Shown here one piece after another: positions 1 to 64,000 of a stretch of DNA of 64,000 nt. The stretch covers positions 1 to 64,000 of the IMG/VR virus record IMGVR_UViG_3300035665_000001; one strand, written 5' to 3'. Position 1 is the stretch's first letter. The number at the start of each line of letters is the position of its first letter. The position numbers and the translations under genes were made by a program. Under the pieces are notes generated by a model. It did no database searches. It had not been told where the DNA came from and saw only the letters and a program-made list of their open reading frames with translations.

Positions 1-136
1 TGTCCTTGTTGTCCTTGTTGTCCTTGTTGTCCTTGTTGTCCTTGTTGTCCTTGTTGTCCTTGTTGTCCTTGTTGTCCTTGTTGTCCTTGTTGTCCTTGTT
101 GTCCTTGTTGTCCTTGTTGTCCTTGTTGTCCTTGTT
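1..136. repeat. Perfect 9-bp tandem repeat (TGTCCTTGT) x15, encoding (GQQ)n on the minus strand
   Basis: Directly visible and continues to the window edge; in frame with the 1106 ORF (GGA CAA CAA). Confidence 0.97.
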
Positions 137-1106
137 TTGGTGGTTCAGCACCTTCACCTGGTTTAGGCATATCATCGCCCATTCCGTCCATCTGATCAGT
201 AACATCTTTTCTATCAGCTGGCGAAAGTTTATTCAATTCTTCAACAACAGCATCATACATATCCATGTAAGTGTTGTATCTGTCATAATTGATATAATCA
301 TTAAACAACCCCATAGGTAATTGAGCATACCCACTTTTAACCAATGTATAGTTGGTAATAAAATCACCAGTATAATTGACTGCATTGCCATCAAGATTAA
401 ATGCTTTCATTAAATAGAAATCACCATTCGCATAATGCATAATTTCATGCAACAATACAAATTCACAATACAAATAGGCATCTGGAATATCACCACCCTG
501 TGATTGATATTTCTTACCATGTTTGAATTTTGGATTAGCTTTTATACCTTTTACAGTAGCAAATTTCATCAAGCTTTCCATAAAAGGTACATAAAATAAC
601 AGATGTGCGTCTGGTGTACAGGCAGCAGTTTTTATACTATCGTATTGTGGTAAAAGTTTATCGGGAGTAAACCATAAAATAGGTTCAATTCTTTTAACCT
701 GAAATGAATTCGACAAAGGATAGAATTCTGGAACTTCATACTTAACAGCGTTGAATACTTTTTGAAAAATTCTTCGATCAAACTTAACATCCGACATAGG
801 TACATCTTTAATAAAATCAAATGCCGTATCTTCATACAAATTATGTATTATGGTTGCGTTTAATAAAGGTGATTTACTAGCAAATTCTAATTTTTCAGCA
901 ACTTTACTTTCCAACATTTCCTGAGCATTAGCTTTGCTAATGCTTTTTGCTTTTGCAAACTCCTCAATAATATGTTGGATATAATCCTCTTTACCAGTAG
1001 TTACAGTAAATTTTGTTTCACCAACAGCATTATATGTATTCGTTAAACCGGCCTCAGTTAAGTATGTTTTAAACATTGAATCGATGTTCTCAAAAAAATC
1101 ATTCAT
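1..1106 (-). CDS. Zincin-like (HExxH) metallopeptidase-domain protein, DUF2201/VWA-partner type, with GQQ repeat; 3' end runs off the window
   Basis: Not in the ORF track because there is no stop in the window. Read by hand from ATG 1106: MNDFFENIDSMFKTYLTEAG...TAACTPDAHLLFYVPF...CEFVLLHEIMHYANGD...VNYTGDFITNYTL...PPKQ(GQQ)n. Lies 3 nt downstream of a MoxR-type AAA gene. Confidence 0.8.
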   Translation of the reverse strand, partial: MNDFFENIDSMFKTYLTEAGLTNTYNAVGETKFTVTTGKEDYIQHIIEEFAKAKSISKANAQEMLESKVAEKLEFASKSPLLNATIIHNLYEDTAFDFIKDVPMSDVKFDRRIFQKVFNAVKYEVPEFYPLSNSFQVKRIEPILWFTPDKLLPQYDSIKTAACTPDAHLLFYVPFMESLMKFATVKGIKANPKFKHGKKYQSQGGDIPDAYLYCEFVLLHEIMHYANGDFYLMKAFNLDGNAVNYTGDFITNYTLVKSGYAQLPMGLFNDYINYDRYNTYMDMYDAVVEELNKLSPADRKDVTDQMDGMGDDMPKPGEGAEPPKQGQQGQQGQQGQQGQQGQQGQQGQQGQQGQQGQQGQQGQQGQQG

Positions 1107-1109
1107 AAC

Positions 1110-3140
1110 TTATCCTCGTTTTAATCCAAATTTAACTAAAATTTCTCTGATTTTTGTAGCAGTAGTATCAAGTTCCTCTGTTATTTTTGCATCCATATAA
1201 TCTTCAAGCAAAATAAGCATCAAATTTTGACTAAGTGCTAATTCATCACATGTGGCTTTTAATGATATATACAAATTACTTAAATATTGATTTGTTCGTT
1301 CTGCTTCCTTAACTTTTCCAGCATATGCAGCTTTATCAGTTAGAATATTCAAAATAACATGAATATATTTCAAGTATTTAACATATAATTCACATGTTTT
1401 AGCCTCTAGCATAGGTACATCATTAACTTCACCCGCAGCATTAACAAATTTTGCAGTTCCACTACTTTTTTGATTTTCTACAATTTTATCAGCAACAAAA
1501 TCCGTAATTTCTTGAACAAATTTTTGTGGTGATGTTAAATTTGCAGTTAAATAATTATCAAAATGTGGTGAATCATATAATTGTTCAGGATCATCATAAT
1601 AAGCGTTAAATATTTCACTAATAGTTTTAACCCCTTCTACTTTGCGTGTTTTAATTCCTTCATACATAACTTTTACAGAATCATTATTACGAATAAATCC
1701 ACCCGTAACATCTAAAAAATTATCAGGCGGTACCTGTTGTTTTTTACATGTAAACGTCAATTTATTACTCCAGGCATCATGAAATTCATTAACCATTGCA
1801 TCAATAAATATATCAAAATCTTCATCAGAGTAACTGGTATCCAAATTAAATTTACCAACTTTTCTTTCATCTGAATTATTCAACGCATTAGTTTCCCAAT
1901 CATCATCATCTTCAATTGATTCCTGTGTTGAAGAAAGTGTCGATTCTAAACCAACAACCGTAAGTCTATTAATGATATTAACATTTGTCATACTTACAAT
2001 ATCAGTTATCTCTCTAGGTGACAGGTATACCACGGTTCTTTCATTTCTTAAATTGAATAATTTTTCTTCTTTCTGAATATCATTTCCACGCCAATCAACA
2101 GTTGTAGATTGATAATGGCTTAATACGGTTTTAATAGCACCTACTGTAGCAGTATTACAATCAAACCCCATTTTCAATTCAAGATCTTTTGGTCTTTCAT
2201 TAGATAGCAAATAGGTTTCTAATGATGCCCAAGATGCTCTCGCAGGAATAATATCAACAACATCGCGAGTATGACTTGTTAATTCACCAACACCAGCATC
2301 ATCAGGATTTAATGCACCAGCAACCATGATTTCCACAGGTAAATCAAATTCTTCATTAAAAGATTTTTCCAATAATAATTTTCTAATTGAATTGAATACC
2401 TGAGCATCAGCTCTAGTTAATTCATCTAATAATAATAAAAATTTATATTTTCCTTGACCTTTTTTTCTTTTTTCTTCTGGAATGACTTCCTCATTTTTAA
2501 GTGTTTCCTGCATTTTTTTCTGAATTAAATCAAGTAATTCAGGTTTAGAAAACGATGTAGTCATTACGGGTAAACCATTACTATCTAATTCAGGAGAATT
2601 ATTTGCATCTTTTGCTTGGTTTGCCGTTGGAATTCCAGTAGTTGATTCACGATGTAATGTTGATACATCAATGTGTATAAAATGTAAATCTAAATTATTG
2701 GCAACTTGCATCATATGTGCAGTATTGTGATGAATAAATCCTTGAGCATCCTGATACAAATGTGTATCCGTAGCAATATTTAAATCATATACTAATTCCT
2801 GTGCACCCGTTAATGTTGATTTTGTAATCTTAACAATTGAACCATCTGCCTTCTCTACAGAATCCCCAATATTAAATTCATTTACAAATTTACAATCCTT
2901 TTTATTATAAGCCAATTTATGTTTTTCAGCAGTTTCAACTTTAGTGCCATCATCAAATTCAATAACGTTAATAACATCTTCCTTTGTCATTAGAAAAGGA
3001 ACAGGTTGATAGTGTCCATTTTCATCCTTTAGTTTAATTGCTGATTTCACATAATATTCTTCATCACAGACAAATTCAACACCTTCTAATCTGGCTACAG
3101 CTTCAAATAATTCTGAAATTTCTACTTTTAATTCCATCAT
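1110..3140 (-). CDS. C-terminal half of split tandem AAA+ (MoxR/AAA_5-like) ATPase: C-intein (aa 1-139) plus C-extein
   Basis: First 139 aa end in VYDLNIATDTHLYQDAQGFIHHN|T (intein blocks F/G). Then Walker B LLLLDELTRAD, sensor VAGALNP and LSPRE. Lacks its own Walker A GK. Confidence 0.9.
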   Translation of the reverse strand: MMELKVEISELFEAVARLEGVEFVCDEEYYVKSAIKLKDENGHYQPVPFLMTKEDVINVIEFDDGTKVETAEKHKLAYNKKDCKFVNEFNIGDSVEKADGSIVKITKSTLTGAQELVYDLNIATDTHLYQDAQGFIHHNTAHMMQVANNLDLHFIHIDVSTLHRESTTGIPTANQAKDANNSPELDSNGLPVMTTSFSKPELLDLIQKKMQETLKNEEVIPEEKRKKGQGKYKFLLLLDELTRADAQVFNSIRKLLLEKSFNEEFDLPVEIMVAGALNPDDAGVGELTSHTRDVVDIIPARASWASLETYLLSNERPKDLELKMGFDCNTATVGAIKTVLSHYQSTTVDWRGNDIQKEEKLFNLRNERTVVYLSPREITDIVSMTNVNIINRLTVVGLESTLSSTQESIEDDDDWETNALNNSDERKVGKFNLDTSYSDEDFDIFIDAMVNEFHDAWSNKLTFTCKKQQVPPDNFLDVTGGFIRNNDSVKVMYEGIKTRKVEGVKTISEIFNAYYDDPEQLYDSPHFDNYLTANLTSPQKFVQEITDFVADKIVENQKSSGTAKFVNAAGEVNDVPMLEAKTCELYVKYLKYIHVILNILTDKAAYAGKVKEAERTNQYLSNLYISLKATCDELALSQNLMLILLEDYMDAKITEELDTTATKIREILVKFGLKRG
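2724..3140 (-). mobile_element. Split intein, C-fragment (139 aa)
   Basis: IEFDDGTKVETAEKHKL (block B-like His), VYDL (block F) and terminal His-Asn followed by Thr(+1) at 2721-2723. Confidence 0.9.
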
Positions 3141-3173
3141 CTTTTCACCTTTTAATATTTAATATTTAATATT

Positions 3174-3181
3174 TATTTATA
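3174..3181 (-). promoter_or_regulatory. T4-type late promoter TATAAATA upstream of the C-intein gene
   Basis: Exact TATAAATA on the minus strand about 35 nt upstream of the start; the genome encodes a gp55-like sigma. Confidence 0.7.
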
Positions 3182-3320
3182 GTATTTTTCCATATTTATT
3201 ATCTATTTTTAAAACCTCAGATATGGAAATTGTAAATATACCAATTTTTCATTTGTTATCCCAACATTAAAGCATTTTCAAAGAAAAGTTTCACACAAAT
3301 CTACTACGAATATAGGTTAC

Positions 3321-3353
3321 AAAAAAAATCCCCAGTTTTTCAACCAGGGATTT
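3321..3353 (-). terminator. Rho-independent terminator between the two halves of the split AAA gene
   Basis: AAAUCCCUGGUU-GAAA-AACUGGGGAUUU followed by a U-run on the minus strand. Confidence 0.75.
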
Positions 3354-3412
3354 AAATTTTTGAATAGTGTTGACTTAACTAAACACTCTCACATTGTTGA
3401 TAAAAACACATA

Positions 3413-5032
3413 CTATTTTAATTTTTCAGCTCTAATTTCTAAAATAGTTTTATATAACACCTCATCGATCTCAACTATAATTTCCTGATTACCTCGTAAA
3501 CATTTACCAATACCAGGTTCTCCAGAGATAATGGGTACATATTTTCTAGCCTCTTTAGCCGTTGATTCGGAATCACCATCCATTTTAATTTTAGTAAGTA
3601 ATTGCTGTTCTAATACATCTCGCCATTCGGTTTGTGGATGTGTACTACCATCAAAATCAATTTTAGATGTTTGTTTTATCAAATCAACCATAATTTTTTT
3701 AATTTTTGGATATAAATCTGATACAGCTCCATTTGTGTAATTTTTAAAATTCAATTCCACATTTGTCATCAATATTGATGCTTCTCTAAAATTTGCAACT
3801 GGTAAATTTGCGTTGATATATAACAGTAATTGTTCCCACCGTCTAGGTGAAGATCTAACCTCAACAGATTTATCATCATAACTTAAATCTTCAGCAGTTA
3901 AATTATCATAGAATGTATTAAACACTTGTGGGTTTAATTTGATACTTGGAAATTCCTTCGATATATTTTTTTCATATTTTTTAAGGAAATAATCAAACCA
4001 TTGTTCTTTATCAGGGGATTTAAATTCCATTTCTACGAAATCATTATTCATAGGAATATCTTCAACACCATCGTCACTCAAATTTGATGCATAAACAATG
4101 AAAACTCCAGGTGGAATTTTATCATTACCAATTTGTCCATTCAAAATATTTCTAAGGATGTTTCTGATTTTCATATTATCATTTCTAAAATATTCATCTA
4201 AAAACAATATACAGTTATATGATTCCCTAACATTTGTGATCAAAGCTTTATTGTTTGTATAACCATCTCTAATTGTTCTATCTTTTTTAAGATTAGTAAT
4301 CAGTTCTTCCGTAGTCAATTTTAAAGATTTCATCGATTTTAATTTGGTGACCAAATTTGATTCCGATTGTACGATTTCAAATTTTTGTGAGGTCAAATCA
4401 TTTAAACCACTACTATCTTGTGATGTAGTAACGACTGCAGAATCAGAGGAAATTTTATCACCAACCATAATCATAAATGGAATATTGATAATGTGTTCCT
4501 CAGTAATATGTGGTGCCTCAATAGTTATTAATGGTAAACCTAATAATTTTGAGAACCCACGAATAAAAGAAGTTTTACCCGTTCCTGGATCACCAGTAAG
4601 CATAATAGAATTTTTTACACCCGATGAAGCTGCCTGTCCGTCCATTAACGACAATAATGTAAAAATTTGTTTATTGAACACGTTGTTATTATTTACATTT
4701 GGAGCTTTAAACATCAGTTCCTTAGAACTTAATGCTTTATCAAGTGAACCACCAGCTTTCACCGAACCACCAGATTCATCGGGAATATATTTTTCAACAA
4801 CACTACCATCCAAATTTAAAAATTTTGCAGATTTTGCCGCCTCTACATATTTTTTCAAAGATGCAGTTTTTGTATCTAAATCTTTTTCAAAATCACCAAT
4901 ATTTTCATCTGTAATTTTTTTATCTTTGTGGTTTAACACAGCATTAATCAGAGCATCAAATGTTACATTTGTTCTAGATGTAATCTTATCGGAAAGTTTT
5001 GCTTCCGTAATTAACGAATATGATAATTTCAT
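3413..5032 (-). CDS. N-terminal half of split tandem AAA+ ATPase: complete AAA module 1, Walker A of module 2, and N-intein
   Basis: GDPGTGKTS, LFLDEYFR and RSSPRRWE, then a second P-loop ISGEPGIGK followed directly by CLRGNQEI... and a stop 29 aa later. Confidence 0.9.
   Translation of the reverse strand: MKLSYSLITEAKLSDKITSRTNVTFDALINAVLNHKDKKITDENIGDFEKDLDTKTASLKKYVEAAKSAKFLNLDGSVVEKYIPDESGGSVKAGGSLDKALSSKELMFKAPNVNNNNVFNKQIFTLLSLMDGQAASSGVKNSIMLTGDPGTGKTSFIRGFSKLLGLPLITIEAPHITEEHIINIPFMIMVGDKISSDSAVVTTSQDSSGLNDLTSQKFEIVQSESNLVTKLKSMKSLKLTTEELITNLKKDRTIRDGYTNNKALITNVRESYNCILFLDEYFRNDNMKIRNILRNILNGQIGNDKIPPGVFIVYASNLSDDGVEDIPMNNDFVEMEFKSPDKEQWFDYFLKKYEKNISKEFPSIKLNPQVFNTFYDNLTAEDLSYDDKSVEVRSSPRRWEQLLLYINANLPVANFREASILMTNVELNFKNYTNGAVSDLYPKIKKIMVDLIKQTSKIDFDGSTHPQTEWRDVLEQQLLTKIKMDGDSESTAKEARKYVPIISGEPGIGKCLRGNQEIIVEIDEVLYKTILEIRAEKLK
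3416..3502 (-). mobile_element. Split intein, N-fragment (29 aa)
   Basis: CLRGNQEIIV matches intein block A (C1-L-x-G-x-x-x-I) and sits at the GK|T insertion point of a P-loop. Confidence 0.85.
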
Positions 5033-5035
5033 TCT

Positions 5036-5428
5036 CTACTCCCAATTCATAATTTTTTTAAATTCATCTGGTGTATCTACCAGAGTTTTCATCATTTCAG
5101 CATATCTATAAATATATCCAGTTTCAAGATAATTAACACATGGAATAACATATCTTTTTCCCGTATCTGGATCAACGATACCGCCATACATTCCAATGAT
5201 TATTTGAGTTCTGTCTTTACCTGTTGTATCTATTGTAGCCACAGATGCTCGTACTTTTGCTAAATTTTCTTCAGAAATATCAAATTTTGTATCGGTATTA
5301 CTTTGGTTACTAGTTGCAACTCCATAAGATGTTGCAACATCTTCAAAAATCTTATTTGATATTTTATAAGAAGATTTAGTTTGAATTTTAGTGGAAGTTT
5401 GTTTTAACATATCAGCCAACTTACTCAT
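5036..5428 (-). CDS. Hypothetical protein, first gene of the AAA/peptidase late operon
   Basis: ORF with AGGAG SD and TATAAATA at 5470-5477; 3 nt from the AAA gene. Confidence 0.75.
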   Translation of the reverse strand: MSKLADMLKQTSTKIQTKSSYKISNKIFEDVATSYGVATSNQSNTDTKFDISEENLAKVRASVATIDTTGKDRTQIIIGMYGGIVDPDTGKRYVIPCVNYLETGYIYRYAEMMKTLVDTPDEFKKIMNWE

Positions 5429-5521
5429 TTTAACTCCTTCAATATATTATTTTTAATTATAATTTTCTATATTTATATCTTTTTTTTAAAAAAGCCATCA
5501 CTTATATCACATTAATTATTC

Positions 5522-8500
5522 TTAAACGTTTTTCTCCAAATAGTCCAACCAAAATTGAATAAGAAAGAAGTCATCATATTCGGCAATAGTTTTCGATTCA
5601 ACATACTGAATATAACTACTAATACAGACAATATCATCCTCAGATAAACATCTACCAAATGTTTCTTTCTCTAACGAAACTATATCAGAAATAAAAGTGG
5701 TATACGGTTTATCAGATTCAACTTTTTTAATCTCATAACCATAATGTAGTTCTAACTTTTTGTTAAGTAAAAATAAATCCATATCAATTTCATTATGCCA
5801 TTCATTAGTGGATAAATTTTGTTTTAATCTGTAATAAGTATCAGTCATAACAACACGGGTATCATCTGATAAAATTTGATAATTAACTATCAACTTTATT
5901 TTAAACAATAAGTTACGAAGATTTACAACCAATTTAATTAACATTTGACCATATTTTAATTTTTCATCAACATAACCTGTGACATCAAACAATTTTATCT
6001 CTTTCAATCTATCTTTAAAATGTTTAACATCCAATTGATTATAAGCATACGTAGCCGTCAATATTTCAAAAACAGTTTGTTGATCTTTATACAATTCAAT
6101 AAGCACACTTATATCAACGATATTCTGTTTAAAATCATATGCATGAACATCATTCATATATTCTGAAAAAGTCTTAGTCCCATTCAAATGGTTTTTATAC
6201 GCATTTAAAGTTGGGGTTATATCCATAAGCGGTAATTCAAAATTAATATCAAATGATTTTAATAAATTTTTGTTCAACGATGTTAATGCATACCGCTTAG
6301 ATTTTATATTATCCAACTCATAAAACAAATAGAAATTTTTATTTTCTGCTTCGAGGGTTTTTATTTCTGACATAACCAATTCATAGGATTCAACATCTAA
6401 ACCATCTAATACACCATACAACAAATTTATTCGTTCTAACCTAGTTATCAACATATTAAACATTTCCCGAACATTAGCTTTAAATACTAATGTAGGTACA
6501 GCCAAATTAGTAATCTCGGGTCTAAATTCATCTCGATCATATTGCCCCAATGAGGTATTCACAAAATAGCGAATATCAACATTATAAGTATATTTTCCTA
6601 AACCATTGCCAGATTCTGCACCTGTAACAACAGATGCAACAATATTTTTTATTTCGATAATACAATATCGATTTTTATTATTACGCAAAACCAATTTATC
6701 TCCAATAGTTACATTTATTTTTGTAAATGGAGTAGTATATTGTGCAGCATTATTAATATCATAAACACTTTTAACCGAACTTGGAACTTTCGTCATAAAA
6801 GTTATAAATTTACTGCCCGTTATATCCACAGTAGTATTACCAGATATAGGTACCGACAACCTAAAATCAAACAAAAATTCAGATGCTGGATCGGGATATG
6901 CAAATTTTGGATCAAATATTGTCGTATTATCAAACTCATGTCCCGGAAAACCAACACCATTATATCCAACAAAAACATATCCTAGTCTGTCAGCTAATAA
7001 TGTAGTATCCACTGTAGAAAAAGTAACAGCCCCTTTATCCAACATATCCTTTAACGCACCAGATAGATATAGAGGTCTAGTTACCAAAATTCCACTTTCT
7101 GGGTCAGCATATGTCATTTTTGGTACATCTGGGTTTAATTCTAATGGTGCGTAGTGAACATCTCCCATCTTTACAATTTGCGAATTTTTAGGTCCATCCA
7201 AATTAAAAGTTATATGACGTACAAATGCTTCACCAGTGGAGTAAGTAATTTCACATCTAACATCATATGTTCCAGCATCATAAAATGTATGTGCTACCTC
7301 ATTACCATCAAGAACCAATGTTTCTACAAACCATTTATATACTGCTTGTATTTCATTTCCGATAGCGTCAACAGTAGTTTCCATTTTTGCTTTTAATTCG
7401 ACAGTAAATGGGACATTACCAGTATATGAAATAGAATCGGTGTAATCTACTTTATCGGGAACTATAATATTATTATTGATGATAATATCAGTCCATTGCT
7501 TTCTATGTTTTTCAATCAACATATTTTTTTTATTTTCTAATTTTACAACTTCAACACAATTCTTAAATTTTCCAATAAGTTCCACAAAATTATAAAAATC
7601 ACATTTGATACTTTCATTATAATACTCAATATTACTAATAGTTTCGGTTGATAATTTAACGTTGTATTTAGTGTCCACCGAATACTCAACAATCATTTTT
7701 GTAATTTCTGATAATACCTGACTTTGTGTTAAGATTAACGCAGATATTCTACCTTTTTGACTAAACTTTACAACATTATCTTTATTTTTTAAATAAAATG
7801 GGTGAAGAATTAAAATACTGTGGTCCAATTTCTCATAGTCGTCCGTAACTCTCAAAATATTATGAAACCATCGAATGTAATTTATTCGCATCAACTGATT
7901 ATCAAAATATAATTTTTTTAAATTTTTTTCATTCAATAAAAATGCCTTTTCATTAGGTCTAGTTGAAATTATAAACTCATAAAGTATATCCAACTCGGCA
8001 AACAATTCACTTCTAACAACTTTATAAGTTTCATCATCAAATAAATCTGTTAAAATATCTACCGATTCAGAAAAACCGGTAGAAACTTTATCATGGGTTA
8101 TTTCATCCAAATATAATTTATCGATATTACCAATTTTAGTAAATATAGAATCAACCGAATCACTAAATTTTTCAAGTGCGTATAAAATATTAAAATCAAT
8201 TATATTTTCATTGTAAAAAGCGTTATATTCATTTAAAAATTGAATGTAACTTCCTTTATTATATAAATCGGTCAAAACATATGAAAACGCTTTAATTGGG
8301 GTATATATTTTAGTATCAATATATTCATTAAAACCAAAGAATACATTTTTCTTTGCAATAACTAATATAATTTCAACCTTGCTGACGTGCGATTTAAAAT
8401 CAATCAATTTATTCCGACACGATATTTTATTTTCATCGATACCCAAAAGTATATCATCTAGACGCTTACTTTTCAAATCTTCAAGATCAGCAGTTAATTT

Positions 8501-9952
8501 TTTTAAAAATAAAGTATAATCACGTTCTATCGATTCTGCGTATGTTGGTGGGGACAACTTATATGATGCAGTGAAAAATGTTAACGCTGCAGTTTTTAAC
8601 AATTCCTGAACTTTTACAACCTTTTGAACAAACGTATCAAATTCAAAATTATTAAGATGGTATGTTTCCTGCGTCAACAAATTATTATATCGAACAACCC
8701 CAAATTTATAATCGTTTCGTAAATCATCAATAGTAGAATCACCATAATTATCTATATCCAATTTTGAATATCGAAATATATTTGATGTCATCAAATTATA
8801 ATAATATTCCTTAACACTCAACAAAAACAGTTCAGTTTGATAAAATTCAAATGATAAGGTTACTGATTTGCCTGATTCGGAATATTTTTGGGTATAAACA
8901 ATTGGCTTTTTAACAACTTTAGTCATTTCAATTATATCCGAAACAATCTCCTTTAATGTCATATCAGTAATAATATAATCACAATCAACATTTATTTTAC
9001 CATCTTCAATCAATGTAATGTATGCTGAAAATCTATCAAGCATTTTATTGTATTCCGACTCAGTTTTATAATCAACATACATTTGATGTGATGCAATATC
9101 AGAAATAAATAATTTAACACGATTTGAAATAGATTCAAACGTATTTACTAAATTAGTAAACCTATAAACTCCTGATGAAACTATATTATTTTCATATGAT
9201 AATAAATTGTTTTTTATTTTTTCTACAATATCAAAATATTCGAAATTGGTTTGTTCAGGAGTTATCGCTATTGATTGTGATTTAACTTTATCAAATACGT
9301 CGGTATATTCATAAATTTTATTTTCAATCATTTTTTCGGTTGATACCATACTATGTAACTCAACTTTATTTTTATTGAGATACATAGTGTACAACCCATA
9401 CATATAATTGTAAACATCAGTAATGAACGTGCTCGATACATCGAAAATCTTTTTAGTTGGAACAGTTACTCGAAGAATATCATCAACATCATATGGATTA
9501 TTTGAAAAATAATAATATGGAGCAACTGTGTTATCACTATAAATTCTAGCATGTGTTAATACGTTTTGAATTTCATCAACCTCAACTTTTATCAACGGAG
9601 AGACAACAAGCATTTGTTCAAAACGATATAATGAATTAGTGAATGTTACTTTAGTATGAAGAATCTCTAATTCATATAAGTATGATCTAACTATTGCAGA
9701 TTCGATTTTATATTTTTCAAAAGTTACATTTAATGATTGTAATACTTTATCTATTTCACTATTTAATTCAGCAGTTACATCTATTTGTTTCAATACAAGT
9801 TCCAAATTGAATTTAAGAACATTATATTCATCAACAATTTTTTTATAATGAGTAATTTCAGTAGGTTGATCAATAAATTCATAAGTATTATGTGCTGATA
9901 GATTAAAATCCATAACAGCAACATATAATGAATTAAATTTAGTTCTAAACAT
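5522..9952 (-). CDS. Large helical/coiled-coil protein with a central PKD (Ig-like) domain
   Basis: 1476 aa. YTGNVPFTVEL...YKWF...HTFYDAGTYDVRCEITY fits the PKD pattern (~7200-7430). Confidence 0.7.
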   Translation of the reverse strand: MFRTKFNSLYVAVMDFNLSAHNTYEFIDQPTEITHYKKIVDEYNVLKFNLELVLKQIDVTAELNSEIDKVLQSLNVTFEKYKIESAIVRSYLYELEILHTKVTFTNSLYRFEQMLVVSPLIKVEVDEIQNVLTHARIYSDNTVAPYYYFSNNPYDVDDILRVTVPTKKIFDVSSTFITDVYNYMYGLYTMYLNKNKVELHSMVSTEKMIENKIYEYTDVFDKVKSQSIAITPEQTNFEYFDIVEKIKNNLLSYENNIVSSGVYRFTNLVNTFESISNRVKLFISDIASHQMYVDYKTESEYNKMLDRFSAYITLIEDGKINVDCDYIITDMTLKEIVSDIIEMTKVVKKPIVYTQKYSESGKSVTLSFEFYQTELFLLSVKEYYYNLMTSNIFRYSKLDIDNYGDSTIDDLRNDYKFGVVRYNNLLTQETYHLNNFEFDTFVQKVVKVQELLKTAALTFFTASYKLSPPTYAESIERDYTLFLKKLTADLEDLKSKRLDDILLGIDENKISCRNKLIDFKSHVSKVEIILVIAKKNVFFGFNEYIDTKIYTPIKAFSYVLTDLYNKGSYIQFLNEYNAFYNENIIDFNILYALEKFSDSVDSIFTKIGNIDKLYLDEITHDKVSTGFSESVDILTDLFDDETYKVVRSELFAELDILYEFIISTRPNEKAFLLNEKNLKKLYFDNQLMRINYIRWFHNILRVTDDYEKLDHSILILHPFYLKNKDNVVKFSQKGRISALILTQSQVLSEITKMIVEYSVDTKYNVKLSTETISNIEYYNESIKCDFYNFVELIGKFKNCVEVVKLENKKNMLIEKHRKQWTDIIINNNIIVPDKVDYTDSISYTGNVPFTVELKAKMETTVDAIGNEIQAVYKWFVETLVLDGNEVAHTFYDAGTYDVRCEITYSTGEAFVRHITFNLDGPKNSQIVKMGDVHYAPLELNPDVPKMTYADPESGILVTRPLYLSGALKDMLDKGAVTFSTVDTTLLADRLGYVFVGYNGVGFPGHEFDNTTIFDPKFAYPDPASEFLFDFRLSVPISGNTTVDITGSKFITFMTKVPSSVKSVYDINNAAQYTTPFTKINVTIGDKLVLRNNKNRYCIIEIKNIVASVVTGAESGNGLGKYTYNVDIRYFVNTSLGQYDRDEFRPEITNLAVPTLVFKANVREMFNMLITRLERINLLYGVLDGLDVESYELVMSEIKTLEAENKNFYLFYELDNIKSKRYALTSLNKNLLKSFDINFELPLMDITPTLNAYKNHLNGTKTFSEYMNDVHAYDFKQNIVDISVLIELYKDQQTVFEILTATYAYNQLDVKHFKDRLKEIKLFDVTGYVDEKLKYGQMLIKLVVNLRNLLFKIKLIVNYQILSDDTRVVMTDTYYRLKQNLSTNEWHNEIDMDLFLLNKKLELHYGYEIKKVESDKPYTTFISDIVSLEKETFGRCLSEDDIVCISSYIQYVESKTIAEYDDFFLIQFWLDYLEKNV

Positions 9953-12137
9953 ATTTTTTCTCCATATCTAACCATACCATATCTATTTTTTCCTGTTTTT
10001 TAATAAATTCTGCATTTCTTTTAAATTCCATATTTTTATTATGTGTGAATGCAACTATATTACTAAGTATGTTATTAAATGTTGTTATAACATCATCAAA
10101 ATTTTCCTGTCCACTTGAAATGGTAAATTTATGAGTAATAGTATAATCAAACAAATCAGAAACAACACTAATATCTTGATTTATATCAAACGCTATAGTA
10201 ACAACAGTTTTGAATATATCTTTAACATTTGTGAGTTTATTATCAATATCAAGAATCAAAGTTTCACTATATTGCTTATTCAATATATGACTGTGTATCA
10301 TTCCATATAGTAATTTTGTTTCAATAAGTAAATAGCGATTATACATTTCCAATCTACTAATATCAAATATCTTATCTGTAAATTCTCGATCCCACTCTTT
10401 TACCAAGTGTGTTTGAAGCATTGTCAATAATGATTTATAATACGACAACAACTTATTTCTATCATCTACCGAATACCATTCAACATCACATTCGTAATCT
10501 ACAAATTCCTGAAAATGAGTGTTTAATGTACCAACAAAATTTCCACGCAGTAAATTCACATATCCCATATCAGTAGAAGCATCAGGAATATATTTTTTAA
10601 AGAATGGTAATCGATTATCAAAATAATCCTTATACCGCAAAATATATGCAGTGATAGTATCATCCAAATCAATGATGGAGGCGGTTAACTTATTCAACTC
10701 AATTTCTAGAACCTTATTATCAATTTCATGTGCTTCCTTTAGTGTCATCAATTCATTATATTTTTTATCCAAATCATTTTTTTCATTGGTATAAAAATTT
10801 ATTTTTGCCAATACAGCACTGTTATCAACATTTGCATTGATGAAATTTTTATCAATTTCATTTATCGCTACATTTAATTGTCTATTAAGTTCAACACCTA
10901 ACTTGGAATAAATTTCAAATTCAGCAACTTTCTCCCAATAAGTTTCAGTTGCATATTTTTTAGCTACTATATCATACGTTTGCTGTAATTCATCTAACAT
11001 CGTATCAAAGGCATCAACTATATGTTGATCGATTTTACCTAAATGCAGATTAGTGTAAAGGTATTTTAATTTCTCTAAGGTTATCTCTCTATACTTAAAA
11101 TATTTTTTCTCATCATCGCTAGTTACTACCAGAAGCAACACTTTTTTCTTATCGATAATAAGTTGATCAACCTCAGCAATGTATTTTTTTAGTTCATCTA
11201 CTTTTTTACTGGTCATTTTAAATAAAAATTCATTATTATTAAAAGTTTTATGTGATTGTAACCATAATAATGAATACTCTTTTACTGCTAACTCAATCGA
11301 AAAATTGTATTTCTTTGTTAATGTTTCATACCATTTATCAACTAATAAATCATAGACCTGGGTTGATGAAGTTTCTTCTAAAGTTTTTTTACCAAACATA
11401 ATACTTGAACCGTATGTCCAGTATGTTTCATATTCATCTTTAAACTCTTCAACTAAATCCTGATAAAATACCTCCGTTCTTTTTTCCCATTCCTCATACA
11501 GCATTCGCAAAGTAACAGAAAAAAATGTATGTGGTAATAATTCAGTTTTTATTTTAGATAACTCAACAACATGATCTTGAATATTCTTCTCATAATGAAC
11601 AAAATCATCAGTCACTTTTACCATAATATCGTGTAATGTATTGATTTCTTGTGTAGTATCAATAACATAATTGTCATTATAAAAATAATTGTTTTCAACC
11701 ACCTGTGATTGATAATACCTAATAAAATCGGTTATTTTTTGAATATCATCAGTTAAAATACTCAAATTATGACTAATAAACTCATTATCATCCATAGACA
11801 ATTTACGTTTCAATATAATTTTTTCTTTGTTTGAAACCAACGAATTTTTATTAATGATTAGTTCATTATACTGTTGTAGTATTGGTAGCCCATAAGTATC
11901 AAAATCAATGATAAATTTTGACAAATCATACAATGTCGTATGGAGCTCACTGTCTAAACGTTGTGTAGAATTTTTATGGTCGTTAATCGACATCACAGTT
12001 GCCTCATCCAACCCATAATTTTTAATGAAATCTTCTGATAAATTTTGAAAATAACTGTCTATTTTTGAGTTATATGGATACCCACTTATAAATTCAAGAT
12101 TTTGTCGTACATCAATTCTAACCATTGTATTCCCCAA
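9945..12137 (-). CDS. Hypothetical coiled-coil protein
   Basis: 730-aa ORF overlapping the start of the next gene; heptad-rich with no recognised motif. Confidence 0.75.
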   Translation of the reverse strand: MGNTMVRIDVRQNLEFISGYPYNSKIDSYFQNLSEDFIKNYGLDEATVMSINDHKNSTQRLDSELHTTLYDLSKFIIDFDTYGLPILQQYNELIINKNSLVSNKEKIILKRKLSMDDNEFISHNLSILTDDIQKITDFIRYYQSQVVENNYFYNDNYVIDTTQEINTLHDIMVKVTDDFVHYEKNIQDHVVELSKIKTELLPHTFFSVTLRMLYEEWEKRTEVFYQDLVEEFKDEYETYWTYGSSIMFGKKTLEETSSTQVYDLLVDKWYETLTKKYNFSIELAVKEYSLLWLQSHKTFNNNEFLFKMTSKKVDELKKYIAEVDQLIIDKKKVLLLVVTSDDEKKYFKYREITLEKLKYLYTNLHLGKIDQHIVDAFDTMLDELQQTYDIVAKKYATETYWEKVAEFEIYSKLGVELNRQLNVAINEIDKNFINANVDNSAVLAKINFYTNEKNDLDKKYNELMTLKEAHEIDNKVLEIELNKLTASIIDLDDTITAYILRYKDYFDNRLPFFKKYIPDASTDMGYVNLLRGNFVGTLNTHFQEFVDYECDVEWYSVDDRNKLLSYYKSLLTMLQTHLVKEWDREFTDKIFDISRLEMYNRYLLIETKLLYGMIHSHILNKQYSETLILDIDNKLTNVKDIFKTVVTIAFDINQDISVVSDLFDYTITHKFTISSGQENFDDVITTFNNILSNIVAFTHNKNMEFKRNAEFIKKQEKIDMVWLDMEKKYV

Positions 12138-12210
12138 CTAACGTGATACTGTTTATTTTAAGTCTTATAAATTTTTAACTTTTTATTATTTATGACCTTA
12201 AACATTAAAA

Positions 12211-13153
12211 GAAAAAATTGCGGAAATAAATAAATTAAAATACAAAAAAGAGAAAAATACCTGTATGAAATTAAAATATTTGGAAGAAAGTTATGATTGA
12301 TATTAACAATACTACAATAGAAACCGGAACTCCAGAAGTTGAAAAGTTCTTCTCAATTGAAGCTAAAAATAGAAATATATCAACATTAGAGAAAATAAAT
12401 TTTACTAATGCTGATTTAATGGAAATTTTAAATATTTCAGAAGAAATAGAACATCACCCATTAAGTAAAAATTTTTACACATATTTGATTGCTAGTAGAG
12501 ATGATAATTTCATTTTTTCAAATTTAGTCTTTATAAATTTTTTAAAAAAAGGTAAATTACCAATAAAAACACTAACTAAACTATTTAATAATACAGAGGA
12601 TTTATCAGAAAAAAACAAATATGATTGGTTGGATTATACTACATATCATTTTCCTCATTGGTTTCCAGATAATTATGATTTAATTCAACTAAATATTTTC
12701 AAACATCCATTCAACAAATTGGTAGCTACAAATTTAATTGAGTTTGTTTCCAGTAAAGACGTATCAAAACTGATAATATCAATTTTTAATTCTCTTGATG
12801 AAAATGAATTTGTTGGAATTTTTAAAAAAAATTTATCTAACTTTAAATCCAATTCTGAGTTAGCATTGTTTCTTTCAAAATGTGAAAATTCTCCAAAAGA
12901 TATTTTACAAATATGTTATGATCTTTTAAAACGTGATGACGACAAAGAACTAATTGGAACACATAAAAATTGTCCAAAACCAATAAAAATCGAATTATTT
13001 AAAAAAACACAAGATATAAAATTCTTACCAGATCATGTAAAAGATATGTTTTTATTTTAAACGAAAAAATTGCGCAAATGACGTAAATAAATACATTAAA
13101 ATACAAAAAAGGGAAAATACCTGTATGAAATTAAAATATTTGATAGAAAGTTA
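12211..13153 (+). repeat. Imperfect ~85-bp direct repeat (12211-12293 and 13063-13153) flanking a gene
   Basis: Both copies contain ATTAAAATACAAAAAA...AAAATACCTGTATGAAATTAAAATATTTG..AGAAAGTTA. Confidence 0.9.
12293..13060 (+). CDS. Hypothetical protein
   Basis: 255-aa ORF; C-terminal 'ENSPKDIL / HKNCPKPI' resembles short helical (LRV-like) repeats. Confidence 0.7.
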   Translation: MIDINNTTIETGTPEVEKFFSIEAKNRNISTLEKINFTNADLMEILNISEEIEHHPLSKNFYTYLIASRDDNFIFSNLVFINFLKKGKLPIKTLTKLFNNTEDLSEKNKYDWLDYTTYHFPHWFPDNYDLIQLNIFKHPFNKLVATNLIEFVSSKDVSKLIISIFNSLDENEFVGIFKKNLSNFKSNSELALFLSKCENSPKDILQICYDLLKRDDDKELIGTHKNCPKPIKIELFKKTQDIKFLPDHVKDMFLF

Positions 13154-13475
13154 CACACATAAAATTTCTATATACCCAATAATCAGTGTTATCTATGATG
13201 GTGAAGTACAAGCAGAATACGAGTTTAAAGATGATGGTCAAGTTATCGAAATACAAGTATGTCTTCGCCCAGATGAAGGTGTAGTTAGTGATAAATTTGT
13301 CCAGTCGTTTATGAACGATATTAAATTTGATGAATTGGGTCCACTAAGAGATAAGGCATTTGAAAAATTCAAAGGAGAAAAATTCTTAGTCGACCCAGAA
13401 AAACTAACTAAAGAAAAGGTACAAATAAAATCATCAAAAGGTTGGGAATACGCAGAAGAAGAAAAAAAAGATTAA
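13125..13475 (+). CDS. Hypothetical protein, possible internal head protein
   Basis: Starts MKLKYLIES (LxE leader motif). Confidence 0.7.
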   Translation: MKLKYLIESYTHKISIYPIISVIYDGEVQAEYEFKDDGQVIEIQVCLRPDEGVVSDKFVQSFMNDIKFDELGPLRDKAFEKFKGEKFLVDPEKLTKEKVQIKSSKGWEYAEEEKKD

Positions 13476-13482
13476 AACTACA

Positions 13483-14307
13483 TTATAAAACATTTTCTAG
13501 ATCTGGTCTTTCCTCTGCAGTGGGTAGAGTGATGTTCAATACAACATATAATACACCATCACTCAAACCCTTCTTAACACGCATTTTTTGACCATGTTTT
13601 GTATTTTGTGGAACTTTAATTTTGAAAACATCACCAAAAAAATTAATTTCTTTTTGCCCACCAAAAATTGCAGTTTTTAAATCAATAGTTTCCATAATAA
13701 AAATATCATTATTTTCAATAGTCATATTGTTTGGTGGTGTTATTTTAATAGTGATGTAAACATTACCAACGCGACCATTCATACTTCTTCCTTTACCTGA
13801 AACCCGCATTTTTGTACCATTCTTGATTCCAGCTGGAATAGTCAATTTTATATTTTCACCATTGATTTCAGTCGTAATATAATCACCATTAACTGCTGTT
13901 TCTAATGGGATAGCAACATCAACATGTATATCTAAATTGGCCTGTGGTCTAGGTGTTTCAAATGGTGAACCGCCACCAAAACTAAATGAACTACCACCAG
14001 CTCCACCACCAAACATATTTCTAAGCATTTCATCAATATCCATACCAGATGATCTATGATATTGATGAAAACCTTGTCCAGTGCCCTTGTTAAACATAGA
14101 ATCGCCACGCATATCATACTGAGATTTTTTCTCAGCATTGCCTAACACTTCATATGCGGCAGCAATTTCTTTAAATTTTTCCTCAGCATCTGGACTTTTA
14201 TTTCTATCGGGGTGATACTTATTCGCTAATTTTCTATAAGATTTTTTTATTTCATCAGCACTTGCATTTTCACTAACACCGAGAATACTATATAAACTTT
14301 TAGCCAT
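13483..14307 (-). CDS. cbpA: J-domain co-chaperone, CbpA/type II DnaJ
   Basis: J domain with HPD (KYHPDRN), G/F-rich linker, DnaJ C-terminal domain, no zinc finger. Confidence 0.9.
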
Positions 14308-14309
14308 AA

Positions 14310-14786
14310 TTATTTTCCTTGAATAATAACCATTGCAGCACGTAATAATCTGCCGTTTAAAATGTAACCTTTTCTAAGTACCTCTACGATTGAATTATCA
14401 TCCAACCCATTATCAACTTTCGCAATTGCTTCATGAAAATTAGGATCAAATTTTTCAGTATTAATTTCCTCAACACCATGTTTTTTCAAAGTATTAAGTA
14501 AACCCTTATAAAGTAATCCAACACCAACCCTAACATCATCTGGCATATCAACTTTCAATGAATTCTCAAAATTGTCCAAGGTTTCGAGCAAATCTTTTGA
14601 AAATCGTTCATTAGAAAATCTAACAGCATCTTCTTTTTCACGTTGTAATCGATTTTTAAAATTTTGAGAATCGGATAGTGCTCGATAATATTTGTCTTTA
14701 TATTCATTTACTTCATTGGTTAACTTTTCAAAAGTTTCGGGTGTATTTTCTAATACATCATCTTCATTCATCATATTTGTTCTCAC
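14310..14786 (-). CDS. grpE: Nucleotide exchange factor GrpE
   Basis: FDPNFHEAI...[18 protein letters not shown] GrpE signature; lies between dnaK and the J protein. Confidence 0.95.
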
Positions 14787-14797
14787 AGTTTGAAATT

Positions 14798-14821
14798 GGG
14801 GACAAAACTTAATTTGTCCCC
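14798..14821 (-). terminator. Stem-loop between dnaK and grpE (attenuator or stabiliser)
   Basis: GGGGACAAA-N6-TTTGTCCCC inverted repeat with a weak U tail. Confidence 0.5.
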
Positions 14822-14834
14822 ATAAAATTAAAAT

Positions 14835-16124
14835 TTAGTGTTCAATTTCCGCCTCAAGAAAATCATCATCTGGCATAGATGCTGAATAGGTTTGATTATC
14901 CTGATTTTGCGATGCCTCATGCAACTTCGTACCAATTTCCTGGAACTTATTCATCAAAGTTTCATGAATTTTTTTAAGATCGGAAACAGTTGATGTTTCG
15001 TTACCTACCAATTCCTTTGCAGAATCAATAACAGATTTTAATTCGGCTGTATCTAAGGCTTCATTTTCCTTAATAAACTTTTCTGCCTGATTAATCGTAC
15101 CATCAATTGAGTTTGTAATACTAATTTTTTCAAGCTTATCTTTATTTCGAATGTTTGATTCCTCCGCATCTGCAACCATTTTAGAAATTTCATCATCAGT
15201 TAACGTACCACTACCAGTAATAGTGATTGAATTAGCTTTCCCCGTAGATAAATCTTTTGCAGAAACAGAAAGAATACCATTGGTATCAATATCCATCTTA
15301 ATTTCAATTTGAGGAACACCTCGTGGTGCAGGAGCAATTCCACCCAATTCAAATGTTCCTAACTGCTTATTATCAGAAAATAACTGTGCCTCTCCAGTAG
15401 CAATCATGACAGATACCGCAGGTTGGTTATCAGCCGCCGTTGAAAACACCTGTTTTGCAGATGTAGGAATAGTTGTACCTTTTTCAACCAGTTTAGTCAT
15501 CACACCACCCATAGTTTCAATTCCTAAAGATAATGGTGTGACGTCCAATAAAACAATATCATCAACATCACCTGCTAATACACCTCCTTGAATAGCAGCA
15601 CCTGCAGCAACCACTTCATCGGGGTTGACAGTATTATTCAAGATTTTACCATTAAAAAACTCAGAAACTTTTGTTTTTACTAATGGAATACGAGTTGAAC
15701 CACCAACCATTACAACTTCCTGGATTTTTGATTTATCTAACCCAGCCTGTTTCAAAGCATCTTTGATATGGGTGAGAATTTCATCAACCATTGGTTCAAT
15801 CATAGAATCTAATTTAGCTCTAGTCACTTTCGAAATCAAATGTTTTGGACCTGAAGCATCAGCAGTAATGTATGGTAAATTAATTTCAGTTTCCATAGTT
15901 GCAGAAAGTTCTTTTTTTGCTTTTTCAGCAGAATCCATTAAACGTTGCATAGCAAGTGCATCATTAGATAAATCCATACCAGTATCAGATTTAAATTGAG
16001 AAATTAAGTATCCCATAATCGCCTGGTCTACGTCCTTACCACCCATAAAAGCATTACCATCGGTTGATAAAACTTCAAATGTTCCTTCTTCACCAACATC
16101 AATAACTGAAATATCTAATGTTCC
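14835..16124 (-). CDS. dnaK: DnaK (Hsp70), exon 2
   Basis: GTLDISV...VVMVGGSTRIP...NPDEVVAAGAAIQG...LLDVTPLSLGIET...PAPRGVPQIE. 429 aa after the splice junction. Confidence 0.95.
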   Translation of the reverse strand, partial: GTLDISVIDVGEEGTFEVLSTDGNAFMGGKDVDQAIMGYLISQFKSDTGMDLSNDALAMQRLMDSAEKAKKELSATMETEINLPYITADASGPKHLISKVTRAKLDSMIEPMVDEILTHIKDALKQAGLDKSKIQEVVMVGGSTRIPLVKTKVSEFFNGKILNNTVNPDEVVAAGAAIQGGVLAGDVDDIVLLDVTPLSLGIETMGGVMTKLVEKGTTIPTSAKQVFSTAADNQPAVSVMIATGEAQLFSDNKQLGTFELGGIAPAPRGVPQIEIKMDIDTNGILSVSAKDLSTGKANSITITGSGTLTDDEISKMVADAEESNIRNKDKLEKISITNSIDGTINQAEKFIKENEALDTAELKSVIDSAKELVGNETSTVSDLKKIHETLMNKFQEIGTKLHEASQNQDNQTYSASMPDDDFLEAEIEH

Positions 16125-16457
16125 CGATTTGTTATCGTAGGGGAATTTAACCCCCACTTCTAATAGTTTCCTATTAGTCCAGACTATATCTTAGTTTGTT
16201 AATTTTCAAACCTTCCGCACTCTTGGAGTTTTACCTTCTTCAGCATTATCTGGTCAGAATCCATACTCTAGTCGTTGAACCTTGAACTTATTTCTAAGTC
16301 CCTTGGCTGCTGATTTTCCAATCTTAACCCTTTTCAAACCATTATCCCTATCTTCACAGATTTGATTGTGGTGTGTTAAGCTCTAAGGACGTCCCAGCAA
16401 TTCACGGAATTTTTTTAAACTGGAGGCTTGTTATGCTGCTACTGCAGCCAATAGTTC
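16125..16457 (-). ncRNA. Group I self-splicing intron (333 nt, no ORF) in dnaK
   Basis: Exon ends in U (GGT GGT|) and intron ends in G (..AAATCG|GGA ACA). Core elements in order: GAATTGCTGGGA (P), AATCAGCAGCC (Q), GTTCAACGACTAGA (R), AAGATATAGTCT (S). Removal restores DFGG-GTLD. Confidence 0.92.
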
Positions 16458-17048
16458 ACCACCAAAATCCACAACACAAATGGTTTCATCTTTTTTCTTA
16501 TCAATACCATACGCTAATGCTGCTGCAGTAGGTTCGTTAATAATACGTAACACATTAAGACCGGCAATTTTACCAGCATCCTGTGTTGCTTTACGTTGTG
16601 AATCATTAAAGTAAGCAGGAACAGTAATAACTGCATCAGTAACAGTTGTACCTAAATATGCCTCAGCATCCACTTTTAATTTTGAAAGAATCTTAGCAGA
16701 AATCTCTTGAGGCGTGTAAGTCTTACCATCAATCTCAACAGCGGCAGCACCATTTCTATCTACAATGTTGTATTGTACTTTAGTTTTTGCTTCCTCAGTT
16801 TTTTTCTCATTACTCATTAAACCCATAATACGTTTAACAGCTTCAATTGTTTTATGGGGGTTTGTTACTGCCTGACGTTTTGCAGACTCACCAACCAAAA
16901 CTTCATCACCTGCAAAAGCCACAATTGATGGAGTAGTATTATTACCCTCACGATTTGGGATAATTTTTGACGTTCCATTTTCATAAATGGAAATACAACT
17001 ATTAGTGGTTCCTAAATCTAAACCAAGCACAATTTGTTTTTTACTCAT
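16458..17048 (-). CDS. dnaK: DnaK (Hsp70), exon 1
   Basis: [54 protein letters not shown]. 197 aa; spliced product 626 aa. Confidence 0.95.
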
Positions 17049-17074
17049 AATATTTTCCTCATTAAGCTAAATTA

Positions 17075-17872
17075 TTAATTAATGTATTTTTTTTCAATAA
17101 TTGGTTTGAAAAATTGTATCCAACTTTCTCTATTCCAATTGGTTTTCGAATGACAGCTATTACATAACACTATCAAATTTTTTTCATCTGAGTTTTGTTT
17201 ATTATAATCTATATGATGAATGTGTAGTTTTGATGTAATTTCAAAACGGTTACACAGTTGGCATTGTAAATTATCACGAACCTTTATCAGATATTTCTTT
17301 TGCTTATTAAAGCCTACATCGTATTCACCAAAACTTAAACCACCTTGCCAATTATGATGATATTGTAGTTTTGGTGTATTCTGGTTTTGTTTTAAAAACC
17401 CAGTATCATCATAAGATCTTTTACCTTTCCTTGAATCAGAAGCCCATTGCTTATATTCATCGGTATGTTCTTTACCAAAAAAAGGATTTTTTTCACCAAT
17501 TCTCGGATTATCTTTCAAATACATTTTCAATGAATTTGAAATTTTACTCGATACCATAGGATCACATGATGGATTGTTTTTTCCAGAAAAACGGTCTGAC
17601 ATAGTTTTTCTTAATTCAGCAGCTCTATCACGTCCAATTCGATCTTCCCAACTGATTGTTTTTTGCCAATTAATTTGACATTTTTTAGAACAATATCGCC
17701 TTTTTTCAGATCCAACCCTTAATAATCCTTTTCGTGGTCCAGTTTTAACAATTTTTAATTGTATCACCACACCACAAAATTCACAGTTTTTAATATCAAA
17801 TAATTTATGGTCCATATAACATTTCCTAAAATGTATATTACTATACATTATTTTAATGAACATATGATCCAT
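17075..17872 (-). CDS. Free-standing HNH homing endonuclease with NUMOD3-like DNA-binding motifs
   Basis: GEKNPFFGKEHT (NUMOD3-like); CQLC...LHIHHIDYNKQNSDEKNLIVLCNSCHSKT (HNH). Confidence 0.85.
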   Translation of the reverse strand: MDHMFIKIMYSNIHFRKCYMDHKLFDIKNCEFCGVVIQLKIVKTGPRKGLLRVGSEKRRYCSKKCQINWQKTISWEDRIGRDRAAELRKTMSDRFSGKNNPSCDPMVSSKISNSLKMYLKDNPRIGEKNPFFGKEHTDEYKQWASDSRKGKRSYDDTGFLKQNQNTPKLQYHHNWQGGLSFGEYDVGFNKQKKYLIKVRDNLQCQLCNRFEITSKLHIHHIDYNKQNSDEKNLIVLCNSCHSKTNWNRESWIQFFKPIIEKKYIN

Positions 17873-17897
17873 TTATACCACTGTTTTTAATATCCAG

Positions 17898-18395
17898 TTA
17901 AATAAAATTTTCGGGATATTTGTCAATAACATCGGATACTATGTTATACGGCAATATTTCACCAAATCGCAACTGTATTGATCGATATTCCAAAATATCA
18001 AAAAAATCGTTATACTTGATAAAATTATTAGTTAAGTATATGGCAATTAATAAATTTTTATTTGAATATTTACCTTTTAAAAAATGAAAATCATCATTCC
18101 TGGATCGAATAACATCAACTACTGAATAGTAAATAATTGATAATTCTTCTGGAAACTGTTTAGGTCCTCCAAATCTATCCTTTAACAATATATCACTTTC
18201 AATATCATAAATTACATCCGAACGCATAGTTAAATTGCGATTTGATAATTTTGTTTCACGCACATTTGGTTTATAAACTTTAAAAATAAGATAATCGCCA
18301 AATTTTATATTTGGAATATCACCATAGTCAAATGTATCACCAAATTGCTGTCTTACAGCAAAAATTGCCAATGACATTGATAATCCTCTCTTCAA
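17898..18395 (-). CDS. Hypothetical protein
   Basis: ORF track; start uncertain; ends KYPENFI. Confidence 0.65.
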   Translation of the reverse strand: MKRGLSMSLAIFAVRQQFGDTFDYGDIPNIKFGDYLIFKVYKPNVRETKLSNRNLTMRSDVIYDIESDILLKDRFGGPKQFPEELSIIYYSVVDVIRSRNDDFHFLKGKYSNKNLLIAIYLTNNFIKYNDFFDILEYRSIQLRFGEILPYNIVSDVIDKYPENFI

Positions 18396-18415
18396 AAAAA
18401 AATTATACCAAAATT

Positions 18416-18835
18416 TTATTTAATTGGAATGTAATGAATCTCTTTTTCTTTTATAGTTGGAGTTACAACAACTCTTAATATACCATCAATAATTTCTGCA
18501 TCAATTTTATCAACTGGAAACATTAAACTATAGGCAACATCAAAATTTCTTTTTGCAATATCACGTTTGATATATTCTCGACCATCATCAATATTTTCAT
18601 CGGATTTTGAACCCATAATTCGCAATGAATCTTCGGACAATTCAATTTTGATATCTTCTTTTGAAAACCCAGCAACTGCAATTTCTAAATGGGCAATGCC
18701 ATCTTTAGTATAAACGTCGGTCAATGGATATTTACTGACTGCTTTAGTATTAGTAAACACCTGTCCAAAAAACTCATTGACAGCATCTTCTAAAACAGCA
18801 TTAGCGGGGTAAAAATGTATATTTCTTGTTCTCAT
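18416..18835 (-). CDS. Small heat-shock protein (Hsp20/IbpA-like)
   Basis: YPLTDV...LEIAVAGFSKEDIKIEL...YIKRDIAKRNF...AEIIDGILRV alpha-crystallin domain; ATG 18835 is 7 nt after AGGAG. Confidence 0.92.
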   Translation of the reverse strand: MRTRNIHFYPANAVLEDAVNEFFGQVFTNTKAVSKYPLTDVYTKDGIAHLEIAVAGFSKEDIKIELSEDSLRIMGSKSDENIDDGREYIKRDIAKRNFDVAYSLMFPVDKIDAEIIDGILRVVVTPTIKEKEIHYIPIK

Positions 18836-18841
18836 AATCAA

Positions 18842-18860
18842 ACTCCTTGGTTAAGCAAAT
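18842..18860 (-). promoter_or_regulatory. ROSE-like RNA thermometer hairpin over the hsp20 SD
   Basis: AUUUGCUU-AACC-AAGGAGU: the U(U/C)GCU motif pairs with the SD with a bulged G. Confidence 0.6.
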
Positions 18861-19465
18861 TTATTTTATAATTTTTGTGCAATTCACAAAAATTTTGAAT
18901 TTTTGAGAGGAATATTATTTTTTTAGTAGATTGTCTCAATCTTTACAATTGAGAAACTTTAGACATTTCGTTACGAAAAATGATTTTATGTAATCCAAAA
19001 TAAAATAAACACCATAATAGTCGATTATTATATTTTTATTTTTAACAATAACAAAATTTGTCTATTGTACACAATACAGAACTTAAAAAAATTAACATTC
19101 TTATTTTAAATGAACTAACACAAACCTAAAGATTGGTGTCCACCAATGCTCGTTTCCAAGACTTACAAGGATTAAGATTGATCTTTATGATAACTAAAAA
19201 AATCAATCATGGTCTTTAGTTCAATAGACCATCAATTAAAAATCATAATTACTAATTTGTTAAAATTATACAATGAATTTTTAAGAAAATAAATCATTTT
19301 CAAAAATTATTTAATAATTACCTATACAATAATGTAATTTAGGTTAAACAAATTAATATCCCTTTTTAAATATTATACTATATCAAGGGGTGATTTACAT
19401 TCTATTTTTATTTATATCGGTAATTTTTTTCATTACCCTATCATTTTAAAAAAATTATACAATAA

Positions 19466-19495
19466 ATTTTGGGAAATTTTAAAATTTCCCAAAAT
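19466..19495. terminator. Perfect palindrome downstream of the acidic repeat gene
   Basis: ATTTTGGGAAATTTTAAAATTTCCCAAAAT is self-complementary. Confidence 0.55.
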
Positions 19496-19514
19496 AATTT
19501 TAAAAATTTGTTTT

Positions 19515-20135
19515 TCACACCAATTTTCTTAACGCTTTTAATGCAGCTAATTCAACTTCTGACGGTTTACCAGATGCAAGTTTATCCTGAATTTCAGAAA
19601 TCAATGGCAGAATACCTACTCCAGCCTTAGATGTTTCGATATTTGAATCTTCTTCATCTTCATCATCAAGAGAAAGTTCGTCACTGTTATCTTCATCGTC
19701 TAATGACAATTCATCTGTATCTGTATCATCCAGAGAAAGTTCGTCACCATTATCTTCATCGTCTAGTGATAATTCATCTGTATCTGTATCTGTACCTGTA
19801 TCATCAAGAGAAAGTTCGTCACCACCATCTTCACCATCGAGCGTTAATTCATCATCTTCATCATCGAGAGAAAGTTCATCACTGTTATCTGCATCATCGA
19901 GTGTTAATTCATCATCTTCTACAGGGGCTTCATCATCTAACGTTAATTCCGCTTCCTTTAACTTATCATCCAAATAAGCTGCATTTTCAGCGGCATTTCG
20001 TAAAATCCACATATCATATTCAGTTAACAACGAAATACCATAATTTTGAATATTAACTGCCTCAACCAAAGCAACTCGTTGACTCTCTGCGGTGTTTTTC
20101 ATTTCTTTTAAAACATCAATCCTTTTCATATTCAA
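19515..20135 (-). CDS. Highly acidic protein with EL(S/T)LDD repeats, probable late head/scaffold-type protein
   Basis: About 8 copies of EL[ST]LD[DG]; TATAAATA at 20159-20166. Confidence 0.75.
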   Translation of the reverse strand: MNMKRIDVLKEMKNTAESQRVALVEAVNIQNYGISLLTEYDMWILRNAAENAAYLDDKLKEAELTLDDEAPVEDDELTLDDADNSDELSLDDEDDELTLDGEDGGDELSLDDTGTDTDTDELSLDDEDNGDELSLDDTDTDELSLDDEDNSDELSLDDEDEEDSNIETSKAGVGILPLISEIQDKLASGKPSEVELAALKALRKLV

Positions 20136-20176
20136 ACCTTTTAAATTTAATTTATACTTATTTATAGTTGTTTAAA

Positions 20177-20749
20177 TTATTGTTTAAAAATAATACATGA
20201 CCAAACGTAAGTATCTCGATCCGATCCATGCAATATCTCAGGTTTATCAGACAATTTTAATATTGTGTTTCTTGGTAACAAATATTCACTTTCATCCCTC
20301 TCAAGGGACTTTTTGGAAATATTAGATGCAAATTGTCCTTTTTTTGCATTAATTTCGAGAATATGTGCGGATTCTGCTTTTGATACACCATGTGTATCAA
20401 ATACATCCTTTCTAGCGGCTTGTCTATCTGCAAATTTTTGTGCAATCCCGTATTTCGTAGATGTTGACATATACGCAGGTATATGCATAGTATCATCACC
20501 AGACATAGTTGTTCTAGGATCATGTCGAATACCCGAATATAACGTGATATTTTTTGGTAATTTTTTTGATACTATTTTGTCAAGTGTAGGTATATGATGA
20601 ACGTCCACAAATTCGGGTATTTCGGTTCCATTTGCATGATGCTTATACAATTCTCTAGAAAGTGGTCGAGATAAATCAGTATAATGCCTTATTTGATCCA
20701 CAACAGTAATTTTTTTAGCTTCATACAACAACATATCAATTAATCGCAT
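20177..20749 (-). CDS. ADP-ribosyltransferase (Alt/VIP2-like)
   Basis: TLYSG...AYMSTS...HILEI...DESEYLLPRN (STS and ExE motifs). Confidence 0.85.
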   Translation of the reverse strand: MRLIDMLLYEAKKITVVDQIRHYTDLSRPLSRELYKHHANGTEIPEFVDVHHIPTLDKIVSKKLPKNITLYSGIRHDPRTTMSGDDTMHIPAYMSTSTKYGIAQKFADRQAARKDVFDTHGVSKAESAHILEINAKKGQFASNISKKSLERDESEYLLPRNTILKLSDKPEILHGSDRDTYVWSCIIFKQ

Positions 20750-20759
20750 AATTTACTCC

Positions 20760-21407
20760 TCAAATCAAAAAACCGTGTTTCTCAAGCATAGTAATATTTT
20801 TCTGTGAAAATTTTGCATAATACTTTTTACCATTAAATTTTACAACTGATAAATTTTCATTCAAAAAAACAATTTCTGACCCATAAGGAATATCATTACA
20901 TATTGGTTTTTCCATTAGCCTATTTTTAAACAATGAAATTTCCACATTTTCGGGTAACATATCAGAAAATAAATCGGTTGATGCAAAATAGGTTGTTCCA
21001 CCATCTTCATCTACAGATTCTACAAGCAAACTAATGGTATCCATTTCTTCTTTTAAAATACAATAATGTGCATCCAAATAACTAAAAACTTTAGAAATGT
21101 CATCATTTATCACTATATCCGCAAATTTTTGTAAGTTTTCATACTTTGATTCCTGTATGCCTTTCATAAACTCAGTATGATTGTTACTATTAAAAATAGC
21201 TGTAACACATTCTAACATACATAAATATGAATCAATACGTGTTTTAAATATATCAAAATTAGTAACTACTGTTTTTTTCTCATCAATTATTCTCTTAGCA
21301 TTCTCTAAAGCTGTTTGGCGTTCATCCTCTAGCAACCGATGTAAACTATTCTCAACAAATTTAGTTTCCTGTATTCCAGCAAGTATTCGCATTTCTTCAG
21401 TTAACAT
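20760..21407 (-). CDS. Hypothetical protein, possible head-associated protein
   Basis: MLTEEMRILAGIQE...LLEDE; several LxE sites. Confidence 0.7.
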   Translation of the reverse strand: MLTEEMRILAGIQETKFVENSLHRLLEDERQTALENAKRIIDEKKTVVTNFDIFKTRIDSYLCMLECVTAIFNSNNHTEFMKGIQESKYENLQKFADIVINDDISKVFSYLDAHYCILKEEMDTISLLVESVDEDGGTTYFASTDLFSDMLPENVEISLFKNRLMEKPICNDIPYGSEIVFLNENLSVVKFNGKKYYAKFSQKNITMLEKHGFLI

Positions 21408-22078
21408 ACTTTATCTCCATATAAATTCTTTAATACCGTAATAAATTTTGGTAAAATTTGAGATAATGGACTTTCCTCATCATAAAAATTATAATCTTTA
21501 AGAGCATCTCGCAAAGTATTTTTATTATTTTTCATCGAATTAGTAGGTTCATCATACAAATCCTTACCAAATTGAATTCCTTTATGTACCATAGGTGCAA
21601 CCACACCATATCGCATTATTTCAACTGTGGTTGGTGTATTTCTCAAACCCTGGACGGGAATTGTCACATCACCTGATAAAAACATTTCATCAATTCTTTT
21701 TCTTAACTGCTCAGGTGTTGTTTTTTCATCAAATTCAAGTGTCAAAACTTTATCAATTATTTTTCCAATATGAGTTTCAGTCAAATAACATAAAATTTGA
21801 GTTGGTATATATTTGGATATTGCGGGAACAATGAATTCTAACAAATTATATTCATTTGTTTTACTTTCATTCAAAATAGGATTTAGAGAAAATTCACCGG
21901 AATTTAAAAGAATTTTTTCATTTTTAGATATTTTTTCGGCAATTTCTAACAAATTGTTAGCTGTAACTTTTGATTTTTCACTAGCTATTGCTAATAAAAT
22001 TTTAACCTGTGCTTCATTCAACCCCAACAATTGAATTTTAGTTAAAATTTCATCATACTCAATAATTTCTACAAACAT
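21401..22078 (-). CDS. Hypothetical late protein
   Basis: ORF with AGGAG SD and late promoter at 22108-22115. Confidence 0.75.
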   Translation of the reverse strand: MFVEIIEYDEILTKIQLLGLNEAQVKILLAIASEKSKVTANNLLEIAEKISKNEKILLNSGEFSLNPILNESKTNEYNLLEFIVPAISKYIPTQILCYLTETHIGKIIDKVLTLEFDEKTTPEQLRKRIDEMFLSGDVTIPVQGLRNTPTTVEIMRYGVVAPMVHKGIQFGKDLYDEPTNSMKNNKNTLRDALKDYNFYDEESPLSQILPKFITVLKNLYGDKVC

Positions 22079-22084
22079 TAAAAC

Positions 22085-22126
22085 TTCTCCTACTTTAATA
22101 ATAAATCTATTTATAAAGTAGGAGAA
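22085..22126 (-). promoter_or_regulatory. RBS-sequestering hairpin with embedded late promoter
   Basis: 13-bp perfect inverted repeat TTCTCCTACTTTA/TAAAGTAGGAGAA; TATAAATA at 22108-22115. Confidence 0.75.
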
Positions 22127-22139
22127 AGTATTTGAATTA

Positions 22140-22874
22140 TTAATTGGCTTTTTTAATCAAGAAATATTGGTATTCTGCAGTATCATTATCTTTAATGATT
22201 CGTGCCAGATTTTGCTTCTCGGAGATTGCAAGTTTAACCCCAGCAGATCCAATTTTTAGAATTGAAATAATACGTTCTAAATCCACTTTAAATGGTTCAT
22301 CCAAAATACCATCATCGACAGTAAATGGTAAATCAATATCTACCACATCCACATCATTAGTTAATTTTAAAGATAACGCATCTTTACTACTTTTTGTAAT
22401 GAATACACTAGCATTGAAAATTGATAAACTCAATTTTTTTAGAATATCCGTGATTGTATCTGCATCCAAAGTTACCTCCAAATCGGCAACAAATCCACTT
22501 AATTTTTTAGGTGTTTCTGGTAACAATGATTTTGCAACATTTTTGTTTTTAATATTAGTATTATCAATTTTAAAATGTGTTTCAATTGCAAGATCCTCAT
22601 CATTTTTCTTAAATTTAACCGAACTTTTTTGAGATGCAGATTCTAAATTAATGATTTGTTTAATAAAATCTAATTGTGAAAATCCCTGTACTGTAGGCAT
22701 ATCAATATCTGGTTTATTTTTATAATTAGCAACAATAATCAATGCTCTTGTAGCTTCATATGCGACAGCCAGTAACTCATTCGAATCTACATCGTGTTCA
22801 ATTTTCACAATTTCAATCATCTTAGAAACTCTAAAATTCTCAATAATGTCATTTAAAAATTCAAAGTATTTCAT
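22140..22874 (-). CDS. Probable DNA polymerase sliding clamp (gp45-like)
   Basis: 244 aa, alpha/beta pattern ending in ..AEYQYFL, next to the gp55-like gene; family resemblance only. Confidence 0.55.
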   Translation of the reverse strand: MKYFEFLNDIIENFRVSKMIEIVKIEHDVDSNELLAVAYEATRALIIVANYKNKPDIDMPTVQGFSQLDFIKQIINLESASQKSSVKFKKNDEDLAIETHFKIDNTNIKNKNVAKSLLPETPKKLSGFVADLEVTLDADTITDILKKLSLSIFNASVFITKSSKDALSLKLTNDVDVVDIDLPFTVDDGILDEPFKVDLERIISILKIGSAGVKLAISEKQNLARIIKDNDTAEYQYFLIKKAN

Positions 22875-22952
22875 TTATTTTACCCTTTTAAGTTTTATGT
22901 TTAAAAAATATTACAGTGTTATAATACTAAATATTACCAAAAATAGAATTGT

Positions 22953-23645
22953 CTAGCAAATATAACCATCCATTTTTTCTCTTTTTCTTCTAATCGATTC
23001 AAAATCGGTGTCAATATCAGTTCTATTATCTAATGCTATTTCAATTGCTTGATCTTTTATTTCTCGATTTTTCTTTTCTTTTTTTAGAATTTGCCTGAAA
23101 GCATTTGTTATGATTTGAGTGAGATAGGAGAATGATGACGATTTTTGTCCGAGTTCATTTGTTTTGGTTATATCAAATTTAGTTATACCTTTGATAGATT
23201 GATAAATTGCTTCTGCTTTCATATCATCTAAATAAGTATAATGTCTAAATTTTGTTTGTGTTGCAACTCGATCAACAGTTAAAACTACAATTTCTCCCAA
23301 TCTACGAGTACAGTATGTTTTTAATGTTGCTGCAGCAATTGATTTTTCCTTCTCAAGATGCATAGAGTTTTTTTCGGGTAAGGTGCTTAATTTAAGTATT
23401 TTCTCATCCCATTCATTTGCCAATTTTTCTAAAAAATTAAATTTATTATTCTGAGCTAATTCAATCTCATATCGCAATTCACTTTCTTTTACATAATGTT
23501 CAGATTGTGGTCGCCCTTTCTTTTTTGGTGATTCATCAACCAAATAATTGGGTTCATCCTCAATTTGAGGATCAATTTCATTATCAAATTGAGAATCTAA
23601 TAGTGATCCATAATCTAATAGGTTTGTGTTGTGTTCGTTATCCAT
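22953..23645 (-). CDS. Late transcription sigma factor (T4 gp55-like)
   Basis: HYVKE...FRHYTYLDDMKAEA...KFD...FSYLTQIITNAFRQILKKEKK matches the gp55 pattern. Confidence 0.88.
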   Translation of the reverse strand: MDNEHNTNLLDYGSLLDSQFDNEIDPQIEDEPNYLVDESPKKKGRPQSEHYVKESELRYEIELAQNNKFNFLEKLANEWDEKILKLSTLPEKNSMHLEKEKSIAAATLKTYCTRRLGEIVVLTVDRVATQTKFRHYTYLDDMKAEAIYQSIKGITKFDITKTNELGQKSSSFSYLTQIITNAFRQILKKEKKNREIKDQAIEIALDNRTDIDTDFESIRRKREKMDGYIC

Positions 23646-23730
23646 GGTTATTATTCCTTTTATTCGTATCTAATATAGCAATTATACAAAAAACTAATAT
23701 ATTAATGGGGTTTAAATCGGTAAATTTTCA

Positions 23731-24243
23731 TCACGAGTCCCAAAAATCTCGATAATCTAACCCAAATTTATAAGGATTAACTTTATTAAGTCCAATAACA
23801 TAAAAAATATAAGATGCCACCCCCGATCCACGCATAAAATATACACCTGCCGATGTTTTATCAAGGTGACGTTTTAATAAAAAAGCCATTTTTAGTAATA
23901 ATTCATTATGATTATGTTTACATATATAGTTAAATTCTTCACGAATGTAATCAGAACTATCAGGAAACTTTTGAATCAATTGTGTAATTTCTTTTTCCAA
24001 ATCAACATAATTTAACAATGAATAGTTAAAAGGTTTAATATTATCACTAAAAACTTTAATTCCATTAGATGATGCATACATTAAATCTCGTTCATCATCT
24101 GAAATATACTCTGCATATGACCCCAACATATCAGACACCTTTTCTAAATTTAAACCAGAATTCATTATAAACGAATTAGAATAAAATAGTTTGTTATGTT
24201 CATCCGAATAAATTAAACCTTCTGCCAATTTTTTCATAACCAT
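23731..24243 (-). CDS. DNA polymerase III alpha (DnaE)-like fragment carrying the RGS motif
   Basis: MRGSGVASYIFYVIGLNKVNPYKFGLDYRDF corresponds to DnaE GRGS.AGSLV.Y.LGIT.VDP....L.FERF. Confidence 0.8.
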   Translation of the reverse strand: MVMKKLAEGLIYSDEHNKLFYSNSFIMNSGLNLEKVSDMLGSYAEYISDDERDLMYASSNGIKVFSDNIKPFNYSLLNYVDLEKEITQLIQKFPDSSDYIREEFNYICKHNHNELLLKMAFLLKRHLDKTSAGVYFMRGSGVASYIFYVIGLNKVNPYKFGLDYRDFWDS

Positions 24244-24271
24244 TTTTAATCCTGTATTTCACACATAATCA

Positions 24272-24679
24272 TTACTTTGCTTGCATCAAATGTAGTAACA
24301 CTAATTCTGGATACTTTTCCTCAAATTCAGAAACCATATTAACAGCAATTAAAAAATTTTGTCTATCAATTTCAGTTAAAGTAGTATGAGTCTTTAAAGT
24401 TCTACCTTTTATATCATTTTCATGTTTATATTCAATATCATGGTATTCCCTTATAAATTTAACCGAAGCATAAATTTTAGCTTCCAATTGAGTATCAAAC
24501 AAATTCGTAGTGGGACAACATAATTTCTTACCAAGAGTGGTTTCAATAAATGCCAACTTATCACTATCTAGAGATTCGGGTGAATGAAATTTTTCTTCTT
24601 GTGGGTTTAGTATTTCATTTAATTTTGTACTTACAAGCCATACTATATCACCATATTTCTTTTCTGTCATATCAATCAT
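24272..24679 (-). CDS. Hypothetical protein
   Basis: ORF in a tightly packed operon. Confidence 0.7.
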   Translation of the reverse strand: MIDMTEKKYGDIVWLVSTKLNEILNPQEEKFHSPESLDSDKLAFIETTLGKKLCCPTTNLFDTQLEAKIYASVKFIREYHDIEYKHENDIKGRTLKTHTTLTEIDRQNFLIAVNMVSEFEEKYPELVLLHLMQAK

Positions 24680-24687
24680 AACTAAAA

Positions 24688-25290
24688 CTATTGTTCCCCC
24701 GAAATCATACTAAAAACTCTATCTGGTCGTTCATCAACAATAATATTTTTTATTTTATTAACTACTTGAGCATCATCATGTATTGCGTTAACAAGGGTAT
24801 AAAGTAAATCTCGATTATTATCTTTTTCTACTAATAAAGTTGCATTTTTCAGTTTTGCCTGATAATAACATGGAGTAATAATAACACCATTAACCATAGT
24901 AATTATAGGTGCTATTTCATCAAACGCAGTTGGGTTTATTTCAATAGTAAAACCATATGGATGTTCTAAAATAACCCAGGCAGTTGATGTTCCATGACGC
25001 AGACTACGAAATTTCCAACCACTTCGATATTTTTCTTCAATAATAAAAGTTCGAATTTTTGATGAAACACGCCAATTTCCACGCCAATTTTCAAATGACA
25101 TAGGTAAACTACCATTCTTATTCAACCGCACCATAAAACCAACATCACCATGAACTTTTAATAAAAACTCATCATCATTTAATTTCTTAATTTTTTTAAT
25201 ATCATCAATATCAATTTCTCTAATATCATCAACTTCTGTTATATCAATCATACTACACCATTTTTTAATTGTTGAATTTTGAAAAATCAT
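24688..25290 (-). CDS. Hypothetical phage protein
   Basis: ORF overlapping the upstream helicase fragment; start uncertain. Confidence 0.7.
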   Translation of the reverse strand: MIFQNSTIKKWCSMIDITEVDDIREIDIDDIKKIKKLNDDEFLLKVHGDVGFMVRLNKNGSLPMSFENWRGNWRVSSKIRTFIIEEKYRSGWKFRSLRHGTSTAWVILEHPYGFTIEINPTAFDEIAPIITMVNGVIITPCYYQAKLKNATLLVEKDNNRDLLYTLVNAIHDDAQVVNKIKNIIVDERPDRVFSMISGEQ

Positions 25291-26410
25291 CTAAATCGAT
25301 GAAACCTTTTTTTATACCATTATCAATAATACGCTCTAATTTACCTTTATAAAACAATTCACTCATTTCAGACTGTTTTAAATCCCATATAACTAAGTTT
25401 TTCTTTGGTCTAGTAACAGCAGTATAAACTACACGTTTTTCCTCATCAATATTATAAAACCCATCCTCTACCTGTTCAAGTATCGAAAAATCATAAATAA
25501 AAATCACGTTATCCCACTGCAACCCTTTAGCCTTATGCACCGTCATCAATTGTACCTTGTGTGCAGATTTTTCTTCTAAGAATTGTGCCTCGAATAACAT
25601 TTCTTCTAACGCCTCCATCCAATTACTTAATCCCTCTCGATTTTTAACCTCATTTAAATCTCTATAAAATCTTTTCAAAGAATGTTCTACTTGTTCAACA
25701 GTTTTAGTAGGAGATTCAATCATTTTCGCAATTTCTGGAATCGCCAAATGAAAACTACCAAATTCCAAATGTTTGTAAATACTACATATTTCTGGTATTT
25801 GTTTAACATCAGAAAACATATTACTAATATCCTGCATACTAGTACATTTGCTTATACCAGAAGCAATTTTCAAAGGGATACCACCCTTAGCCATCTTAAT
25901 AATATCAACAACAATAGATTTATTATATCCATGACTAACTATCGACAGCATATTCATCAGAAATTTTACTTCAGCTCTTTTAAGAATATCAAATTCTGTG
26001 TGTAGATAATATGGAATTTGTAACTTACCCAATATTTTTGCGAGTTGTTTTATAGCCGCATTAGTTCTAGCCAATATACATGTTTGATGTAGTGGTTTAT
26101 CAAGCAACTTTAATTCATCAATAAATTCCTCAGAATCGTAAATATTGTAAACATCACCGGCATGTGTATTGGCGGCTTTTGAAATTTTAGATTCGTCCAA
26201 TGAGTCATTATTAAAATCAATAGTATCAGCAATTTCATTTGCAAGAGAAACAATTTCAGGTGATGATCTAAAATTATAACTTAAAATTTCAACGGTTGGA
26301 TTAAAATCATCTATAAACCTACTCATCAGTTTTGGTTGAGAACCCCGAAACCCATATATGCTCTGTTTTACATCACCCATCATTACCAATTTAGCTTTGT
26401 TTGAATTCAT
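25265..26410 (-). CDS. UvrD/PcrA-like SF1 helicase, C-terminal fragment (motifs III-VI)
   Basis: GDVKQSIYGFRGS (III), NFRSSPEI (IV), ILARTN (IVa), MTVHKAKGLQW (V), EEKRVVYTAVTRPK (VI). Own AAGGA SD 9 nt before the ATG. Confidence 0.9.
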   Translation of the reverse strand: MNSNKAKLVMMGDVKQSIYGFRGSQPKLMSRFIDDFNPTVEILSYNFRSSPEIVSLANEIADTIDFNNDSLDESKISKAANTHAGDVYNIYDSEEFIDELKLLDKPLHQTCILARTNAAIKQLAKILGKLQIPYYLHTEFDILKRAEVKFLMNMLSIVSHGYNKSIVVDIIKMAKGGIPLKIASGISKCTSMQDISNMFSDVKQIPEICSIYKHLEFGSFHLAIPEIAKMIESPTKTVEQVEHSLKRFYRDLNEVKNREGLSNWMEALEEMLFEAQFLEEKSAHKVQLMTVHKAKGLQWDNVIFIYDFSILEQVEDGFYNIDEEKRVVYTAVTRPKKNLVIWDLKQSEMSELFYKGKLERIIDNGIKKGFIDLDDFSKFNN

Positions 26411-27368
26411 AATCTAGTTTCCTTTCGATACTTTCATTGTATTTTATTCGTATTAATTTAATATTTTTTTTACTGCAATAATCATCTTTGAGTTTATCGT
26501 TATCCTGGCGATGTTTTAATTTTTGTTGTTTTTCACACTCAGACAAATCTAATTTTTTAGAAAAAGGATAATATTCGAAATGATGAATACCATCAAATTC
26601 AATTATAATATTTTGTTGTGGTAAATAAAAATCATACCTTAATATTGAATACTTAGATTTTCCTCTTAAATCCGAAAATGTTTTTTCTCTTTCAAATTGA
26701 ATATTATTATTCTCCAAATATTCTCGTATTTTGCGTTCACCATGACTCTTGTCAGTAAAACAATTTGGACATCCTAAACTCCCCAAATGATCCCTACCCT
26801 TTCTTTGAAATTGATAACCACATTTCAAGCATTCAATATCAACATCACTATGTTTTCCCAAATAATTCACATACAAAAAAACATCACCAAATATTTTAAC
26901 AGACTCAAGTAAATAATTATCGAATGATATTCTATTTTTTTTGGAAATTTTAGTATTAACACATCGGTCATTTGGACAACCATGTCCAGAAAGATGATTG
27001 CCAGGTATTTGGTAGAATAACGAATTACATTGTAAACACAAAATCCCAATTTTAGTCAAACTGTTAATATAATTTGAGTCAACATACTCATACATATCAC
27101 CATGAACTTTTTTTGCTTTGTTCACAAACTCTCCAAAAGTGTAGGTGTTATGCTTTGCCAACTGTTTATATTGGCATTGTTTGCAACCATGCCCTTTTTG
27201 ATGACTACTATAATTTTGTTCAAAAACTATATTACAAACCTTACAAAAAATTTTAATTTTTCTTAAATTTTTAGTTGAAAACTCATCAGGCACTAATTCA
27301 TAGGAATACTTTAATTTTTGGTCATTGGAAACCTTTTTCAAAAAATCAACTTTCTTCAATATCAACAC
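26391..27368 (-). CDS. Putative homing endonuclease (zinc-ribbon repeats plus C-terminal PD-(D/E)XK/Vsr-like domain) inserted in the helicase gene
   Basis: Repeated CxxC...H..G.GC modules, KKVHGDMYEY, and SHGERKIREYL...LRYDFYLP..NIIIEFDGIHH. Confidence 0.8.
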   Translation of the reverse strand: MLILKKVDFLKKVSNDQKLKYSYELVPDEFSTKNLRKIKIFCKVCNIVFEQNYSSHQKGHGCKQCQYKQLAKHNTYTFGEFVNKAKKVHGDMYEYVDSNYINSLTKIGILCLQCNSLFYQIPGNHLSGHGCPNDRCVNTKISKKNRISFDNYLLESVKIFGDVFLYVNYLGKHSDVDIECLKCGYQFQRKGRDHLGSLGCPNCFTDKSHGERKIREYLENNNIQFEREKTFSDLRGKSKYSILRYDFYLPQQNIIIEFDGIHHFEYYPFSKKLDLSECEKQQKLKHRQDNDKLKDDYCSKKNIKLIRIKYNESIERKLDYEFKQS

Positions 27369-28074
27369 CAGTAATATTTCTTAAACTAATAAGAAAATGA
27401 TATTGGGCATAATTAAGATCTTGAGCCTCATCAGTAATAATGTATTTTACATTCTGAAAAGTAGCACGAACCCTATCAAAACAATCCGCATCATCCAAAA
27501 CAAAATTAGCCAAGTGAATCATAAAATCAAACATAACCAAATTATTTTTAATCAGATATTCTAGCAATCTAAGAGTTTCATCATCAGTAAAATCCTCCAA
27601 CTGTAAATCTTGCGATACATTACTAATAAATTGTTTGTTAAATGTACCTTTTTCCTTCTTTTTGCCATATTTTTTAAATTCTTCTTCCATAAATGCTTCA
27701 GGAAATTCATGCACTATTGTTGGAACAACGGTATAACCAATATCCTGAAAATAAGGTTTTATCAATTCATTCCAGCAAAAAGAATGAATAGTCGAAATGT
27801 ATTTGAAATCATACTTTTGCTTTTCAAAAAATTTATTAACCCTTTCTTTTAGCTCGTTAGCAGCTTTTCGAGTAAAAGAAAATGCAACAATCTCATTAGG
27901 TTTAACACCTTGATTGATTTTATCACTAATAAATTCTACACATGAAGTTGTTTTTCCTGATCCCGCAGCAGCTAAACATAGTACGTGTTTATCCCTTGTA
28001 GAAGCAAATTGTTGTTGTTCATCAGTTAAATTACTTTTCTTACTCACTGGGTTGCTCCGAATTAATTGTTTCAA
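27346..28074 (-). CDS. UvrD/PcrA-like SF1 helicase, N-terminal fragment (Q motif, I, Ia, II)
   Basis: LTDEQQ, AAAGSGKTT, FSFTRKAANELKER, STIHSFC, ITDEAQDLN..QY. Confidence 0.9.
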   Translation of the reverse strand: MKQLIRSNPVSKKSNLTDEQQQFASTRDKHVLCLAAAGSGKTTSCVEFISDKINQGVKPNEIVAFSFTRKAANELKERVNKFFEKQKYDFKYISTIHSFCWNELIKPYFQDIGYTVVPTIVHEFPEAFMEEEFKKYGKKKEKGTFNKQFISNVSQDLQLEDFTDDETLRLLEYLIKNNLVMFDFMIHLANFVLDDADCFDRVRATFQNVKYIITDEAQDLNYAQYHFLISLRNITGVDIEES

Positions 28075-28153
28075 TTAATCAATTATACTCAATATTTTAG
28101 AAAAAAATATATAAATAGTTTTGATTGTTAATTATACACTAAGGAGTACAAAA

Positions 28154-28402
28154 ATGGCAGAATTGAAAAAAACCCCAATTAGATCAGTTAATGAAGATAT
28201 CATCAGTATGGAATTTGATGTAAATCCAAACATTCCTACTGCAAACTATAGCAATGAAACGGCTGAAAGAATTCAACAAGCAATTGTTAAAAAATTGAGA
28301 GCTGAGAAACTGAAAAAAATGATTGAATCTGAATTAAAACAAGATACAAAAGTTCTTGATGGTGAAAGTTTAGGATTCTCATTCACATTCAATAGTATGT
28401 AA
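28154..28402 (+). CDS. Hypothetical late protein
   Basis: AAGGAG SD before ATG 28154; TATAAATA at 28110-28117. Confidence 0.7.
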   Translation: MAELKKTPIRSVNEDIISMEFDVNPNIPTANYSNETAERIQQAIVKKLRAEKLKKMIESELKQDTKVLDGESLGFSFTFNSM

Positions 28403-28409
28403 GATAAAT

Positions 28410-28652
28410 ATGAATGGCGTAGAAAAGAATGAATTCGATTATATCGAACATAAAAAAATAAATGTAAATAAACAACTGTTTTCTCTAATGAGAACGGATT
28501 ATTTTGAAATAGATACAGTTCTAAAAATATTAAATTTAAAAACATTACCAGTTGAAATTTCTGTAAATAACAATCAGGTCTTCATTAGAGATTTAACAAA
28601 TTATATTGTTTCGACTGATTTTAAACTAAAACCAAATATCAATAAAAAGTAA
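28410..28652 (+). CDS. Hypothetical protein
   Basis: 80-aa ORF following the previous gene. Confidence 0.6.
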   Translation: MNGVEKNEFDYIEHKKINVNKQLFSLMRTDYFEIDTVLKILNLKTLPVEISVNNNQVFIRDLTNYIVSTDFKLKPNINKK

Positions 28653-29399
28653 CGCTGCAATTTTACTATCTAAACAGATAACATATTCCAACATCAAAAT
28701 CTTGTAATTCATATCAAACATACGTTTAACCGGTATCTGAACCTTATCAGGTACCGCAATGTTTCCCAAAATTTCAAGTGATTCATCCAAAATAACCTCA
28801 AGATATTTTCCATCTGAAGTTTCCTGCAAATTTGTGGGATCCTCAACAATACTTAAAATAAAATCTCTATATTTATCTACCGTATCCTCTATAGATCTTT
28901 CGGCTTCACGAATATAAAAATCTCTAGGAACAAACCTTTTAGTGTTTCCAACAAACATACTTCTTGGGTAAGTAATTACTTTTGCATTTGTTTCATGACG
29001 AACTGTAAATAGATTCATACCGTTGTACATTTCATTATGATCCAATACAGTGACCTCATCACCACTGTTAATATCGATAAAATGTTTATTTCTAACCGAA
29101 GATGTGTTCCGCCTTCTTTCCTCCATTTGGGTTAATGCAATATTCACATCATCAGTTGTACCCAACACATCTTTAGAAATCTGAATAACAGTAACTCCAG
29201 GGGTATTACCATTATTAGCAACGTTATATTGTAACGCATCATTAACAGCTGATGCGACATTTTTAGTTATGTCATCAACACTTACCGTTTCAACCGAGGT
29301 TACTGGTTGTGGAAGTATTGATTTACCATTTTTTTTGAAAAAAACATCATTAATGTCACCAAAACTTTCCCCACTAATTTTACTAAAATCGAATGCCAT
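28626..29399 (-). CDS. Hypothetical protein
   Basis: 257-aa ORF with AAGG SD. Confidence 0.7.
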   Translation of the reverse strand: MAFDFSKISGESFGDINDVFFKKNGKSILPQPVTSVETVSVDDITKNVASAVNDALQYNVANNGNTPGVTVIQISKDVLGTTDDVNIALTQMEERRRNTSSVRNKHFIDINSGDEVTVLDHNEMYNGMNLFTVRHETNAKVITYPRSMFVGNTKRFVPRDFYIREAERSIEDTVDKYRDFILSIVEDPTNLQETSDGKYLEVILDESLEILGNIAVPDKVQIPVKRMFDMNYKILMLEYVICLDSKIAALLFIDIWF

Positions 29400-29431
29400 T
29401 TTAAATACCTTTTTTAACTATTTTTATATAT

Positions 29432-29568
29432 TATATCTGACATTGAGCAGGGATGTTTCATAAATTTTTGATTTTTAATAACTAAGTTCTTGATGGCATA
29501 AAAAACATCAGAAATACTTACTTATAAATCAATATGTTAAGCTATACCTGCTCAATGTCGGTTATATA
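29432..29568. repeat. Inverted-repeat-bounded intergenic element
   Basis: GACATTGAGCAGG (29439-29451) / CCTGCTCAATGTC (29547-29559), perfect 13 bp and GC-rich relative to background. Confidence 0.8.
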
Positions 29569-29590
29569 GGATATTTATATCATTTTTTAG

Positions 29591-29623
29591 CAAAAAACCC
29601 CAACCTAAAGGTTGGAGTTTTTT
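29591..29623 (-). terminator. Rho-independent terminator after the fibre genes
   Basis: AAAAACCCCAACC-TAAA-GGTTGGAGTTTTT stem with T-runs on both sides. Confidence 0.7.
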
Positions 29624-29635
29624 AAATTAAAATTA

Positions 29636-31036
29636 TCAAAAATACAAATATTCAATCATAACTTTTGCTAATGATGTATCACCAATCTCGGTTAATGTAG
29701 TGTTGTAAATATTCAAATAAGTGCCATCACCAGTAGTACATTCAACATCAAAACTAATACCGGCTGAAGAAACAATTCTCGCAGTACCATAGTGTAATGG
29801 TTTTACGATGTTATGAGTTAACACACCAGTAATTTCAAACTGTGTAAAATCTGTTTGTGCATAAACAGTAATATTCACATTGTTTAATAAAAAAGAATCT
29901 ACTGCAACTCGTGGAATTAAACTAATCGTGTCGGTTAATGCCTGATCACCCAATTGTCTAGCAGTAACTTCATCAGAAACAGAAGTGGCAATTGTTATAT
30001 CCGCGTTTTGTCTAATAACGGCTTCACCTGAAATAGCGTTATTCAACGCAGTTTCAGATACTTGTCTAGCAGTTTTTTCTGCGTTAATTGTAGCAGTTAA
30101 TGTTAAATCAGCAGATTTATATTCTGTGGTTAATATATTTATAGCATCATTATTAGACAATACATAACTTGCAAAAGTAGAATCATTAGTGGTATCAACT
30201 GAATTAACCAAAGTAACAATTTCTGCAAATGAATCTTTATCAGCATCAGATGCAAGTAATATAGAATCAATTCTCATCTTTTCTACTGTAATAGCATTAT
30301 TCAACTTTGCATCTTCGAGTTGTCTACTATTAATTTCATCAGCAAGTAACACAGATAAAGCTGCGTCCGCTGCTTGTCTAGATGCTTCCTCATTAGAAAT
30401 AGATGTAGCCAAAGTTGCATCAACAGTTTGTCTTTTAGTTGATTCTGTTAAGATAGATGTTGATAATGTTACATCGGAAGATTTATATGCAGAATCTAAC
30501 AAACTAATGGTTGACGCTAAAGAGGAATATGCTGTTTGTCTTGCAGACATTTCTGCAGCAATAGAAGTTGATAAACTAACATCCGCCAACTTATATGCTG
30601 AATCCAGGGATGATATTATTGATGTTAAAGTATCATCATTCAATTGTCTAGTATTAGCCTCATTAGCAATTGATGCTGTTAATGAGGTAACTGCAGCATT
30701 TATTGCAGAATTAATTGCTGCAGCAACATTTGCATTTGGATTAACAGTAATGTAATCTGCGATCTCTTTTAATGTGTTTAAGGCTTCAGGGGCGGAACCA
30801 ATTAAATCAGCAATCACCTTTCTAAATGAACCATCAACGTTTGAATCACCATTCAACACAGTTAATAAGTTGTTAATTTGTGTATCTGCTGATGTTCTTT
30901 CAGCAATTTCAGTGTTAATTGCAGTAGCTAATGCTGTTTCCGCATTAGTTGCGTTAGTATTAATCGTTTCCAATAATGAGGCCAAGGTTGTTGGTAAACC
31001 TTTTATACTTCTTTGACTATATGTAATTTGTGTCAT
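29636..31036 (-). CDS. Coiled-coil fibre/structural protein
   Basis: Repeated E..xRQxxD..L coiled-coil units and APEALNTLKEIAD motif typical of phage fibres. Confidence 0.7.
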   Translation of the reverse strand: MTQITYSQRSIKGLPTTLASLLETINTNATNAETALATAINTEIAERTSADTQINNLLTVLNGDSNVDGSFRKVIADLIGSAPEALNTLKEIADYITVNPNANVAAAINSAINAAVTSLTASIANEANTRQLNDDTLTSIISSLDSAYKLADVSLSTSIAAEMSARQTAYSSLASTISLLDSAYKSSDVTLSTSILTESTKRQTVDATLATSISNEEASRQAADAALSVLLADEINSRQLEDAKLNNAITVEKMRIDSILLASDADKDSFAEIVTLVNSVDTTNDSTFASYVLSNNDAINILTTEYKSADLTLTATINAEKTARQVSETALNNAISGEAVIRQNADITIATSVSDEVTARQLGDQALTDTISLIPRVAVDSFLLNNVNITVYAQTDFTQFEITGVLTHNIVKPLHYGTARIVSSAGISFDVECTTGDGTYLNIYNTTLTEIGDTSLAKVMIEYLYF

Positions 31037-31123
31037 CTTTTAATCTCCATAAATTATAATTGTATAGTAGTTTCTACTATTTTTTTTGTATTTAAATCTG
31101 AATATATCAAAATAGTATTTAAA

Positions 31124-33088
31124 TTATCCACCAAACAATGTACGAACGTTACCACCATTTTCCGTATATGTATATTGAATCACTAAAGTTGAATTTTCAA
31201 ATGTAGTAATATCATCCCATTCAGTAATATGTAGTGAAAAATATATTTTATCACTAACAGTAGCCGATAAATTTAATGATATTCCATTTGCAGCAGTAAA
31301 CCTAACCTCTCGAAAATTTAAAAAATCTAAAACTTTTCTACCTTTAAACACATCTAAACCACCAAAATAAACAGGGTTAAATTCAACATTACATACCTTA
31401 TCATGATTATTGGTATCATTGAAAAAAGTAGTAACCAGATTGTTTAAATATGAAATATCACAACCTAACATTGAATTAACATGTAATACACTAGTATCAA
31501 TCTTATGAGATGTTGAAACCACATGATCCAAATAATTTTTTTCTAAATTAATAGTATTGTTGATATTCGTGTTTAAGGTTTCAACAGCAGTTTTTCTCAC
31601 ATTTATTTCATCATTGACGGCATTTTTTCTATTTACAATTTCTTGTGCCAATTCAGTATTTACTGTGTGGACCGCAGAATTATTTGATATAACGTAACCA
31701 GCAAAAATAGAATCATTTTCGGTATCAACTGAACTAATTAAATTTACAATTTCTACAAATGAATCTTTATCAGCAGATGCAGCCGATAAAATTGCGTCGA
31801 TTCTTGTTTTTTCAGTATTTACACGAGTTAATAAATCAGTATTATTGTTTTCAACAGTGATTTCCAATTGTGATACACGATTAACAATAACATTTTCCTG
31901 ATTTACAGCACGATTTCTTTCAATATCAATTTCAGTCAATGTAAATGTTTTACCTGAAATCTCATCCTGGATAAACGTTCCATCCTGTTGTTTTACTGGT
32001 ACAGTTACATAATTTTTACTAGAATCAAAAATGATAAGTGGCATAACACTGGCACCAGTATCAATTTCCAAACCAACATTATCAGTTAAAATTCCAGAAA
32101 ACCCTTTGTTGATGGTGATTATATTATCGCTAACATTGAGGGTAGTTGTTTGAATATTGACATTTTTACCTTTTATAGTTAAATCACCATCAATATTTGT
32201 GTTACCATCAACTTGCAATGATTTAGTGATTCTTACATTGTTGGGTATATTAGTTTCATCTTTCAGTTCATCCCATTGAATAATGGTAGTAGTCCCTTCA
32301 TCACCTCTGAAAACTTCAATACCAGCATTTAAAACAGGTGTTCCAACCGCATTTGAATTTAAAGTAACGATATTATCATCTAATTTAATCTCTTTTGTTT
32401 GAATCGATGTTGTTGTTCCTTTAACAGTCAAATTACCATCAATAACTGTGTTACCACCAACATATAAATGACCTTTAATATGCGAATTTAATTCTGCGAT
32501 TAAATCATTTATAACCGTAATAGTACCACCGACAGTTAAACCTTTTTTAAATGTAACGTTACCAGTTTTTAATATTTCGAGATATTTTGTGTTTATCTCT
32601 AGATAATAATCAGTGGGAACAGTTTCATCTTTTGTCATTAACAAATTTTTATTACCCACATCAAATGCATCTGTCCAAAAAACACCAGTTTTTGGTTTAC
32701 TAACAAATAGATATGCTTGACCTGAAAGTGGTGAATCAAATGTTATTTTGACAGAATTCAAACTAACATCAACACCAAATGATTGCCCAAAAACTTTACC
32801 AAAATTATCATATACAATAATCTGTAAATCATTAGTATGAAACTCAACAGGGATTACCCATTCTAACAAATCTGTAGGTTGTTCAAAAGTATAAACCTCT
32901 TTTTCGTCAGTTAATGGAAACCATCTACCACGTTCCTCACCATCAGCTAAAGTAGCATACAAGTATAATATACCATCAACTACATATAATTCACCGTGTC
33001 GAGCTACTTTTGGTAAAAATTTATCACTGAAACGAGCAATAACTCTATTATCGGTAACAATTGATTTTATTGTTAAATTACCAGCCAT
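31124..33088 (-). CDS. Virion structural/fibre protein
   Basis: Two IDG(N/D)LT(V/I)KG...DNI.T.N beta modules plus a coiled-coil module shared with the next gene. Confidence 0.7.
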   Translation of the reverse strand: MAGNLTIKSIVTDNRVIARFSDKFLPKVARHGELYVVDGILYLYATLADGEERGRWFPLTDEKEVYTFEQPTDLLEWVIPVEFHTNDLQIIVYDNFGKVFGQSFGVDVSLNSVKITFDSPLSGQAYLFVSKPKTGVFWTDAFDVGNKNLLMTKDETVPTDYYLEINTKYLEILKTGNVTFKKGLTVGGTITVINDLIAELNSHIKGHLYVGGNTVIDGNLTVKGTTTSIQTKEIKLDDNIVTLNSNAVGTPVLNAGIEVFRGDEGTTTIIQWDELKDETNIPNNVRITKSLQVDGNTNIDGDLTIKGKNVNIQTTTLNVSDNIITINKGFSGILTDNVGLEIDTGASVMPLIIFDSSKNYVTVPVKQQDGTFIQDEISGKTFTLTEIDIERNRAVNQENVIVNRVSQLEITVENNNTDLLTRVNTEKTRIDAILSAASADKDSFVEIVNLISSVDTENDSIFAGYVISNNSAVHTVNTELAQEIVNRKNAVNDEINVRKTAVETLNTNINNTINLEKNYLDHVVSTSHKIDTSVLHVNSMLGCDISYLNNLVTTFFNDTNNHDKVCNVEFNPVYFGGLDVFKGRKVLDFLNFREVRFTAANGISLNLSATVSDKIYFSLHITEWDDITTFENSTLVIQYTYTENGGNVRTLFGG

Positions 33089-33115
33089 ATTATAAACTCC
33101 TTATTATGTTTTGTG

Positions 33116-33745
33116 TTATTTTACTTCTAACACTTTAAAAATATGTTTTATTTCATCAATCAAACCATCAACGTTATCACTTTTAGTTAACTGACTGCGA
33201 ACCATTGTAGAAATCAACGTATCGATAGATTTCCAATATTTGGTGGCTTTCAATGTTTTACCTGTTATTTCATCCTGTTGAAGAGAATATGTTTGTTTAA
33301 CATCCGAAATTATTAAATCAATGATACTATTAAGTGTTTCACTCTTAACAGAAACCATAGGTTGAACATACATTATTTGTCCACCATCTTCAAAATCTAA
33401 AATTGATGAACTGGTAGTATGGTGTATATCTGTAATGCCAACCATTTGTTCAATAGTTTTATCAAGATCAGAAAAAACCTCATCTGGACTCGTAACAGCC
33501 TGAGTTTCGGTGTTAGTGGATTCATCATCGGTGGGTTCTTCATCAACATCATCGGTTTCTTCAGTATCCTCTGTAGCATCTATATCTTCGGTACCATCAA
33601 CAGGAGTTTCCGAATCATCGGTAACATCACCATCTAAATCCAATGAATCATCATCTAATGATAAATCTTCTTCTGGTGCTTCTTTATCAGCTTCCAGCAA
33701 TCGTCTTCTAGCAGATTCAGCAATGATATTTTTTAATCTAGCCAT
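33116..33745 (-). CDS. Acidic hypothetical protein, possible internal head protein
   Basis: MARLKNIIAESARRRLLEAD then a D/E-rich linker; GGAG SD before ATG 33745. Confidence 0.7.
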   Translation of the reverse strand: MARLKNIIAESARRRLLEADKEAPEEDLSLDDDSLDLDGDVTDDSETPVDGTEDIDATEDTEETDDVDEEPTDDESTNTETQAVTSPDEVFSDLDKTIEQMVGITDIHHTTSSSILDFEDGGQIMYVQPMVSVKSETLNSIIDLIISDVKQTYSLQQDEITGKTLKATKYWKSIDTLISTMVRSQLTKSDNVDGLIDEIKHIFKVLEVK

Positions 33746-33886
33746 AATTAATTTCTCCAATAAAATAATTCTTTTAAACTATATTTATTATCATCTGACA
33801 TTCCTAAACATTTAAACAATTCAAAAAATGTAAAATCTGTAGGATAATAAATAAATTCAACAATTGAGGTTAGAGGATTCAAAATA

Positions 33887-34600
33887 ATGACAACACAAAT
33901 TAATAAGATTATAGCTGTAGAAGGTTTGGATAAAACTGGTAAAACCACATTCGTGGAAGAATTTGATGCCACTTACCATAGTTTATTTGGGTCAACAATA
34001 AACGAATTGAAGAAATTTTCATTTCCCAATGCACTAACTCCCATTGGTAAATCAATTCGGGATGAATTAAATTCTGTGATACCAAACAAATCTATAGTTA
34101 ATACCCCAAACTTTCTTGCTGAGATGTCCCATTATTGGTTAGTCGAATTATTCGAACAACACTATGAAAATTCAATTGAAAAACCCTCCAACAATATCAA
34201 TAAAGAAGTGGTACAGGTAAAAAGTAGAAACTATATCTTTGATAGATATTTCATTTCTACATTAGCATACCAAGCATTTTATAATAATAGTAAAGCAGAT
34301 TTAGATTTTATTAAAACCTCGTTAAACAATAATAAATTTATTAAATTTCCAACAGATATTATTTTACTTGATTTACCAAATTCAATTATAATTGAAAGAA
34401 CTCTAGCAGATAAAGAATCGGGTATAATTGATGCCAATGATACAACAGACGAACTTATTCTTAATAAAAGACGTGAAGCTTATATAAGTGCGATTAAGTT
34501 TTTAAAAGGTGCCGGTATCAATATTCATTGGTTTGAAGATGTTAGTAAAATTGATACCGGTGATCTAGTAAGAGTTTTGATGGGTAAAATTTTCCAATAA
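33887..34600 (+). CDS. tmk: Thymidylate (dTMP) kinase
   Basis: IAVEGLDKTGKTT P-loop; IFDRYFISTLAYQ motif. Confidence 0.88.
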   Translation: MTTQINKIIAVEGLDKTGKTTFVEEFDATYHSLFGSTINELKKFSFPNALTPIGKSIRDELNSVIPNKSIVNTPNFLAEMSHYWLVELFEQHYENSIEKPSNNINKEVVQVKSRNYIFDRYFISTLAYQAFYNNSKADLDFIKTSLNNNKFIKFPTDIILLDLPNSIIIERTLADKESGIIDANDTTDELILNKRREAYISAIKFLKGAGINIHWFEDVSKIDTGDLVRVLMGKIFQ

Positions 34601-34616
34601 CCATCAGTCTTAAAGA

Positions 34617-34814
34617 TTACATAAGTTTTAAAACTTCAATAACTGTAGTTTTTCCACCTAATTTTTTTGAAATAAGTTGCAATTGTTTAAATAAGTCAAT
34701 ATCTTTTTCGGATGCTTCACCATTTTGACACATTGCAACCCATTTTTTAGCATCTTCTTCTGTTGTTTTACCTTTTATTCCAGGTGCACTTTCTTTTAAA
34801 TCACTAATACGCAT
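34617..34814 (-). CDS. Small hypothetical protein
   Basis: AGGAG SD; starts MRISDLKES. Confidence 0.65.
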   Translation of the reverse strand: MRISDLKESAPGIKGKTTEEDAKKWVAMCQNGEASEKDIDLFKQLQLISKKLGGKTTVIEVLKLM

Positions 34815-34830
34815 TATTTTCTCCTTTTTT

Positions 34831-37662
34831 TTAAATATATTTATATTTTTCTATTATTTTTAATTTTAAATCGGGAAATTTATCATCCAACCATAAGGTT
34901 TCAACGGATAAACTATCTTTAAATAAATTAGTTTTGTGCAAATCACTCATAAGAACTTTAAAATCAAACATGGCATCTAAATAAACACCCATAGGTATAT
35001 CTAACAGTTGACGCAATTCAAATTCTTTATCAAGACGAGTTTTACTATCAAAGGTATTCAAATATAATTCAATAAATGTTCCCAATACAATCTTATCACA
35101 TTTTAAATTTTCGGAAAGTAGCATTTTTTTACTTTTTTCACTAATATCTGTCATATAATATGTTATATATTTTACTTCATCATACATGATAGTTCTTATG
35201 GAATCAGAAAATGTTCTTATAAATAATAATTTATCATCTAACGCATCTAAATCATACCCAAATGATTTAATTTCTTCATTCTTTTCATCAATATCACCAC
35301 CATCATACAAATTATATTGTTCAGTTACCAATTTTTTAGATAATAAAAATAAATAGTCATATATTTCATCAAAATTAGTTTTTTCTGTAATATATAGTAC
35401 AGTTTTTAGTGCGATATTAACCGCTTTCAATCGGTGTGGCGTCATTGATGTCAACGTAAATCGTTTATGCCATACACCACTTATCAACTCATAATTATAA
35501 TCATCCGGATTATCTACAACAGACCCTAACAAATCTAAATCTAATTTATCAATAAAACCATCTCTATTAACATCGTAAATTGGTTTTCCATGATTATCAA
35601 ACATTATTGCCTGTGCTAAATCTGGTGAAACAGTTTGTTGACCAGATAATAATTCTTCCTGAGTTATATTTGATTTACCAACATTAGTGATGTCGATATA
35701 TAATTTTGATTTATCAACCAAATTGAGTAATCTATTAGATTTTTCTATTATTGCATCATAATCTAACCCATATTTGTTTTTAATAACATCAAGAATATAT
35801 TTACTATTCAATGAACCAGATTGTAATGATTTATAAGCCAATATACAAACCACATATTCAATCAATTGAGTAAATCTAACATTTAATAAATCACCATAAT
35901 TGAATAAATTATAAAATGATCGATCGAGTTCAAAATCAACTTTCACATTATCATAATTAAATCCAATGTTACACGTTTCAGACACAGTAAATATCCTAAA
36001 ATCAAAATGTTTGATGTCAATATTATTTTTATCAGTAGTAATAACTACCCCACGAATAATAACTTTTTTACCATCAACGAGAATTATCAATCCAAAAGCG
36101 GAATTTATAAGAAGGTCCTTACTATCTACAGTGACAATACCTTCATTGTCACTTGATTCATCAGAAACAACCACACCATTGTTATTTTCTACAATAAGTT
36201 TCAAAGAAATATTTGCCAATGTATGAATTTTTAAAGTGTTATCATCCCCCCATACCAACAAACATTTCAAATCATCTTGACCAACATTATCCGTTTCATA
36301 CGTTGGTGAAATAATATCTTGTATAATTAATGGCAATTTATCGTATGGTATTTCATTCTCATAAACAAATATCGATACTTTTTTTGATAACTTACAACGA
36401 TCATTTAAAGTTTCCTCATGTAACTTTAAAGCTTCTATACCTGCAAGATAACCACTCAACCGATATAGTGTATCAGTAACATCTATCCTAACCGTGCCAA
36501 ACAATGATAATTTGTCAGAATTTAACATAGGTATATTAGTACGATTAAACGCATTTGTAACCAAATTATTATCTAGTAACTTTAAATATATATAAAGAGT
36601 TTCACTCAAATCATTACATAAATCATCTACAATTTTTAAATTACTCTCAATAGAATAAGTGGATAATAATTCTGTCAACTTAGAATTTTCATATAGATAT
36701 TTTAACTCGTTTATCTCATTAACAACATAATTAATTGTATCTGGATAAAACACTTTTTTTTGTCCCTTGTAATCAACTGTCAATTTACTTGAATCGATAA
36801 CATTGCCATTGGCATCTAATCGATGATTATCAATTAAAATCTTATACCAATCAAACGCAATTTTATACTCTTTGTCTATTATGGTATTACGCACAAATCC
36901 TTCCAAGCTACCCAATCTATCCTCAGTAATTATTTTTTTAGGTTTATAATCGTTCAAATCACGTATTTTATTACCAACACTATAATCGGTATCATCCAAT
37001 TTAACACCACCATATCTATTATCTAACATACTCAGTTCAAATTTTAGATTTGTCGACCAAATTTTTGGTTGTGTTATAATATATCCAGTCAAATAAAATG
37101 TCATGGTGACAACAGCTGAACATTTTTGTGATTCAGGGTCAGTATCAATTTCAACAGAATCTAGAAAAACCTCAGTTGTAGAAATAGGTGAACCTGGCAA
37201 TGGTTCAATTGTTACTTGTTGTGGTGAGTTAAAATATGGTATTATTTGTTCAGTTATTTCGAAAGCTTGATAATCGGATGATGCCCAACAAACCAACTCC
37301 ATCGTAAATTTATATGGTGAGGGATTCATGGTAACATAACCAATGTTATACCCATATTTACGCATATCAACAGTGATAGTATCATGCGGTGCACGTCTTT
37401 TATCAGTATTTCTCTCAATACCAACCATTCTAAATGATAACATAGGAATACTAATATCCTTCAATCTATTAACATTTGAGGTTGCATCATTATCAACATT
37501 ATTTTCAAGATGGGATATAACATCTGAAGGTGAACCATAATTGATAGGTACAACTTTTATCTTTCCAGTTGCATCAGAATATGGAATTTCAGAGAATAAA
37601 CTCGCAAACCCAACCAAATATGTTTTTATTTGTTGACCATTGAAATGTAGATTTTTATTCAT
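34831..37662 (-). CDS. Tail terminator/sheath stabiliser (T4 gp15-like) with long C-terminal extension
   Basis: HFNGQQIKTYLVGFASLFS..VVPINYG..IPMLSF..PSPYKFTMEL..QAFEITEQIIPYFN is the gp15 pattern. Follows gp13/gp14; late promoter at 37697-37704. Confidence 0.8.
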   Translation of the reverse strand: MNKNLHFNGQQIKTYLVGFASLFSEIPYSDATGKIKVVPINYGSPSDVISHLENNVDNDATSNVNRLKDISIPMLSFRMVGIERNTDKRRAPHDTITVDMRKYGYNIGYVTMNPSPYKFTMELVCWASSDYQAFEITEQIIPYFNSPQQVTIEPLPGSPISTTEVFLDSVEIDTDPESQKCSAVVTMTFYLTGYIITQPKIWSTNLKFELSMLDNRYGGVKLDDTDYSVGNKIRDLNDYKPKKIITEDRLGSLEGFVRNTIIDKEYKIAFDWYKILIDNHRLDANGNVIDSSKLTVDYKGQKKVFYPDTINYVVNEINELKYLYENSKLTELLSTYSIESNLKIVDDLCNDLSETLYIYLKLLDNNLVTNAFNRTNIPMLNSDKLSLFGTVRIDVTDTLYRLSGYLAGIEALKLHEETLNDRCKLSKKVSIFVYENEIPYDKLPLIIQDIISPTYETDNVGQDDLKCLLVWGDDNTLKIHTLANISLKLIVENNNGVVVSDESSDNEGIVTVDSKDLLINSAFGLIILVDGKKVIIRGVVITTDKNNIDIKHFDFRIFTVSETCNIGFNYDNVKVDFELDRSFYNLFNYGDLLNVRFTQLIEYVVCILAYKSLQSGSLNSKYILDVIKNKYGLDYDAIIEKSNRLLNLVDKSKLYIDITNVGKSNITQEELLSGQQTVSPDLAQAIMFDNHGKPIYDVNRDGFIDKLDLDLLGSVVDNPDDYNYELISGVWHKRFTLTSMTPHRLKAVNIALKTVLYITEKTNFDEIYDYLFLLSKKLVTEQYNLYDGGDIDEKNEEIKSFGYDLDALDDKLLFIRTFSDSIRTIMYDEVKYITYYMTDISEKSKKMLLSENLKCDKIVLGTFIELYLNTFDSKTRLDKEFELRQLLDIPMGVYLDAMFDFKVLMSDLHKTNLFKDSLSVETLWLDDKFPDLKLKIIEKYKYI

Positions 37663-37758
37663 ATTTAGTTAAACCTTATAAGTAGAAACACACCTATATT
37701 TATAACCCATTTGAAGAAAAAATATCAATTATAAGATTATCAAAAAAAGATAACCAAC

Positions 37759-38520
37759 CTATAATCGCATAGTCATGATGTCCAATTCAGTATCAAGTGA
37801 TCGTTTTTTAGGTTTACTAGGATTGTCGGATTTTACTTTTTGTTGTTTTATTTCTTCATTGGAAGCAATTTGAGTTTTACCATCCATGATATTTAACACT
37901 TCTTCTAACTTAGCGTATGTATCTTTATAGTTTTCACCAACATCATCAAACTTATCTAACTGTGATGTATAATTGTCATATGTCGCCTTATTCAATGTTA
38001 ACATACAAAATATGTTTTCCCATAAATTTGCATTTCCATAAAAAACATCTGTTACTTTGTATCTAGTTACATCCCTAACAGTTTCAACTATGTCACCGAT
38101 AAGTGGTTTTCTACCTAACTTTTCAGACAATTCATCAACATGCAAAAATATTTGCTGATCGCTACCCATTGGCATCATAACTCCCCATTTAGACATATCC
38201 ATTTGATATTCCTGTGGTGTCCATGTACCTATCATATCAATAGGTTCTCCCAAAACGATGGAGTTAGTATCTTTCAAGATATTATCATCAAAAACAGTAT
38301 TTGGATTTTTAGAATTTGGATCAATGGGGAAATATTTTAATGGGGCACCATTCAATCTAACTTTTTCTCTTGCGATGCGTTTGATTAACTTAATATCTTT
38401 CAATTTTGCATTATTTTTCCCAGCATATACTTTTAAAGAGTCAGGACCAGATTCTTTAATCGAGTGAGTTATTGAAAAACCGGTTGGTAAAATTTCATTT
38501 AAAAATGATTCTCTGTTCAT
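37759..38520 (-). CDS. Neck protein (T4 gp14-like)
   Basis: REKVRLNG..LKYFP, MSKWG, LGRKPLIGDIV; synteny with gp13 and gp15. Confidence 0.7.
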   Translation of the reverse strand: MNRESFLNEILPTGFSITHSIKESGPDSLKVYAGKNNAKLKDIKLIKRIAREKVRLNGAPLKYFPIDPNSKNPNTVFDDNILKDTNSIVLGEPIDMIGTWTPQEYQMDMSKWGVMMPMGSDQQIFLHVDELSEKLGRKPLIGDIVETVRDVTRYKVTDVFYGNANLWENIFCMLTLNKATYDNYTSQLDKFDDVGENYKDTYAKLEEVLNIMDGKTQIASNEEIKQQKVKSDNPSKPKKRSLDTELDIMTMRL

Positions 38521-38673
38521 GACATTTCCCGAATATTGATAGATACTATATATTTATGCCAAAAAATTATATTATCAATACGATATTGTTAAGAAATTTT
38601 AAATATTATCGTGTGTTGGTTAAATACAAAACCACTATAAGGTAACTATTTTTAGATGCGGACTATGCAAAAT

Positions 38674-39348
38674 TTACCCAATGTATATGCCACCACAATC
38701 CAATACTGACTTATCCCATAATTCCTGTTCTAATTTGTCGATTTCAGTTTGAGCTTGAGAAATCAAATCGGAACCATTCATAGATAAATCATTTGGAGCA
38801 GAGACGCCAGTGTATTTACTTCTTATCAAACCAAGATTAAATTTTGCTTGTGCGAGTGCATATTTTTGTACCCATGGATCACCGTAAATTGGTGCCAAAT
38901 CTTTATATTTCATAACTTTAGCGGCAACATTTTTATCAGTTGTAGGTGCAAAATCTGTTTGAAAATAACGAACGCCATCCTTATACAAGATACGAGTGTG
39001 TACCGGATTAGTTGTTTTTTGTAAAGCATTATCATTTTGTATCATCCCCAACATAGTAATCTCATATGCCTGTCCAAAAGTCTCAGGAATAAGTGTTACA
39101 CCAGTTCCACCAGTTAACGCATTTATAGAAATAATGAAATCAACGTCATCGGGTACTAAATGATAATTTTTACCTGCGGTTAAACGCAATACCGTCCATT
39201 CTTCATTCCATGCTTCAGACGAATTGTGTCCATAATAATTGATGGTATGATAGATAATCATATCCAAATCGGAATCCGATAATTCAACATCAGTTTGAGA
39301 GGAACCCAACATAGATAAAATGTAGGTTTTTAAAAAATCTTTAGTCAT
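38674..39348 (-). CDS. Neck protein (T4 gp13-like)
   Basis: LKTYILSMLG...DVEL; WVQKYALAQAKFNLGLIRSKY...MNGSDLISQAQTEIDKLE. Confidence 0.85.
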   Translation of the reverse strand: MTKDFLKTYILSMLGSSQTDVELSDSDLDMIIYHTINYYGHNSSEAWNEEWTVLRLTAGKNYHLVPDDVDFIISINALTGGTGVTLIPETFGQAYEITMLGMIQNDNALQKTTNPVHTRILYKDGVRYFQTDFAPTTDKNVAAKVMKYKDLAPIYGDPWVQKYALAQAKFNLGLIRSKYTGVSAPNDLSMNGSDLISQAQTEIDKLEQELWDKSVLDCGGIYIG

Positions 39349-39378
39349 TGTGAATTCCTCTAAACAAAAAAGTATATT

Positions 39379-39741
39379 TTATCTTTTTTTCAATAATTTA
39401 TTTTTTACTTCTTGTGTTTCAGTATTATTTTCAGCAACAGTAACCACTGAATCTTCAACTTCGACAGCAATAGTATCAGTGGTAACATCAGCTACTTCTT
39501 CAACTTTAGTAATTTTATCTTCAACTTTTGCTTGTTGTTTAGCAGTTGATTTAACTTCATCAATAACTGGTTCAATTACATCTGGAACCTCACCAACCAA
39601 TCTTAAAACTCGCAAATAACCACCTGTTAACTTTTGATCAACAGTTACTTTTGAACCTTTAAAAAGGGTAACAGTTTTACTCTTCCCAGGAATTGTAAAG
39701 TTAAAAAGTCCAGTTTGTGTACTTTCATATACATAAGCCAT
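39379..39741 (-). CDS. Hypothetical protein
   Basis: AGGAG SD before ATG 39741 (MAYVYES). Confidence 0.7.
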   Translation of the reverse strand: MAYVYESTQTGLFNFTIPGKSKTVTLFKGSKVTVDQKLTGGYLRVLRLVGEVPDVIEPVIDEVKSTAKQQAKVEDKITKVEEVADVTTDTIAVEVEDSVVTVAENNTETQEVKNKLLKKR

Positions 39742-39788
39742 ATTTATTTCTCCTAATTTTATGATATATTTATGATTCAACAAAAAAA

Positions 39789-40133
39789 TTAATTTTCAAT
39801 TAAACTAGTTGTTATTGTATGTAAATATCTTCTGAATTTCGCCTTCTCAGATTTTGCCCTTGAAAGTTCTTTTTCTTGTTGATTCAAATATTTATCATTT
39901 TTTTGTTGATGTGATAATTGTGTTGATGATTTAACAGTTTTAATCGTCACATCTATACTTCTAATTATGCGATCATAAAAATCTAATAGTTCCCTTATTC
40001 GAGATTTTGTTTGTCTAAGTATTTTTTGATTTGATTCTCCAGCAAGAATACTTTTTATTTCTTTTTCAGTAATAAATTTTTTCGTAGCCTCAGCTTCAAT
40101 TTCAGACTTAGGACCACCAACATTAACTATCAT
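39789..40133 (-). CDS. Hypothetical coiled-coil protein
   Basis: ORF with AGGTG SD. Confidence 0.65.
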   Translation of the reverse strand: MIVNVGGPKSEIEAEATKKFITEKEIKSILAGESNQKILRQTKSRIRELLDFYDRIIRSIDVTIKTVKSSTQLSHQQKNDKYLNQQEKELSRAKSEKAKFRRYLHTITTSLIEN

Positions 40134-40143
40134 TTATCACCTA

Positions 40144-40425
40144 TTATTCAAAAATAGTTTTACCTTCACGCATTACTTTACAACCCAATTCATCTCTTGC
40201 AGGTTTTGTAAAAGTTTCACCAGTTTTTGGATTTCTAACTTTTCTATCATTTTTATGTTTTTTAAATACTTTAAATAATGAACCAAATTTAATTTCACCA
40301 CCAGCTTTAACTTCCTCTACAATAACCTCCAAAATACCATCCCAAATACGATCACATTCAGATTTTGAAACTTTTTCTTCACCAATGATTTTTTGTAATT
40401 GTACAACTAACTCTGATTTTGTCAT
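40144..40425 (-). CDS. HU/IHF-family DNA-binding protein
   Basis: MTKSELV...RKVRNPKTGE arm motif. Confidence 0.9.
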   Translation of the reverse strand: MTKSELVVQLQKIIGEEKVSKSECDRIWDGILEVIVEEVKAGGEIKFGSLFKVFKKHKNDRKVRNPKTGETFTKPARDELGCKVMREGKTIFE

Positions 40426-40533
40426 TTTTTTATTCCTTCTCTTTTGTTTAAATTTTATTAGTTAAAATAAGTTGTTTCTTTTATTTTTATTTATATCTTT
40501 TTTCCCGCAAATCTTATAAAATAAACATTTTTT

Positions 40534-41187
40534 TCATAATTTAGTAGTTTTTTTTAAAAAATCTATCAACAGGATGTATGCATATCCAATCGAATGTGGT
40601 TTTTTATATCTATACTTACCATCATTAATACCCAACAGCTTAAATTGCTCATCAAAAACGGGAATTCCATAAGTTTCATCTAAAATTTTTCTATCATTTT
40701 CAGATTTATTTTTTAAAAGTTTATCGGTGTGAATATAATTTTTCATTTTATCATAATTATGCAATGCACCCGGTCTAATAATAGCTATCACAATTGCAAT
40801 ATCTAATACAGATGAAACCTCAAACTCCCGCAAAATAAACGGATATTTGGTTAATTGATACGGAAATTCATAGTTCCAAAGTTGATGCCAATCAATATTA
40901 TTTTCATCGATCAATTTAACGAAAATATCCAAATCCTGTGATGTAATACCATCCAAATAGGTATTGTTTAAAATATCTATCTTTTGGTATTCGCATTTTT
41001 CCATAGTTTTATAATCTAAAACAGCAACACCATTAAATGATGGAACTGTTTTGTAGAAATATACCCCTGCAGGATGTGGTTGTCTATCACCGCGATCGTT
41101 AATAACACATCCACGAATAAGGTTCTTTTTTATATTGTTAGATTCAAGCGATGGAATATCCAAATCTAAATCTGATAATTTAACCAT
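40534..41187 (-). CDS. Minimal DNA polymerase III alpha (DnaE)-like catalytic fragment
   Basis: SDLDLD (DxD), HPAGV, KIDIL (third Asp), AIIRPG and YKKPHSIGY motifs in DnaE order. Confidence 0.8.
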   Translation of the reverse strand: MVKLSDLDLDIPSLESNNIKKNLIRGCVINDRGDRQPHPAGVYFYKTVPSFNGVAVLDYKTMEKCEYQKIDILNNTYLDGITSQDLDIFVKLIDENNIDWHQLWNYEFPYQLTKYPFILREFEVSSVLDIAIVIAIIRPGALHNYDKMKNYIHTDKLLKNKSENDRKILDETYGIPVFDEQFKLLGINDGKYRYKKPHSIGYAYILLIDFLKKTTKL

Positions 41188-41210
41188 ATTTAATTACTCT
41201 CACTACAAAT

Positions 41211-43058
41211 TCACATTCTTGGGTTTACTGATATAGTAGATATACCACGCGATTTAGTAACCATAATAATCTCTTTAACTTTTTCTTTAATTTCCTCTCT
41301 ATGAGAAATCAGATACACTTTCATTTTTTCCTGCTTAGAAACATTCTTAATAAAAGTAAATACCGATTCTAATAAAGTACCATTTATACCACTATCTAAC
41401 ACCTCATCCATAAAAATAGCATCAAATTCAACATTATTTTTCAATTTAAATACTTTCATCAACGCCATCATTAACATAATGTTGCCGATTCTTTTCTCAC
41501 CATTTGATAATGATCCCGGATTAACTTCCTTACCCAATTTCATTACTCTGATTGTAAAATCGGGATTAAATTGTAGATGAATATTATAATCGGGTATCAA
41601 TTTTTTAAAATTTCTAAGAATTTCATTTGTTTGTTTGATATATCTTCTAAGAAATTTTCCCCTATTTTTAGGTTCCTCAGCTATTTTAATATAATTTTTC
41701 AAATCAGTTATAACTTCAACAACTTTATCTATAGTGGATAAATCAATCTCTCGTATAAGTTCTCTATTAGCATCAATTTCAGTTAAAAAATGATTTTCTT
41801 GATTAATAACCTGTTCCAATTCTTTTTTAATGTTTGTTAGCACTATATCAATGTTATCAAGTTCTTTTTTATCAACAGTTAACTCAATCTGATCAAGTGC
41901 ATCTTTTATTTCCTGTAACAGTGATTTTTTTTCCGTTAACGATTTTTTAATTTTTGTTTCCGATTCTTCGTGCTTGGATACACTTTTATCTATCGATTTC
42001 ATTTTCGATTCATATGATTTCAACTTTTCATCACTGGCCAATATCGCAGATGCATCCTGCCACGTTTGTTCACATGTGGGACAAATACTATCTTTTAAAG
42101 ATTTATTTTTTTTCTTTTCACTTTCATATTTTTCAGATATAATTTCAAATTCTCGATTTTCACGCTCAATTGCGGAACATATATCTTTTTGTGCAACTTT
42201 TAATTCAGAAATACTTGCAGATATATTAATCTTATGTTCATTTAACTCATTGACAAAATCATATTTTTCTTTTTCAGTTGCAAAATCAATGCTGGCATAA
42301 AAATCAATTTTGTTATTCAATTCTGCAATCTCTTTTTTTCTTCTGGATTCAAAACGGTCATATGACGTTTGTAATCTTACAATTTGTTCTTGTATTTGCT
42401 CATTGGAATATTTTATTTCTTTTGCACTCGATTCTAAATCTGCAAGTTTTACTTGTTCATCTCGCAATTTATCTTTAATATCCGCTAGTTGCATATTATA
42501 AACATCAAAATTAAAAATATTCTCCAACACCTTTTTCTGGCTAGATGGCAGCATATTTAAAAACGGTTTATTATGTTCCGATGCAACTGAAAATAAAGAT
42601 GTTTGTAAAAAAGTTTCAAAATTCATACGAAACAATTTTTGTATCAACACATCATTATCCTTATCATCGGCTTTAGATATATTATGCCATAAATAACCAT
42701 CATTTGCAGTAATATCAGATACCAATCTATACAGATTTAAAACTTTTGGTTTTCTACCTCTTTCAATTTTATATTTGACTTTTTCAACAAAAAATTCTAA
42801 CTCTACTAACGCATCTTTCCCTTTAATATAATTAACGATTTCATTCGCCTTAACATTTGAAACTGTTTCACCAAAAATAGCATATGTTAATGCTGCCATG
42901 AAGGATGATTTACCCGAACCAATTCTCGAACCCTCAGTATCTTTATCAATACCATCAACCAATATTACCGTAGATGAGAAAGTATTAAAATCCACCTCCT
43001 GCATCGCTCCATAACTATAAAAATTCTGAATTCTCAATTTATCAAACTTAATTCTCAT
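41211..43058 (-). CDS. Recombination ATPase, gp46/SbcC/Rad50-like
   Basis: IQNFYSYG, GSGKSS, CPTC zinc hook, LSNGE signature, FMDEVLD, LISH. Confidence 0.93.
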   Translation of the reverse strand: MRIKFDKLRIQNFYSYGAMQEVDFNTFSSTVILVDGIDKDTEGSRIGSGKSSFMAALTYAIFGETVSNVKANEIVNYIKGKDALVELEFFVEKVKYKIERGRKPKVLNLYRLVSDITANDGYLWHNISKADDKDNDVLIQKLFRMNFETFLQTSLFSVASEHNKPFLNMLPSSQKKVLENIFNFDVYNMQLADIKDKLRDEQVKLADLESSAKEIKYSNEQIQEQIVRLQTSYDRFESRRKKEIAELNNKIDFYASIDFATEKEKYDFVNELNEHKINISASISELKVAQKDICSAIERENREFEIISEKYESEKKKNKSLKDSICPTCEQTWQDASAILASDEKLKSYESKMKSIDKSVSKHEESETKIKKSLTEKKSLLQEIKDALDQIELTVDKKELDNIDIVLTNIKKELEQVINQENHFLTEIDANRELIREIDLSTIDKVVEVITDLKNYIKIAEEPKNRGKFLRRYIKQTNEILRNFKKLIPDYNIHLQFNPDFTIRVMKLGKEVNPGSLSNGEKRIGNIMLMMALMKVFKLKNNVEFDAIFMDEVLDSGINGTLLESVFTFIKNVSKQEKMKVYLISHREEIKEKVKEIIMVTKSRGISTISVNPRM

Positions 43059-43168
43059 ATTATTCCATTCTCAATTCTCAAACAAAACACACAACAAACA
43101 CCACATAATATATTTTTTCAAATTCATACTACCCAAGCAACTATACATCTTTTAATATTGAATCACAA

Positions 43169-44236
43169 CTACTCTTGATACGTCTTCGATAATTCTCTAA
43201 GAAATTTTATTGATTCTCGATCTACAGCACCAACTAAATCTTTATTATTTTTTATCATCTCATTTAATACAAAATCCATATATGATTGATCGGAGTTTAT
43301 TTTAGTAGATGATTCATCGTCAGTATCATCCTCATCGTCACTATCTAGATCATCCCATACAAAATACTGATCATCCAAAACCAAATCATTAATACCATGT
43401 GTTAGCAACAATTTTGATTTCAATTCCTCCAATTCAGAATATTTCAAATTTGTATCTATAATCAGTTTAAGATTATCACCAACAGAAAAAATAGTTGTTA
43501 AATCATCAATTTCCAATAATTCCGAAACCTTAAACCTATACATTCTTGGGTGATGGTATTCTATAAATTCTCTATCACCAGTATTCACATCTAAAATAGT
43601 CCACCCACGTTCATCGGAATCCTCACCATAAAAAAATCTACATATATTTCCAATATATGTTAATTTTCCCTTAGTTTGTTTTTTATGGAAATGTCCTAAG
43701 AACACATGGTTGTACTTTTCAGTAATTGTATTCGCATTAGCACCTTCTTCAGCTTTTATAAACTGATTTAACATAAAACCCTGTACCTCTATATGACCAC
43801 ACATATAATCTGCGATTGGAAATTGGTGATCTTTAATGTATGCATTTGGAAAATACGGTAACATATAAAAATTTTTATTATATATTTCAACTATTTGTGG
43901 TTCATCTACAATCTTAATATTTTTATATCCTGAAAAAATATGTAAGTTATGTCCATTTGAATCGTATGTTTTTTTAGACATATCATGATTACCTGCTAAA
44001 ATATAAACATTATCGAAAGTATCACTAAGTAATTTAAACGCTTTTGCTAAATGATTCAATGTGCTAGTTGATATAGTTTCTTTTATATCTAAAGTATCAC
44101 CCAAATTAATCATAGTAGTTATGCCGTATTTTTTCGCGTGTTCGCACTGCGTACGAACACCATTCAAAATTATTGCATCAAACTTACCATTTGATTTCCC
44201 AAAATGCCAATCCGTACTCATTGTAATTTTTTCCAT
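43169..44236 (-). CDS. Recombination nuclease, gp47/SbcD/Mre11-like
   Basis: DWHFG, LGD, GNHD, GH and GHFH metallophosphoesterase motifs; GGAG SD before ATG 44236. Confidence 0.93.
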   Translation of the reverse strand: MEKITMSTDWHFGKSNGKFDAIILNGVRTQCEHAKKYGITTMINLGDTLDIKETISTSTLNHLAKAFKLLSDTFDNVYILAGNHDMSKKTYDSNGHNLHIFSGYKNIKIVDEPQIVEIYNKNFYMLPYFPNAYIKDHQFPIADYMCGHIEVQGFMLNQFIKAEEGANANTITEKYNHVFLGHFHKKQTKGKLTYIGNICRFFYGEDSDERGWTILDVNTGDREFIEYHHPRMYRFKVSELLEIDDLTTIFSVGDNLKLIIDTNLKYSELEELKSKLLLTHGINDLVLDDQYFVWDDLDSDDEDDTDDESSTKINSDQSYMDFVLNEMIKNNKDLVGAVDRESIKFLRELSKTYQE

Positions 44237-44472
44237 AATCTCCTCGCAAAGCAAACAAAATAACGTGTTGTAGATCATTCATACAATACATTATACATTC
44301 TTTGTTCAATTATTATACCTTATTATTAAGGCATTTTTTTCCCAATTACGACATTTTTTTTCATATCACCGCTACCACAAATCAAGTAAATAACTTACAT
44401 TTCTAATTTCCAATATGCTTTCTGTGAAATTTATAAATAGTTTTAATTATAATAATTAGTGGAGAAAATTCA

Positions 44473-45453
44473 ATGGCACAAAATTTTGATAATACCCAAA
44501 AAATTGTTGACATTCATGGAAATACAGTCACGTATATAAATCCATCAAAAATTGTTAGTGATAAATTTGGATTGAAGCTTATTGGCAACAACTTTAATGA
44601 TGATGCCGAAATAAAAGAGGTAATTAATGAAAATTTTATCGTATTAACACAAAACTTTTATGATGAAACACCACCCACAAATCCTGTTTTAGGACAAAAT
44701 TGGTGTAGTTCAACAGATAACTTAACATACAAATGGTTTGGGCAAAATTGGGTGCAATCCGATAAAGATGTAACTTATGATTCATTTATGTTTATTAAAT
44801 ATGATATGACAAATGTTAAAGATTTTGTTCTAGATGAATTTGTATTTAATTTTACTATGAACAACATAAAGTTATACAACCAAAATATGTCAGATGTTAA
44901 ATTTGTTATCGATCCGTTCGATTCAAGAAAACTTATTATCCGAGATAAAAATGTAACGATGCTTTACATTTTGGTTTTTCATCCTAAAGACAGGATTTCC
45001 AACCCAATTTTAAATAAAAAACTGGAAATATTTACAGCATCAGGACAAACACAATTCGATATAAGTACATTTTTAGACAACAATGAAATCAATACCTTAT
45101 CAGTAGCTTTAAATGATACCATGTTAAAAAATAATGAATTTTTTATTGCTAATAATATTTTAAACATTGATGGTTTAATTTATAGAGTTAGAAAAGATAA
45201 TAAATTAACTGTTTGGAAATATGGTGGAAGTTTAACTGGATACTATTCATCTTTTAAAATTCATACAAGTAGAAGTGAATCATTTTTAAGAATACCAAAA
45301 TTTTTCAAAAACATTGAACAATTGGAATTAATAGATGTGGACAATAAAACCACTATAAACCCAATTGAAACTATTGAATATGACAATTTTGTACATTTCG
45401 AATTTTTAAATAAAAAAAATGTTGTTGCAAATATCCACGCCAGAATAATTTAA
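44473..45453 (+). CDS. Baseplate/tail structural protein
   Basis: LKLIG...NENFIVL.QNF...PPTNPVLGQNW motif seen in jumbo-phage tail proteins; late promoter at 44432-44439. Confidence 0.6.
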   Translation: MAQNFDNTQKIVDIHGNTVTYINPSKIVSDKFGLKLIGNNFNDDAEIKEVINENFIVLTQNFYDETPPTNPVLGQNWCSSTDNLTYKWFGQNWVQSDKDVTYDSFMFIKYDMTNVKDFVLDEFVFNFTMNNIKLYNQNMSDVKFVIDPFDSRKLIIRDKNVTMLYILVFHPKDRISNPILNKKLEIFTASGQTQFDISTFLDNNEINTLSVALNDTMLKNNEFFIANNILNIDGLIYRVRKDNKLTVWKYGGSLTGYYSSFKIHTSRSESFLRIPKFFKNIEQLELIDVDNKTTINPIETIEYDNFVHFEFLNKKNVVANIHARII

Positions 45454-45469
45454 AAGGAGTTACAACTTT

Positions 45470-45856
45470 ATGATTTTCCCATTAAATGCTAATAAAATTG
45501 AACAATTAGAATTAGACCCAGAAAAAGTAATAAACGGATATATCTGGTACAATACAGTTGAAAAAGTATATAAAACCTGGATCGATGGTGTGTTGAATGT
45601 ATTCATTACTGATCACACTGTAAATTCAATAATGGTTGACAAATTATTGTTGCCACATCAATTTACTATTTCATTTTCAAATGCACATAGTGTCATCATC
45701 AAACATAATAAAAAAACAAAAAATTTTAACTACAATGTGTATGATACTATCGATAATTGCAATCTATACTGTTCTCTCGAAATTATTGATGAAAATGAGG
45801 TAAACATTGATTTCGTAGATCCAGTTACAGGTCACATCTTTATGTATTTTGAATAA
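45470..45856 (+). CDS. Small structural protein
   Basis: G.IWYNT motif and IKHN domain similar to the C-terminus of the next gene. Confidence 0.6.
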   Translation: MIFPLNANKIEQLELDPEKVINGYIWYNTVEKVYKTWIDGVLNVFITDHTVNSIMVDKLLLPHQFTISFSNAHSVIIKHNKKTKNFNYNVYDTIDNCNLYCSLEIIDENEVNIDFVDPVTGHIFMYFE

Positions 45857-45920
45857 GATTATTCAACGTAGGTAATAAATAAATAAAAACTCCAACTTAA
45901 TTAATTAAAGGTGAACAATA

Positions 45921-47894
45921 ATGATTAAAAGTAAATTACATAATCCTATAATCGCACAGAATTCGCATATCGAAAACGCGGTTGTACAAAAAGTAAATAA
46001 TGATAACGAACTGGTATTTTCAAACCTTGATTCGATTACACCCGTCGTTCCAGAAACTGGAAGAATTTGGTTCAACACCGATAAAGGTCAATTTCATTTT
46101 GCAAACGTAGGTAATGGTGGTAATGGTAAAAATTATGTTGACGAATTTTTATCAAGAACTGATTTAAGAGCACAAGAAGTAGTAAGTAAAATTGATTTTC
46201 AAGACACTTTAAAAATCAATGATAAAACTGGTGGCAATATCTTGACAGTTGATTCTACTAGCAAAGACATCCATATTACCGGTAATTCTTTAAGTGCAAC
46301 TTTATCTTCAAACACAACAACTACAATTGGTGGAACAAACACCCTAAATGTAACTGGTGATGAAACAGAAACATTTGGTAGCAAAAAAACTGAATCAGTA
46401 ACATCAGATTCTACTCTTACCATTGGTGGAAAATACACTACTATTGTCACAGATGATGTTTCAGAAACATACAGTTCAAACAAAAGTGTTGCAACAACTA
46501 AAGATTATACTACTACAGTAGGTGGAAAATACACTTCATTGGTAACAGGTGTAGCTGCAGAAACATTTTCATCATCATTATCAACCACAGTAACAGGAAA
46601 TTTTGTTGAAACCGTTGGTGGTACAGTTACTATAACAGTTGCAGGTAATGTTACTGAGAATTTTTCTTCTAACCAACAAACCAATATTACTTCCAATTTA
46701 GGTATCAAAGTTGGTGCAGTGGCAACTTTAACAGACGGTTCTGGAAATACTAAAGTCGAAGCAAATAATACAAACAATACATTAACTGTAAACTATGCTA
46801 CTATCAATATTAATGGACAAACAGAAACCCATAAATTGAGTAACAAATTTACAATTAATGATGGTTTGAGCGATAAATTAATTATTGACAATTCAAATGA
46901 TAAAATAACTGCTATCTATGATACTATTGAAAATACATCAAATATAATCAAATCTAATGTTGCTAGTATTTTTGCATTAACAGATAGTTCAAACAATGAT
47001 AAAATTATTGCAAACCACGTTAATAACTCATTAAACATACATTATGCTGAAACAACCATTACAGGCAATGCAACTGTTGATGGTAATATGTTAATTACTG
47101 GTGATTTAACTATTGGTGGTCAAACTACAAAAGTTGATGTTGCCTCAGAAAATTTAAGAATTGCTGACAACGTAATCATTTTAAACAGTAATTTAACAGA
47201 AGCAACCGATCCAAGATTAGCATCAGCAATCGTGGATGGCGTAGATGTTGATTATAATGCTGGGGTTGCAATTAATAGAGGCAGTCAAGGTATTCTGGAT
47301 TTAATCAAATGGGTTGAATCTACCGATACATCATCAAATGTCACCTTACGTGACGCAGTTGCAAAAACTTCTGTTTGGAATTATGAAGCTGCTACACCCG
47401 CATATGAGTTACACCAAATAATCAATGCATATTCATTAGCAAGAAAAGTTAAAGATAAATCAGGTACACATTGGGTTGGTTATGATGGTCATGAAGGTTT
47501 AAATTATTCGGCTGCAAAAGCTGCTGGTGCAACTACAGAAGAAGCGTTAGATTATTCATTTAAATTAGATGCAGATTTACTTGATAATTCTGTTGATGCT
47601 ATCGTTGAAGAACTTGATAATCTTAAATTTGATAGTAAAAATTCAAAAAGAGTTGGACAAACCCCATCAGTAGGAACTGAATTTACTATCACTCATAACT
47701 TAGGAACAGTTTATGTAGATGTTAGAACTCAAAGAGAGGATGACGGTAAATGGTATTTTGATATTTTGCCTATTCAAGTAATTGATGCAAACACTATCAA
47801 AATTGTTGCTTCAGAAGCTACTAAAATTAGATATATGATTTCTGCCATTGAAGGGTTTGATGTTAATCAAGCCACAGAATTAGTTATCATTTAA
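45921..47894 (+). CDS. Virion structural protein with gp5-C-like beta-helix repeats
   Basis: Octad repeats T.TVGG/VTG..TET (~46300-46740); C-terminal ITHNLGT domain. Confidence 0.7.
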   Translation: MIKSKLHNPIIAQNSHIENAVVQKVNNDNELVFSNLDSITPVVPETGRIWFNTDKGQFHFANVGNGGNGKNYVDEFLSRTDLRAQEVVSKIDFQDTLKINDKTGGNILTVDSTSKDIHITGNSLSATLSSNTTTTIGGTNTLNVTGDETETFGSKKTESVTSDSTLTIGGKYTTIVTDDVSETYSSNKSVATTKDYTTTVGGKYTSLVTGVAAETFSSSLSTTVTGNFVETVGGTVTITVAGNVTENFSSNQQTNITSNLGIKVGAVATLTDGSGNTKVEANNTNNTLTVNYATININGQTETHKLSNKFTINDGLSDKLIIDNSNDKITAIYDTIENTSNIIKSNVASIFALTDSSNNDKIIANHVNNSLNIHYAETTITGNATVDGNMLITGDLTIGGQTTKVDVASENLRIADNVIILNSNLTEATDPRLASAIVDGVDVDYNAGVAINRGSQGILDLIKWVESTDTSSNVTLRDAVAKTSVWNYEAATPAYELHQIINAYSLARKVKDKSGTHWVGYDGHEGLNYSAAKAAGATTEEALDYSFKLDADLLDNSVDAIVEELDNLKFDSKNSKRVGQTPSVGTEFTITHNLGTVYVDVRTQREDDGKWYFDILPIQVIDANTIKIVASEATKIRYMISAIEGFDVNQATELVII

Positions 47895-47908
47895 TAAAAT
47901 CACTTTTT

Positions 47909-47946
47909 TAAAAGTCCACTAAATTGATTTTAGTGGACTTTTTTTT
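47909..47946 (+). terminator. Rho-independent terminator
   Basis: AAAGTCCACTAAA-loop-TTTAGTGGACTTT plus T-run. Confidence 0.85.
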
Positions 47947-48069
47947 GCAAAAAGTTTTATTTATAAAATTATTAAAAAAATAAAAATAACGATTTATAAA
48001 AAAAAGGTAATTTTATTAGATTACTATAAATAAAATTTGAAAATAAAACAAAAATAATTATTAAGGAGA

Positions 48070-50643
48070 ATGAAAATGTTAGTAGGCGTAGAAACACAAC
48101 TTCTAGACGCATCACCATCGTATCCAGGTGGAGATTCGTCATTTATACCAACTATTGTTACATTTGCAGAAAAAGGTCCTGTCAACCAACCTGTTTTAGT
48201 TGGTTCTGCGATGGAATGTTTAGAAATTTTTGGTGAAGCTATTTTAGCTAAGAAACAATATGGTATGTTTGCAGCATATGAATTTTTTAAACAAGGTTCA
48301 GGTGCATGGATTGTAAGAGCAGGTGCTGATCAAGCCGGTTATGCTGAAACAACTATCAAAGCTAGAGATGGTAAACCATTGTTGACTGTTAGATATAAAA
48401 CATCAGGCGAATTTGGTAATTCATTAAGAGCTGTATTCCAAGACATCAACCCAATTAATTTTGATGGTGTTGTTACTATGCAGGTTGTTATTGAAATGAT
48501 AAACCCATTAACACCAGATGAATGGGCATTGACTGAAAAAACCCCATATCCAGCATATATTCCAGTTCCTGGAAAAAACAGATTCAATGTTGACTTTGCA
48601 ACTCAAAGAGTTTATACTGCAATTGATGATGAAGATCAAGTAAACCATTTTGGTGAATATTTGTATGATGCAAAAACTGATAAATGTATCAAACAAGTAA
48701 ATGAAATCGTTGCAAAACAACAAACTGAAGATTTTATGTTTATTTTTGAACGTGATCCATTTACATCAACTATTTTAATTGAAAAATTAAAAGCTACTGT
48801 AAATTTTGCAGGCGGTTCAAATGCAATTGAAACAGCTTGGGCACCAATTTTCAACTTAGCTGGTTTCAAAAAATATGATGCTGCAAGAGCTGAATTCAGA
48901 GCAGAATCAGATAAATATACAATGGCTAAAAATGAATATGTACAATTACCAATCAATGTTCAAAAATATGTCAAAGACAACAACATCTTAGTTATTGGAG
49001 ATTTAACTCTCAGAGGTATGATGGAAGTTGTTTATGGTGATAAATTAAAAGATTGGGGTGTTTACAATGGTTTTGATACAACTGTAGGTTCAGTAGCTTA
49101 TGCAACAGCTTATCCAGATGTTAAAAATCCAGCGGTAAAAGATACAGACACAGTTAAGTTAACAGACATCAATGGTGTTGATACCGATGTTCAAGTTGGT
49201 GATATTAGAAAACATGTAATGCCTTTGGGTGGCGATGTTACTAAACACAATTATTACTTATCAACTGCTGAAGATAAATTCTTAACACAAGAATTATTTG
49301 CTAAAGATTGTCCTCAGGTTGCTGGTGGTCCAGAAAGTTTGGCACCAATTGAAGGGACTGACCATTATTATAATGTTACTGTTCAATTCTCAAATGCTGC
49401 ACAAGTATTAGCAGAAATTATTGAAAAAATGAATAACATTAAAAGAGATCCTGCAAACCAAGCATATAGAGTTGATGCAATTTCACCAGGTGAATGGGGT
49501 AACAATTACCAGGTATCTATCGATTATAATGTATCTGTAGATGAAGTAACATTCCACGTATTCCAAGAAAGAGGTCCAAACTTAGTTGAAGTTGAAAATG
49601 GTGTTTCGCAATCAAATAAAGCTGATAGAATGGCATTTAAAAACATCAAAATTAGTATTGCGACACCTGTTGACCCAACAAACACACAAACTATTCCTGT
49701 GAATGATGTTGATCCTGATACAGGTGCAGAATTACCTATGCCTTTGATGGGTGGTGCTGATATGTTTACAGAAAAAGATTACCAAAATGATGATAAACTA
49801 GCTCCTTACATCGCAGGTTCAGTTGCACATCAAACTGGTGTTTGGGCAGTACAAAACTTTGAAGAATTTGCATATAAAGCATTAGCTTGTCCTTATTTCT
49901 CACAATTTGGAATGGTATCTGGTGAAATGGTTTCTTTAGCAGAAAATAGAAGAGATTTCCATTGTATTATTGATACACCAGACGTTACAGCTGCATCAGT
50001 TGTAAACTGGAGATTGGATGGTAATCACAACTCTAAATTTGAATCGATTTACTTCCCTTGGTTGATGAAATTAGATCCATACACTAAAAAAGTTGTACCA
50101 ACACCTCCATCTGGTTCTGTGTTACAATCTATTGCCTTAACACAGAAAAATGGTAAAATTTGTGATGCACCTGCTGGTACAAATAGAGGGGTTATCTTTG
50201 ATGCTCAAGCAATTTCTAAAGACATCAAACTTTCACAAGTTACAAGAGATAGATTGTATGGAATGGGTGTTAACCCAATTGTAAAAGGTTTAACAACTGG
50301 TATTTGTATTATGGGTCAAAAAACCACCTATGCAAAAACATCACCAATGCAAAAAATTGGTACAATGCTTATGATTGAGCAAATTGTAAGAGATTTAACA
50401 TTATCTGGTAAAAATTGGTTGTTTGATTTATCAATTCCATCACTTTGGTTAAATATCCAAAATTCATTCCAATCGTATCTAAACACATATGTATCAAGTG
50501 GTTGTTTAGCTGAAGCATCTGCTAACGTAAGTGCGGCATATAACCCACCAATCGTATTGGCTCAGTCAAAATTGAATGCACTGGTGGCAATTAAACCAAG
50601 TCCTTACATGGAACATTTGATCATCCCAATTTCGGTCAGCTGA
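48070..50643 (+). CDS. Contractile tail sheath protein (gp18-like)
   Basis: FAEKGPVNQPVLV..FG; YFPW, PPSG, APAGTNRG, RDRLYGMGVNPI, GQKT; late promoter at 48025-48032. Confidence 0.93.
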   Translation: MKMLVGVETQLLDASPSYPGGDSSFIPTIVTFAEKGPVNQPVLVGSAMECLEIFGEAILAKKQYGMFAAYEFFKQGSGAWIVRAGADQAGYAETTIKARDGKPLLTVRYKTSGEFGNSLRAVFQDINPINFDGVVTMQVVIEMINPLTPDEWALTEKTPYPAYIPVPGKNRFNVDFATQRVYTAIDDEDQVNHFGEYLYDAKTDKCIKQVNEIVAKQQTEDFMFIFERDPFTSTILIEKLKATVNFAGGSNAIETAWAPIFNLAGFKKYDAARAEFRAESDKYTMAKNEYVQLPINVQKYVKDNNILVIGDLTLRGMMEVVYGDKLKDWGVYNGFDTTVGSVAYATAYPDVKNPAVKDTDTVKLTDINGVDTDVQVGDIRKHVMPLGGDVTKHNYYLSTAEDKFLTQELFAKDCPQVAGGPESLAPIEGTDHYYNVTVQFSNAAQVLAEIIEKMNNIKRDPANQAYRVDAISPGEWGNNYQVSIDYNVSVDEVTFHVFQERGPNLVEVENGVSQSNKADRMAFKNIKISIATPVDPTNTQTIPVNDVDPDTGAELPMPLMGGADMFTEKDYQNDDKLAPYIAGSVAHQTGVWAVQNFEEFAYKALACPYFSQFGMVSGEMVSLAENRRDFHCIIDTPDVTAASVVNWRLDGNHNSKFESIYFPWLMKLDPYTKKVVPTPPSGSVLQSIALTQKNGKICDAPAGTNRGVIFDAQAISKDIKLSQVTRDRLYGMGVNPIVKGLTTGICIMGQKTTYAKTSPMQKIGTMLMIEQIVRDLTLSGKNWLFDLSIPSLWLNIQNSFQSYLNTYVSSGCLAEASANVSAAYNPPIVLAQSKLNALVAIKPSPYMEHLIIPISVS

Positions 50644-50681
50644 GGTAAATCAATAACTTAGGAAGCCTTTTTTGGTGAAAT

Positions 50682-50713
50682 GAAAATACCCAATTTCGAT
50701 TGGGTATTTTTTT
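50682..50713 (+). terminator. Rho-independent terminator after tail sheath
   Basis: AAAATACCCAAT-TTCG-ATTGGGTATTTT plus T-run. Confidence 0.85.
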
Positions 50714-50714
50714 G

Positions 50715-50779
50715 TCTTTTTATCCTATTAGTGTTTTAACTATATTATACTATACGAATACGCTAATAGGATAAAAAGA
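50715..50779 (+). promoter_or_regulatory. Hairpin sequestering the RBS and start of the endonuclease gene
   Basis: 17-bp perfect inverted repeat TCTTTTTATCCTATTAG / CTAATAGGATAAAAAGA covering AGGA and the A of ATG. Confidence 0.75.
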
Positions 50780-51846
50780 TGAATGAGATTAAAAACCCAA
50801 CTCAATTACTAGCATCATTTCCACAATTGGGTTTCAATTTGGATAATTATGATATTGTTGCAAAATACGCAGGCTTTTTGGAATATGTGTTAGATGAAGA
50901 AATATTATTAAATATAGATAATGTACGATTACATGTTAGGGAATTTTTTAAAGAAGAATATGGTGTAACCTTTCCAAGGGTAAGTAAAAATTCATCAAAA
51001 TTTTGGATTGCTAGAGGCTTTTCTGAAGAAGAAGCGAAAATAAGAACTAAAGAATTTTATGATACTAAGATAAAAAATAACCGTGTATTGCCAACTCAAC
51101 TGCAATACTATCTGAATAAAGGTATGTCAGAAGAAGATGCTAAACAGGCTCTTAAAGATGAGCAAACCAAGCGTGTAAAAAAATTAACGGATAAAGAAAT
51201 AGCTAACCCAATGCTGAGAAAGCAACGTTTGTGGAATAATATCGAATATTGGTTGAATAAAGGTTTCACTGAGATTCAAGGGATGCAACTTATTGAAGAA
51301 AAGTTTAAATCTAGAAATCTTCAAACGATGGTTAAATTAACTAAAAAATTCCAAGATAAAGGCTTGAATTATGATGATGCACTAGAAAGTGCTCAAAAAG
51401 ATTATAAAAAGAGAGCAAAGAAAACTATGGATACTAGAATAGAAAATAATTCTTTTGGGTTTCAAAAAGCGTCAAAACAATCCTTGAAAGTTTTTCAACC
51501 GTTGATGGATAAGTTAGATGATGAAAGCATCGAGTATTTTGTGGGTGTTGAAGGCAACACAGAATACTTCTTAGCCTCCGGAACAGAATATTTCTACTCC
51601 TATGATTTTTGTGTTCCATCTAAAAAATTAATAATAGAATATCATGGTGAACACACCCACCCTAATCCTAATATGGATCCAGAAAGTTGGAAAAATTGGA
51701 AACATTGCTGGACTAAAAAATCAGCCAATGAGTGTAGAGCGAAGGATTTGAAAAAGATTAGATTAGCAGAGAACAAAGGATATAAGGTAATTGAAATTTT
51801 TGAAAGTGATAATTATGATTTATTGTCTTATCTTTTAGAAAACTAA
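50779..51846 (+). CDS. Putative free-standing homing endonuclease (PD-(D/E)XK/Vsr-like) with repeated (F/Y)W..(K/R)G.(S/T)EEEA motifs
   Basis: SYDFCVPSKKLIIEYHGEHTHPNP...DLKKIRLAENKGYKVIEIFESD; three N-terminal repeats. Confidence 0.75.
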   Translation: MNEIKNPTQLLASFPQLGFNLDNYDIVAKYAGFLEYVLDEEILLNIDNVRLHVREFFKEEYGVTFPRVSKNSSKFWIARGFSEEEAKIRTKEFYDTKIKNNRVLPTQLQYYLNKGMSEEDAKQALKDEQTKRVKKLTDKEIANPMLRKQRLWNNIEYWLNKGFTEIQGMQLIEEKFKSRNLQTMVKLTKKFQDKGLNYDDALESAQKDYKKRAKKTMDTRIENNSFGFQKASKQSLKVFQPLMDKLDDESIEYFVGVEGNTEYFLASGTEYFYSYDFCVPSKKLIIEYHGEHTHPNPNMDPESWKNWKHCWTKKSANECRAKDLKKIRLAENKGYKVIEIFESDNYDLLSYLLEN

Positions 51847-51868
51847 CTAATTTAGATACATTTAGGTT

Positions 51869-51897
51869 AAAAGGGATTTTTTAAAATCCCTTTTTTA
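51869..51897. terminator. Bidirectional terminator between convergent genes
   Basis: AAAAGGGATTTT..AAAATCCCTTTTTT. Confidence 0.75.
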
Positions 51898-51904
51898 TGT
51901 GTGA

Positions 51905-52198
51905 TTAAGAATATTTGTCAATATTTAATGTGGTGAATACTCGACTGTTATCATATTCAAGAAAACTATCGTCAAGGTTATGTATTGTGGATTCATCGAC
52001 AATAACAGAATATTTAATTTTCCCATAAGAAAAAACGATATTTCTTACAATTCCAGTTAATATTTGTGATGGGAATTTAACTAATACAGGTTCACCAATT
52101 CTAAATTTACTCTCATTGGAAAAACAGTTGGTTTCATAATCATCTAAAGCATGTTTATATTGCATATCTCGATATACATCAACACAAACGTCTATCAT
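51905..52198 (-). CDS. Hypothetical protein
   Basis: 97-aa ORF; SKFRIGEPV SH3-like start. Confidence 0.6.
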   Translation of the reverse strand: MIDVCVDVYRDMQYKHALDDYETNCFSNESKFRIGEPVLVKFPSQILTGIVRNIVFSYGKIKYSVIVDESTIHNLDDSFLEYDNSRVFTTLNIDKYS

Positions 52199-52217
52199 TT
52201 TTACATTTCCTCATTCA

Positions 52218-52439
52218 TCATCGTTTATTAGATTTTTTAATTTCTTCATTTTCTTTTTCACGTTGGATAACTAACTGATCTATCCAAAATTTTCGTTCAT
52301 CTGGTGTCATCATCATAGTTTCACTGCGTTGTGTATGCATGTGATAATTTAATGCCCACACTTCAAAAAGTATATTTTCGGATTGTTGTTTTAGAGATTT
52401 TAATATTGGTAAAACATCTTTTGCTCTAAAATTCTTCAA
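52218..52439 (-). CDS. Small baseplate-hub assembly protein (gp51-like)
   Basis: MMTPDERKFWIDQL..QREKENE pattern; coupled to the gp26-like gene. Confidence 0.6.
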   Translation of the reverse strand: MKNFRAKDVLPILKSLKQQSENILFEVWALNYHMHTQRSETMMMTPDERKFWIDQLVIQREKENEEIKKSNKR

Positions 52440-53227
52440 CCCTCTTCGGAGAAAAAATTTGTAATATCCACCACAACATCGGTTTTTTCTTTATAACCAC
52501 AATGTGAACATTTCACATCTAAATCCATAACGGTACCAATTTTATTAACCTCTGTAAAATGATTAACAATAAACTTAAAATCTTTTGGGTTTGTTTGTTC
52601 GACCCATTGAGCGATTAACATTTTATCGGTTACTGTGTTCTTACTACCATTGAATTCAACATCAACTCGCTGAATACAACTTACAATTTTATCCAATTGT
52701 TCAGAAATATCATTATCATTAGCTTTTTGAATTTCAACAGCCTCTTTAAAAATAATAGGAATCATAAAAATTTCATAATTCTTAAATTTCAACATCAGCT
52801 GATCAAATGATTCTAATCTTCTAACAGGTAATTTAGTATAATCCACTTTTATTTCATTATGACTATTACATTCCGAACATACCCAACTAACTTTAGTCAT
52901 ATTACCATAAGTTAACACTCTAGCCTGTAACAACATTGATTCAACGTCAGCCCTAATCAACATTTCGGGTTTTTTCAATCCTAATATTGTATTTTTCAAA
53001 ATAATCATTGGAGCTTTTAAATCTTCTACTAATTTCTGATCAGTCCATATTAATTCATCTTTAGTGGTTAAAGATCTAACCTGCACAATACCATCGGGGG
53101 TTATTCCATTCTCTTGAAAAATATCATGCACACTACCATCCTCAAAATATGGAATTCCCTTTGAAGGTAAAACCATCTCATAGTAAGTTGGTTCCTGGGT
53201 TTGTAAAAGTGGGTTAAATTGACTCAT
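52436..53227 (-). CDS. Baseplate hub protein (gp26-like)
   Basis: LPSKG..VRSLTTKDEL..D..MLLQARVLTYG..CSEC...CSHC...TNFF. Confidence 0.8.
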   Translation of the reverse strand: MSQFNPLLQTQEPTYYEMVLPSKGIPYFEDGSVHDIFQENGITPDGIVQVRSLTTKDELIWTDQKLVEDLKAPMIILKNTILGLKKPEMLIRADVESMLLQARVLTYGNMTKVSWVCSECNSHNEIKVDYTKLPVRRLESFDQLMLKFKNYEIFMIPIIFKEAVEIQKANDNDISEQLDKIVSCIQRVDVEFNGSKNTVTDKMLIAQWVEQTNPKDFKFIVNHFTEVNKIGTVMDLDVKCSHCGYKEKTDVVVDITNFFSEEG

Positions 53228-53403
53228 TTAAAAAATCTCCTTTTGAAATTTTATTTTTAGGTTATTTTACATTAATACATTTATTTATTAGAAAATTGTT
53301 TGGTTTTTTAAATAATTGAATAAATAAATAAAAATTATGATGGCATTGATATAAATAATAACAGATAGTTAAGAACTGGCTAAAGGCTTAAAGGAGAAAT
53401 ATA

Positions 53404-54432
53404 ATGAAATTTGTTGAAATCGTGGAAATGGTTAGTGATATTGAATCAAAGTGTGAACATCTAACCGATGCTAAATTAGAATTACTTGAAGCAATTCTAA
53501 CAGAAGGGTCGGAAACTTCATTTGATTTAATGCACCATATTGATTATTTAGTAGAATTTGTTTCAGCTTATTCTGATAAAAATGCTAGAACAATTACAGA
53601 ATCAGTAAATTGTGGTAAAGTATTAGATGTAGTATTACAAGCAGTCCAAAGAAATACAAGAGATATGAATGCTTTTGTTACTGAAGCGTTAAATGGTGTT
53701 GGTGAAATTGATGTAGAATTATCACAAGATGAAACTAAATCGGTTACTCTACTTTCAATCGTAACAAACGCATTAACTGAAATGTATGGTATCAGTGAAG
53801 TAGAAAATATGCCAGCTGAAATGATTTTTGATATTGTTAATGAAGTCAAAAATTTAAAAATTAATGATGAAACCGATGAAATGGATTTATCTGAAATTGT
53901 TGAAGAAATTTCAGAAGCTTTAAAATCAGCAATCAGAGATGGTTCAATTGATTTTGACACCGATAATTATACAGGTGAAACATTATCAGAATTCTTAGAT
54001 GATTATACTGATACAGCTGATTTATTAGAAGAAATGGCGAAGGTTAATGAAGAAACTTTATCAGAATCAAAAGATAAAGATGGTGTTCGTCTTATGAAAA
54101 AAGCAAAAGATGCATCAATGTTAATTGAAAGCAAATATAAAAATTGTGCTAAAGGTGATGTTGAATGTATGAAGAAAAAAGCGAAAGCTGCTAAAGAATG
54201 GTATTCTAAACATGAAATGCCTGGTGGAGTTGACGTAAATAAAGTTAACCTTATTGGACGTTTAGGTGCACACATCCGTGTTGCTAAAAAAGCATTCAAA
54301 AAATTCCACGGAAAAGATCCCACACCAGATTTGATCCAATATGTTTGGGTTCCTGGAATCATTAAAAGAATGAGAATGAAAAATGCTAAATTGAAAGGTA
54401 AAGCAATGATTAAAAAACAAGGAATGAAATAA
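53404..54432 (+). CDS. Late protein, possible prohead core/scaffold
   Basis: Acidic, LxE-rich N-terminal two-thirds and basic C-terminus; TATAAATA at 53350-53357. Confidence 0.6.
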   Translation: MKFVEIVEMVSDIESKCEHLTDAKLELLEAILTEGSETSFDLMHHIDYLVEFVSAYSDKNARTITESVNCGKVLDVVLQAVQRNTRDMNAFVTEALNGVGEIDVELSQDETKSVTLLSIVTNALTEMYGISEVENMPAEMIFDIVNEVKNLKINDETDEMDLSEIVEEISEALKSAIRDGSIDFDTDNYTGETLSEFLDDYTDTADLLEEMAKVNEETLSESKDKDGVRLMKKAKDASMLIESKYKNCAKGDVECMKKKAKAAKEWYSKHEMPGGVDVNKVNLIGRLGAHIRVAKKAFKKFHGKDPTPDLIQYVWVPGIIKRMRMKNAKLKGKAMIKKQGMK

Positions 54433-54517
54433 TTTTTTCATAGTTTGTTTTAAAAAAGGGGGAATATAATTTCCCTTTTTTTTGCATTTTAAAATTAATT
54501 TTTTGAGAATACACATC

Positions 54518-55183
54518 ATGATTGTTACAATAAAACCAAAAATTGATAGTAAATTGAAAATAATGTTTGATAAATTATTATCGACTACAGACAAAACATT
54601 ACCATTACATTTTAAATTTTTAAAAAATTTAACAGTCGAGTTACGTGAACAGTTTATGCAATACTTTTCATATACTACCAAATATGATTTAAAAGAATAT
54701 AATTTACTACACCGGAAATATAAAAATAACGAAAATATGCTCATTGATGCGATTCTTGATATGGTTACAGATTATAAAGATAGTGCTGTGTGGAAAACAA
54801 ATCATCTTGAAAAAATGAGAGGCATTTATTTAGGTTCAATGTACCAAATAAAATACAAAAATTACCACCATGATCCATTTCCACTCGTAATTTTTCTAAA
54901 CAGTTATGATGTAAATCATCAAAATTTTCAAGCAATAAATTTACACTATTTTTTTCCACAATACCGAGACTATTTAATAACTCAAATTCTAAGAATAAAC
55001 CAACCTAGAATAAAAAGTGGTAAGGAACCAATATTAACATTGCCTATAGTAAACAAATTAATACCAAGTGTAGGTATGGCTTATAGAAACTATAAGGCAG
55101 AAGAAATAAAAGTAATTGAAAGAATCAGTTACACCCGGTGGAAAACCTATTTACAAATCGATCATAGACAGGTTATACTATGA
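54518..55183 (+). CDS. DNA end protector protein (T4 gp2-like)
   Basis: HDPFPLVIFL...FQAINLHYF.P..R..L...AYRNY matches the gp2 pattern; start uncertain. Confidence 0.65.
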   Translation: MIVTIKPKIDSKLKIMFDKLLSTTDKTLPLHFKFLKNLTVELREQFMQYFSYTTKYDLKEYNLLHRKYKNNENMLIDAILDMVTDYKDSAVWKTNHLEKMRGIYLGSMYQIKYKNYHHDPFPLVIFLNSYDVNHQNFQAINLHYFFPQYRDYLITQILRINQPRIKSGKEPILTLPIVNKLIPSVGMAYRNYKAEEIKVIERISYTRWKTYLQIDHRQVIL

Positions 55184-55245
55184 TTTTTTTATTACTGATT
55201 ATACTAACAAGGTGAATAAATAGAAATAGTTATAACATTGAGCAG

Positions 55246-55698
55246 ATGGGAAAAAATATGAGAATTTATAATACACTTAAAAAAATGATTACTAACACGG
55301 ATTCTAATGAAATTAGTGATGATTATGGTTTGACCGACAATTTCTCAGCATGTGGTATAAAAGTAAAGCTATCAAAAAAAGAATATTCTATATGGTCAAA
55401 ACAATATTTCCAAGGAAGCACATCATATAAAATATTCTTTAACAAGGTATATAATAAAAATTTAATGAGAATGCAAACCATTATCGATGATGCGTATGCA
55501 CTTGCAAAACAGGGATGTGTTATGCAAGAAACTTATGTAAGTTTCTATTTAGATGAATACAATTTTATAGAAATACCATTTGATATATTCTCAATAAATT
55601 ATGATATAAGTGATGCTTCAAAACGTATGACTCAATGGGATATATCTAATAGAAAACGAATTCTAAAAAAATACCCAGAATATGAAACAGATAATTAG
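55246..55698 (+). CDS. Hypothetical protein
   Basis: 150-aa ORF. Confidence 0.65.
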   Translation: MGKNMRIYNTLKKMITNTDSNEISDDYGLTDNFSACGIKVKLSKKEYSIWSKQYFQGSTSYKIFFNKVYNKNLMRMQTIIDDAYALAKQGCVMQETYVSFYLDEYNFIEIPFDIFSINYDISDASKRMTQWDISNRKRILKKYPEYETDN

Positions 55699-55748
55699 TC
55701 ACATATGAAAAAATTACTGACCGTTAGAGTTTATAAAGGAATATACTA

Positions 55749-58700
55749 ATGCCAATTAACAACAGAGCAATACAAGTAGAAACATCTGAATTTACCGACA
55801 GAATTAAAGATGCTGGAAATGATTTAGCAGAATTATCATATGTTATGCGGGATTTGGAATCAACATTAAATAATTCTAAAACAAGAAAGGCAGAACTTGC
55901 AAGACAAAAACTTACCGGTAGATTAACCGACGAGGAAGAAGCTGCATTGACAGCATTGACAGCTCAAATTGAAGCATTAGACGCAGTTAGAAAAAGAGGT
56001 GCACAAAAAGCAAAAAAATTAGATGCTCTGCAAGAATCTTTGGGTAGAAATATGGTAAACAGAGATCGGATGCTAGGTGATTCAATGACTGGCGTTCGTG
56101 GTGCATTGTTTCACGGTATGCGAGGTGTTCAAGCATTTACTGGTTCACTTGGTAACGTAGGAGAAAGTCTTTCCGAATTAAACACCGTAGTAGGTAGTAC
56201 AGGAACACAATTAAACAAGTCGTCCCAGGATTTATCCATAGTATTTGGTAAATTAGCAGATGCAGTATTAAGAGCCCGTGGACCATTTGCAATATTAGCA
56301 GCCGTAATAGGTGCAGCAGGTATTGCAGTAAAAAGGTATCACGATAGATTGGCAATCGCCCGAGACATGGGTGGTGGTGCTGGTTTATCTCGTGATTTAC
56401 AAAGTATGTCCACCAAACTAAATGTTGATCCTGACCAGTTAAAAGCATTGTCAAATACTATATCCGAAAGTTTTAACGTATCAATGACTAACAATCAAAA
56501 AGAAATCGCTAAGGTCTCTTTAAAAAATCAATTAGATGAAAAAGTTATGGGTAAAGAATATGCAGAAGATTCTATGGCATCAATGGCGGAATTAAAAGAT
56601 TCATTCACTGCAAATTCTCCAACAGCATTATTAACAAAAATGTCATCAGCTACGTCCGTTTTAGCTAAAACTATGGGTATTAGTAATAAGATGGCACTTG
56701 CACATATCAAGGCAATAAATCAAAATACAAAGGAACTTGCAGGTGAAGAAAATAGTGATGTTCAAGAGGCTATAAATGAAGGATTCATGGAAATGTCAGC
56801 TGGTTGGGATGCTAGTGGTTATGACCAAGAAACTCAGAAAAAACTAAGGGATACAGCAACTCAAAATCTTTCAGATGATAAGGTTGGGCACTCTGGAATC
56901 AGATTGCAAGAAAGTTTACATGATGGTTCTAAAGGTGGTCAAATACTACAGGCTAAAATGGAAAAAGCCAATATATCTGCTGACGATGCGTCTAAGTTAT
57001 ATCAGCGAAAATCGATGGGTGCCGTTATGACACCCGACGAAATGAAAAAACTTGCAATGCTTTCACAAATGCAGGCTGAAGCCGATGCAATCACAATGGA
57101 AGATCTTAGTAAAACTGCCAGAGAAAAAAGAGGAACAGCAGAAGGTACAGATGCAGAAAACAAACTAAGAATTCTCAGAGATAACGGGGCAAAACAAAAT
57201 TCTGGTGTTGCAAATGCCACCAATAAATCCTCAGTCAATGATATTTTATCCAAATCTGCAGCAGGTGATAAATCCTATGCCGCAAACAAGGATAGTGAAA
57301 AAAATACAGCTGCACTTAATAAACTCGTTGCTGGTATGGGGATAAAAAATTCTAAAGATAAAGATGATTTTTTAAAAACCTTACAGAATAGCCAACAAGA
57401 AGCAGAAAAAATAGGATTTGATAAAGATAAGTATAATAAGGCTTTACGTACACAAAGAGAGGCAATATTAAATAAAAACGGTGTGGCACTTTCTGGAAAA
57501 GAATCAGATAGTGAAATTGAAGCTAAATTCAACGAAAAAACTTCTACGGATCAACAGGAGTCTGCGAAAGATTCTGCGTTTTCAGCTGCATTAGACACTA
57601 ATAAATTAACTTCATTTATAGATAATTCTGCTACTTCAGGTGCTACTCTTGCAGGTAAAACAGTGCAAGGTCAAGACTTTAGAAACAATACAAGCGAAAA
57701 AACTTTAGCTGAAAACGAATTAACAGCTAACATGACTGGTGCTGAACAGGTAGAAAGAAAATTAGCAACCTTAGCTAGTGGTGCATTAGATACATTTGAA
57801 AATAAAATAATGGAAGTGGTAGAAAAAGCTATTGATCCTATAAACAAAGCAATAGATGGTTTAGTTAAGTCATTTACCTGGTTAAAAACTACATTAGACC
57901 CATTATTTACCGCAATAGGTGAATTATACGATAAAAATTTAAAACCCGTAATTGATAGATTTACCGCATGGTTTTCAACTGAAGGAATGGATAAACTAAA
58001 ATCATCGTTTGAAACTTTTGTAAATTGGTTATCATCTGTAACAACAAAGTTAGGTCCTATTTTTTCAGCAGTGACCGATTGGGGTGAAAAACATATTTTA
58101 CCCTTATTCAAAAAAATTGGAAATATTGCTGCAGCTTTATTTGGTGCTGCAGTAGATGTAGGAGAAGGGGTTGCAGGTGGTGTAACATCCGATACTGGAA
58201 CAGCAGCAATTGTAGGTTCCTTTAAACTATTAGGGGGCATAGTGGATGCAGTCACCAATAATTTGGAAATATTATTGACTGTATATGCAGGTCTTAAAAC
58301 TGCAATGTTGGCAGAAACATCAGCAAGATGGTTGATGGCAAAAAAACAGCAAATCTCATCTGCTATACCTGAGGTTACAGGTAGAGTAAGAGGTGCAGGA
58401 TCAAAACTTGGAAAAGCAGCTTTATATGCAGGTGCAGCTTATGGTGCAGCACATCTTATGAGTTCAGATGCACAGGCAGATGATGGTAGTGAAGGAGAAG
58501 ATAATAAATCAACTATTGAAAAAGTAATTGATAGTCCTGTTACTGATATAGCTTTGATGGCTGGTCCAATGCTCAAAAACTTAATTCCTGGCATTGGAAC
58601 TACACTAATGACCGCGTTAAGTGGTTTAGGTCCATTAGTATTAAGTGCATTGAGTGGTTTGGGTTCATTCTTAATGAGTACACTTACTCTAGCTGGACCA

Positions 58701-61700
58701 GCAATTATGACTGCACTAGGTACAATCGGTACTACTATCGCTACTGCACTTTCACCACTTTTATTACCAATTGCCGGAGTAGTTGCTGCAATTGCAGCGG
58801 CAGTTTTATTATTCAAAGGATGGAATAATGCTGCTGAAGATTTCAAAGATTCTGAAGAAATGAAGGAAAAAAGAAAGTTATTAGAAACTAATACTCCAGA
58901 AGCGAAGGCTTATGCAGAATCAATTTCTGAAACTGGGAAAGCTTTTTGGGATGGCAAAAAATACGTTGATGAATTTGGTAAAACTATAGAGGCACAACCG
59001 TCATTATTGCAAAAAACATCAAGTGCTCTATCTGCTCTATCGTTAGGTTTTTTTGATCCTGTAAAAATAGAAGCTAGTTTAAGCTCTATTGGTACGATGT
59101 GGAATTCGATGTTGGAGTTCTTTAAAAACATCGATCTCGCAAAAATATTCAGTGATTTATGGACAAGTGTTACTAATTATTTTACCGAAGCAAAAGTTCA
59201 CTTAGTTGAAATATTCTCAGGTTACTCAGAAATTTTTACAGCACCATTTAAAGCAGTTCAAGCCTGGTTTAACGGCGAAATGTCATTTAAAGAGGCTCTA
59301 GAAGTAGCATGGCAAGGAATACAAGGTGGGTTTGGAAAAATAGCTGAAAATCTTGGTGAATTATTAACAATGCCTTTTAGAACTGTTCTTAATTTTTTAG
59401 AAACGGGAATAAAAAACTTAACATCTCATTTACCATCATGGTTAGGTGGTAGAGATGATAAAAAAGAAGAAGAGGCTAAAAAAGAAGAGTCCAAAAAAGA
59501 AGAAAATAAAAGTAGTTGGTTTAGTAGACTTTTACCAATTTCATCCGCACATGCAGATGAATTACCAAAAGATGGAAAATTACCTCCTGCATTTGTACCA
59601 CCACAAGCTAGTAATTTAACTACGAGTGATATTGAGCTTGAGAAAAAAGAAAAAGAGAAAGCAACAATTGAAAAACAAACTAAAAATTTAGAGTTGGCTA
59701 AAACTAATGAAGATGCTGCACAAATAGAAGCAGAAAAAGCTGAGTTAGAAAGAATCAATAAATTGAAATCATTGGATGATTTAAAACTTCAATTGAATGA
59801 AAATGAAAAAATAGCATTAGAAAGAGAAAAAATTGAAAAAGATGCAAAAGATAATAAAGATGCTGCTATAAAAGCTAATCTTGACAAAGCAAAAATTGAA
59901 AAAGAGGCTGCTGAGAAAGCGTTAGAAGATGCAAAGAATGCATCTAATCAACCATCATTCTTTGCATCATTAGGAACATTTTTCTCATCATTAGCTGGGT
60001 CAGCACAATCATCTATTGGTGATATGGTAAGTTCTGCAAAACAATCAGTTAACAATGGTTCTCTAATCAAGGATATAGGTACAGGAATCAAAGATACTAC
60101 TAGTAGTGTTGGTGATTACGCAACAAAAAAATATAATCAATTTAAATTTAATGAGGTTGACGCAGCATTAGCCTTCCAAGGTGGTGCATCGATAAAAGGA
60201 CTTAGTGACGTCCAAACCAGAGCATTAGCAGCAAATACGGCAAAAACTGAAAGTGGTGGTAGAATAGATGCAGACAATAATCAGGGGTATTTTGGTCAAT
60301 ATCAATTTGGTGCTGAAGCTTTAGCTGAAAGTGGATTAGTTGATAAAGAAAAACTAGCAGCTGCAAAAAAAGCATCTAAGGGTGGCTGGTACAAAAAACG
60401 ATCTTCAGATGGATCTATGGGTGGTCATGAAGCATTTTTAAGAGACAAATCTAATTGGAAAATTCAAGGTGGGTTAGATGAGTTTTTAAAAAATAAAGAA
60501 TTACAGGATAAATCTTTCATTACATACACAAATAAAAACGTTGCAGGTGGATTTAGAAGTGGTGCACTTTCAGAAAATGATGATGCTGGAAAAATTGCAG
60601 GTTATTCTAAGGCTGCACATTTAAAAGGTGTTGGTGGTGCAAACAAGCTATTTAAACAGGGTGTTGCTTCTTACGATGGTAATGGTAAATCTACTGTTAC
60701 ATATGCTAAACAAGCAACAGATGCAATGGATAGCACTGTACATGCTATAAATGAAAGAATTGGGAAAGGTGGTAAACCAGAACAACCACCATCTCTATTA
60801 GCTAAAGTAGGTCACGCGTTAAATCCAATAAAATCTGCATCTGCCGATGAGTTTAATCCAGGGATAGTGAATACTTCGGAAATGTCAAATAATCTTGTTG
60901 CTGGTGTTAATTCCGCACTTTATAAAGGTGTTAATGATGATATTGCCCGTGGTGTGAAATATAAAATGGGTTCGAGAGATTCATCTAGTGGAGCGATAGA
61001 CTGTTCTGGGTTTGTTTTGGAACAAATGCAATGTGTTAAGGATGCAATCAATGACCCATCACAGATTTCAGATGCAATGAAAGCTATGAAAAAGGGTAAC
61101 ACTGCTGCTGGTATTACTCAAGAACTTGCAAAATTATCTGGCAAAGAATTAACAGGTAAGGATGTTAATGCTGCAAATTTAAAAGAAGGTATGACCATTG
61201 GTATTGATAACAATAAGGCTAATAACAATGACCGATACAAAGGTATTGATCATATTGCTCAAGTTGTAAAAGATCCAAATACTGGTGAATTGATGGTTAG
61301 TCATTCAGGTAGTAAAGGTCCAACAATGTTACCTGTTGAAAAATTCCTGAAGCAAAATGCAGGAAACGATATGACTGCTGTGGATCCTTTATTTAATGTT
61401 CGTGGTAAAGAAAATTCACCAATTACTTCAAATGGTAATGCAACACAAGCTATTTCAATACCAACTCAACAGGCAACTCAACAAGAAACCCAACAAGCGT
61501 ACCAACAACTGGCAACGGTTCCAATGAGTGAAGATGATGTCCTTTCTGTATTAAAAGCTATTTTAACAACACTAAGACAATCAAATGGTATTTCGGGTCC
61601 TGCATCAACACCTATTAATTCAACACCTACAGCACCAGTTAATAATGTGGTAACAACACCACTGACCGATTCTTCGACCACACAAAGTGTTGTTCAAACA

Positions 61701-63407
61701 CCACCGACTAATGATGTTGCTGCTCAAACACAAGAAGCTACTACTAATGCGGCACAAACACCTGCATCCAATGCAAATCCACAAGCTGCAGAAATTGTTC
61801 CAGAAATATCAGAAAATGATAAACGTATAGCAGCTTTAAAAGCGGAAATAGCGGCAGCTGAAAAAAGCGGTAATGGTTTGCGAGCACAGGCTGATCAATT
61901 TAGAAAAGATGGTGGGTCTGAAGAAGGTGCAAAAGAAATAGCAGGTGCTGCAGAATTGCATGATAAAAAAGCAAAAGAATTGAAAGAGGAATTATCAAGA
62001 CTACAACCATCACCTATAGAGGCTGTAAAGCAAGGTGCGGAAAAATCTAACCTAGAAATAACAGATGCAACCAAACAATCTGATGAAAAAGCAAAAATGC
62101 AGGCAACAATTGATGCTGCAATAGAAAAACAAACAAAAGCCAGAGCAGAACAGGTTGAAAAACATGGTGAAGATTCAACAGAAGTTAGAATGATTGATGG
62201 AGATTTAAAAAGTCTCAATAAACAAAAAACTAATTTGGCAGATAGCACAATCATACCCACGATACAAAAAGATGCAGAAAATAAAGTTGGTGAGATAACA
62301 AACACCACACCTAAGGAACATCATTTAGATGGAACAATAAAAGGATTAGAAAACGCAGCAAAAACTTATAAAGATCGTGGAATGAATGATAAAGCATCTG
62401 AAATTGAATCTCAAATAGAGGCAATGAAAAATTTACGTGATGAGAGCATTGAAAGAGATAAAACCCCTGTTGAGAGAACAGCACCTAGAAATCCCACATC
62501 ATATGGTGGTATAGGAGGATTTATTACTAGCCCATTGAACAGTAGTTCAGCAGATATAGGGAAAACATTAGCTAGTATGGGAAATAGTATGGCAGATGTC
62601 GGAAATTTAATGACATCAACAATTTCGGATGCTTTTGATTTTAGTGGGGATGATATTTTAGACACTATTGCAGAATCCACAACTATTGATTCAAATGAAT
62701 TAGGTTGTGACATTGGTGAAACAATGAGCAATGGCAGTTTTGGAGATACATTCACAAATATGTTTGAAAATTCAACAAATCAATCAGATTTATCAGACAT
62801 GGGGTCATCTGACAGATTATACAGTGGTCCACTTGCACCAACAGGTGGTTCAGATATGATGTCTAGTATGAGTTCCGCAATTACTCCTAACTTTTTAGGT
62901 TTTGAAAATGGTGGTTTAACACCATCACAACCAAACTCAATATTAGAAGCATTAACTGGTATGCAAGGTGCGGCAGGAATAGTTCATACAAATGAATTAG
63001 TAGTTCCACAAGGGTTAGTTGGAACTTTACAGAATTTAGTTGCTCCTAATGCAGCATCTACACCTGGCTATATTCCATCATCATCGGGAAGTACACCTAG
63101 TGCAATATCTGGAATAACTCCAGGGTTTAGTGCACCCGTAGCATCATCGGGGTTAGCTGCAAATAGTGCTGCTCCTGCAAATCAAAATAAAACTGAAAAC
63201 ACTACTAATTCGTCAAATACTGATAGACTATTAGGATTAATTCTAGCAGAATGTCAAAGACAATCTGGTTTCTTAGGCAGTAGTGCGAGAGAGGCAGCTG
63301 CACAAACTAAACAATCTGCTCAAACATATAAAACAGGTGTCGATAGATTGGATAACTCAAGACAAATGGACATTAATTCAAAAAGTGATAGTATTAGAAT
63401 GACTTAA
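55749..63407 (+). CDS. Tape-measure/tail-associated protein with lysozyme-like and NlpC/P60 peptidoglycan hydrolase domains
   Basis: 2552 aa, Ala-rich helical with hydrophobic segments. TESGG...NNQGYFGQYQFG (~60245-60310); YKMG...IDCSGFV...HIAQV (~60960-61265); FENGG...GIVH.NE.VVP. Confidence 0.85.
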   Translation: MPINNRAIQVETSEFTDRIKDAGNDLAELSYVMRDLESTLNNSKTRKAELARQKLTGRLTDEEEAALTALTAQIEALDAVRKRGAQKAKKLDALQESLGRNMVNRDRMLGDSMTGVRGALFHGMRGVQAFTGSLGNVGESLSELNTVVGSTGTQLNKSSQDLSIVFGKLADAVLRARGPFAILAAVIGAAGIAVKRYHDRLAIARDMGGGAGLSRDLQSMSTKLNVDPDQLKALSNTISESFNVSMTNNQKEIAKVSLKNQLDEKVMGKEYAEDSMASMAELKDSFTANSPTALLTKMSSATSVLAKTMGISNKMALAHIKAINQNTKELAGEENSDVQEAINEGFMEMSAGWDASGYDQETQKKLRDTATQNLSDDKVGHSGIRLQESLHDGSKGGQILQAKMEKANISADDASKLYQRKSMGAVMTPDEMKKLAMLSQMQAEADAITMEDLSKTAREKRGTAEGTDAENKLRILRDNGAKQNSGVANATNKSSVNDILSKSAAGDKSYAANKDSEKNTAALNKLVAGMGIKNSKDKDDFLKTLQNSQQEAEKIGFDKDKYNKALRTQREAILNKNGVALSGKESDSEIEAKFNEKTSTDQQESAKDSAFSAALDTNKLTSFIDNSATSGATLAGKTVQGQDFRNNTSEKTLAENELTANMTGAEQVERKLATLASGALDTFENKIMEVVEKAIDPINKAIDGLVKSFTWLKTTLDPLFTAIGELYDKNLKPVIDRFTAWFSTEGMDKLKSSFETFVNWLSSVTTKLGPIFSAVTDWGEKHILPLFKKIGNIAAALFGAAVDVGEGVAGGVTSDTGTAAIVGSFKLLGGIVDAVTNNLEILLTVYAGLKTAMLAETSARWLMAKKQQISSAIPEVTGRVRGAGSKLGKAALYAGAAYGAAHLMSSDAQADDGSEGEDNKSTIEKVIDSPVTDIALMAGPMLKNLIPGIGTTLMTALSGLGPLVLSALSGLGSFLMSTLTLAGPAIMTALGTIGTTIATALSPLLLPIAGVVAAIAAAVLLFKGWNNAAEDFKDSEEMKEKRKLLETNTPEAKAYAESISETGKAFWDGKKYVDEFGKTIEAQPSLLQKTSSALSALSLGFFDPVKIEASLSSIGTMWNSMLEFFKNIDLAKIFSDLWTSVTNYFTEAKVHLVEIFSGYSEIFTAPFKAVQAWFNGEMSFKEALEVAWQGIQGGFGKIAENLGELLTMPFRTVLNFLETGIKNLTSHLPSWLGGRDDKKEEEAKKEESKKEENKSSWFSRLLPISSAHADELPKDGKLPPAFVPPQASNLTTSDIELEKKEKEKATIEKQTKNLELAKTNEDAAQIEAEKAELERINKLKSLDDLKLQLNENEKIALEREKIEKDAKDNKDAAIKANLDKAKIEKEAAEKALEDAKNASNQPSFFASLGTFFSSLAGSAQSSIGDMVSSAKQSVNNGSLIKDIGTGIKDTTSSVGDYATKKYNQFKFNEVDAALAFQGGASIKGLSDVQTRALAANTAKTESGGRIDADNNQGYFGQYQFGAEALAESGLVDKEKLAAAKKASKGGWYKKRSSDGSMGGHEAFLRDKSNWKIQGGLDEFLKNKELQDKSFITYTNKNVAGGFRSGALSENDDAGKIAGYSKAAHLKGVGGANKLFKQGVASYDGNGKSTVTYAKQATDAMDSTVHAINERIGKGGKPEQPPSLLAKVGHALNPIKSASADEFNPGIVNTSEMSNNLVAGVNSALYKGVNDDIARGVKYKMGSRDSSSGAIDCSGFVLEQMQCVKDAINDPSQISDAMKAMKKGNTAAGITQELAKLSGKELTGKDVNAANLKEGMTIGIDNNKANNNDRYKGIDHIAQVVKDPNTGELMVSHSGSKGPTMLPVEKFLKQNAGNDMTAVDPLFNVRGKENSPITSNGNATQAISIPTQQATQQETQQAYQQLATVPMSEDDVLSVLKAILTTLRQSNGISGPASTPINSTPTAPVNNVVTTPLTDSSTTQSVVQTPPTNDVAAQTQEATTNAAQTPASNANPQAAEIVPEISENDKRIAALKAEIAAAEKSGNGLRAQADQFRKDGGSEEGAKEIAGAAELHDKKAKELKEELSRLQPSPIEAVKQGAEKSNLEITDATKQSDEKAKMQATIDAAIEKQTKARAEQVEKHGEDSTEVRMIDGDLKSLNKQKTNLADSTIIPTIQKDAENKVGEITNTTPKEHHLDGTIKGLENAAKTYKDRGMNDKASEIESQIEAMKNLRDESIERDKTPVERTAPRNPTSYGGIGGFITSPLNSSSADIGKTLASMGNSMADVGNLMTSTISDAFDFSGDDILDTIAESTTIDSNELGCDIGETMSNGSFGDTFTNMFENSTNQSDLSDMGSSDRLYSGPLAPTGGSDMMSSMSSAITPNFLGFENGGLTPSQPNSILEALTGMQGAAGIVHTNELVVPQGLVGTLQNLVAPNAASTPGYIPSSSGSTPSAISGITPGFSAPVASSGLAANSAAPANQNKTENTTNSSNTDRLLGLILAECQRQSGFLGSSAREAAAQTKQSAQTYKTGVDRLDNSRQMDINSKSDSIRMT

Positions 63408-63459
63408 TTTGTATAATTAACACTAAATAATTTATTATTATAATATAAAAAAGGACAAC

Positions 63460-64000
63460 ATGGAAATTTTGAATGAAAATTTAAACCATTATTTAAATGA
63501 AAATAACAATTACACACCTTTAAATGAAGCTGCTACTCCTATGTGGATGTCTTATATGGATGCGTTTAACGCTTTCATGGAGCAAAGTGGTAAAAGACTA
63601 GATAGATATACCACATATGATGAAATGGATCGGTATCCAGAAATACATTTGGCACTTGATATTATCTCAACAGAAATTTTTGTATTTGATCAAATAGCGA
63701 ATTCACCGTTTTTATTTAACACCAACGGAAAAATACCAGAACCAACATTAAATACATTAATTAAAAAATTTACAGATGTTTTAAAATTAAAAGAAACATT
63801 ACCCTACGCAGTAAGACAAGCATTAAAATATGGTGACAGTTTTTACTTTTTAGTTAAAAACAGTAATGGTAATATGGCTGGTTTAAGACGAATAGATAAC
63901 AAAGATATTGATTTTATCGAATATGATGAAGTAGGTATCGAACCTATGAATTATTACATTTCTAAAAAGAAAGTAGATGAAGCTCAAATGGGTAGTTATT
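63460..64000 (+). CDS. Portal vertex protein (gp20-like), 5' part
   Basis: Not in the ORF track. AAGGA SD, ATG 63460; RLDRYTTYDEMDRYPEIHLALDII..E and VRQALKYGDSFY. Confidence 0.85.
   Translation, partial: MEILNENLNHYLNENNNYTPLNEAATPMWMSYMDAFNAFMEQSGKRLDRYTTYDEMDRYPEIHLALDIISTEIFVFDQIANSPFLFNTNGKIPEPTLNTLIKKFTDVLKLKETLPYAVRQALKYGDSFYFLVKNSNGNMAGLRRIDNKDIDFIEYDEVGIEPMNYYISKKKVDEAQMGSY

What the first reader, a model, noticed from the sequence alone, without database searches (positions are those of the whole stretch)
16125..17872. ORF-less intron next to a free-standing HNH endonuclease: candidate collaborative homing
Seen: the intron has no ORF, but an HNH/NUMOD3 gene ends 26 nt upstream of dnaK, about 620 bp from the insertion site. 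Known: collaborative homing pairs a free-standing endonuclease with an intron that disrupts its target. Inference: this HNH cuts intron-less dnaK near the GGGT codons. It might also cut the host's own conserved dnaK, favouring the phage copy.
Basis: inference. Interest (0 to 1): 0.65.

Follow-up and report, generated by a model that had tools for sequence, protein, structure and literature searches.

The report
Phage dnaK intron beside HNH endonuclease
A jumbo phage's dnaK chaperone gene carries a self-splicing intron with no gene of its own and a DNA-cutting (HNH) gene just upstream; both are real mobile elements aimed at dnaK, but comparison with relatives suggests they spread separately, not as an obligate pair.

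Summary
dnaK (minus strand) is split between the 2nd and 3rd Gly codons of D-F-G-G|G-T by a 333-nt ORF-less group I intron (16457..16125; Rfam 63.8 bits). A zinc-ribbon/NUMOD3/HNH gene (17815 or 17872..17075) ends 26 nt before dnaK, 618 nt from the insertion site.

The collaborative-homing interpretation is only partly supported.
- **HNH family:** every close homologue with enough flank sits directly upstream of a phage dnaK, in at least 14 lineages with different upstream neighbours. It is patchy on the DnaK tree, and the closest syntenic relative lacks it. This fits a dnaK-specific free-standing homing endonuclease.
- **Against a partnership:** 11 of 14 HNH-bearing dnaK genes have no intron, and some of their insertion-site sequences match HNH-less alleles.
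- **Intron family:** the same intron occurs at the same site with its own GIY-YIG gene (L088) or LAGLIDADG gene (L191).
- **Separate movement:** window and L088 introns are 94.5% identical, against 66-75% for exons and 68% for the HNH gene. The intron moved recently without the HNH gene.
- **For a link:** all three introns of this family lie in HNH-bearing genes.

The cleavage site is unknown. This is a new member of a known kind, of moderate interest.

The parts
17075..17872 (-). Free-standing endonuclease gene with an N-terminal CxxC...CSxxC zinc ribbon, a NUMOD3 region and a C-terminal CxxC / HH / N / CxxCH HNH motif. The maximal ORF is 265 aa. The likely true start is the ATG at 17815 (246 aa).
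   Evidence: Pfam NUMOD3 at 29.4 bits and HNH at 25.9 bits. PHROGs HNH endonuclease families. A 42-sequence family alignment has invariant C204, C207, H219, H220, N232, C237, C240, H241 and N245. The AlphaFold2 model has mean pLDDT 86, and its best PDB fold matches are McrA/Cap5/Cas9-type HNH domains, all weak. The database gene call is 246 aa.
17049..17074 (-). 26-nt spacer between the HNH stop codon and the dnaK ATG. It contains the dnaK ribosome-binding site (GAGGAAAA).
   Evidence: Read directly from the sequence.
16458..17048 (-). dnaK exon 1 (197 codons), ending ...V-V-D-F-G-G. The last base is T, the usual U at position -1 of a group I 5' splice site.
   Evidence: Pfam HSP70 positions 1-195, E 1.3e-83. 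80 of 80 homologues are continuous across this point.
16125..16457 (-). ORF-less group I intron, 333 nt. It has the conserved core, an insertion between P7 and P3' (P7.1/P7.2-like, as in subgroup IA), a P9 hairpin with a GAAA loop, an extra P9.1 hairpin, and a terminal G at 16125.
   Evidence: Rfam RF00028 at 63.8 bits, E 9.5e-16. It is the only hit in the genome. Three-way alignment with L088 and L191 gives 13 of 37 and 7 of 18 predicted pairs with compensatory changes. There is no sense-strand ORF longer than 27 aa.
16420..16427 (-). Proposed internal guide sequence (GCCUCCAG). It pairs with the exon-1 end UUGGUGGU to form P1, with a U.G pair at the splice site and one U-U mismatch.
   Evidence: Inspection. 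In L191 both the exon (CUUGGUGGU) and the guide (GCUUCCAAG) differ and still pair. This part is inferred, not measured.
16193..16212 (-). P8 hairpin (GGUUUG / 8-nt loop / CAAACU). This is the place where the L088 copy of the intron carries a roughly 960-nt insert encoding a 274-aa GIY-YIG endonuclease.
   Evidence: Alignment of the window intron with L088:4856-6149. Pfam GIY-YIG and SegE_GIY-YIG on the L088 ORF.
14835..16124 (-). dnaK exon 2 (429 codons), beginning G-T-L-D-I-S.
   Evidence: Pfam HSP70 positions 196-597, E 2e-129. tblastn junctions.
13483..14786 (-). grpE (14786..14310) and dnaJ (14307..13483), downstream of dnaK. These are context genes of the chaperone cluster.
   Evidence: Pfam GrpE, DnaJ and DnaJ_C.
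17898..18841 (-). hsp20 (18841..18416) and a conserved 165-aa ORF (18395..17898), upstream of the HNH gene. In the closest relative, L005, the ORF165 homologue is followed directly by dnaK, which marks the HNH gene as an insertion or deletion.
   Evidence: Pfam HSP20. Synteny with L005.

Best explanation
Two separately evolving selfish elements are stacked on the dnaK gene of a jumbo phage.

**(1) The intron.** The 333-nt intron is a member, without an endonuclease gene, of a small group I intron family. The family always sits between the 2nd and 3rd codon of the G-G-G of the Hsp70 phosphate-2 motif (D-x-G-G|G-T). It is removed by RNA self-splicing, so a normal DnaK is made. That step is inferred from the intact, covarying ribozyme core and from purifying selection on both exons. 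Other members carry their own homing endonuclease gene: GIY-YIG in the P8 loop (L088), or LAGLIDADG in the P7.1/P8 region (L191). Those enzymes are the likeliest drivers of the family's spread. The window copy has either lost such a gene or never gained one.

**(2) The HNH gene.** The zinc-ribbon/NUMOD3/HNH gene belongs to a family that is always inserted just 5' of a phage dnaK, whatever lies further upstream. It is present or absent among close relatives. It is therefore most likely a dnaK-specific free-standing homing endonuclease. Such an enzyme nicks or cuts HNH-less dnaK alleles during co-infection, and its gene is copied in by repair.

**Relationship.** The two elements share a target gene but not a history. 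The HNH gene is as diverged as the surrounding genes, whereas the intron arrived recently. Any help the HNH enzyme gives the intron, whether by cutting at the insertion site or by co-conversion from a nearby cut, is possible but not shown.
For: **Intron identity and junction:**

**Intron family at the identical site:**
- L088: 1294 nt with a GIY-YIG ORF.
- L191: 1054 nt with a LAGLIDADG_2 ORF at E 1.6e-21.
- Compensatory changes occur in P5a, P5b, P6, P9 and P9.1.

**Recent, separate movement of the intron (window vs L088):**
- Intron 94.5% nt identity over 253 nt.
- Exon 1 74.5%, exon 2 66.1%, HNH gene 68.2%, hsp20 60.2%. Third codon positions are 47-57% identical.
- No high-identity tract joins the intron to the HNH gene.

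**HNH family tied to dnaK:** L085-L097, L175-L185 and L191-L194. More distant HNH/NUMOD3 proteins (L098-L173) have no dnaK nearby.

**Patchy distribution:**
- At least 6 gains or losses are forced by well-supported branches of the DnaK exon-2 tree.
- The syntenic relative L005 lacks both the HNH gene and the intron.

**HNH without intron:** 11 of 14 lineages. For example, the L094 site is identical to HNH-less L008 over about 20 nt around the junction.

**Same site in Lak phages:** the same dnaK site is occupied by another group-I-like intron. Lak-C1 has that intron without any upstream nuclease gene.
Against: - All three introns of this family are in HNH-bearing dnaK genes: 3 of 14 HNH-bearing lineages against 0 of 57 unique HNH-less alleles. 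The two sets were sampled from databases of different size, and the count is not corrected for phylogeny.
- In the 306-kb genome, the only Rfam intron and the only Pfam-HNH gene lie 618 nt apart.
- The third Gly codon at the site is GGA in 7 of 13 HNH-bearing alleles against 5 of 57 HNH-less alleles (Fisher p = 7e-4, a post hoc feature). This could be a trace of target-site immunity.
- Lak-B phages repeat the pattern of an upstream nuclease gene plus an intron, including an intron whose ORF has decayed.
- No cleavage site has been mapped, so a cut at the insertion site is not excluded.
Confidence: 0.52

Rival explanations
1. Strict collaborative homing. The HNH enzyme recognises and cuts the D-x-G-G-G-T coding sequence of intron-less dnaK. 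The intron splits that site and makes its carrier immune. The break lets the ORF-less intron, and often the HNH gene, be copied into the recipient.
For: - An ORF-less intron lies 618 nt from the only HNH gene in the genome.
- The HNH family is dnaK-linked and mobile.
- All three introns of the family lie in HNH-bearing genes.
- The GGA codon is enriched, and two G-to-S variants occur, next to the site in HNH-bearing alleles.
- The window-L088 intron transfer left only short flanking similarity (27/30 and 25/30 nt), as expected of a break at the site itself.
- Precedents exist in cyanophage psbA and T7-like DNA polymerase genes (PMC3984707, PMC2790892).
Against: - 11 of 14 HNH-bearing lineages are intron-less. 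L094, L096 and L177 have the canonical GGTGGT|GGTAC site found in most HNH-less alleles, so they would cut themselves unless recognition depends on more distant bases.
- The G-to-S variants co-vary with a changed phosphate-1 motif (TG[FV]S), so they look functional rather than protective.
- The sister introns have their own GIY-YIG or LAGLIDADG genes, which already explain mobility at this site.
- The HNH gene did not travel with the intron.
Confidence: 0.25
2. Trans homing by proximity, as with T4 MobE and the defunct I-TevIII intron. The HNH enzyme nicks or cuts somewhere else in the 5' part of dnaK or the upstream spacer. Repair then drags the nearby intron along by co-conversion.
For: - The intron is 618 nt from the HNH gene, well within the roughly 2-kb co-conversion range reported for T4 (PMC2790892).
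- The intron lacks an endonuclease gene, while a sister copy has one.
- Pairwise HNH divergence tracks exon 1 (r = 0.56) better than exon 2 (r = 0.38), as expected if the HNH gene and the dnaK 5' end are inherited together.
Against: Between the window and L088, exon 1 and the HNH gene are only 68-75% identical while the intron is 94.5% identical. The last intron transfer was therefore not a long conversion tract starting near the HNH gene. Most HNH-bearing genes have no intron.
Confidence: 0.13
3. The HNH protein is not a homing enzyme. It could be a domesticated nuclease, for example one that degrades host DNA or host dnaK, or one with a packaging role. It would then simply be co-transcribed with the chaperone cluster.
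For: - The catalytic domain is of the McrA/Cap5/Cas9 HNH type rather than the I-HmuI type.
- The gene is always co-oriented with dnaK and a few tens of nt upstream of it.
Against: - A closely syntenic relative lacks it (L005).
- It is scattered on the DnaK tree.
- NUMOD3 modules are typical of homing endonucleases.
- The linkage to dnaK survives complete changes of the rest of the neighbourhood, which fits a target-linked selfish gene better than an operon partner.
Confidence: 0.08

Closest known systems
Collaborative homing: cyanophage S-PM2 psbA intron with F-CphI, and the T7-like phage DNA polymerase intron with an adjacent HNH gene (Zeng et al. 2009; Bonocora and Shub 2009, as reviewed in PMC3984707)
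   Same: [quoted passage not shown] The intron is inserted at a highly conserved coding site.
   Different: Here the cleavage site is unknown. The HNH family is mostly found without the intron. Sister copies of the intron carry endonuclease genes of other families (GIY-YIG, LAGLIDADG), not the neighbouring HNH. The intron and the HNH gene have different ages.
Trans homing of the T4 nrdB intron (defunct I-TevIII) by the free-standing HNH enzyme MobE (Wilson and Edgell 2009, PMC2790892)
   Same: A free-standing HNH gene lies immediately upstream of a gene whose intron has no working endonuclease, and the distance is within co-conversion range.
   Different: No conversion tract links the HNH gene and the intron in the one informative comparison. 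MobE activity and nick sites were shown experimentally; nothing has been tested here.
T-even phage group I introns with GIY-YIG endonucleases (td intron with I-TevI) and the gain, decay and loss cycle of homing endonuclease genes
   Same: The intron has a phage-type core with P7.1/P7.2-like elements. An endonuclease ORF sits in a peripheral loop (P8 in L088), with its 3' end overlapping core sequence. ORF-containing and ORF-less forms occur at one site. The intron is near-identical between genomes whose exons have diverged.
   Different: The host gene is dnaK, at the ATPase phosphate-2 motif. No paper pairing dnaK with a phage group I intron was found in the searched library. Three different endonuclease families are associated with one site.
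Lak megaphage dnaK intervening sequence (seen here in records MK250020, MK250023 and MK250029)
   Same: The insertion point in the codon series is identical (D-L-G-C | G-T). It has group-I-like core strings, ORF-containing and ORF-decayed forms, and, in Lak-B, an endonuclease-like gene ending 7 nt upstream of dnaK.
   Different: Outside the core the intron sequence differs, and Rfam gives no hit. The nuclease families differ (PD-(D/E)xK-like). TAG is read as a sense codon. Lak-C1 has the intron without the upstream gene.

Membership tests
Group I intron (Rfam RF00028) | Covariance-model score at or above the curated gathering score | tested here: met
   63.8 bits against a gathering score of 50, E 9.5e-16, model positions 1-253. 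The result was confirmed in the whole-genome search.
Group I intron (Rfam RF00028) | Interrupts a gene exactly where homologues are continuous, with the reading frame restored on removal | tested here: met
   In 80 of 80 viral dnaK loci exon 1 abuts exon 2 at this point. The two exons cover HSP70 positions 1-195 and 196-597.
Group I intron (Rfam RF00028) | U at the last exon position paired to G of an internal guide sequence (P1), and G as the last intron base | tested here: met
   The exon ends ...GGU and the proposed guide is GCCUCCAG at 16427..16420. The intron ends ...AUCG at 16125. Guide and exon change together in L191. The pairing was found by inspection, not measured.
Group I intron (Rfam RF00028) | Conserved helices supported by covariation | tested here: met
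   13 of 37 pairs (P4-P6 domain) and 7 of 18 pairs (P9, P9.1) have compensatory changes among three sequences. The sample is small.
Group I intron (Rfam RF00028) | Self-splicing with guanosine | not testable with these tools
An in vitro transcript assay is needed.
Free-standing HNH homing endonuclease | HNH motif with catalytic His, Asn and metal or zinc ligands | tested here: met
   Pfam HNH at 25.9 bits. H219, H220, N232, H241, N245, C204, C207, C237 and C240 are invariant in 42 homologues. The model has pLDDT 86 with HNH-domain fold matches.
Free-standing HNH homing endonuclease | DNA-binding modules typical of homing enzymes (NUMOD) | tested here: met
   Pfam NUMOD3 at 29.4 bits.
Free-standing HNH homing endonuclease | Intergenic position next to a conserved gene, with presence or absence varying among close relatives | tested here: met
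   The gene is absent from syntenic L005. It is scattered on the DnaK tree with at least 6 changes. It is always directly 5' of dnaK.
Free-standing HNH homing endonuclease | Site-specific cleavage of alleles that lack the gene, and biased inheritance | not testable with these tools
   This needs an enzyme assay and phage crosses.
Collaborative homing pair | [quoted passage not shown] | not testable with these tools
   Only indirect evidence is available. HNH-bearing, intron-less alleles L094, L096 and L177 have the canonical site, which argues against this feature. The GGA codon enrichment argues weakly for it.
Collaborative homing pair | Intron and endonuclease gene co-occur across relatives | tested here: inconclusive
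   3 of 3 family introns are in HNH-bearing genes, but only 3 of 14 HNH-bearing genes have the intron. Lak-C1 has an intron at this site without an upstream nuclease gene.
Collaborative homing pair | Intron lacks any endonuclease gene of its own in the lineage | tested here: not met
   The window copy is ORF-less. The 94.5%-identical L088 copy encodes GIY-YIG, and the L191 copy encodes LAGLIDADG.
Trans homing (MobE-type) | Shared conversion tract spanning the endonuclease gene, the intervening exon and the intron | tested here: not met
   Window vs L088: HNH gene 68%, exon 1 74.5%, intron 94.5% nt identity. Sliding windows show no continuous high-identity tract.

The most novel reading that the evidence does not exclude
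The HNH enzyme does cut at the phosphate-2 coding site. This one roughly 30-bp stretch of phage dnaK would then be a homing hotspot on which four endonuclease families converge: free-standing HNH, intron-borne GIY-YIG, LAGLIDADG, and a PD-(D/E)xK-like enzyme in Lak phages. Introns there would serve as immunity against the upstream nuclease. The natural series found here would capture every stage of the proposed route from a free-standing endonuclease to a composite mobile intron, all in a single gene. The stages are: HNH alone; HNH plus an ORF-less intron; HNH plus an intron with its own endonuclease; and an intron with a decayed endonuclease gene.
Probability: 0.22. Interest if true: 0.68.

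Novelty: new member of a known kind. Interest (0 to 1): 0.5.

Why it matters
Homing endonucleases and self-splicing introns shape gene exchange between phages. How the two come together is known from only a few laboratory cases.

This locus adds a new host gene, the Hsp70 chaperone dnaK of jumbo and mega phages. It also adds a compact natural series that can be tested directly:
- the HNH gene alone;
- the HNH gene plus an intron without an ORF;
- the HNH gene plus an intron carrying GIY-YIG or LAGLIDADG;
- in Lak phages, an intron whose endonuclease gene has decayed.

If the HNH enzyme cuts at the insertion site, this would be a third and much richer example of collaborative homing. If it does not, the locus shows that proximity of an intron and an endonuclease gene is not enough to infer partnership.

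The HNH family is also a candidate source of a new site-specific nicking or cutting enzyme that recognises a universally conserved coding sequence.

Tried and rejected
- **Rfam whole-window scan.** It found nothing at gathering thresholds. This was a filter artefact, because the local scan gives 63.8 bits.
- **HNH protein against IMG/VR with single-protein patterns.** No hits. The alignment-based scan found four close loci.
- **First word search of the HNH protein.** It timed out and succeeded when repeated.
- **Intron-specific DNA patterns.** The 30-mer gave 0 hits in viral contigs and only the L088 contig in metagenome contigs. The degenerate P7-P9 pattern gave 0 hits in viral contigs and in genome contigs. 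No further copies were found.
- **Relatives of the L088 GIY-YIG and L191 LAGLIDADG proteins in IMG/VR.** None lies near dnaK, so this HNH-independent route to more split dnaK genes gave nothing.
- **Promoter and terminator scan around the genes.** Nothing above the shuffled expectation.
- **HNH-specific amino-acid changes in DnaK exon 1.** None is consistent. The G-to-S change beside the site (L085, L181) goes with a changed phosphate-1 motif, so I rejected it as evidence of target immunity.
- **Fold search of the HNH model.** Only weak matches to generic HNH domains, with no homing-endonuclease structure singled out.
- **Host dnaK cleavage.** This could not be addressed because the host is unknown.
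- **Spliced DnaK protein.** The spliced protein was never assembled or searched. All searches, trees and alignments were done exon by exon, by reference.
Full report
**What is there**

The window is the first 64 kb of a 306,333-bp IMG/VR virus record, a jumbo phage estimated at about 85% complete. On the minus strand lies a chaperone cluster:
- hsp20 (18841..18416)
- a conserved 165-aa ORF (18395..17898)
- an HNH/NUMOD3 ORF (17872..17075)
- dnaK in two pieces (17048..16458 and 16124..14835)
- grpE (14786..14310)
- dnaJ (14307..13483)

The 333 nt between the dnaK pieces match the Rfam group I intron model at 63.8 bits (gathering score 50, E 9.5e-16) over the whole model. The whole-window scan with default filters missed this match.

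Eighty other viral dnaK loci all run straight through this point. The junction is therefore GGT GGT | GGA ACA, between the 2nd and 3rd Gly of D-F-G-G-G-T, the Hsp70 phosphate-2 motif. The exon ends in U and the intron ends in G. A guide sequence at 16427..16420 can pair with the exon end; this is by inspection. No sense-strand ORF inside the intron exceeds 27 aa.

The HNH ORF ends 26 nt before the dnaK ATG and 618 nt from the insertion site. Homologues and the database gene call indicate a start at 17815, giving 246 aa.

**Is the proximity chance?**

This is the only RF00028 hit and the only Pfam-HNH hit above cut-off in the whole record. The record does contain two distant GIY-YIG-like frames, near 168 kb and 199 kb.

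**The HNH family**

A word search found about 40 proteins that are 41-65% identical over nearly the full length. They share:
- an N-terminal CxxC...CSxxC zinc ribbon;
- NUMOD3-like helices;
- a C-terminal CxxC / HH / N / CxxCH HNH motif with invariant catalytic and zinc residues.

An AlphaFold2 model built on this alignment has mean pLDDT 86. Its fold matches are generic McrA/Cap5/Cas9-type HNH domains, and all are weak.

I fetched the genomic context for every homologue I could. In every case with enough flank, the gene lies directly upstream of dnaK and is co-oriented with it:
- megaphage LR756504.1 (L085)
- L086, L088, L090 and L092
- IMG/VR loci L094-L097
- L175-L185
- L191 and L193

The gene further upstream differs between these loci: hsp20 or ORF165 homologues, a 104-aa ORF in a cyanophage-like context, an AAA protein, or an MmcB-like protein. 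More distant HNH/NUMOD3 proteins (L098-L173) have no dnaK nearby.

On a tree of the exon-2 part of DnaK, the HNH-bearing genes are scattered among HNH-less ones, and well-supported branches force at least 6 changes. This was the quick tree; the careful search did not finish. In the window's own clade (support 99), L086, L092, L088/L089 and the window have the gene. The syntenic relative L005 goes straight from the ORF165 homologue to dnaK.

This is the pattern of a free-standing homing endonuclease gene whose target is in or beside dnaK.

**The intron family**

Two of the HNH-based loci have a split dnaK at exactly the same junction.

- **L088/L089** (the same contig as L174) has a 1294-nt intron. 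Its first 253 nt are 94.5% identical to the window intron. Its P8 loop carries a 274-aa GIY-YIG ORF, and the stop codon lies in the P8 3' strand. The window has an 8-nt loop at that place.
- **L191/L192** has a 1054-nt intron with a recognisably homologous core. The alignable parts are 69-78% identical. It carries a LAGLIDADG_2 ORF in the P7.1-P8 region.

Across the three sequences, 13 of 37 predicted pairs in the P4-P6 domain and 7 of 18 in P9/P9.1 show compensatory changes. P3, P8 and the P1 guide also change in step (by inspection). The ribozyme is therefore under selection.

Both exons are under purifying selection too. Between the window and L088, first and second codon positions are 70-90% identical and third positions 47-51%. 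From this I infer that the intron splices and that DnaK is made.

Everything was done exon by exon.

**Do the two elements travel together?**

They do not appear to.

- **Different ages.** Between the window and L088 the intron is 94.5% identical. Exon 1 is 74.5%, exon 2 66.1%, the HNH gene 68.2% and hsp20 60.2%. Sliding windows show no continuous high-identity tract from the intron to the HNH gene. Only the 30 nt on each side of the junction are somewhat raised (27/30 and 25/30), and these are conserved codons anyway. The intron was therefore exchanged long after the two genomes and their HNH genes diverged, through an event local to the insertion site.
- **HNH mostly without the intron.** Of 14 HNH-bearing lineages with known status, 11 have an uninterrupted dnaK.
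- **No visible target-site immunity.** Three of those 11 (L094, L096, L177) carry the canonical GGTGGT|GGTAC found in 32 of 57 HNH-less alleles. L094 matches HNH-less L008 over about 20 nt around the junction. If the enzyme recognised this core, those genomes would be cutting themselves.
- **Other drivers exist.** The family's other members have their own endonuclease genes, which are sufficient to explain homing at this site.

**What still speaks for a link**

- All three introns of this family are in HNH-bearing genes: 3 of 14, against 0 of 57 unique HNH-less alleles. The naive Fisher p is below 0.01. The window and L088 are sister lineages, however, and the two sets come from databases of very different size.
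- The third Gly codon is GGA in 7 of 13 HNH-bearing alleles against 5 of 57 HNH-less ones (p = 7e-4). This feature was chosen post hoc and is clustered in three clades.
- Two HNH-bearing lineages read G-S-G-T at the site, but they also have an altered phosphate-1 motif, so this looks like functional co-variation.
- Pairwise HNH divergence correlates with exon 1 (r = 0.56) more than with exon 2 (r = 0.38). This fits linked inheritance of the HNH gene and the dnaK 5' end.

**A parallel in Lak megaphages**

The DNA search showed different spans for Lak dnaK genes, so I looked at four records.

| Record | Intervening sequence in dnaK | Endonuclease-like gene upstream of dnaK |
|---|---|---|
| Lak-A1 | none (site reads D-L-G-C-G-T) | absent |
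| Lak-B1 | about 1.5 kb, after GGT TGT and before GGT ACA, the same codon position | present |
| Lak-B4 | 584 nt, same sequence with the ORF internally deleted | present |
| Lak-C1 | long form, 92.7% identical to Lak-B1 | absent |

The Lak-B1 sequence has group-I-like core strings and a 356-aa endonuclease-like ORF when TAG is read as a sense codon, as in Lak phages. The upstream gene in Lak-B1 and Lak-B4 is a 292-aa endonuclease-like gene that ends 7 nt before dnaK. Rfam gives no hit on the Lak sequence, so calling it a group I intron rests on inspection.

The site is thus a recurrent target in unrelated huge phages, and an intron can sit there without an upstream nuclease gene.

**Comparison with known systems**

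- **Collaborative homing.** A free-standing enzyme cuts at the insertion site of an ORF-less intron (reviewed in PMC3984707).
- **Trans homing.** T4 MobE nicks nrdB away from the insertion site, and the intron with the defunct I-TevIII gene is carried along by co-conversion, effective within about 2 kb (PMC2790892).

The window has the anatomy required by both. The defining feature of the first, the location of the cut, cannot be tested here. The expected trace of the second, a shared conversion tract, is absent in the one informative comparison.

A library search found no paper pairing dnaK with a phage group I intron. That is a search of the held library, not proof of absence.

**Verdict**

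| Reading | My probability |
|---|---|
| Two selfish elements that share a target gene but have separate histories. The intron is an endonuclease-less member of a family otherwise driven by its own GIY-YIG or LAGLIDADG enzymes. The HNH gene is a dnaK-specific free-standing homing endonuclease. | about 0.5 |
| Strict collaborative homing | about 0.25 |
| Trans homing by proximity | about 0.13 |
| A non-homing role for the HNH protein | under 0.1 |

The suggestion that the enzyme also cuts host dnaK is untested. The core of the site is nearly universal at the nucleotide level in the alleles sampled, so it is conceivable, but nothing supports it.

**Limits**

- No enzyme or RNA data are available.
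- Context look-ups were exhausted at 12, so four HNH-bearing loci end before the insertion site (L097, L175, L179, L193).
- The HNH-less set comes from IMG/VR only.
- The tree is the quick version.

Noticed in passing
L195 (Lak-B1, MK250020.1 397027-402583), L196 (Lak-B4), L197 (Lak-A1), L198 (Lak-C1): Lak megaphage dnaK is split at the same codon position (D-L-G-C | G-T). Lak-B1 and Lak-C1 have a group-I-like sequence of about 1.5 kb that encodes a 356-aa endonuclease-like ORF when TAG is read as Q. Lak-B4 has a 584-nt version with the ORF internally deleted. Lak-A1 is uninterrupted. Lak-B1 and Lak-B4 also have a 292-aa homing-endonuclease-like gene ending 7 nt upstream of dnaK, which is absent in Lak-A1 and Lak-C1. 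Rfam does not recognise the sequence.
   Followed up: partly
L086:7642-9000 (+): A 452-aa frame joins an N-terminal HNH motif and three NUMOD3 motifs to a complete GrpE domain. This is either a second endonuclease gene fused in frame to grpE or an upstream insertion that lacks a stop codon.
   Followed up: partly
G000:C1:168191-168940 (+) and 199083-199904 (+), outside the window: Two long open frames (423 and 383 aa) show distant similarity (26-37% identity) to the GIY-YIG endonuclease of the L088 intron. The Pfam GIY-YIG model itself finds nothing in the genome.
   Followed up: no
window 16122-16124 and the equivalent codon in related loci: The third Gly codon of the G-G-G triplet is GGA in 7 of 13 HNH-bearing alleles but in only 5 of 57 HNH-less alleles (Fisher p = 7e-4). 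The feature was picked post hoc, is not corrected for phylogeny, and is clustered in three clades.
   Followed up: partly
L085:6813-8690 and L181:4710-6659: Two HNH-bearing phage DnaK proteins have both ATPase loops altered. Phosphate-1 reads D-L-G-T-G-[FV]-S instead of D-L-G-T-T-N-S, and phosphate-2 reads G-S-G-T instead of G-G-G-T.
   Followed up: no
window 13483-14786, compared with L005:7296-8354: The window has grpE and dnaJ right after dnaK. The closest syntenic relative, L005, has unrelated small genes there, so the chaperone cluster varies in content among related jumbo phages.
   Followed up: no
window 19515-20135 (-): A 206-aa protein is built largely of acidic D/E-L-[ST]-L-D-D repeats. 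It is conserved in position in L005 (3390-4007), where the repeat unit is different.
   Followed up: no
window 55749-63407 (+) and 5522-9952 (-): Two very long ORFs (2552 aa and 1476 aa) were not examined.
   Followed up: no
window 16125-16489: Technical point: the Rfam scan of the whole 64-kb window at gathering thresholds returned nothing. A local scan scored the intron 13.8 bits above the gathering score. Default filters can therefore hide group I introns in AT-rich phage DNA.
   Followed up: yes

What the first reader, a model, noticed from the sequence alone, without database searches (positions are those of the whole stretch)
16125..16457. Group I intron inside dnaK, in the DxGGGT phosphate-2 loop
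Seen: a 333-nt insertion with P, Q, R and S core elements, exon-terminal U and intron-terminal G. A candidate internal guide GCCUCCAG pairs with exon UUGGUGGU giving the U.G pair at the splice site. An in-frame TAA blocks read-through. Excision restores DFGG-GTLD and a 626-aa DnaK. Known: phage group I introns are mostly in DNA-metabolism, terminase, lysin, structural or psbA genes; I do not recall one in an Hsp70 gene. Inference: chaperone output depends on ribozyme folding, which could make it condition-dependent.
Basis: partly seen in the sequence, partly recalled or inferred. Interest (0 to 1): 0.85.

Follow-up and report, generated by a model that had tools for sequence, protein, structure and literature searches.

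The report
Group I intron splitting phage dnaK
A 333-base self-splicing-type (group I) intron interrupts the Hsp70/DnaK chaperone gene of a 306-kb phage at its most conserved ATP-binding loop; it is the endonuclease-less copy of a mobile intron family that occupies the same spot in other large phages and in contigs labelled as giant viruses, so it is real and a new host gene for phage introns, but an ordinary kind of element.

Summary
Window 16457..16125 is a 333-nt insertion between dnaK codons 197 and 198 (DFGG|GTLD). Rfam's group I model scores 63.8 bits (threshold 50) on a 601-nt sub-window. Both whole-window scans missed it because of the speed filters. The two exon pieces map to Pfam HSP70 positions 1-195 and 196-597, and 79 of 79 other phage dnaK loci are uninterrupted at exactly this junction. 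Across nine homologous introns, 95% of cells pair in the P3-P9.1 structure (36-45% in slid controls), and 37 of 59 pairs show compensatory changes. The closest relative phage (L305) has the same intron at the same site, 94.5% identical over nt 1-255 although the exons are only 66-74% identical, with a GIY-YIG endonuclease gene in P8. The window's copy is therefore the ORF-less form. Homologous introns occupy the same site in Lak-B megaphages and in contigs labelled giant-virus MAGs. An HSP70 group I intron is already published for Megavirus and Moumouvirus. Verdict: a genuine group I intron, a new member of a known kind. Condition-dependent chaperone output is untested.

The parts
16458..17048 (-). 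dnaK exon 1 (197 codons, ends ...DFGG; the last 8 nt UUGGUGGU, 16465..16458, form the 5' strand of P1)
   Evidence: Pfam HSP70 profile 1-195, E 1e-83; sequence
16125..16457 (-). Group I intron, 333 nt, no ORF; first base G (16457), terminal guanosine at 16125
   Evidence: RF00028 63.8 bits vs GA 50; 79/79 homologs uninterrupted here; covariation
14835..16124 (-). dnaK exon 2 (429 codons plus stop; begins GTLDISV)
   Evidence: Pfam HSP70 profile 196-597, E 2e-129
16431..16433 (-). In-frame TAA (intron nt 25-27) that ends translation of unspliced RNA, 3 nt upstream of the guide sequence; conserved at the same position in L305
16435..16448 (-). Hairpin inside the P1 loop (intron nt 10-23, GCUGC-AGUA-GCAGC); kept in L305 with a C-to-U wobble change; absent from L295 and L149
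16420..16427 (-). Internal guide sequence GCCUCCAG (intron nt 31-38), 3' strand of P1; G31 makes the G.U pair with the exon-terminal U
   Evidence: sequence; the same GCCUCC guide in L305, L295, L149, L129, L189; covaries in Lak-B
16403..16409 (-). P3 5' strand (nt 49-55); pairs with 16213..16219 (nt 239-245)
   Evidence: 58/61 cells paired, 4 pairs with compensatory change
16308..16399 (-). P4 (nt 59-64 / 145-150) enclosing the P5-P5a-P5b extension (nt 65-144)
   Evidence: Rfam alignment; P4 52/54, P5 23/23, P5a 49/54 cells paired
16279..16307 (-). P6/P6a (nt 151-179) with a GAAA loop
   Evidence: P6a 58/63 cells paired, 6 of 7 pairs compensatory
16269..16273 (-). P7 5' strand GACUA (nt 185-189), expected guanosine-binding helix; pairs with 16182..16186 (UAGUC, nt 272-276)
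   Evidence: invariant in all 9 introns, 45/45 paired; motif hits unique in the window
16226..16268 (-). P7.1/P7.2-type insertion between P7 and P3' (nt 190-232); outer helix 190-193/229-232
   Evidence: 26/26 cells paired, 3 of 4 pairs compensatory
16194..16211 (-). P8 (nt 247-264) with an 8-nt loop; in L305 the same stem encloses a 289-codon GIY-YIG endonuclease ORF
16137..16177 (-). P9 (nt 281-298, GAAA loop) and P9.1 (nt 301-321)
   Evidence: P9 60/63 and P9.1 58/63 cells paired; all 7 P9.1 pairs compensatory
17075..17872 (-). Free-standing HNH/NUMOD3 endonuclease gene 26 nt upstream of dnaK; neighbour, probably an independent selfish element
   Evidence: Pfam HNH and NUMOD3; homologs always directly upstream of dnaK

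Best explanation
The stretch 16457..16125 (minus strand) is a group I intron, of the P7.1/P7.2-bearing type common in phages, inserted at phase 0 between the Gly197 and Gly198 codons of a phage dnaK gene. Shown: a canonical core (P3-P9.1) supported by covariation; an exon-terminal U and an intron-terminal G; a precise insertion relative to intron-less homologs; and intact exons that together form an uninterrupted Hsp70. Inferred mechanism: in the pre-mRNA the guide GCCUCCAG pairs with exon UUGGUGGU to form P1. Free guanosine bound at P7 attacks after U16458. The terminal G16125 then enters the same site, and the exon-1 3'-OH attacks the 3' splice site, joining GGUGGU to GGAACA. The spliced mRNA then encodes the 626-aa DnaK. 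Ribosomes on unspliced RNA stop at the TAA at nt 25-27, just upstream of the guide, which leaves the ribozyme core free to fold. Origin: this copy has no endonuclease gene. It is the ORF-less form of a mobile intron whose full form, in the related phage contig L305, carries a GIY-YIG homing endonuclease in the P8 loop. The window's copy probably spread by endonuclease-driven homing into the conserved GGTGGT|GG site and later lost the ORF. Alternatively it is mobilised only in trans. Its main effect is that of a selfish element that splices out and so leaves the host gene working.
For: RF00028 scores 63.8 bits (GA 50), E 7e-16, full-length. Pfam HSP70 profile positions 1-195 and 196-597 are split exactly at the insertion. 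Gap 0 at this junction in 79/79 other phage dnaK loci. Intron DNA is similar to known Bacillus and Staphylococcus phage group I introns. In nine homologous introns, 490/515 cells pair (95%) against 36-45% for slid partners, and 37/59 pairs show compensatory double changes (seven-intron version). L305 has the same site, nt 1-255 are 94.5% identical while exons are 74%/66% identical, the TAA and guide are conserved, and a GIY-YIG ORF sits in P8. Same-site homologs with endonuclease ORFs occur in L295, L129, L143, L189 and Lak-B1. The published precedent is an HSP70 intron in Megavirus and Moumouvirus, the latter without an ORF (PMC3542560).
Against: There is no RNA evidence. The exact spliced-junction 30-mer was not found in the metagenome collection. 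P1 has a U.U mismatch at -4 and is not significant on its own. No P10 pairing with exon 2 is evident, whereas L295, L189, L152 and Lak-B have 5-7 bp. The P1 loop is unusually long (30 nt). Default and permissive whole-window Rfam scans did not report it. The unconstrained MFE fold does not reproduce the core, which is usual for group I introns.
Confidence: 0.88

Rival explanations
1. Regulatory intron: splicing efficiency depends on temperature, translation rate or host growth state, so the phage's DnaK supply is tuned by ribozyme folding.
For: DnaK synthesis necessarily requires splicing. The in-frame stop lies 3 nt before the guide sequence and is conserved in L305, an arrangement that would couple translation to P1 formation. 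From my own knowledge, not checked here, splicing of the T4 introns in vivo has been reported to depend on translation and growth state. The weak P1 (U.U mismatch) and missing P10 could make splicing sensitive to conditions.
Against: No direct evidence. The pattern fits a selfish element better. The intron is absent from 79/79 other phage dnaK genes. Sister copies carry homing endonucleases. Related introns sit at other conserved Hsp70 sites. The intron is far more conserved than its exons, 94.5% against 66-74%, which is typical of recent horizontal spread.
Confidence: 0.12
2. Collaborative homing: the free-standing HNH endonuclease directly upstream of dnaK cuts intron-less dnaK alleles at or near the insertion site. 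The ORF-less intron would then both protect its own genome and be copied during repair, as proposed for cyanophage psbA and F-CphI.
For: HNH and intron co-occur in the window and in L305 (62% identical HNH). All close HNH homologs lie immediately upstream of a dnaK gene. The closest intron-less relative L005 lacks both elements.
Against: L198/LR756504 and L199 carry the HNH next to uninterrupted dnaK genes. L199's site is the canonical GGAGGT|GGAAC sequence, so the enzyme would cut its own genome if that were its target. L305's intron has its own GIY-YIG endonuclease, which is sufficient for homing.
Confidence: 0.1
3. Dead intron or split pseudogene: the ribozyme no longer splices, and dnaK is expressed only as fragments (205 aa, plus a 440-aa ORF that starts at a GTG inside P9.1) or not at all.
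For: No endonuclease ORF, no P10, a mismatch in P1 and an expanded P1 loop. No spliced junction found. A 440-aa ORF from GTG at 16157 exists mechanically.
Against: Every core helix is intact. The P7 and J8/7 strings are identical to those of homologs. Both exons are open and strongly Hsp70-like with no frameshift. The gene sits in an intact hsp20-dnaK-grpE-dnaJ block. The same P1 mismatch is present in HEG-bearing copies L305, L295 and L149.
Confidence: 0.05

Closest known systems
Group I intron in the HSP70 gene of Megavirus chilensis and Acanthamoeba polyphaga moumouvirus (Yoosuf et al. 2012, PMC3542560)
   Same: A group I intron interrupting a viral Hsp70 gene. It occurs with an endonuclease ORF (Megavirus) or without one (Moumouvirus), matching the L305/L295 versus window situation. 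IMG/VR contigs labelled as giant-virus MAGs carry homologous introns at exactly the window's site.
   Different: The host there is a eukaryotic giant virus. Here it is a tailed phage (T4-like gp15, gp5 and sheath genes) with a bacterial-type dnaK-grpE-dnaJ set. I could not retrieve the Megavirus sequence, so identity of the insertion site and homology of the intron are not tested.
Phage group I introns of the T4 td/nrdB/sunY and Bacillus phage SPO1/Bastille (I-BasI) type
   Same: The same ribozyme class by sequence: blastn hits of 66-77% to Bacillus and Staphylococcus phage introns, some overlapping I-BasI or HNH annotations. Shared features are a P7.1/P7.2-type insertion, an ORF site in a peripheral loop, insertion in a highly conserved codon stretch, and an early in-frame stop.
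   Different: The host gene is a chaperone rather than a DNA-metabolism, terminase, lysin or structural gene. This copy has no ORF, lacks P2, and has a hairpin inside the P1 loop.
Cyanophage S-PM2 psbA intron with the adjacent free-standing endonuclease F-CphI (recalled from memory, not read here)
   Same: An ORF-less group I intron in a phage auxiliary gene with a free-standing endonuclease gene next to the interrupted gene.
   Different: HNH homologs here also sit beside uninterrupted dnaK genes with a canonical site, so targeting of the insertion site is unlikely. A sister intron has its own GIY-YIG enzyme.
Group I introns of Jug jumbo gut phages (PMC12880540)
   Same: Large phage genomes in which group I introns and stand-alone HNH, GIY-YIG and PD-(D/E)xK endonucleases fragment essential genes. 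About half of the predicted introns there were confirmed by metatranscriptome reads.
   Different: The reported host genes are terL, nrdD and DNA polymerase. dnaK is not mentioned.

Membership tests
Group I intron (Rfam RF00028) | Covariance-model score at or above the curated gathering score | tested here: met
   63.8 bits vs 50, E 7e-16, model 1-253 of 253. Only seen when a 601-nt stretch is searched; whole-window scans miss it.
Group I intron (Rfam RF00028) | Conserved catalytic core helices P3-P4-P5-P6-P7-P8-P9 maintained by base pairing | tested here: met
   Across nine homologs, 490/515 cells pair against 36-45% for slid controls, and 37/59 pairs have compensatory changes. P7 and J8/7 are invariant.
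Group I intron (Rfam RF00028) | 5' splice site after a U that forms a G.U wobble with an internal guide sequence (P1) | tested here: met
   U16458 pairs with G31 of GCCUCCAG, 7 of 8 pairs. Not significant alone. The guide is conserved in L305, L295, L149, L129 and L189 and changes compensatorily in Lak-B at -3 and -7.
Group I intron (Rfam RF00028) | Intron-terminal guanosine at the 3' splice site | tested here: met
   G16125. All ten homologous introns examined (nine distinct sequences) also end in G.
Group I intron (Rfam RF00028) | P10 pairing between the guide region and the 3' exon (common, not obligatory) | tested here: not met
   The bases 5' of the guide (AUAACAA) do not pair with GGAACA. 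L295, L189, L152 and Lak-B have 5-7 bp.
Group I intron (Rfam RF00028) | Guanosine-dependent self-splicing | not testable with these tools
   No RNA data. The spliced-junction search in metagenome contigs found nothing.
Subgroup IA-like phage introns | Extra P7.1/P7.2 element between P7 and the 3' strand of P3 | tested here: inconclusive
   A 43-nt element (nt 190-232) sits there and its closing helix covaries, 26/26 cells and 3 of 4 pairs. No subgroup-specific model was available, so the IA assignment rests on architecture and on similarity to Bacillus phage introns.
Mobile (homing) group I intron | Intron-encoded homing endonuclease | tested here: not met
   There is no ORF in the 333-nt intron. 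Sister copy L305 has a 289-aa GIY-YIG ORF in P8. L295, L129, L143, L189 and Lak-B1 have a PD-(D/E)xK-like ORF.
Mobile (homing) group I intron | Patchy distribution with intron-less alleles and an intron more conserved than its exons | tested here: met
   Absent in 79/79 other loci, including the relative L005. Intron identity to L305 is 94.5% against 74%/66% for the exons.
Hsp70/DnaK | Full-length match to the HSP70 profile after removal of the insertion | tested here: met
   Profile 1-195 and 196-597 of 599, E 1e-83 and 2e-129. GrpE and DnaJ genes lie directly downstream.

The most novel reading that the evidence does not exclude
One mobile group I intron lineage, targeted to the GG|GT codons of the Hsp70 phosphate-2 loop, has moved between bacteriophages (this 306-kb phage, its relative L305, Lak megaphages of Prevotella) and giant viruses of eukaryotes. 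Along the way it swapped endonuclease cargo (GIY-YIG versus a Pfam-less PD-(D/E)xK-like family) and, in Lak-B1, adapted that cargo to a TAG-recoded genetic code. Hsp70 would then be a cross-domain hotspot, with at least three intron sites, for homing elements.
Probability: 0.35. Interest if true: 0.6.

Novelty: new member of a known kind. Interest (0 to 1): 0.45.

Why it matters
For annotation: dnaK in this phage, in Lak-B megaphages and in several marine phage contigs is called as two fragments. In addition, standard Rfam scanning of long sequence misses the intron, so phage intron content is probably under-counted. For mobile-element biology: the same few nucleotides of the most conserved Hsp70 loop are occupied by related introns in very different large viruses, with different endonuclease cargo. 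That makes a compact natural system for studying intron homing, cargo exchange and possible phage/giant-virus exchange. For phage biology: it adds a chaperone to the list of phage genes whose expression requires RNA splicing, and a conditional role could be tested by experiment.

Tried and rejected
(1) Rfam on the whole window, gathering and permissive modes, found no group I hit. This is a filter artefact, since the 601-nt search scores 63.8 bits.
(2) Rfam on the Lak and LR756504 dnaK loci found nothing. On the 661-nt Lak-B4 insertion it gave only a 17-bit partial hit. The Lak intron was identified by shared core strings, exact site and a homologous ORF instead.
(3) The unconstrained MFE fold pairs the 5' end with distant regions and was not used for structure.
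(4) P1 significance by shuffling is weak, so I relied on comparative data.
(5) I looked for P10 in the window's intron and found none.
(6) The alternative guide GCUGC (nt 10-14) was rejected: mostly wobble pairs, it competes with the hairpin, and it is not conserved.
(7) The HNH collaborative-homing idea is weakened by L199 and L198.
(8) A search for other introns of this class in the window, using core motifs with mismatches, found none. Other intron classes were not excluded.
(9) The spliced-junction 30-mer had 0 hits in metagenome contigs.
(10) I tried to attach organism names to the PD-(D/E)xK-like endonuclease family and found no names.
(11) I tried to verify that the GVMAG-labelled contigs are giant viruses from flanking genes; this was inconclusive. 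Only L101's eukaryote-type Hsp70 N-terminus and L275's gene content point that way.
(12) Intein, group II intron and frameshift readings were rejected: there is an in-frame stop, no Hint domain, no group II hit, and a clean CM match.
(13) MAFFT on whole introns misaligned the Lak sequences, so I replaced it with an anchor-segmented alignment.

Full report
WHAT IS THERE. The dnaK gene lies on the minus strand. Exon 1 runs 17048..16458 and ends ...GAT TTT GGT GGT. A 333-nt insertion occupies 16457..16125. Exon 2 starts at 16124 with GGA ACA TTA GAT and ends with its stop codon at 14835. Read without splicing, the frame stops at a TAA at intron nt 25-27 (16433..16431; the 205-aa ORF). Pfam's HSP70 profile matches exon 1 over positions 1-195 and exon 2 over positions 196-597, so removing the insertion restores an unbroken 626-aa Hsp70.

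IS IT A GROUP I INTRON? Rfam's default scan of the whole window reports nothing, and neither does the permissive whole-window scan. When only 16000-16600 is searched, RF00028 matches the minus strand at 63.8 bits against a gathering score of 50, with E = 7e-16, over the whole model. The misses are therefore filter failures, probably caused by the long peripheral insertions. The intron DNA also resembles annotated group I introns of Bacillus and Staphylococcus phages at 66-77% identity, some overlapping I-BasI or HNH annotations.

INDEPENDENT EVIDENCE FOR A PRECISE INSERTION. I fetched 80 phage dnaK loci from IMG/VR. One is the window's own contig (IMGVR_UViG_3300035665_000001, 306 kb). In all 79 others the exon-1 and exon-2 matches abut with gap 0 at exactly this junction. 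The commonest site is GAYYTNGGTGGT|GGTACN, and DLGGGTFD occurs in 72 of 79 loci.

STRUCTURE. Numbering the intron from its first base (window coordinate = 16458 minus position), I assign these elements:
- P1: exon UUGGUGGU with guide GCCUCCAG, nt 31-38.
- A hairpin inside the P1 loop, nt 10-23.
- No P2.
- P3: 49-55 / 239-245.
- P4: 59-64 / 145-150.
- A P5-P5a-P5b extension.
- P6/P6a: 151-179, with a GAAA loop.
- P7: 185-189 / 272-276.
- A P7.1/P7.2-type element, nt 190-232.
- P8: 247-264.
- P9: 281-298, with a GAAA loop.
- P9.1: 301-321.
- A 12-nt tail ending in G333.
All assigned pairs are standard, and the nested set without P7 evaluates to -66 kcal/mol. On an anchor-segmented alignment of nine homologous introns, 490 of 515 cells (95%) pair. 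When the 3' partners are slid by 1-3 columns, only 36-45% pair. Of the 59 pairs, 37 show changes on both sides; all seven pairs of P9.1 do, as do six of seven in P6a (seven-intron version). These counts come from few sequences and from a structure derived from the window's own sequence, so they lean towards it. The margin is nevertheless large. P4, P6 and P7 are invariant and so carry no covariation information.

P1 AND P10. The guide pairing has 7 of 8 pairs, with a U.U mismatch at -4. Because the exon end consists only of G and U, a similar match appears in 54% of shuffles of the first 70 nt when wobbles count, and in 11% when at least five Watson-Crick pairs are required. The assignment therefore rests on comparison. 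L305, L295 and L149 have the same GCCUCC guide and the same U.U mismatch. L129 and L189 pair GCCUCC perfectly with exon GGAGGU. Lak-B pairs GCAUCCG with exon CGGUUGU, with compensatory changes at -3 and -7. I found no P10 in the window's intron, whereas L295, L189, L152 and Lak-B have 5-7 bp.

RELATIVES AND ORIGIN. A pattern built from two conserved core strings found more than 112 viral contigs. Eleven of them have Hsp70 exons around the intron.
- Same site, D-x-G-G|G-T: L129, L143/L117, L152, L189 and L295. All have an exon-terminal T and an intron-terminal G.
- Lak-B1 and Lak-B4 megaphages (MK250020, MK250023) have 1501-nt and 584-nt introns at the same site. Lak-A1 is uninterrupted (GGTTGT|GGTACA), which fixes the junction.
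- The closest relative is metagenome contig L305. Its DnaK is 77%/67% identical to the window's and it has the same hsp20-HNH-dnaK-grpE-dnaJ-orf730 order. It carries the same intron at the same site, 94.5% identical over nt 1-255 and 83% over the last 85 nt, while exon nucleotide identity is only 74% and 66%. It keeps the P1-loop hairpin, the TAA at nt 25-27 and the P8 stem.
- The P8 loop of L305 holds a 289-codon ORF that Pfam assigns to GIY-YIG / SegE-like endonucleases. That ORF is 46% identical to the ORF in L149's intron (E = 2e-77).
The window's 333-nt intron is therefore the ORF-less form of a homing intron. An intron much better conserved than its exons is the usual signature of recent horizontal spread. 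The slightly higher exon identity next to the intron (90% and 83% in the first ten codons) cannot be separated from protein-level conservation.

A WIDER FAMILY.
- L295, L129, L143 and L189 carry a different 350-390-aa ORF in P8, with zinc-ribbon motifs and a D...E-x-K motif but no Pfam match.
- The Lak-B1 intron ORF is open only if TAG is read as sense (8 TAGs). It is homologous to those ORFs (E = 3e-23), with a TAG aligned to Gln.
- This endonuclease family has 213 clusters in the large protein database, all unnamed. One member lies between 219-aa and 430-aa HSP70 fragments on a 275-kb contig.
- L149, L181, L191 and L280 carry the window-type ribozyme (74% identity) at a second site about 29 codons downstream (LGG|EDFD), again after GGTGGT. 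L149's contig looks like a marine T4-like myophage, with heme oxygenase, bilin reductase, Hsp20 and T4 RNA ligase.
- L101 has a third site, DLG|TT, in a eukaryote-type Hsp70.

LITERATURE. Yoosuf et al. 2012 (PMC3542560) state that Megavirus and Moumouvirus share a group I intron in the HSP70 gene and that Moumouvirus lacks the intron ORF. I found no paper describing an intron in a phage dnaK. The Lak paper reports only tRNA introns. The Jug phage paper reports thousands of group I introns in jumbo phages, in terL, nrdD and polymerase genes. A 2025 intron database paper mentions neither dnaK nor Hsp70. The library searched is incomplete.

THE NEIGHBOURING HNH GENE. The ORF 17872..17075 (HNH plus NUMOD3) lies 26 nt upstream of dnaK. 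Close homologs (47-62% identity) exist only in L003/L198, L199 and L305, each directly upstream of a dnaK gene. The intron-less relative L005 lacks it. It looks like a free-standing homing endonuclease associated with dnaK. L198 and L199 have it beside uninterrupted dnaK genes, and L199's site is canonical, so it probably does not cut the intron insertion site. I rate collaborative homing at about 0.1.

MECHANISM AND FUNCTION. Shown: anatomy, homology, precise insertion and covariation. Inferred: two-step guanosine-initiated self-splicing that joins GGUGGU to GGAACA; termination of ribosomes at the early TAA on unspliced RNA; and origin by homing followed by ORF loss. The distribution fits a selfish element better.

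VERDICT. This is a genuine group I intron and a new member of a known kind. It gives phage introns a new host gene, but viruses at large already have a precedent in Mimiviridae. The most interesting extension is that related introns hold the same Hsp70 site in tailed phages and in contigs labelled as giant viruses. I could not verify that label, nor compare with the published Megavirus intron.

Noticed in passing
L001 2374-3874 (-) = Prevotella phage Lak-B1 MK250020; L002 2374-2957 (-) = Lak-B4 MK250023: Lak-B megaphage dnaK genes carry a group I intron at the same DxG(G/C)|GT site, 1501 nt in B1 and 584 nt in B4. The B1 copy holds a 367-codon endonuclease-like ORF with 8 in-frame TAG codons, one aligned to Gln in homologs. 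Lak-A1 is intron-less. The Lak paper mentions only tRNA introns.
   Followed up: yes
window 17075-17872 (-); L003 4092-4841 (-); L198, L199 and L305 just upstream of dnaK: A free-standing HNH/NUMOD3 endonuclease gene sits immediately upstream of dnaK in four or five otherwise diverged large-phage contigs (L003 and L198 may be the same phage). It occurs with or without the intron and is absent from the intron-less relative L005. It is probably a separate dnaK-associated homing element; its target is unknown.
   Followed up: partly
L149 about 5090-6237 (-); also L181, L191, L280: A second Hsp70 intron site (…LGG|EDFD, again after GGTGGT) is occupied by the window-type ribozyme carrying a GIY-YIG ORF. 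The contigs look like marine T4-like myophages, and one is 372 kb.
   Followed up: partly
L101 about 7340-7620 (-): A third Hsp70 intron site lies in the phosphate-1 loop (GIDLG|TTYSCVG) of a eukaryote-type Hsp70 on a contig labelled as a giant-virus MAG. A neighbouring ORF (9786-11351) has a homing-endonuclease-associated Hint (intein) domain.
   Followed up: partly
window 16000-16600 versus whole window: Rfam cmscan finds the intron only when a short stretch is submitted. Both whole-window modes miss a match that scores 63.8 bits. Long-sequence scans with default filters can therefore under-count group I introns that have long peripheral insertions.
   Followed up: yes
L143 3864-5000 (+), L295 1620-2783 (-), L129, L189; P0001-P0120; L275 6001-7107: The intron-encoded 350-390-aa endonuclease-like family (zinc ribbons plus a D...E-x-K motif) has no Pfam domain and no informative name, yet has 213 clusters in metagenomes. 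Where checked, it sits between two HSP70 gene fragments.
   Followed up: partly
window 13483-18841 (-) and 3413-5032 (-): The phage encodes a contiguous chaperone set, hsp20 - ORF165 - HNH - dnaK - grpE - dnaJ, plus an AAA ATPase nearby. The relative L005 has hsp20 and dnaK but gave no grpE or dnaJ match between dnaK and the orf730 homolog.
   Followed up: partly
window 16457-16450 vs 16123-16116: The first 8 nt of the intron (GAACUAUU) resemble exon 2 from its second base (GAACAUUA). This may be chance or a trace of the insertion event. L305 shares the intron start.
   Followed up: no
window 55749-63407 (+) and 5522-9952 (-): Two very long ORFs (2552 aa and 1476 aa). The 1476-aa one has no Pfam match; the 2552-aa one was not examined.
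   Followed up: no
L300-L302 (uncultured Bacilli MAG contigs CANRPF010000037, CANQPA010000004, CANRPF010000031): The 21-nt P3-J3/4-P4 string of this intron lineage occurs exactly in three contigs of Bacilli MAGs, not next to dnaK. These are presumably related introns in prophage or bacterial genes.
   Followed up: no

What the first reader, a model, noticed from the sequence alone, without database searches (positions are those of the whole stretch)
23731..41187. Minimal DnaE-like polymerase core split over two small genes 16 kb apart, without inteins
Seen: a 170-aa ORF ends with the RGS...F segment, and a 217-aa ORF begins almost exactly where DnaE continues (DLDLD) and has HPAGV, KID, IRPG and KKPHS. 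No PHP, clamp-binding or OB region and no Cys/His-Asn intein ends are visible. Known: DnaE is ~1100 aa. Inference: a ~390-aa heterodimeric C-family nucleotidyltransferase retaining all three catalytic Asp. It may have a non-replicative role such as priming, repair or DNA modification next to a T4-like replisome.
Basis: partly seen in the sequence, partly recalled or inferred. Interest (0 to 1): 0.65.

Follow-up and report, generated by a model that had tools for sequence, protein, structure and literature searches.

The report
Split mini Pol III polymerase, known kind

Summary
ORF-A (23731-24243, minus strand, 170 aa) ends about where the Pol III alpha palm reaches E. coli residue 393. ORF-B (40534-41187, minus strand, 217 aa) starts about 5 residues further on, at the DxDxD strand, and carries the KxD, RPG and KKxH motifs. 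No PHP or HhH piece exists in the 306-kb record, which is about 85% complete, and there is no room for inteins.

It is not new as a kind. Iyer et al. 2021 (PMC7824862) described this minimal Pol III alpha, split into two distantly encoded proteins, in group 2.2 jumbo phages that also have PolB. Both ORFs match that family's PHROGs.

What this work adds:
- The breakpoint is the same in about 150 IMG/VR loci.
- The halves co-occur in 5 of 5 cultured phages and in 8 of 8 records that are at least 45% complete. They are never adjacent (3.5-200 kb apart).
- Co-folding supports a composite palm: ipSAE 0.90, best control 0.00.
- The window's lineage is the most divergent branch. It keeps a DnaE finger segment that the other members compared lack.
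- Its PolB is itself encoded in three unlinked genes.

The function, probably an accessory DNA polymerase, is untested.

The parts
23731..24243 (-). ORF-A, 170 aa (databases aa from the ATG at 24237). This is the N-half of the split mini Pol III alpha. It has a lineage-specific N-terminal region of about 87 aa, then the palm helices and the RGS nucleotide-triphosphate-binding loop. It ends at the position of E. coli alpha residue ~393.
23824..23832 (-). Codons of R138-G139-S140, the GS (NTP-binding) motif of the Pol-beta-like nucleotidyltransferase fold. It is invariant in 53 sequences.
   Evidence: in 79/80 IMG/VR loci the frame is short and in nearly all it ends 32 residues after this Arg
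40534..41187 (-). ORF-B, 217 aa, the C-half of the split mini Pol III alpha. It holds the catalytic Asp strand, a hairpin in place of the thumb, the KxD strand and a shortened fingers region that runs to the KKxH helix (about E. coli alpha residue 780).
41158..41172 (-). Codons of D6-L-D8-L-D10. D6 and D8 align to E. coli D401/D403, the metal-binding pair, and D10 aligns to D405.
   Evidence: offset derived; in 71 IMG/VR loci the motif mostly lies 1-6 residues after the start codon
40975..40983 (-). Codons of K69-I-D71, the KxD motif holding the third catalytic Asp. It aligns to Mtb DnaE1 K-M-D in 'LLKMDFL'.
40768..40776 (-). Codons of R138-P139-G140, the RPG finger motif. It aligns to E. coli 'FRPGP'.
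40645..40692 (-). Codons of R166-Q181, 'RKILDETYGIPVFDEQ'. This is a DnaE finger segment, 10/16 identical to Mtb DnaE1 'REILAETYGLIVYQEQ'. This lineage keeps it, and all five cultured-phage homologues compared lack it.
   Evidence: modelled with low confidence
40594..40605 (-). Codons of K195-K196-P197-H198. K196 aligns to E. coli K758 and H198 to E. coli H760.
   Evidence: in the co-fold this helix contacts the RGS loop of ORF-A

Best explanation
ORF-A and ORF-B are the two subunits of the phage-specific 'minimal split Pol III alpha' of T4-related (group 2.2) large phages.

The Pol-beta-like nucleotidyltransferase palm is cut in the loop between the helix after the GS motif and the strand that carries the two metal-binding Asp. 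A supplies the triphosphate-binding RGS loop. B supplies D6, D8 and D71 plus the KxD, RPG and KKxH nucleotide and template contacts. Neither chain can be active alone. The two associate without covalent linkage, by continuing one beta-sheet across the break, and so rebuild a single active site.

The enzyme lacks the PHP domain, the thumb, the distal fingers, the clamp-binding HhH domain and the OB domain. The most likely activity is a short-patch, poorly processive DNA polymerase that works beside the phage's PolB in replication or repair. This follows the proposal of Iyer et al.

How firmly each step stands:
- Shown here: homology, the breakpoint, conservation of the catalytic set, co-occurrence, and absence of other DnaE parts in the record.
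- Supported only in silico: heterodimer formation.
- Inferred: catalytic activity, DNA versus other substrates, and the biological role.

My separate odds are: family membership 0.95, obligate heterodimer 0.8, templated DNA polymerase 0.5.
For: - Family scans and PDB profile alignments place A and B colinearly on Pol III alpha, with about 5 residues missing at the junction.
- Both match the small PHROGs that hold the RaK2, CBB, SCTP-2 and Atu_ph07 proteins.
- The family is described in PMC7824862, sections 3.4.1 and 3.5.
- The catalytic and nucleotide-binding residues are the invariant columns at about 20-30% identity. That argues for an active enzyme under selection.
- The breakpoint is the same family-wide. 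79/80 A-like frames are short, nearly all ending 32 residues after the RGS Arg. 71/80 B-like frames have DxDxD mostly 1-6 residues after the start.
- Each half occurs exactly once in 5/5 cultured phages.
- A is present in 11/14 large B-bearing IMG/VR records, in 3/3 complete ones and in 8/8 that are at least 45% complete.
- Close relatives (57-73% identity) keep both genes, their lengths and their synteny.
- Co-fold: ipSAE 0.90/0.89/0.90 against a best control of 0.00. There are 153-160 contacts, runs agree in at least 96% of contacts, and partner pLDDT is at least 90. The mark was reached by 58/80 solved complexes and 2/110 mismatched pairs. The tightest contacts are A134-137 with B9-12, and A142-143 with B197-201.
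- B's fold matches only C-family polymerases; the top 15 hits are DnaE or PolC.
- H198 aligns to E. coli H760. From memory, H760 is the proposed steric gate against ribonucleotides, which would favour dNTP use.
- In cultured phages A lies 3-4 genes from the gp44 clamp loader and B 2-3 genes from the gp61/gp41 primase-helicase.
Against: - No biochemical or genetic data exist for any member, and no follow-up literature was found.
- The co-fold may simply recall intramolecular DnaE contacts. It shows likeness, not binding.
- The parts that hold primer-template DNA in DnaE (thumb, distal fingers, HhH domain) are missing, so templated synthesis is not assured.
- Expression of B was not shown. RNA-library contigs lie on the neighbouring genes only.
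- In 10 A-bearing IMG/VR fragments no B was found. The tree suggests B is off-contig, because their only fairly complete relative has the genes 186 kb apart, but support is modest at 81/84.
- The record is about 85% complete, so a further DnaE piece in the missing part cannot be excluded.
Confidence: 0.8

Rival explanations
1. The heterodimer is an active Pol-beta-fold nucleotidyltransferase but not a templated DNA polymerase. It might do template-independent tailing, de novo or primer synthesis, or make a nucleotide product used in phage-host conflict.
For: - The thumb, distal fingers and HhH DNA-binding parts are absent.
- Only the triphosphate- and metal-binding residues are invariant.
- The 'YGxxVYQEQ' finger segment is dispensable in most of the family.
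- In cultured phages B lies just upstream of the primase-helicase.
Against: - H198, the equivalent of E. coli H760, and the RPG and KKxH finger motifs that contact the incoming dNTP and template in DnaE are all kept.
- The closest structural matches are replicative polymerases only.
- Both genes sit in replisome clusters in cultured phages.
- There is no positive evidence for any alternative substrate.
Confidence: 0.15
2. The two ORFs are catalytically dead remnants of a degraded DnaE, either pseudogene fragments or proteins with a purely structural role.
For: Both are short. The Pfam match of A is just below the cut-off. No expression evidence was obtained for B.
Against: - Lengths and the exact breakpoint are conserved over about 150 loci.
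- Every catalytic residue is invariant at about 20-30% identity.
- Dozens of relatives at 50-73% identity have intact frames.
- The halves co-occur strictly in complete genomes.
Confidence: 0.03
3. The halves are rejoined into one chain, or other DnaE pieces elsewhere in the genome rebuild a conventional Pol III alpha. Routes would be split inteins, trans-splicing, or a 'fractured gene' with a homing endonuclease.
For: - Split-intein DnaE exists in cyanobacteria (own knowledge).
- 'Fractured genes' occur in T4-like metagenomic phages (PMC2677866, listed).
- This genome does have a helicase gene split by an HNH endonuclease.
Against: - A ends 3 residues after the last DnaE-like residue, and B begins 5 residues before DxDxD, so there is no room for an N-intein of about 100 aa or a C-intein of about 35 aa.
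- More than 15 genes, including late structural genes, lie between the two.
- Separation varies from 3.5 to 200 kb across the family.
- There is no PHP or HhH match anywhere in the record.
- No Rfam intron family is found in the window.
Confidence: 0.02

Closest known systems
Minimal split DNA polymerase III alpha of group 2.2 jumbo phages (Iyer, Anantharaman, Krishnan, Burroughs & Aravind 2021, Viruses 13:63; PHROGs 11127 and 11778; e.g. RaK2 ORF162 + ORF124, CBB, SCTP-2 gp291 + gp151, Atu_ph07)
   Same: - Two stand-alone proteins of about 170 and 200 aa, with the same breakpoint and the same invariant catalytic set.
- The genes are unlinked but on one strand.
- No other Pol III domains are present, and a family B polymerase and T4-type genes occur in the same genome.
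   Different: - Identity to the cultured members is only 19-27%, and the lineage sits on its own long branch (4.41, support 100/100).
- The N-terminal ~87 aa of A align poorly with the others.
- B keeps the DnaE finger segment 'RKILDETYGIPVFDEQ' that the others lack.
- The neighbours differ: gp46/47-like genes and a UvrD-type helicase plus gp55-like sigma factor here, primase-helicase and clamp loader in cultured phages.
- The family also occurs in a 141-kb phage that is not jumbo, Slicko01.
Bacterial replicative Pol III alpha (DnaE; e.g. E. coli 2HNH/5FKV, Taq 2HPI/3E0D, Mtb DnaE1 5LEW/7PU7)
   Same: Colinear homology of the palm and proximal fingers, with the GS loop, the three catalytic Asp, and the KxD, RPG and KSH motifs. 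The only significant structural matches are to this family.
   Different: - Two chains totalling about 390 aa instead of one chain of about 1160 aa.
- No PHP domain.
- The thumb is reduced to a hairpin: about 45 residues lie between DxD and KxD, against about 150 in Mtb DnaE1.
- The fingers are cut after the KSH helix.
- No HhH/beta-binding, OB or tau-binding domains.
Split-intein DnaE of cyanobacteria (dnaE-n / dnaE-c; own knowledge)
   Same: A C-family polymerase encoded by two unlinked genes.
   Different: There the break lies in the fingers and is healed by protein trans-splicing into a full-length enzyme. Here the break lies inside the palm, no intein halves exist, and the product is minimal.
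Split gp43 PolB of some T4-related phages, and 'fractured genes' (PMC2677866; Slicko01 PolB in two adjacent ORFs)
   Same: A phage polymerase assembled from separately translated pieces. The same genome has its PolB in three pieces.
   Different: Those splits are usually adjacent and linked to homing endonucleases or inteins. The mini Pol III split is ancient, uniform across the family and always dispersed.

Membership tests
Split minimal Pol III alpha of group 2.2 phages (Iyer et al. 2021) | Sequence membership in the two dedicated protein families | tested here: met
   A matches phrog_11127 at 1.5e-9 and B matches phrog_11778 at 3.2e-19. The same models hit RaK2, CBB, SCTP-2, Atu_ph07 and Slicko01 once each.
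Split minimal Pol III alpha of group 2.2 phages (Iyer et al. 2021) | N-terminal unit is a stand-alone small protein with the NTP-binding GS motif, ending before the metal-binding strand | tested here: met
   It is 170 aa, RGS is invariant, and it ends at E. coli alpha ~393. In 79/80 IMG/VR loci the frame is short, and in nearly all it ends 32 residues after the Arg.
Split minimal Pol III alpha of group 2.2 phages (Iyer et al. 2021) | C-terminal unit is a stand-alone small protein starting at the Mg-binding DxD, followed by template-binding finger motifs | tested here: met
   It is 217 aa, with D6, D8, D71, RPG and KKxH invariant. In 71 loci DxDxD mostly lies 1-6 residues after the start codon.
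Split minimal Pol III alpha of group 2.2 phages (Iyer et al. 2021) | The two genes are distantly located | tested here: met
   They are 16.3 kb apart on the same strand. In relatives the gap is 3.5-200 kb and the genes are never adjacent.
Split minimal Pol III alpha of group 2.2 phages (Iyer et al. 2021) | No other Pol III alpha domains in the genome | tested here: met
   PF07733 and PF17657 each occur once, and PF02811 and PF14579 are absent from the 306-kb record. Caveat: the record is about 85% complete and the OB domain was not searched separately.
Split minimal Pol III alpha of group 2.2 phages (Iyer et al. 2021) | Accompanied by a family B polymerase and T4-type genes | tested here: met
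   PolB is present with its exonuclease domain and motifs A, B and C, but in three unlinked ORFs. gp46/47-like, gp55-like, gp13/gp15-like and tail sheath genes are present. No DnaB-type helicase was found.
Split minimal Pol III alpha of group 2.2 phages (Iyer et al. 2021) | The halves reconstitute one enzyme | tested here: inconclusive
   Prediction only. ipSAE was 0.90 against a best control of 0.00, runs agreed in at least 96% of contacts, and partner pLDDT was at least 90. This may reflect memory of the DnaE fold. No experiment exists.
Bacterial DnaE / Pol III alpha (C-family replicase) | Pol-beta-like palm with GS motif and three catalytic Asp | tested here: met
Bacterial DnaE / Pol III alpha (C-family replicase) | N-terminal PHP domain | tested here: not met
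   There is no PF02811 match in the record at E <= 10, while the control rings in 14/14 genomes. The N-terminal 87 aa of A have no family match.
Bacterial DnaE / Pol III alpha (C-family replicase) | Thumb, full fingers, HhH/beta-clamp-binding and OB domains on one polypeptide | tested here: not met
   There are two chains. About 45 residues replace the thumb, B ends near E. coli residue 780, and there is no PF14579 match.
Split-intein DnaE / fractured genes | Intein halves at the break (N-intein of about 100 aa, C-intein of about 35 aa), with or without a homing endonuclease between the halves | tested here: not met
   A ends 3 residues after F167 and B starts 5 residues before D6. The 16 kb between them holds more than 15 unrelated genes.

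The most novel reading that the evidence does not exclude
In this deep-branching freshwater lineage, every DNA polymerase is assembled from unlinked gene pieces: PolB from three and mini Pol III from two. Its mini Pol III keeps a DnaE finger element that the rest of the family lost. That would mean the 'minimal' enzyme arose by stepwise reduction of a full DnaE, not as a relic of a primordial minimal polymerase as proposed in 2021. The composite active site might also serve a role other than ordinary templated replication.
Probability: 0.25. Interest if true: 0.6.

Novelty: new member of a known kind. Interest (0 to 1): 0.4.

Why it matters
The split mini Pol III is the smallest natural C-family polymerase core known, and nobody has tested it.
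- If the heterodimer is active, it defines the minimal catalytic unit of the bacterial replicase fold.
- It would be a natural example of an active site shared between two unlinked gene products.
- It raises the question of why large T4-related phages keep a second, bacterial-type polymerase beside PolB.

This divergent freshwater member widens the family's known range. It offers a variant with an extra DnaE finger element, useful for comparing structure and function and for deciding whether the family is reduced or ancestral. As a discovery, though, the phenomenon is already in the literature.

Tried and rejected
- Megablast of 15 kb of the window against cultured phages found no match.
- tblastn of ORF-A against cultured phages found only a weak Atu_ph07 hit, so profiles were needed.
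- The Foldseek search with A alone was not significant, although its top 10 hits were all Pol III alpha.
- RaK2 gp44, gp61, gp52 and two neighbour proteins used as tblastn probes against the record gave nothing at 1e-3 because they are too distant.
- The DnaB_C family search of the record found nothing.
- The search for related loci with the two PolB pieces found no relatives in IMG/VR by single-protein patterns.
- T4 late-promoter boxes (TATAAATA) are not more frequent than chance in the window (17 against 16.8). None lies directly upstream of A or B, and one lies between B and the HU gene.
- Rfam and tRNA scans of the window found nothing.
- Expression: RNA-library contigs lie on HU and gp46 but not on B. 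Coverage is sparse and such libraries can hold DNA, so there is no conclusion.
- Reverse co-occurrence: B was not found in 10 A-bearing fragments. I take this as B lying off-contig, from the tree, but it is not proven.
- A possible clamp-binding tail in B ('IDFLKK') was considered and dropped. It lies inside the modelled KKxH helix and is not conserved in cultured members.
- The large representative-protein search was not used, since the family scans and the word search settled the identity.
- No alternative genetic code was needed.

Full report
**1. The observation**

The window is the first 64 kb of a 306,333-bp IMG/VR virus record. The record is 30.1% G+C and CheckV estimates it as 85% complete. 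It occurs in lake and freshwater metagenomes from many studies.

ORF-A:
- Residues 95-167 match the Pol III alpha NTPase/palm family PF07733 at E 5.5e-5. The score is 23.3 bits, just under the 23.9-bit cut-off.
- It also matches phrog_11127 at 1.5e-9.

ORF-B:
- It matches the Pol III finger family PF17657 at E 5.8e-8, above the cut-off.
- It also matches phrog_11778 at 3.2e-19.

Independent lake-water assemblies reproduce ORF-B and its junction with the upstream gene without a single difference. The arrangement is therefore not an assembly artefact.

**2. Where the break lies**

A profile of the A half aligns its residues 88-167 to E. coli Pol III alpha 275-393 (E 4e-7) and to M. tuberculosis DnaE1 335-407. 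The B half aligns from DnaE1 residue 412 ('SMPDIDIDF'). Only about five residues of a DnaE are missing at the junction.

By the constant offset of 14 between the two reference enzymes, the residues correspond as follows:

| ORF-B residue | Equivalent |
|---|---|
| D6 | E. coli D401 |
| D8 | E. coli D403 |
| D10 | E. coli D405 |
| K69-x-D71 | Mtb DnaE1 K-M-D in 'LLKMDFL' (third catalytic Asp) |
| R138-P139 | E. coli 'FRPGP' |
| K196 | E. coli K758 |
| H198 | E. coli H760 |

That D401, D403 and D555 are the catalytic residues is my own knowledge of the literature.

In fold terms, the cut lies inside the Pol-beta-like nucleotidyltransferase core. It falls between the helix after the GS loop and the strand with the two metal-binding Asp.

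There is no room for inteins. A stops three residues after its last DnaE-like residue, and B begins five residues before D6.

**3. It is a conserved system, not an accident**

Close relatives:
- Both proteins have dozens of metagenomic relatives at 50-73% identity with nearly constant lengths of about 168 aa and 213-219 aa.
- On related contigs the synteny is kept. The B side reads gp47-like, gp46-like, B, HU, then gp13 and gp15. The A side reads UvrD-type helicase, two small genes, then A. Both genes are on one strand, about 19 kb apart.

Family-wide breakpoint:
- In IMG/VR, 79 of 80 A-like loci are short frames of 165-201 aa (one is 310 aa). Nearly all end exactly 32 residues after the Arg of RGS, at '...EFL[RK]' followed by the stop.
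- 71 of 80 B-like frames are 182-236 aa, with DxDxD mostly 1-6 residues after the nearest start codon.

Conserved residues. In alignments of 53 and 55 diverse sequences (about 20-30% identity to the window), the invariant columns are the active-site set:
- A: E103, L117, R138, G139, S140, S144, F167.
- B: D6, D8, H38, G41, K69, D71, L73, W100, A131, R138, P139, K195, K196, H198.

**4. Co-occurrence**

Each half occurs exactly once, on the same strand, in all five cultured phages tested:

| Phage | Separation of the halves |
|---|---|
| Alishewanella Slicko01 (141 kb, so not a jumbo phage) | 11 kb |
| RaK2 | 33 kb |
| CBB | 33 kb |
| SCTP-2 | 116 kb |
| Atu_ph07 | 182 kb |

Of the 14 largest B-bearing IMG/VR records, 11 also hold A. 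That includes 3 of 3 complete records and 8 of 8 that are at least 45% complete. Separations there run from 3.5 to 200 kb.

The reverse test failed. None of 10 A-bearing fragments (17-56% complete) showed B, even with my own broader profile. A tree of the A halves puts 9 of these 10 in one clade, with modest support of 81/84. That clade includes the one fairly complete member, whose genes lie 186 kb apart. B is therefore probably off-contig in those fragments, but this remains a caveat.

**5. No other DnaE parts, and a separate PolB**

Six-frame family searches of the whole record find PF07733 only at A and PF17657 only at B. They find no PHP and no HhH domain.

A family B polymerase is present but is itself in three unlinked plus-strand genes:

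| Piece | Coordinates in the record | Length | Content | Evidence |
|---|---|---|---|---|
| 1 | 246953-248692 | 579 aa | N-terminal and exonuclease part | PF03104 1.3e-15; RaK2 gp43 residues 51-416 |
| 2 | 257123-257830 | 235 aa | Motif A 'DFASMYPS' | RaK2 gp43 residues 405-558 |
| 3 | 279267-280169 | 300 aa | Motif B 'KLYLNLVYG' and motif C 'YIDTDV' | Read in the translation |

The Pfam scores of pieces 2 and 3 are below the cut-off.

Piece 2 is a conserved stand-alone protein of 227-238 aa in at least 50 relatives. By contrast, RaK2, CBB and SCTP-2 each have one contiguous PolB of about 1000 aa.

**6. Structure**

AlphaFold2 models:
- B: mean pLDDT 82, pTM 0.76. Its only significant PDB matches are C-family polymerases, and the top 15 hits are DnaE or PolC.
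- A alone: modelled well only for residues 81-170. It gives weak matches, again led by Pol III alpha.

Co-folding A with B:
- ipSAE was 0.90, 0.89 and 0.90, against a best control of 0.00.
- There were 153-160 contacts, the runs agreed in at least 96% of contacts, and partner pLDDT was at least 90.
- That mark was reached by 58 of 80 solved complexes and by 2 of 110 mismatched pairs.
- The tightest contacts join the strand before RGS (A134-137) to the DLDLD strand (B9-12), and the RGS loop (A142-143) to the KKPHS helix (B197-201). This is the geometry of one palm continued across the break.
- The tool's own caveat applies. The model may be recalling the intramolecular contacts of DnaE, so this shows likeness and does not prove binding.

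**7. Comparison with what is known**

Iyer et al. 2021 (PMC7824862, sections 3.4.1 and 3.5, Figure 3b) described this system. [quoted passage not shown] They suggested a role in synthesis of one strand or in repair. I found no later work on it.

The window's genes meet every defining feature of that family that could be tested. They fail the domain features that define a bacterial DnaE.

What is specific to this case:
- The lineage is the most divergent branch of the family (branch length 4.41, support 100/100).
- Its B half keeps 'RKILDETYGIPVFDEQ', which is 10/16 identical to Mtb DnaE1 'REILAETYGLIVYQEQ' and lies in the right order between the RPG and KSH motifs. All cultured members compared lack this segment. 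This hints at reduction from a longer DnaE. That is an inference, and it needs a rooted tree.
- Its neighbours differ. Here they are the gp46/47-like nuclease genes for B, and a UvrD-type helicase and a gp55-like sigma factor for A. In cultured phages they are the primase-helicase and the clamp loader.

**8. Mechanism and verdict**

The best-supported reading is an obligate A-B heterodimer that rebuilds a minimal C-family active site. It would act as an accessory, poorly processive DNA polymerase beside PolB.

The alignment of H198 to E. coli H760 fits dNTP use, if H760 is indeed the proposed steric gate against ribonucleotides (from memory). The loss of the thumb, distal fingers and HhH domain keeps a non-templated or priming activity open.

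The finding is real and correctly interpreted, but it is a new and divergent member of a published kind.

No alternative genetic code was used.

Noticed in passing
Outside the window, same record: G000:C1:246953-248692, 257123-257830, 279267-280169 (all + strand): The phage's family B DNA polymerase is encoded in three unlinked genes, 8.4 and 21.4 kb apart. They are the N-terminal/exonuclease part (579 aa), a motif A piece (235 aa), and a piece with motifs B and C (300 aa). The motif A piece is a conserved stand-alone protein in at least 50 relatives, whereas RaK2, CBB and SCTP-2 have one contiguous gene. No intein-sized extensions were seen.
   Followed up: partly
window 25265-28074 (- strand): A UvrD-type helicase gene is split into two ORFs, 27346-28074 (242 aa) and 25265-26410 (381 aa), by an inserted HNH homing-endonuclease gene at 26391-27368 (325 aa). 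Relatives have an intact 606-aa helicase. The halves start and end at the helicase match, so there is no room for split inteins, and no Rfam intron was found.
   Followed up: partly
window 40488-40495 (- strand), also 37697, 22108, 20159, 5470 and 3174: T4-type late-promoter-like TATAAATA boxes lie just upstream of several minus-strand genes, including HU and the gp15-like gene. One separates ORF-B from the HU gene, which suggests that B ends an early or middle unit. The total count is not above chance: 17 against 16.8 expected.
   Followed up: partly
window 55749-63407 (+), 5522-9952 (-), 9945-12137 (-): Very large ORFs of 2552, 1476 and 730 aa. The latter two have no PHROG match at E <= 1e-5, and the 2552-aa ORF was not scanned.
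   Followed up: no
window 1110-3140 and 3413-5032 (- strand): Two neighbouring paralogous ATPase-like genes both match phrog_1297.
   Followed up: no
Cultured phage loci L017-L020 (Slicko01, SCTP-2, CBB, RaK2): In all four, the B-half gene is immediately followed by a small opposite-strand gene of about 110-125 aa and then a gene of about 320 aa before the primase-helicase. This conserved mini-synteny could mark functional partners. The window's lineage lacks it.
   Followed up: no
IMG/VR locus L064 (contig IMGVR_UViG_3300025534_000213, about 110-112 kb): One A-like frame is 310 aa instead of about 175 aa. It has an extra N-terminal extension of unknown nature but the usual C-terminal end.
   Followed up: no
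Atu_ph07 record NC_042013.1:211898-214837: The PolB match in Atu_ph07 contains two in-frame stops (1 TGA, 1 TAA), so that gene may be interrupted or split as well.
   Followed up: no
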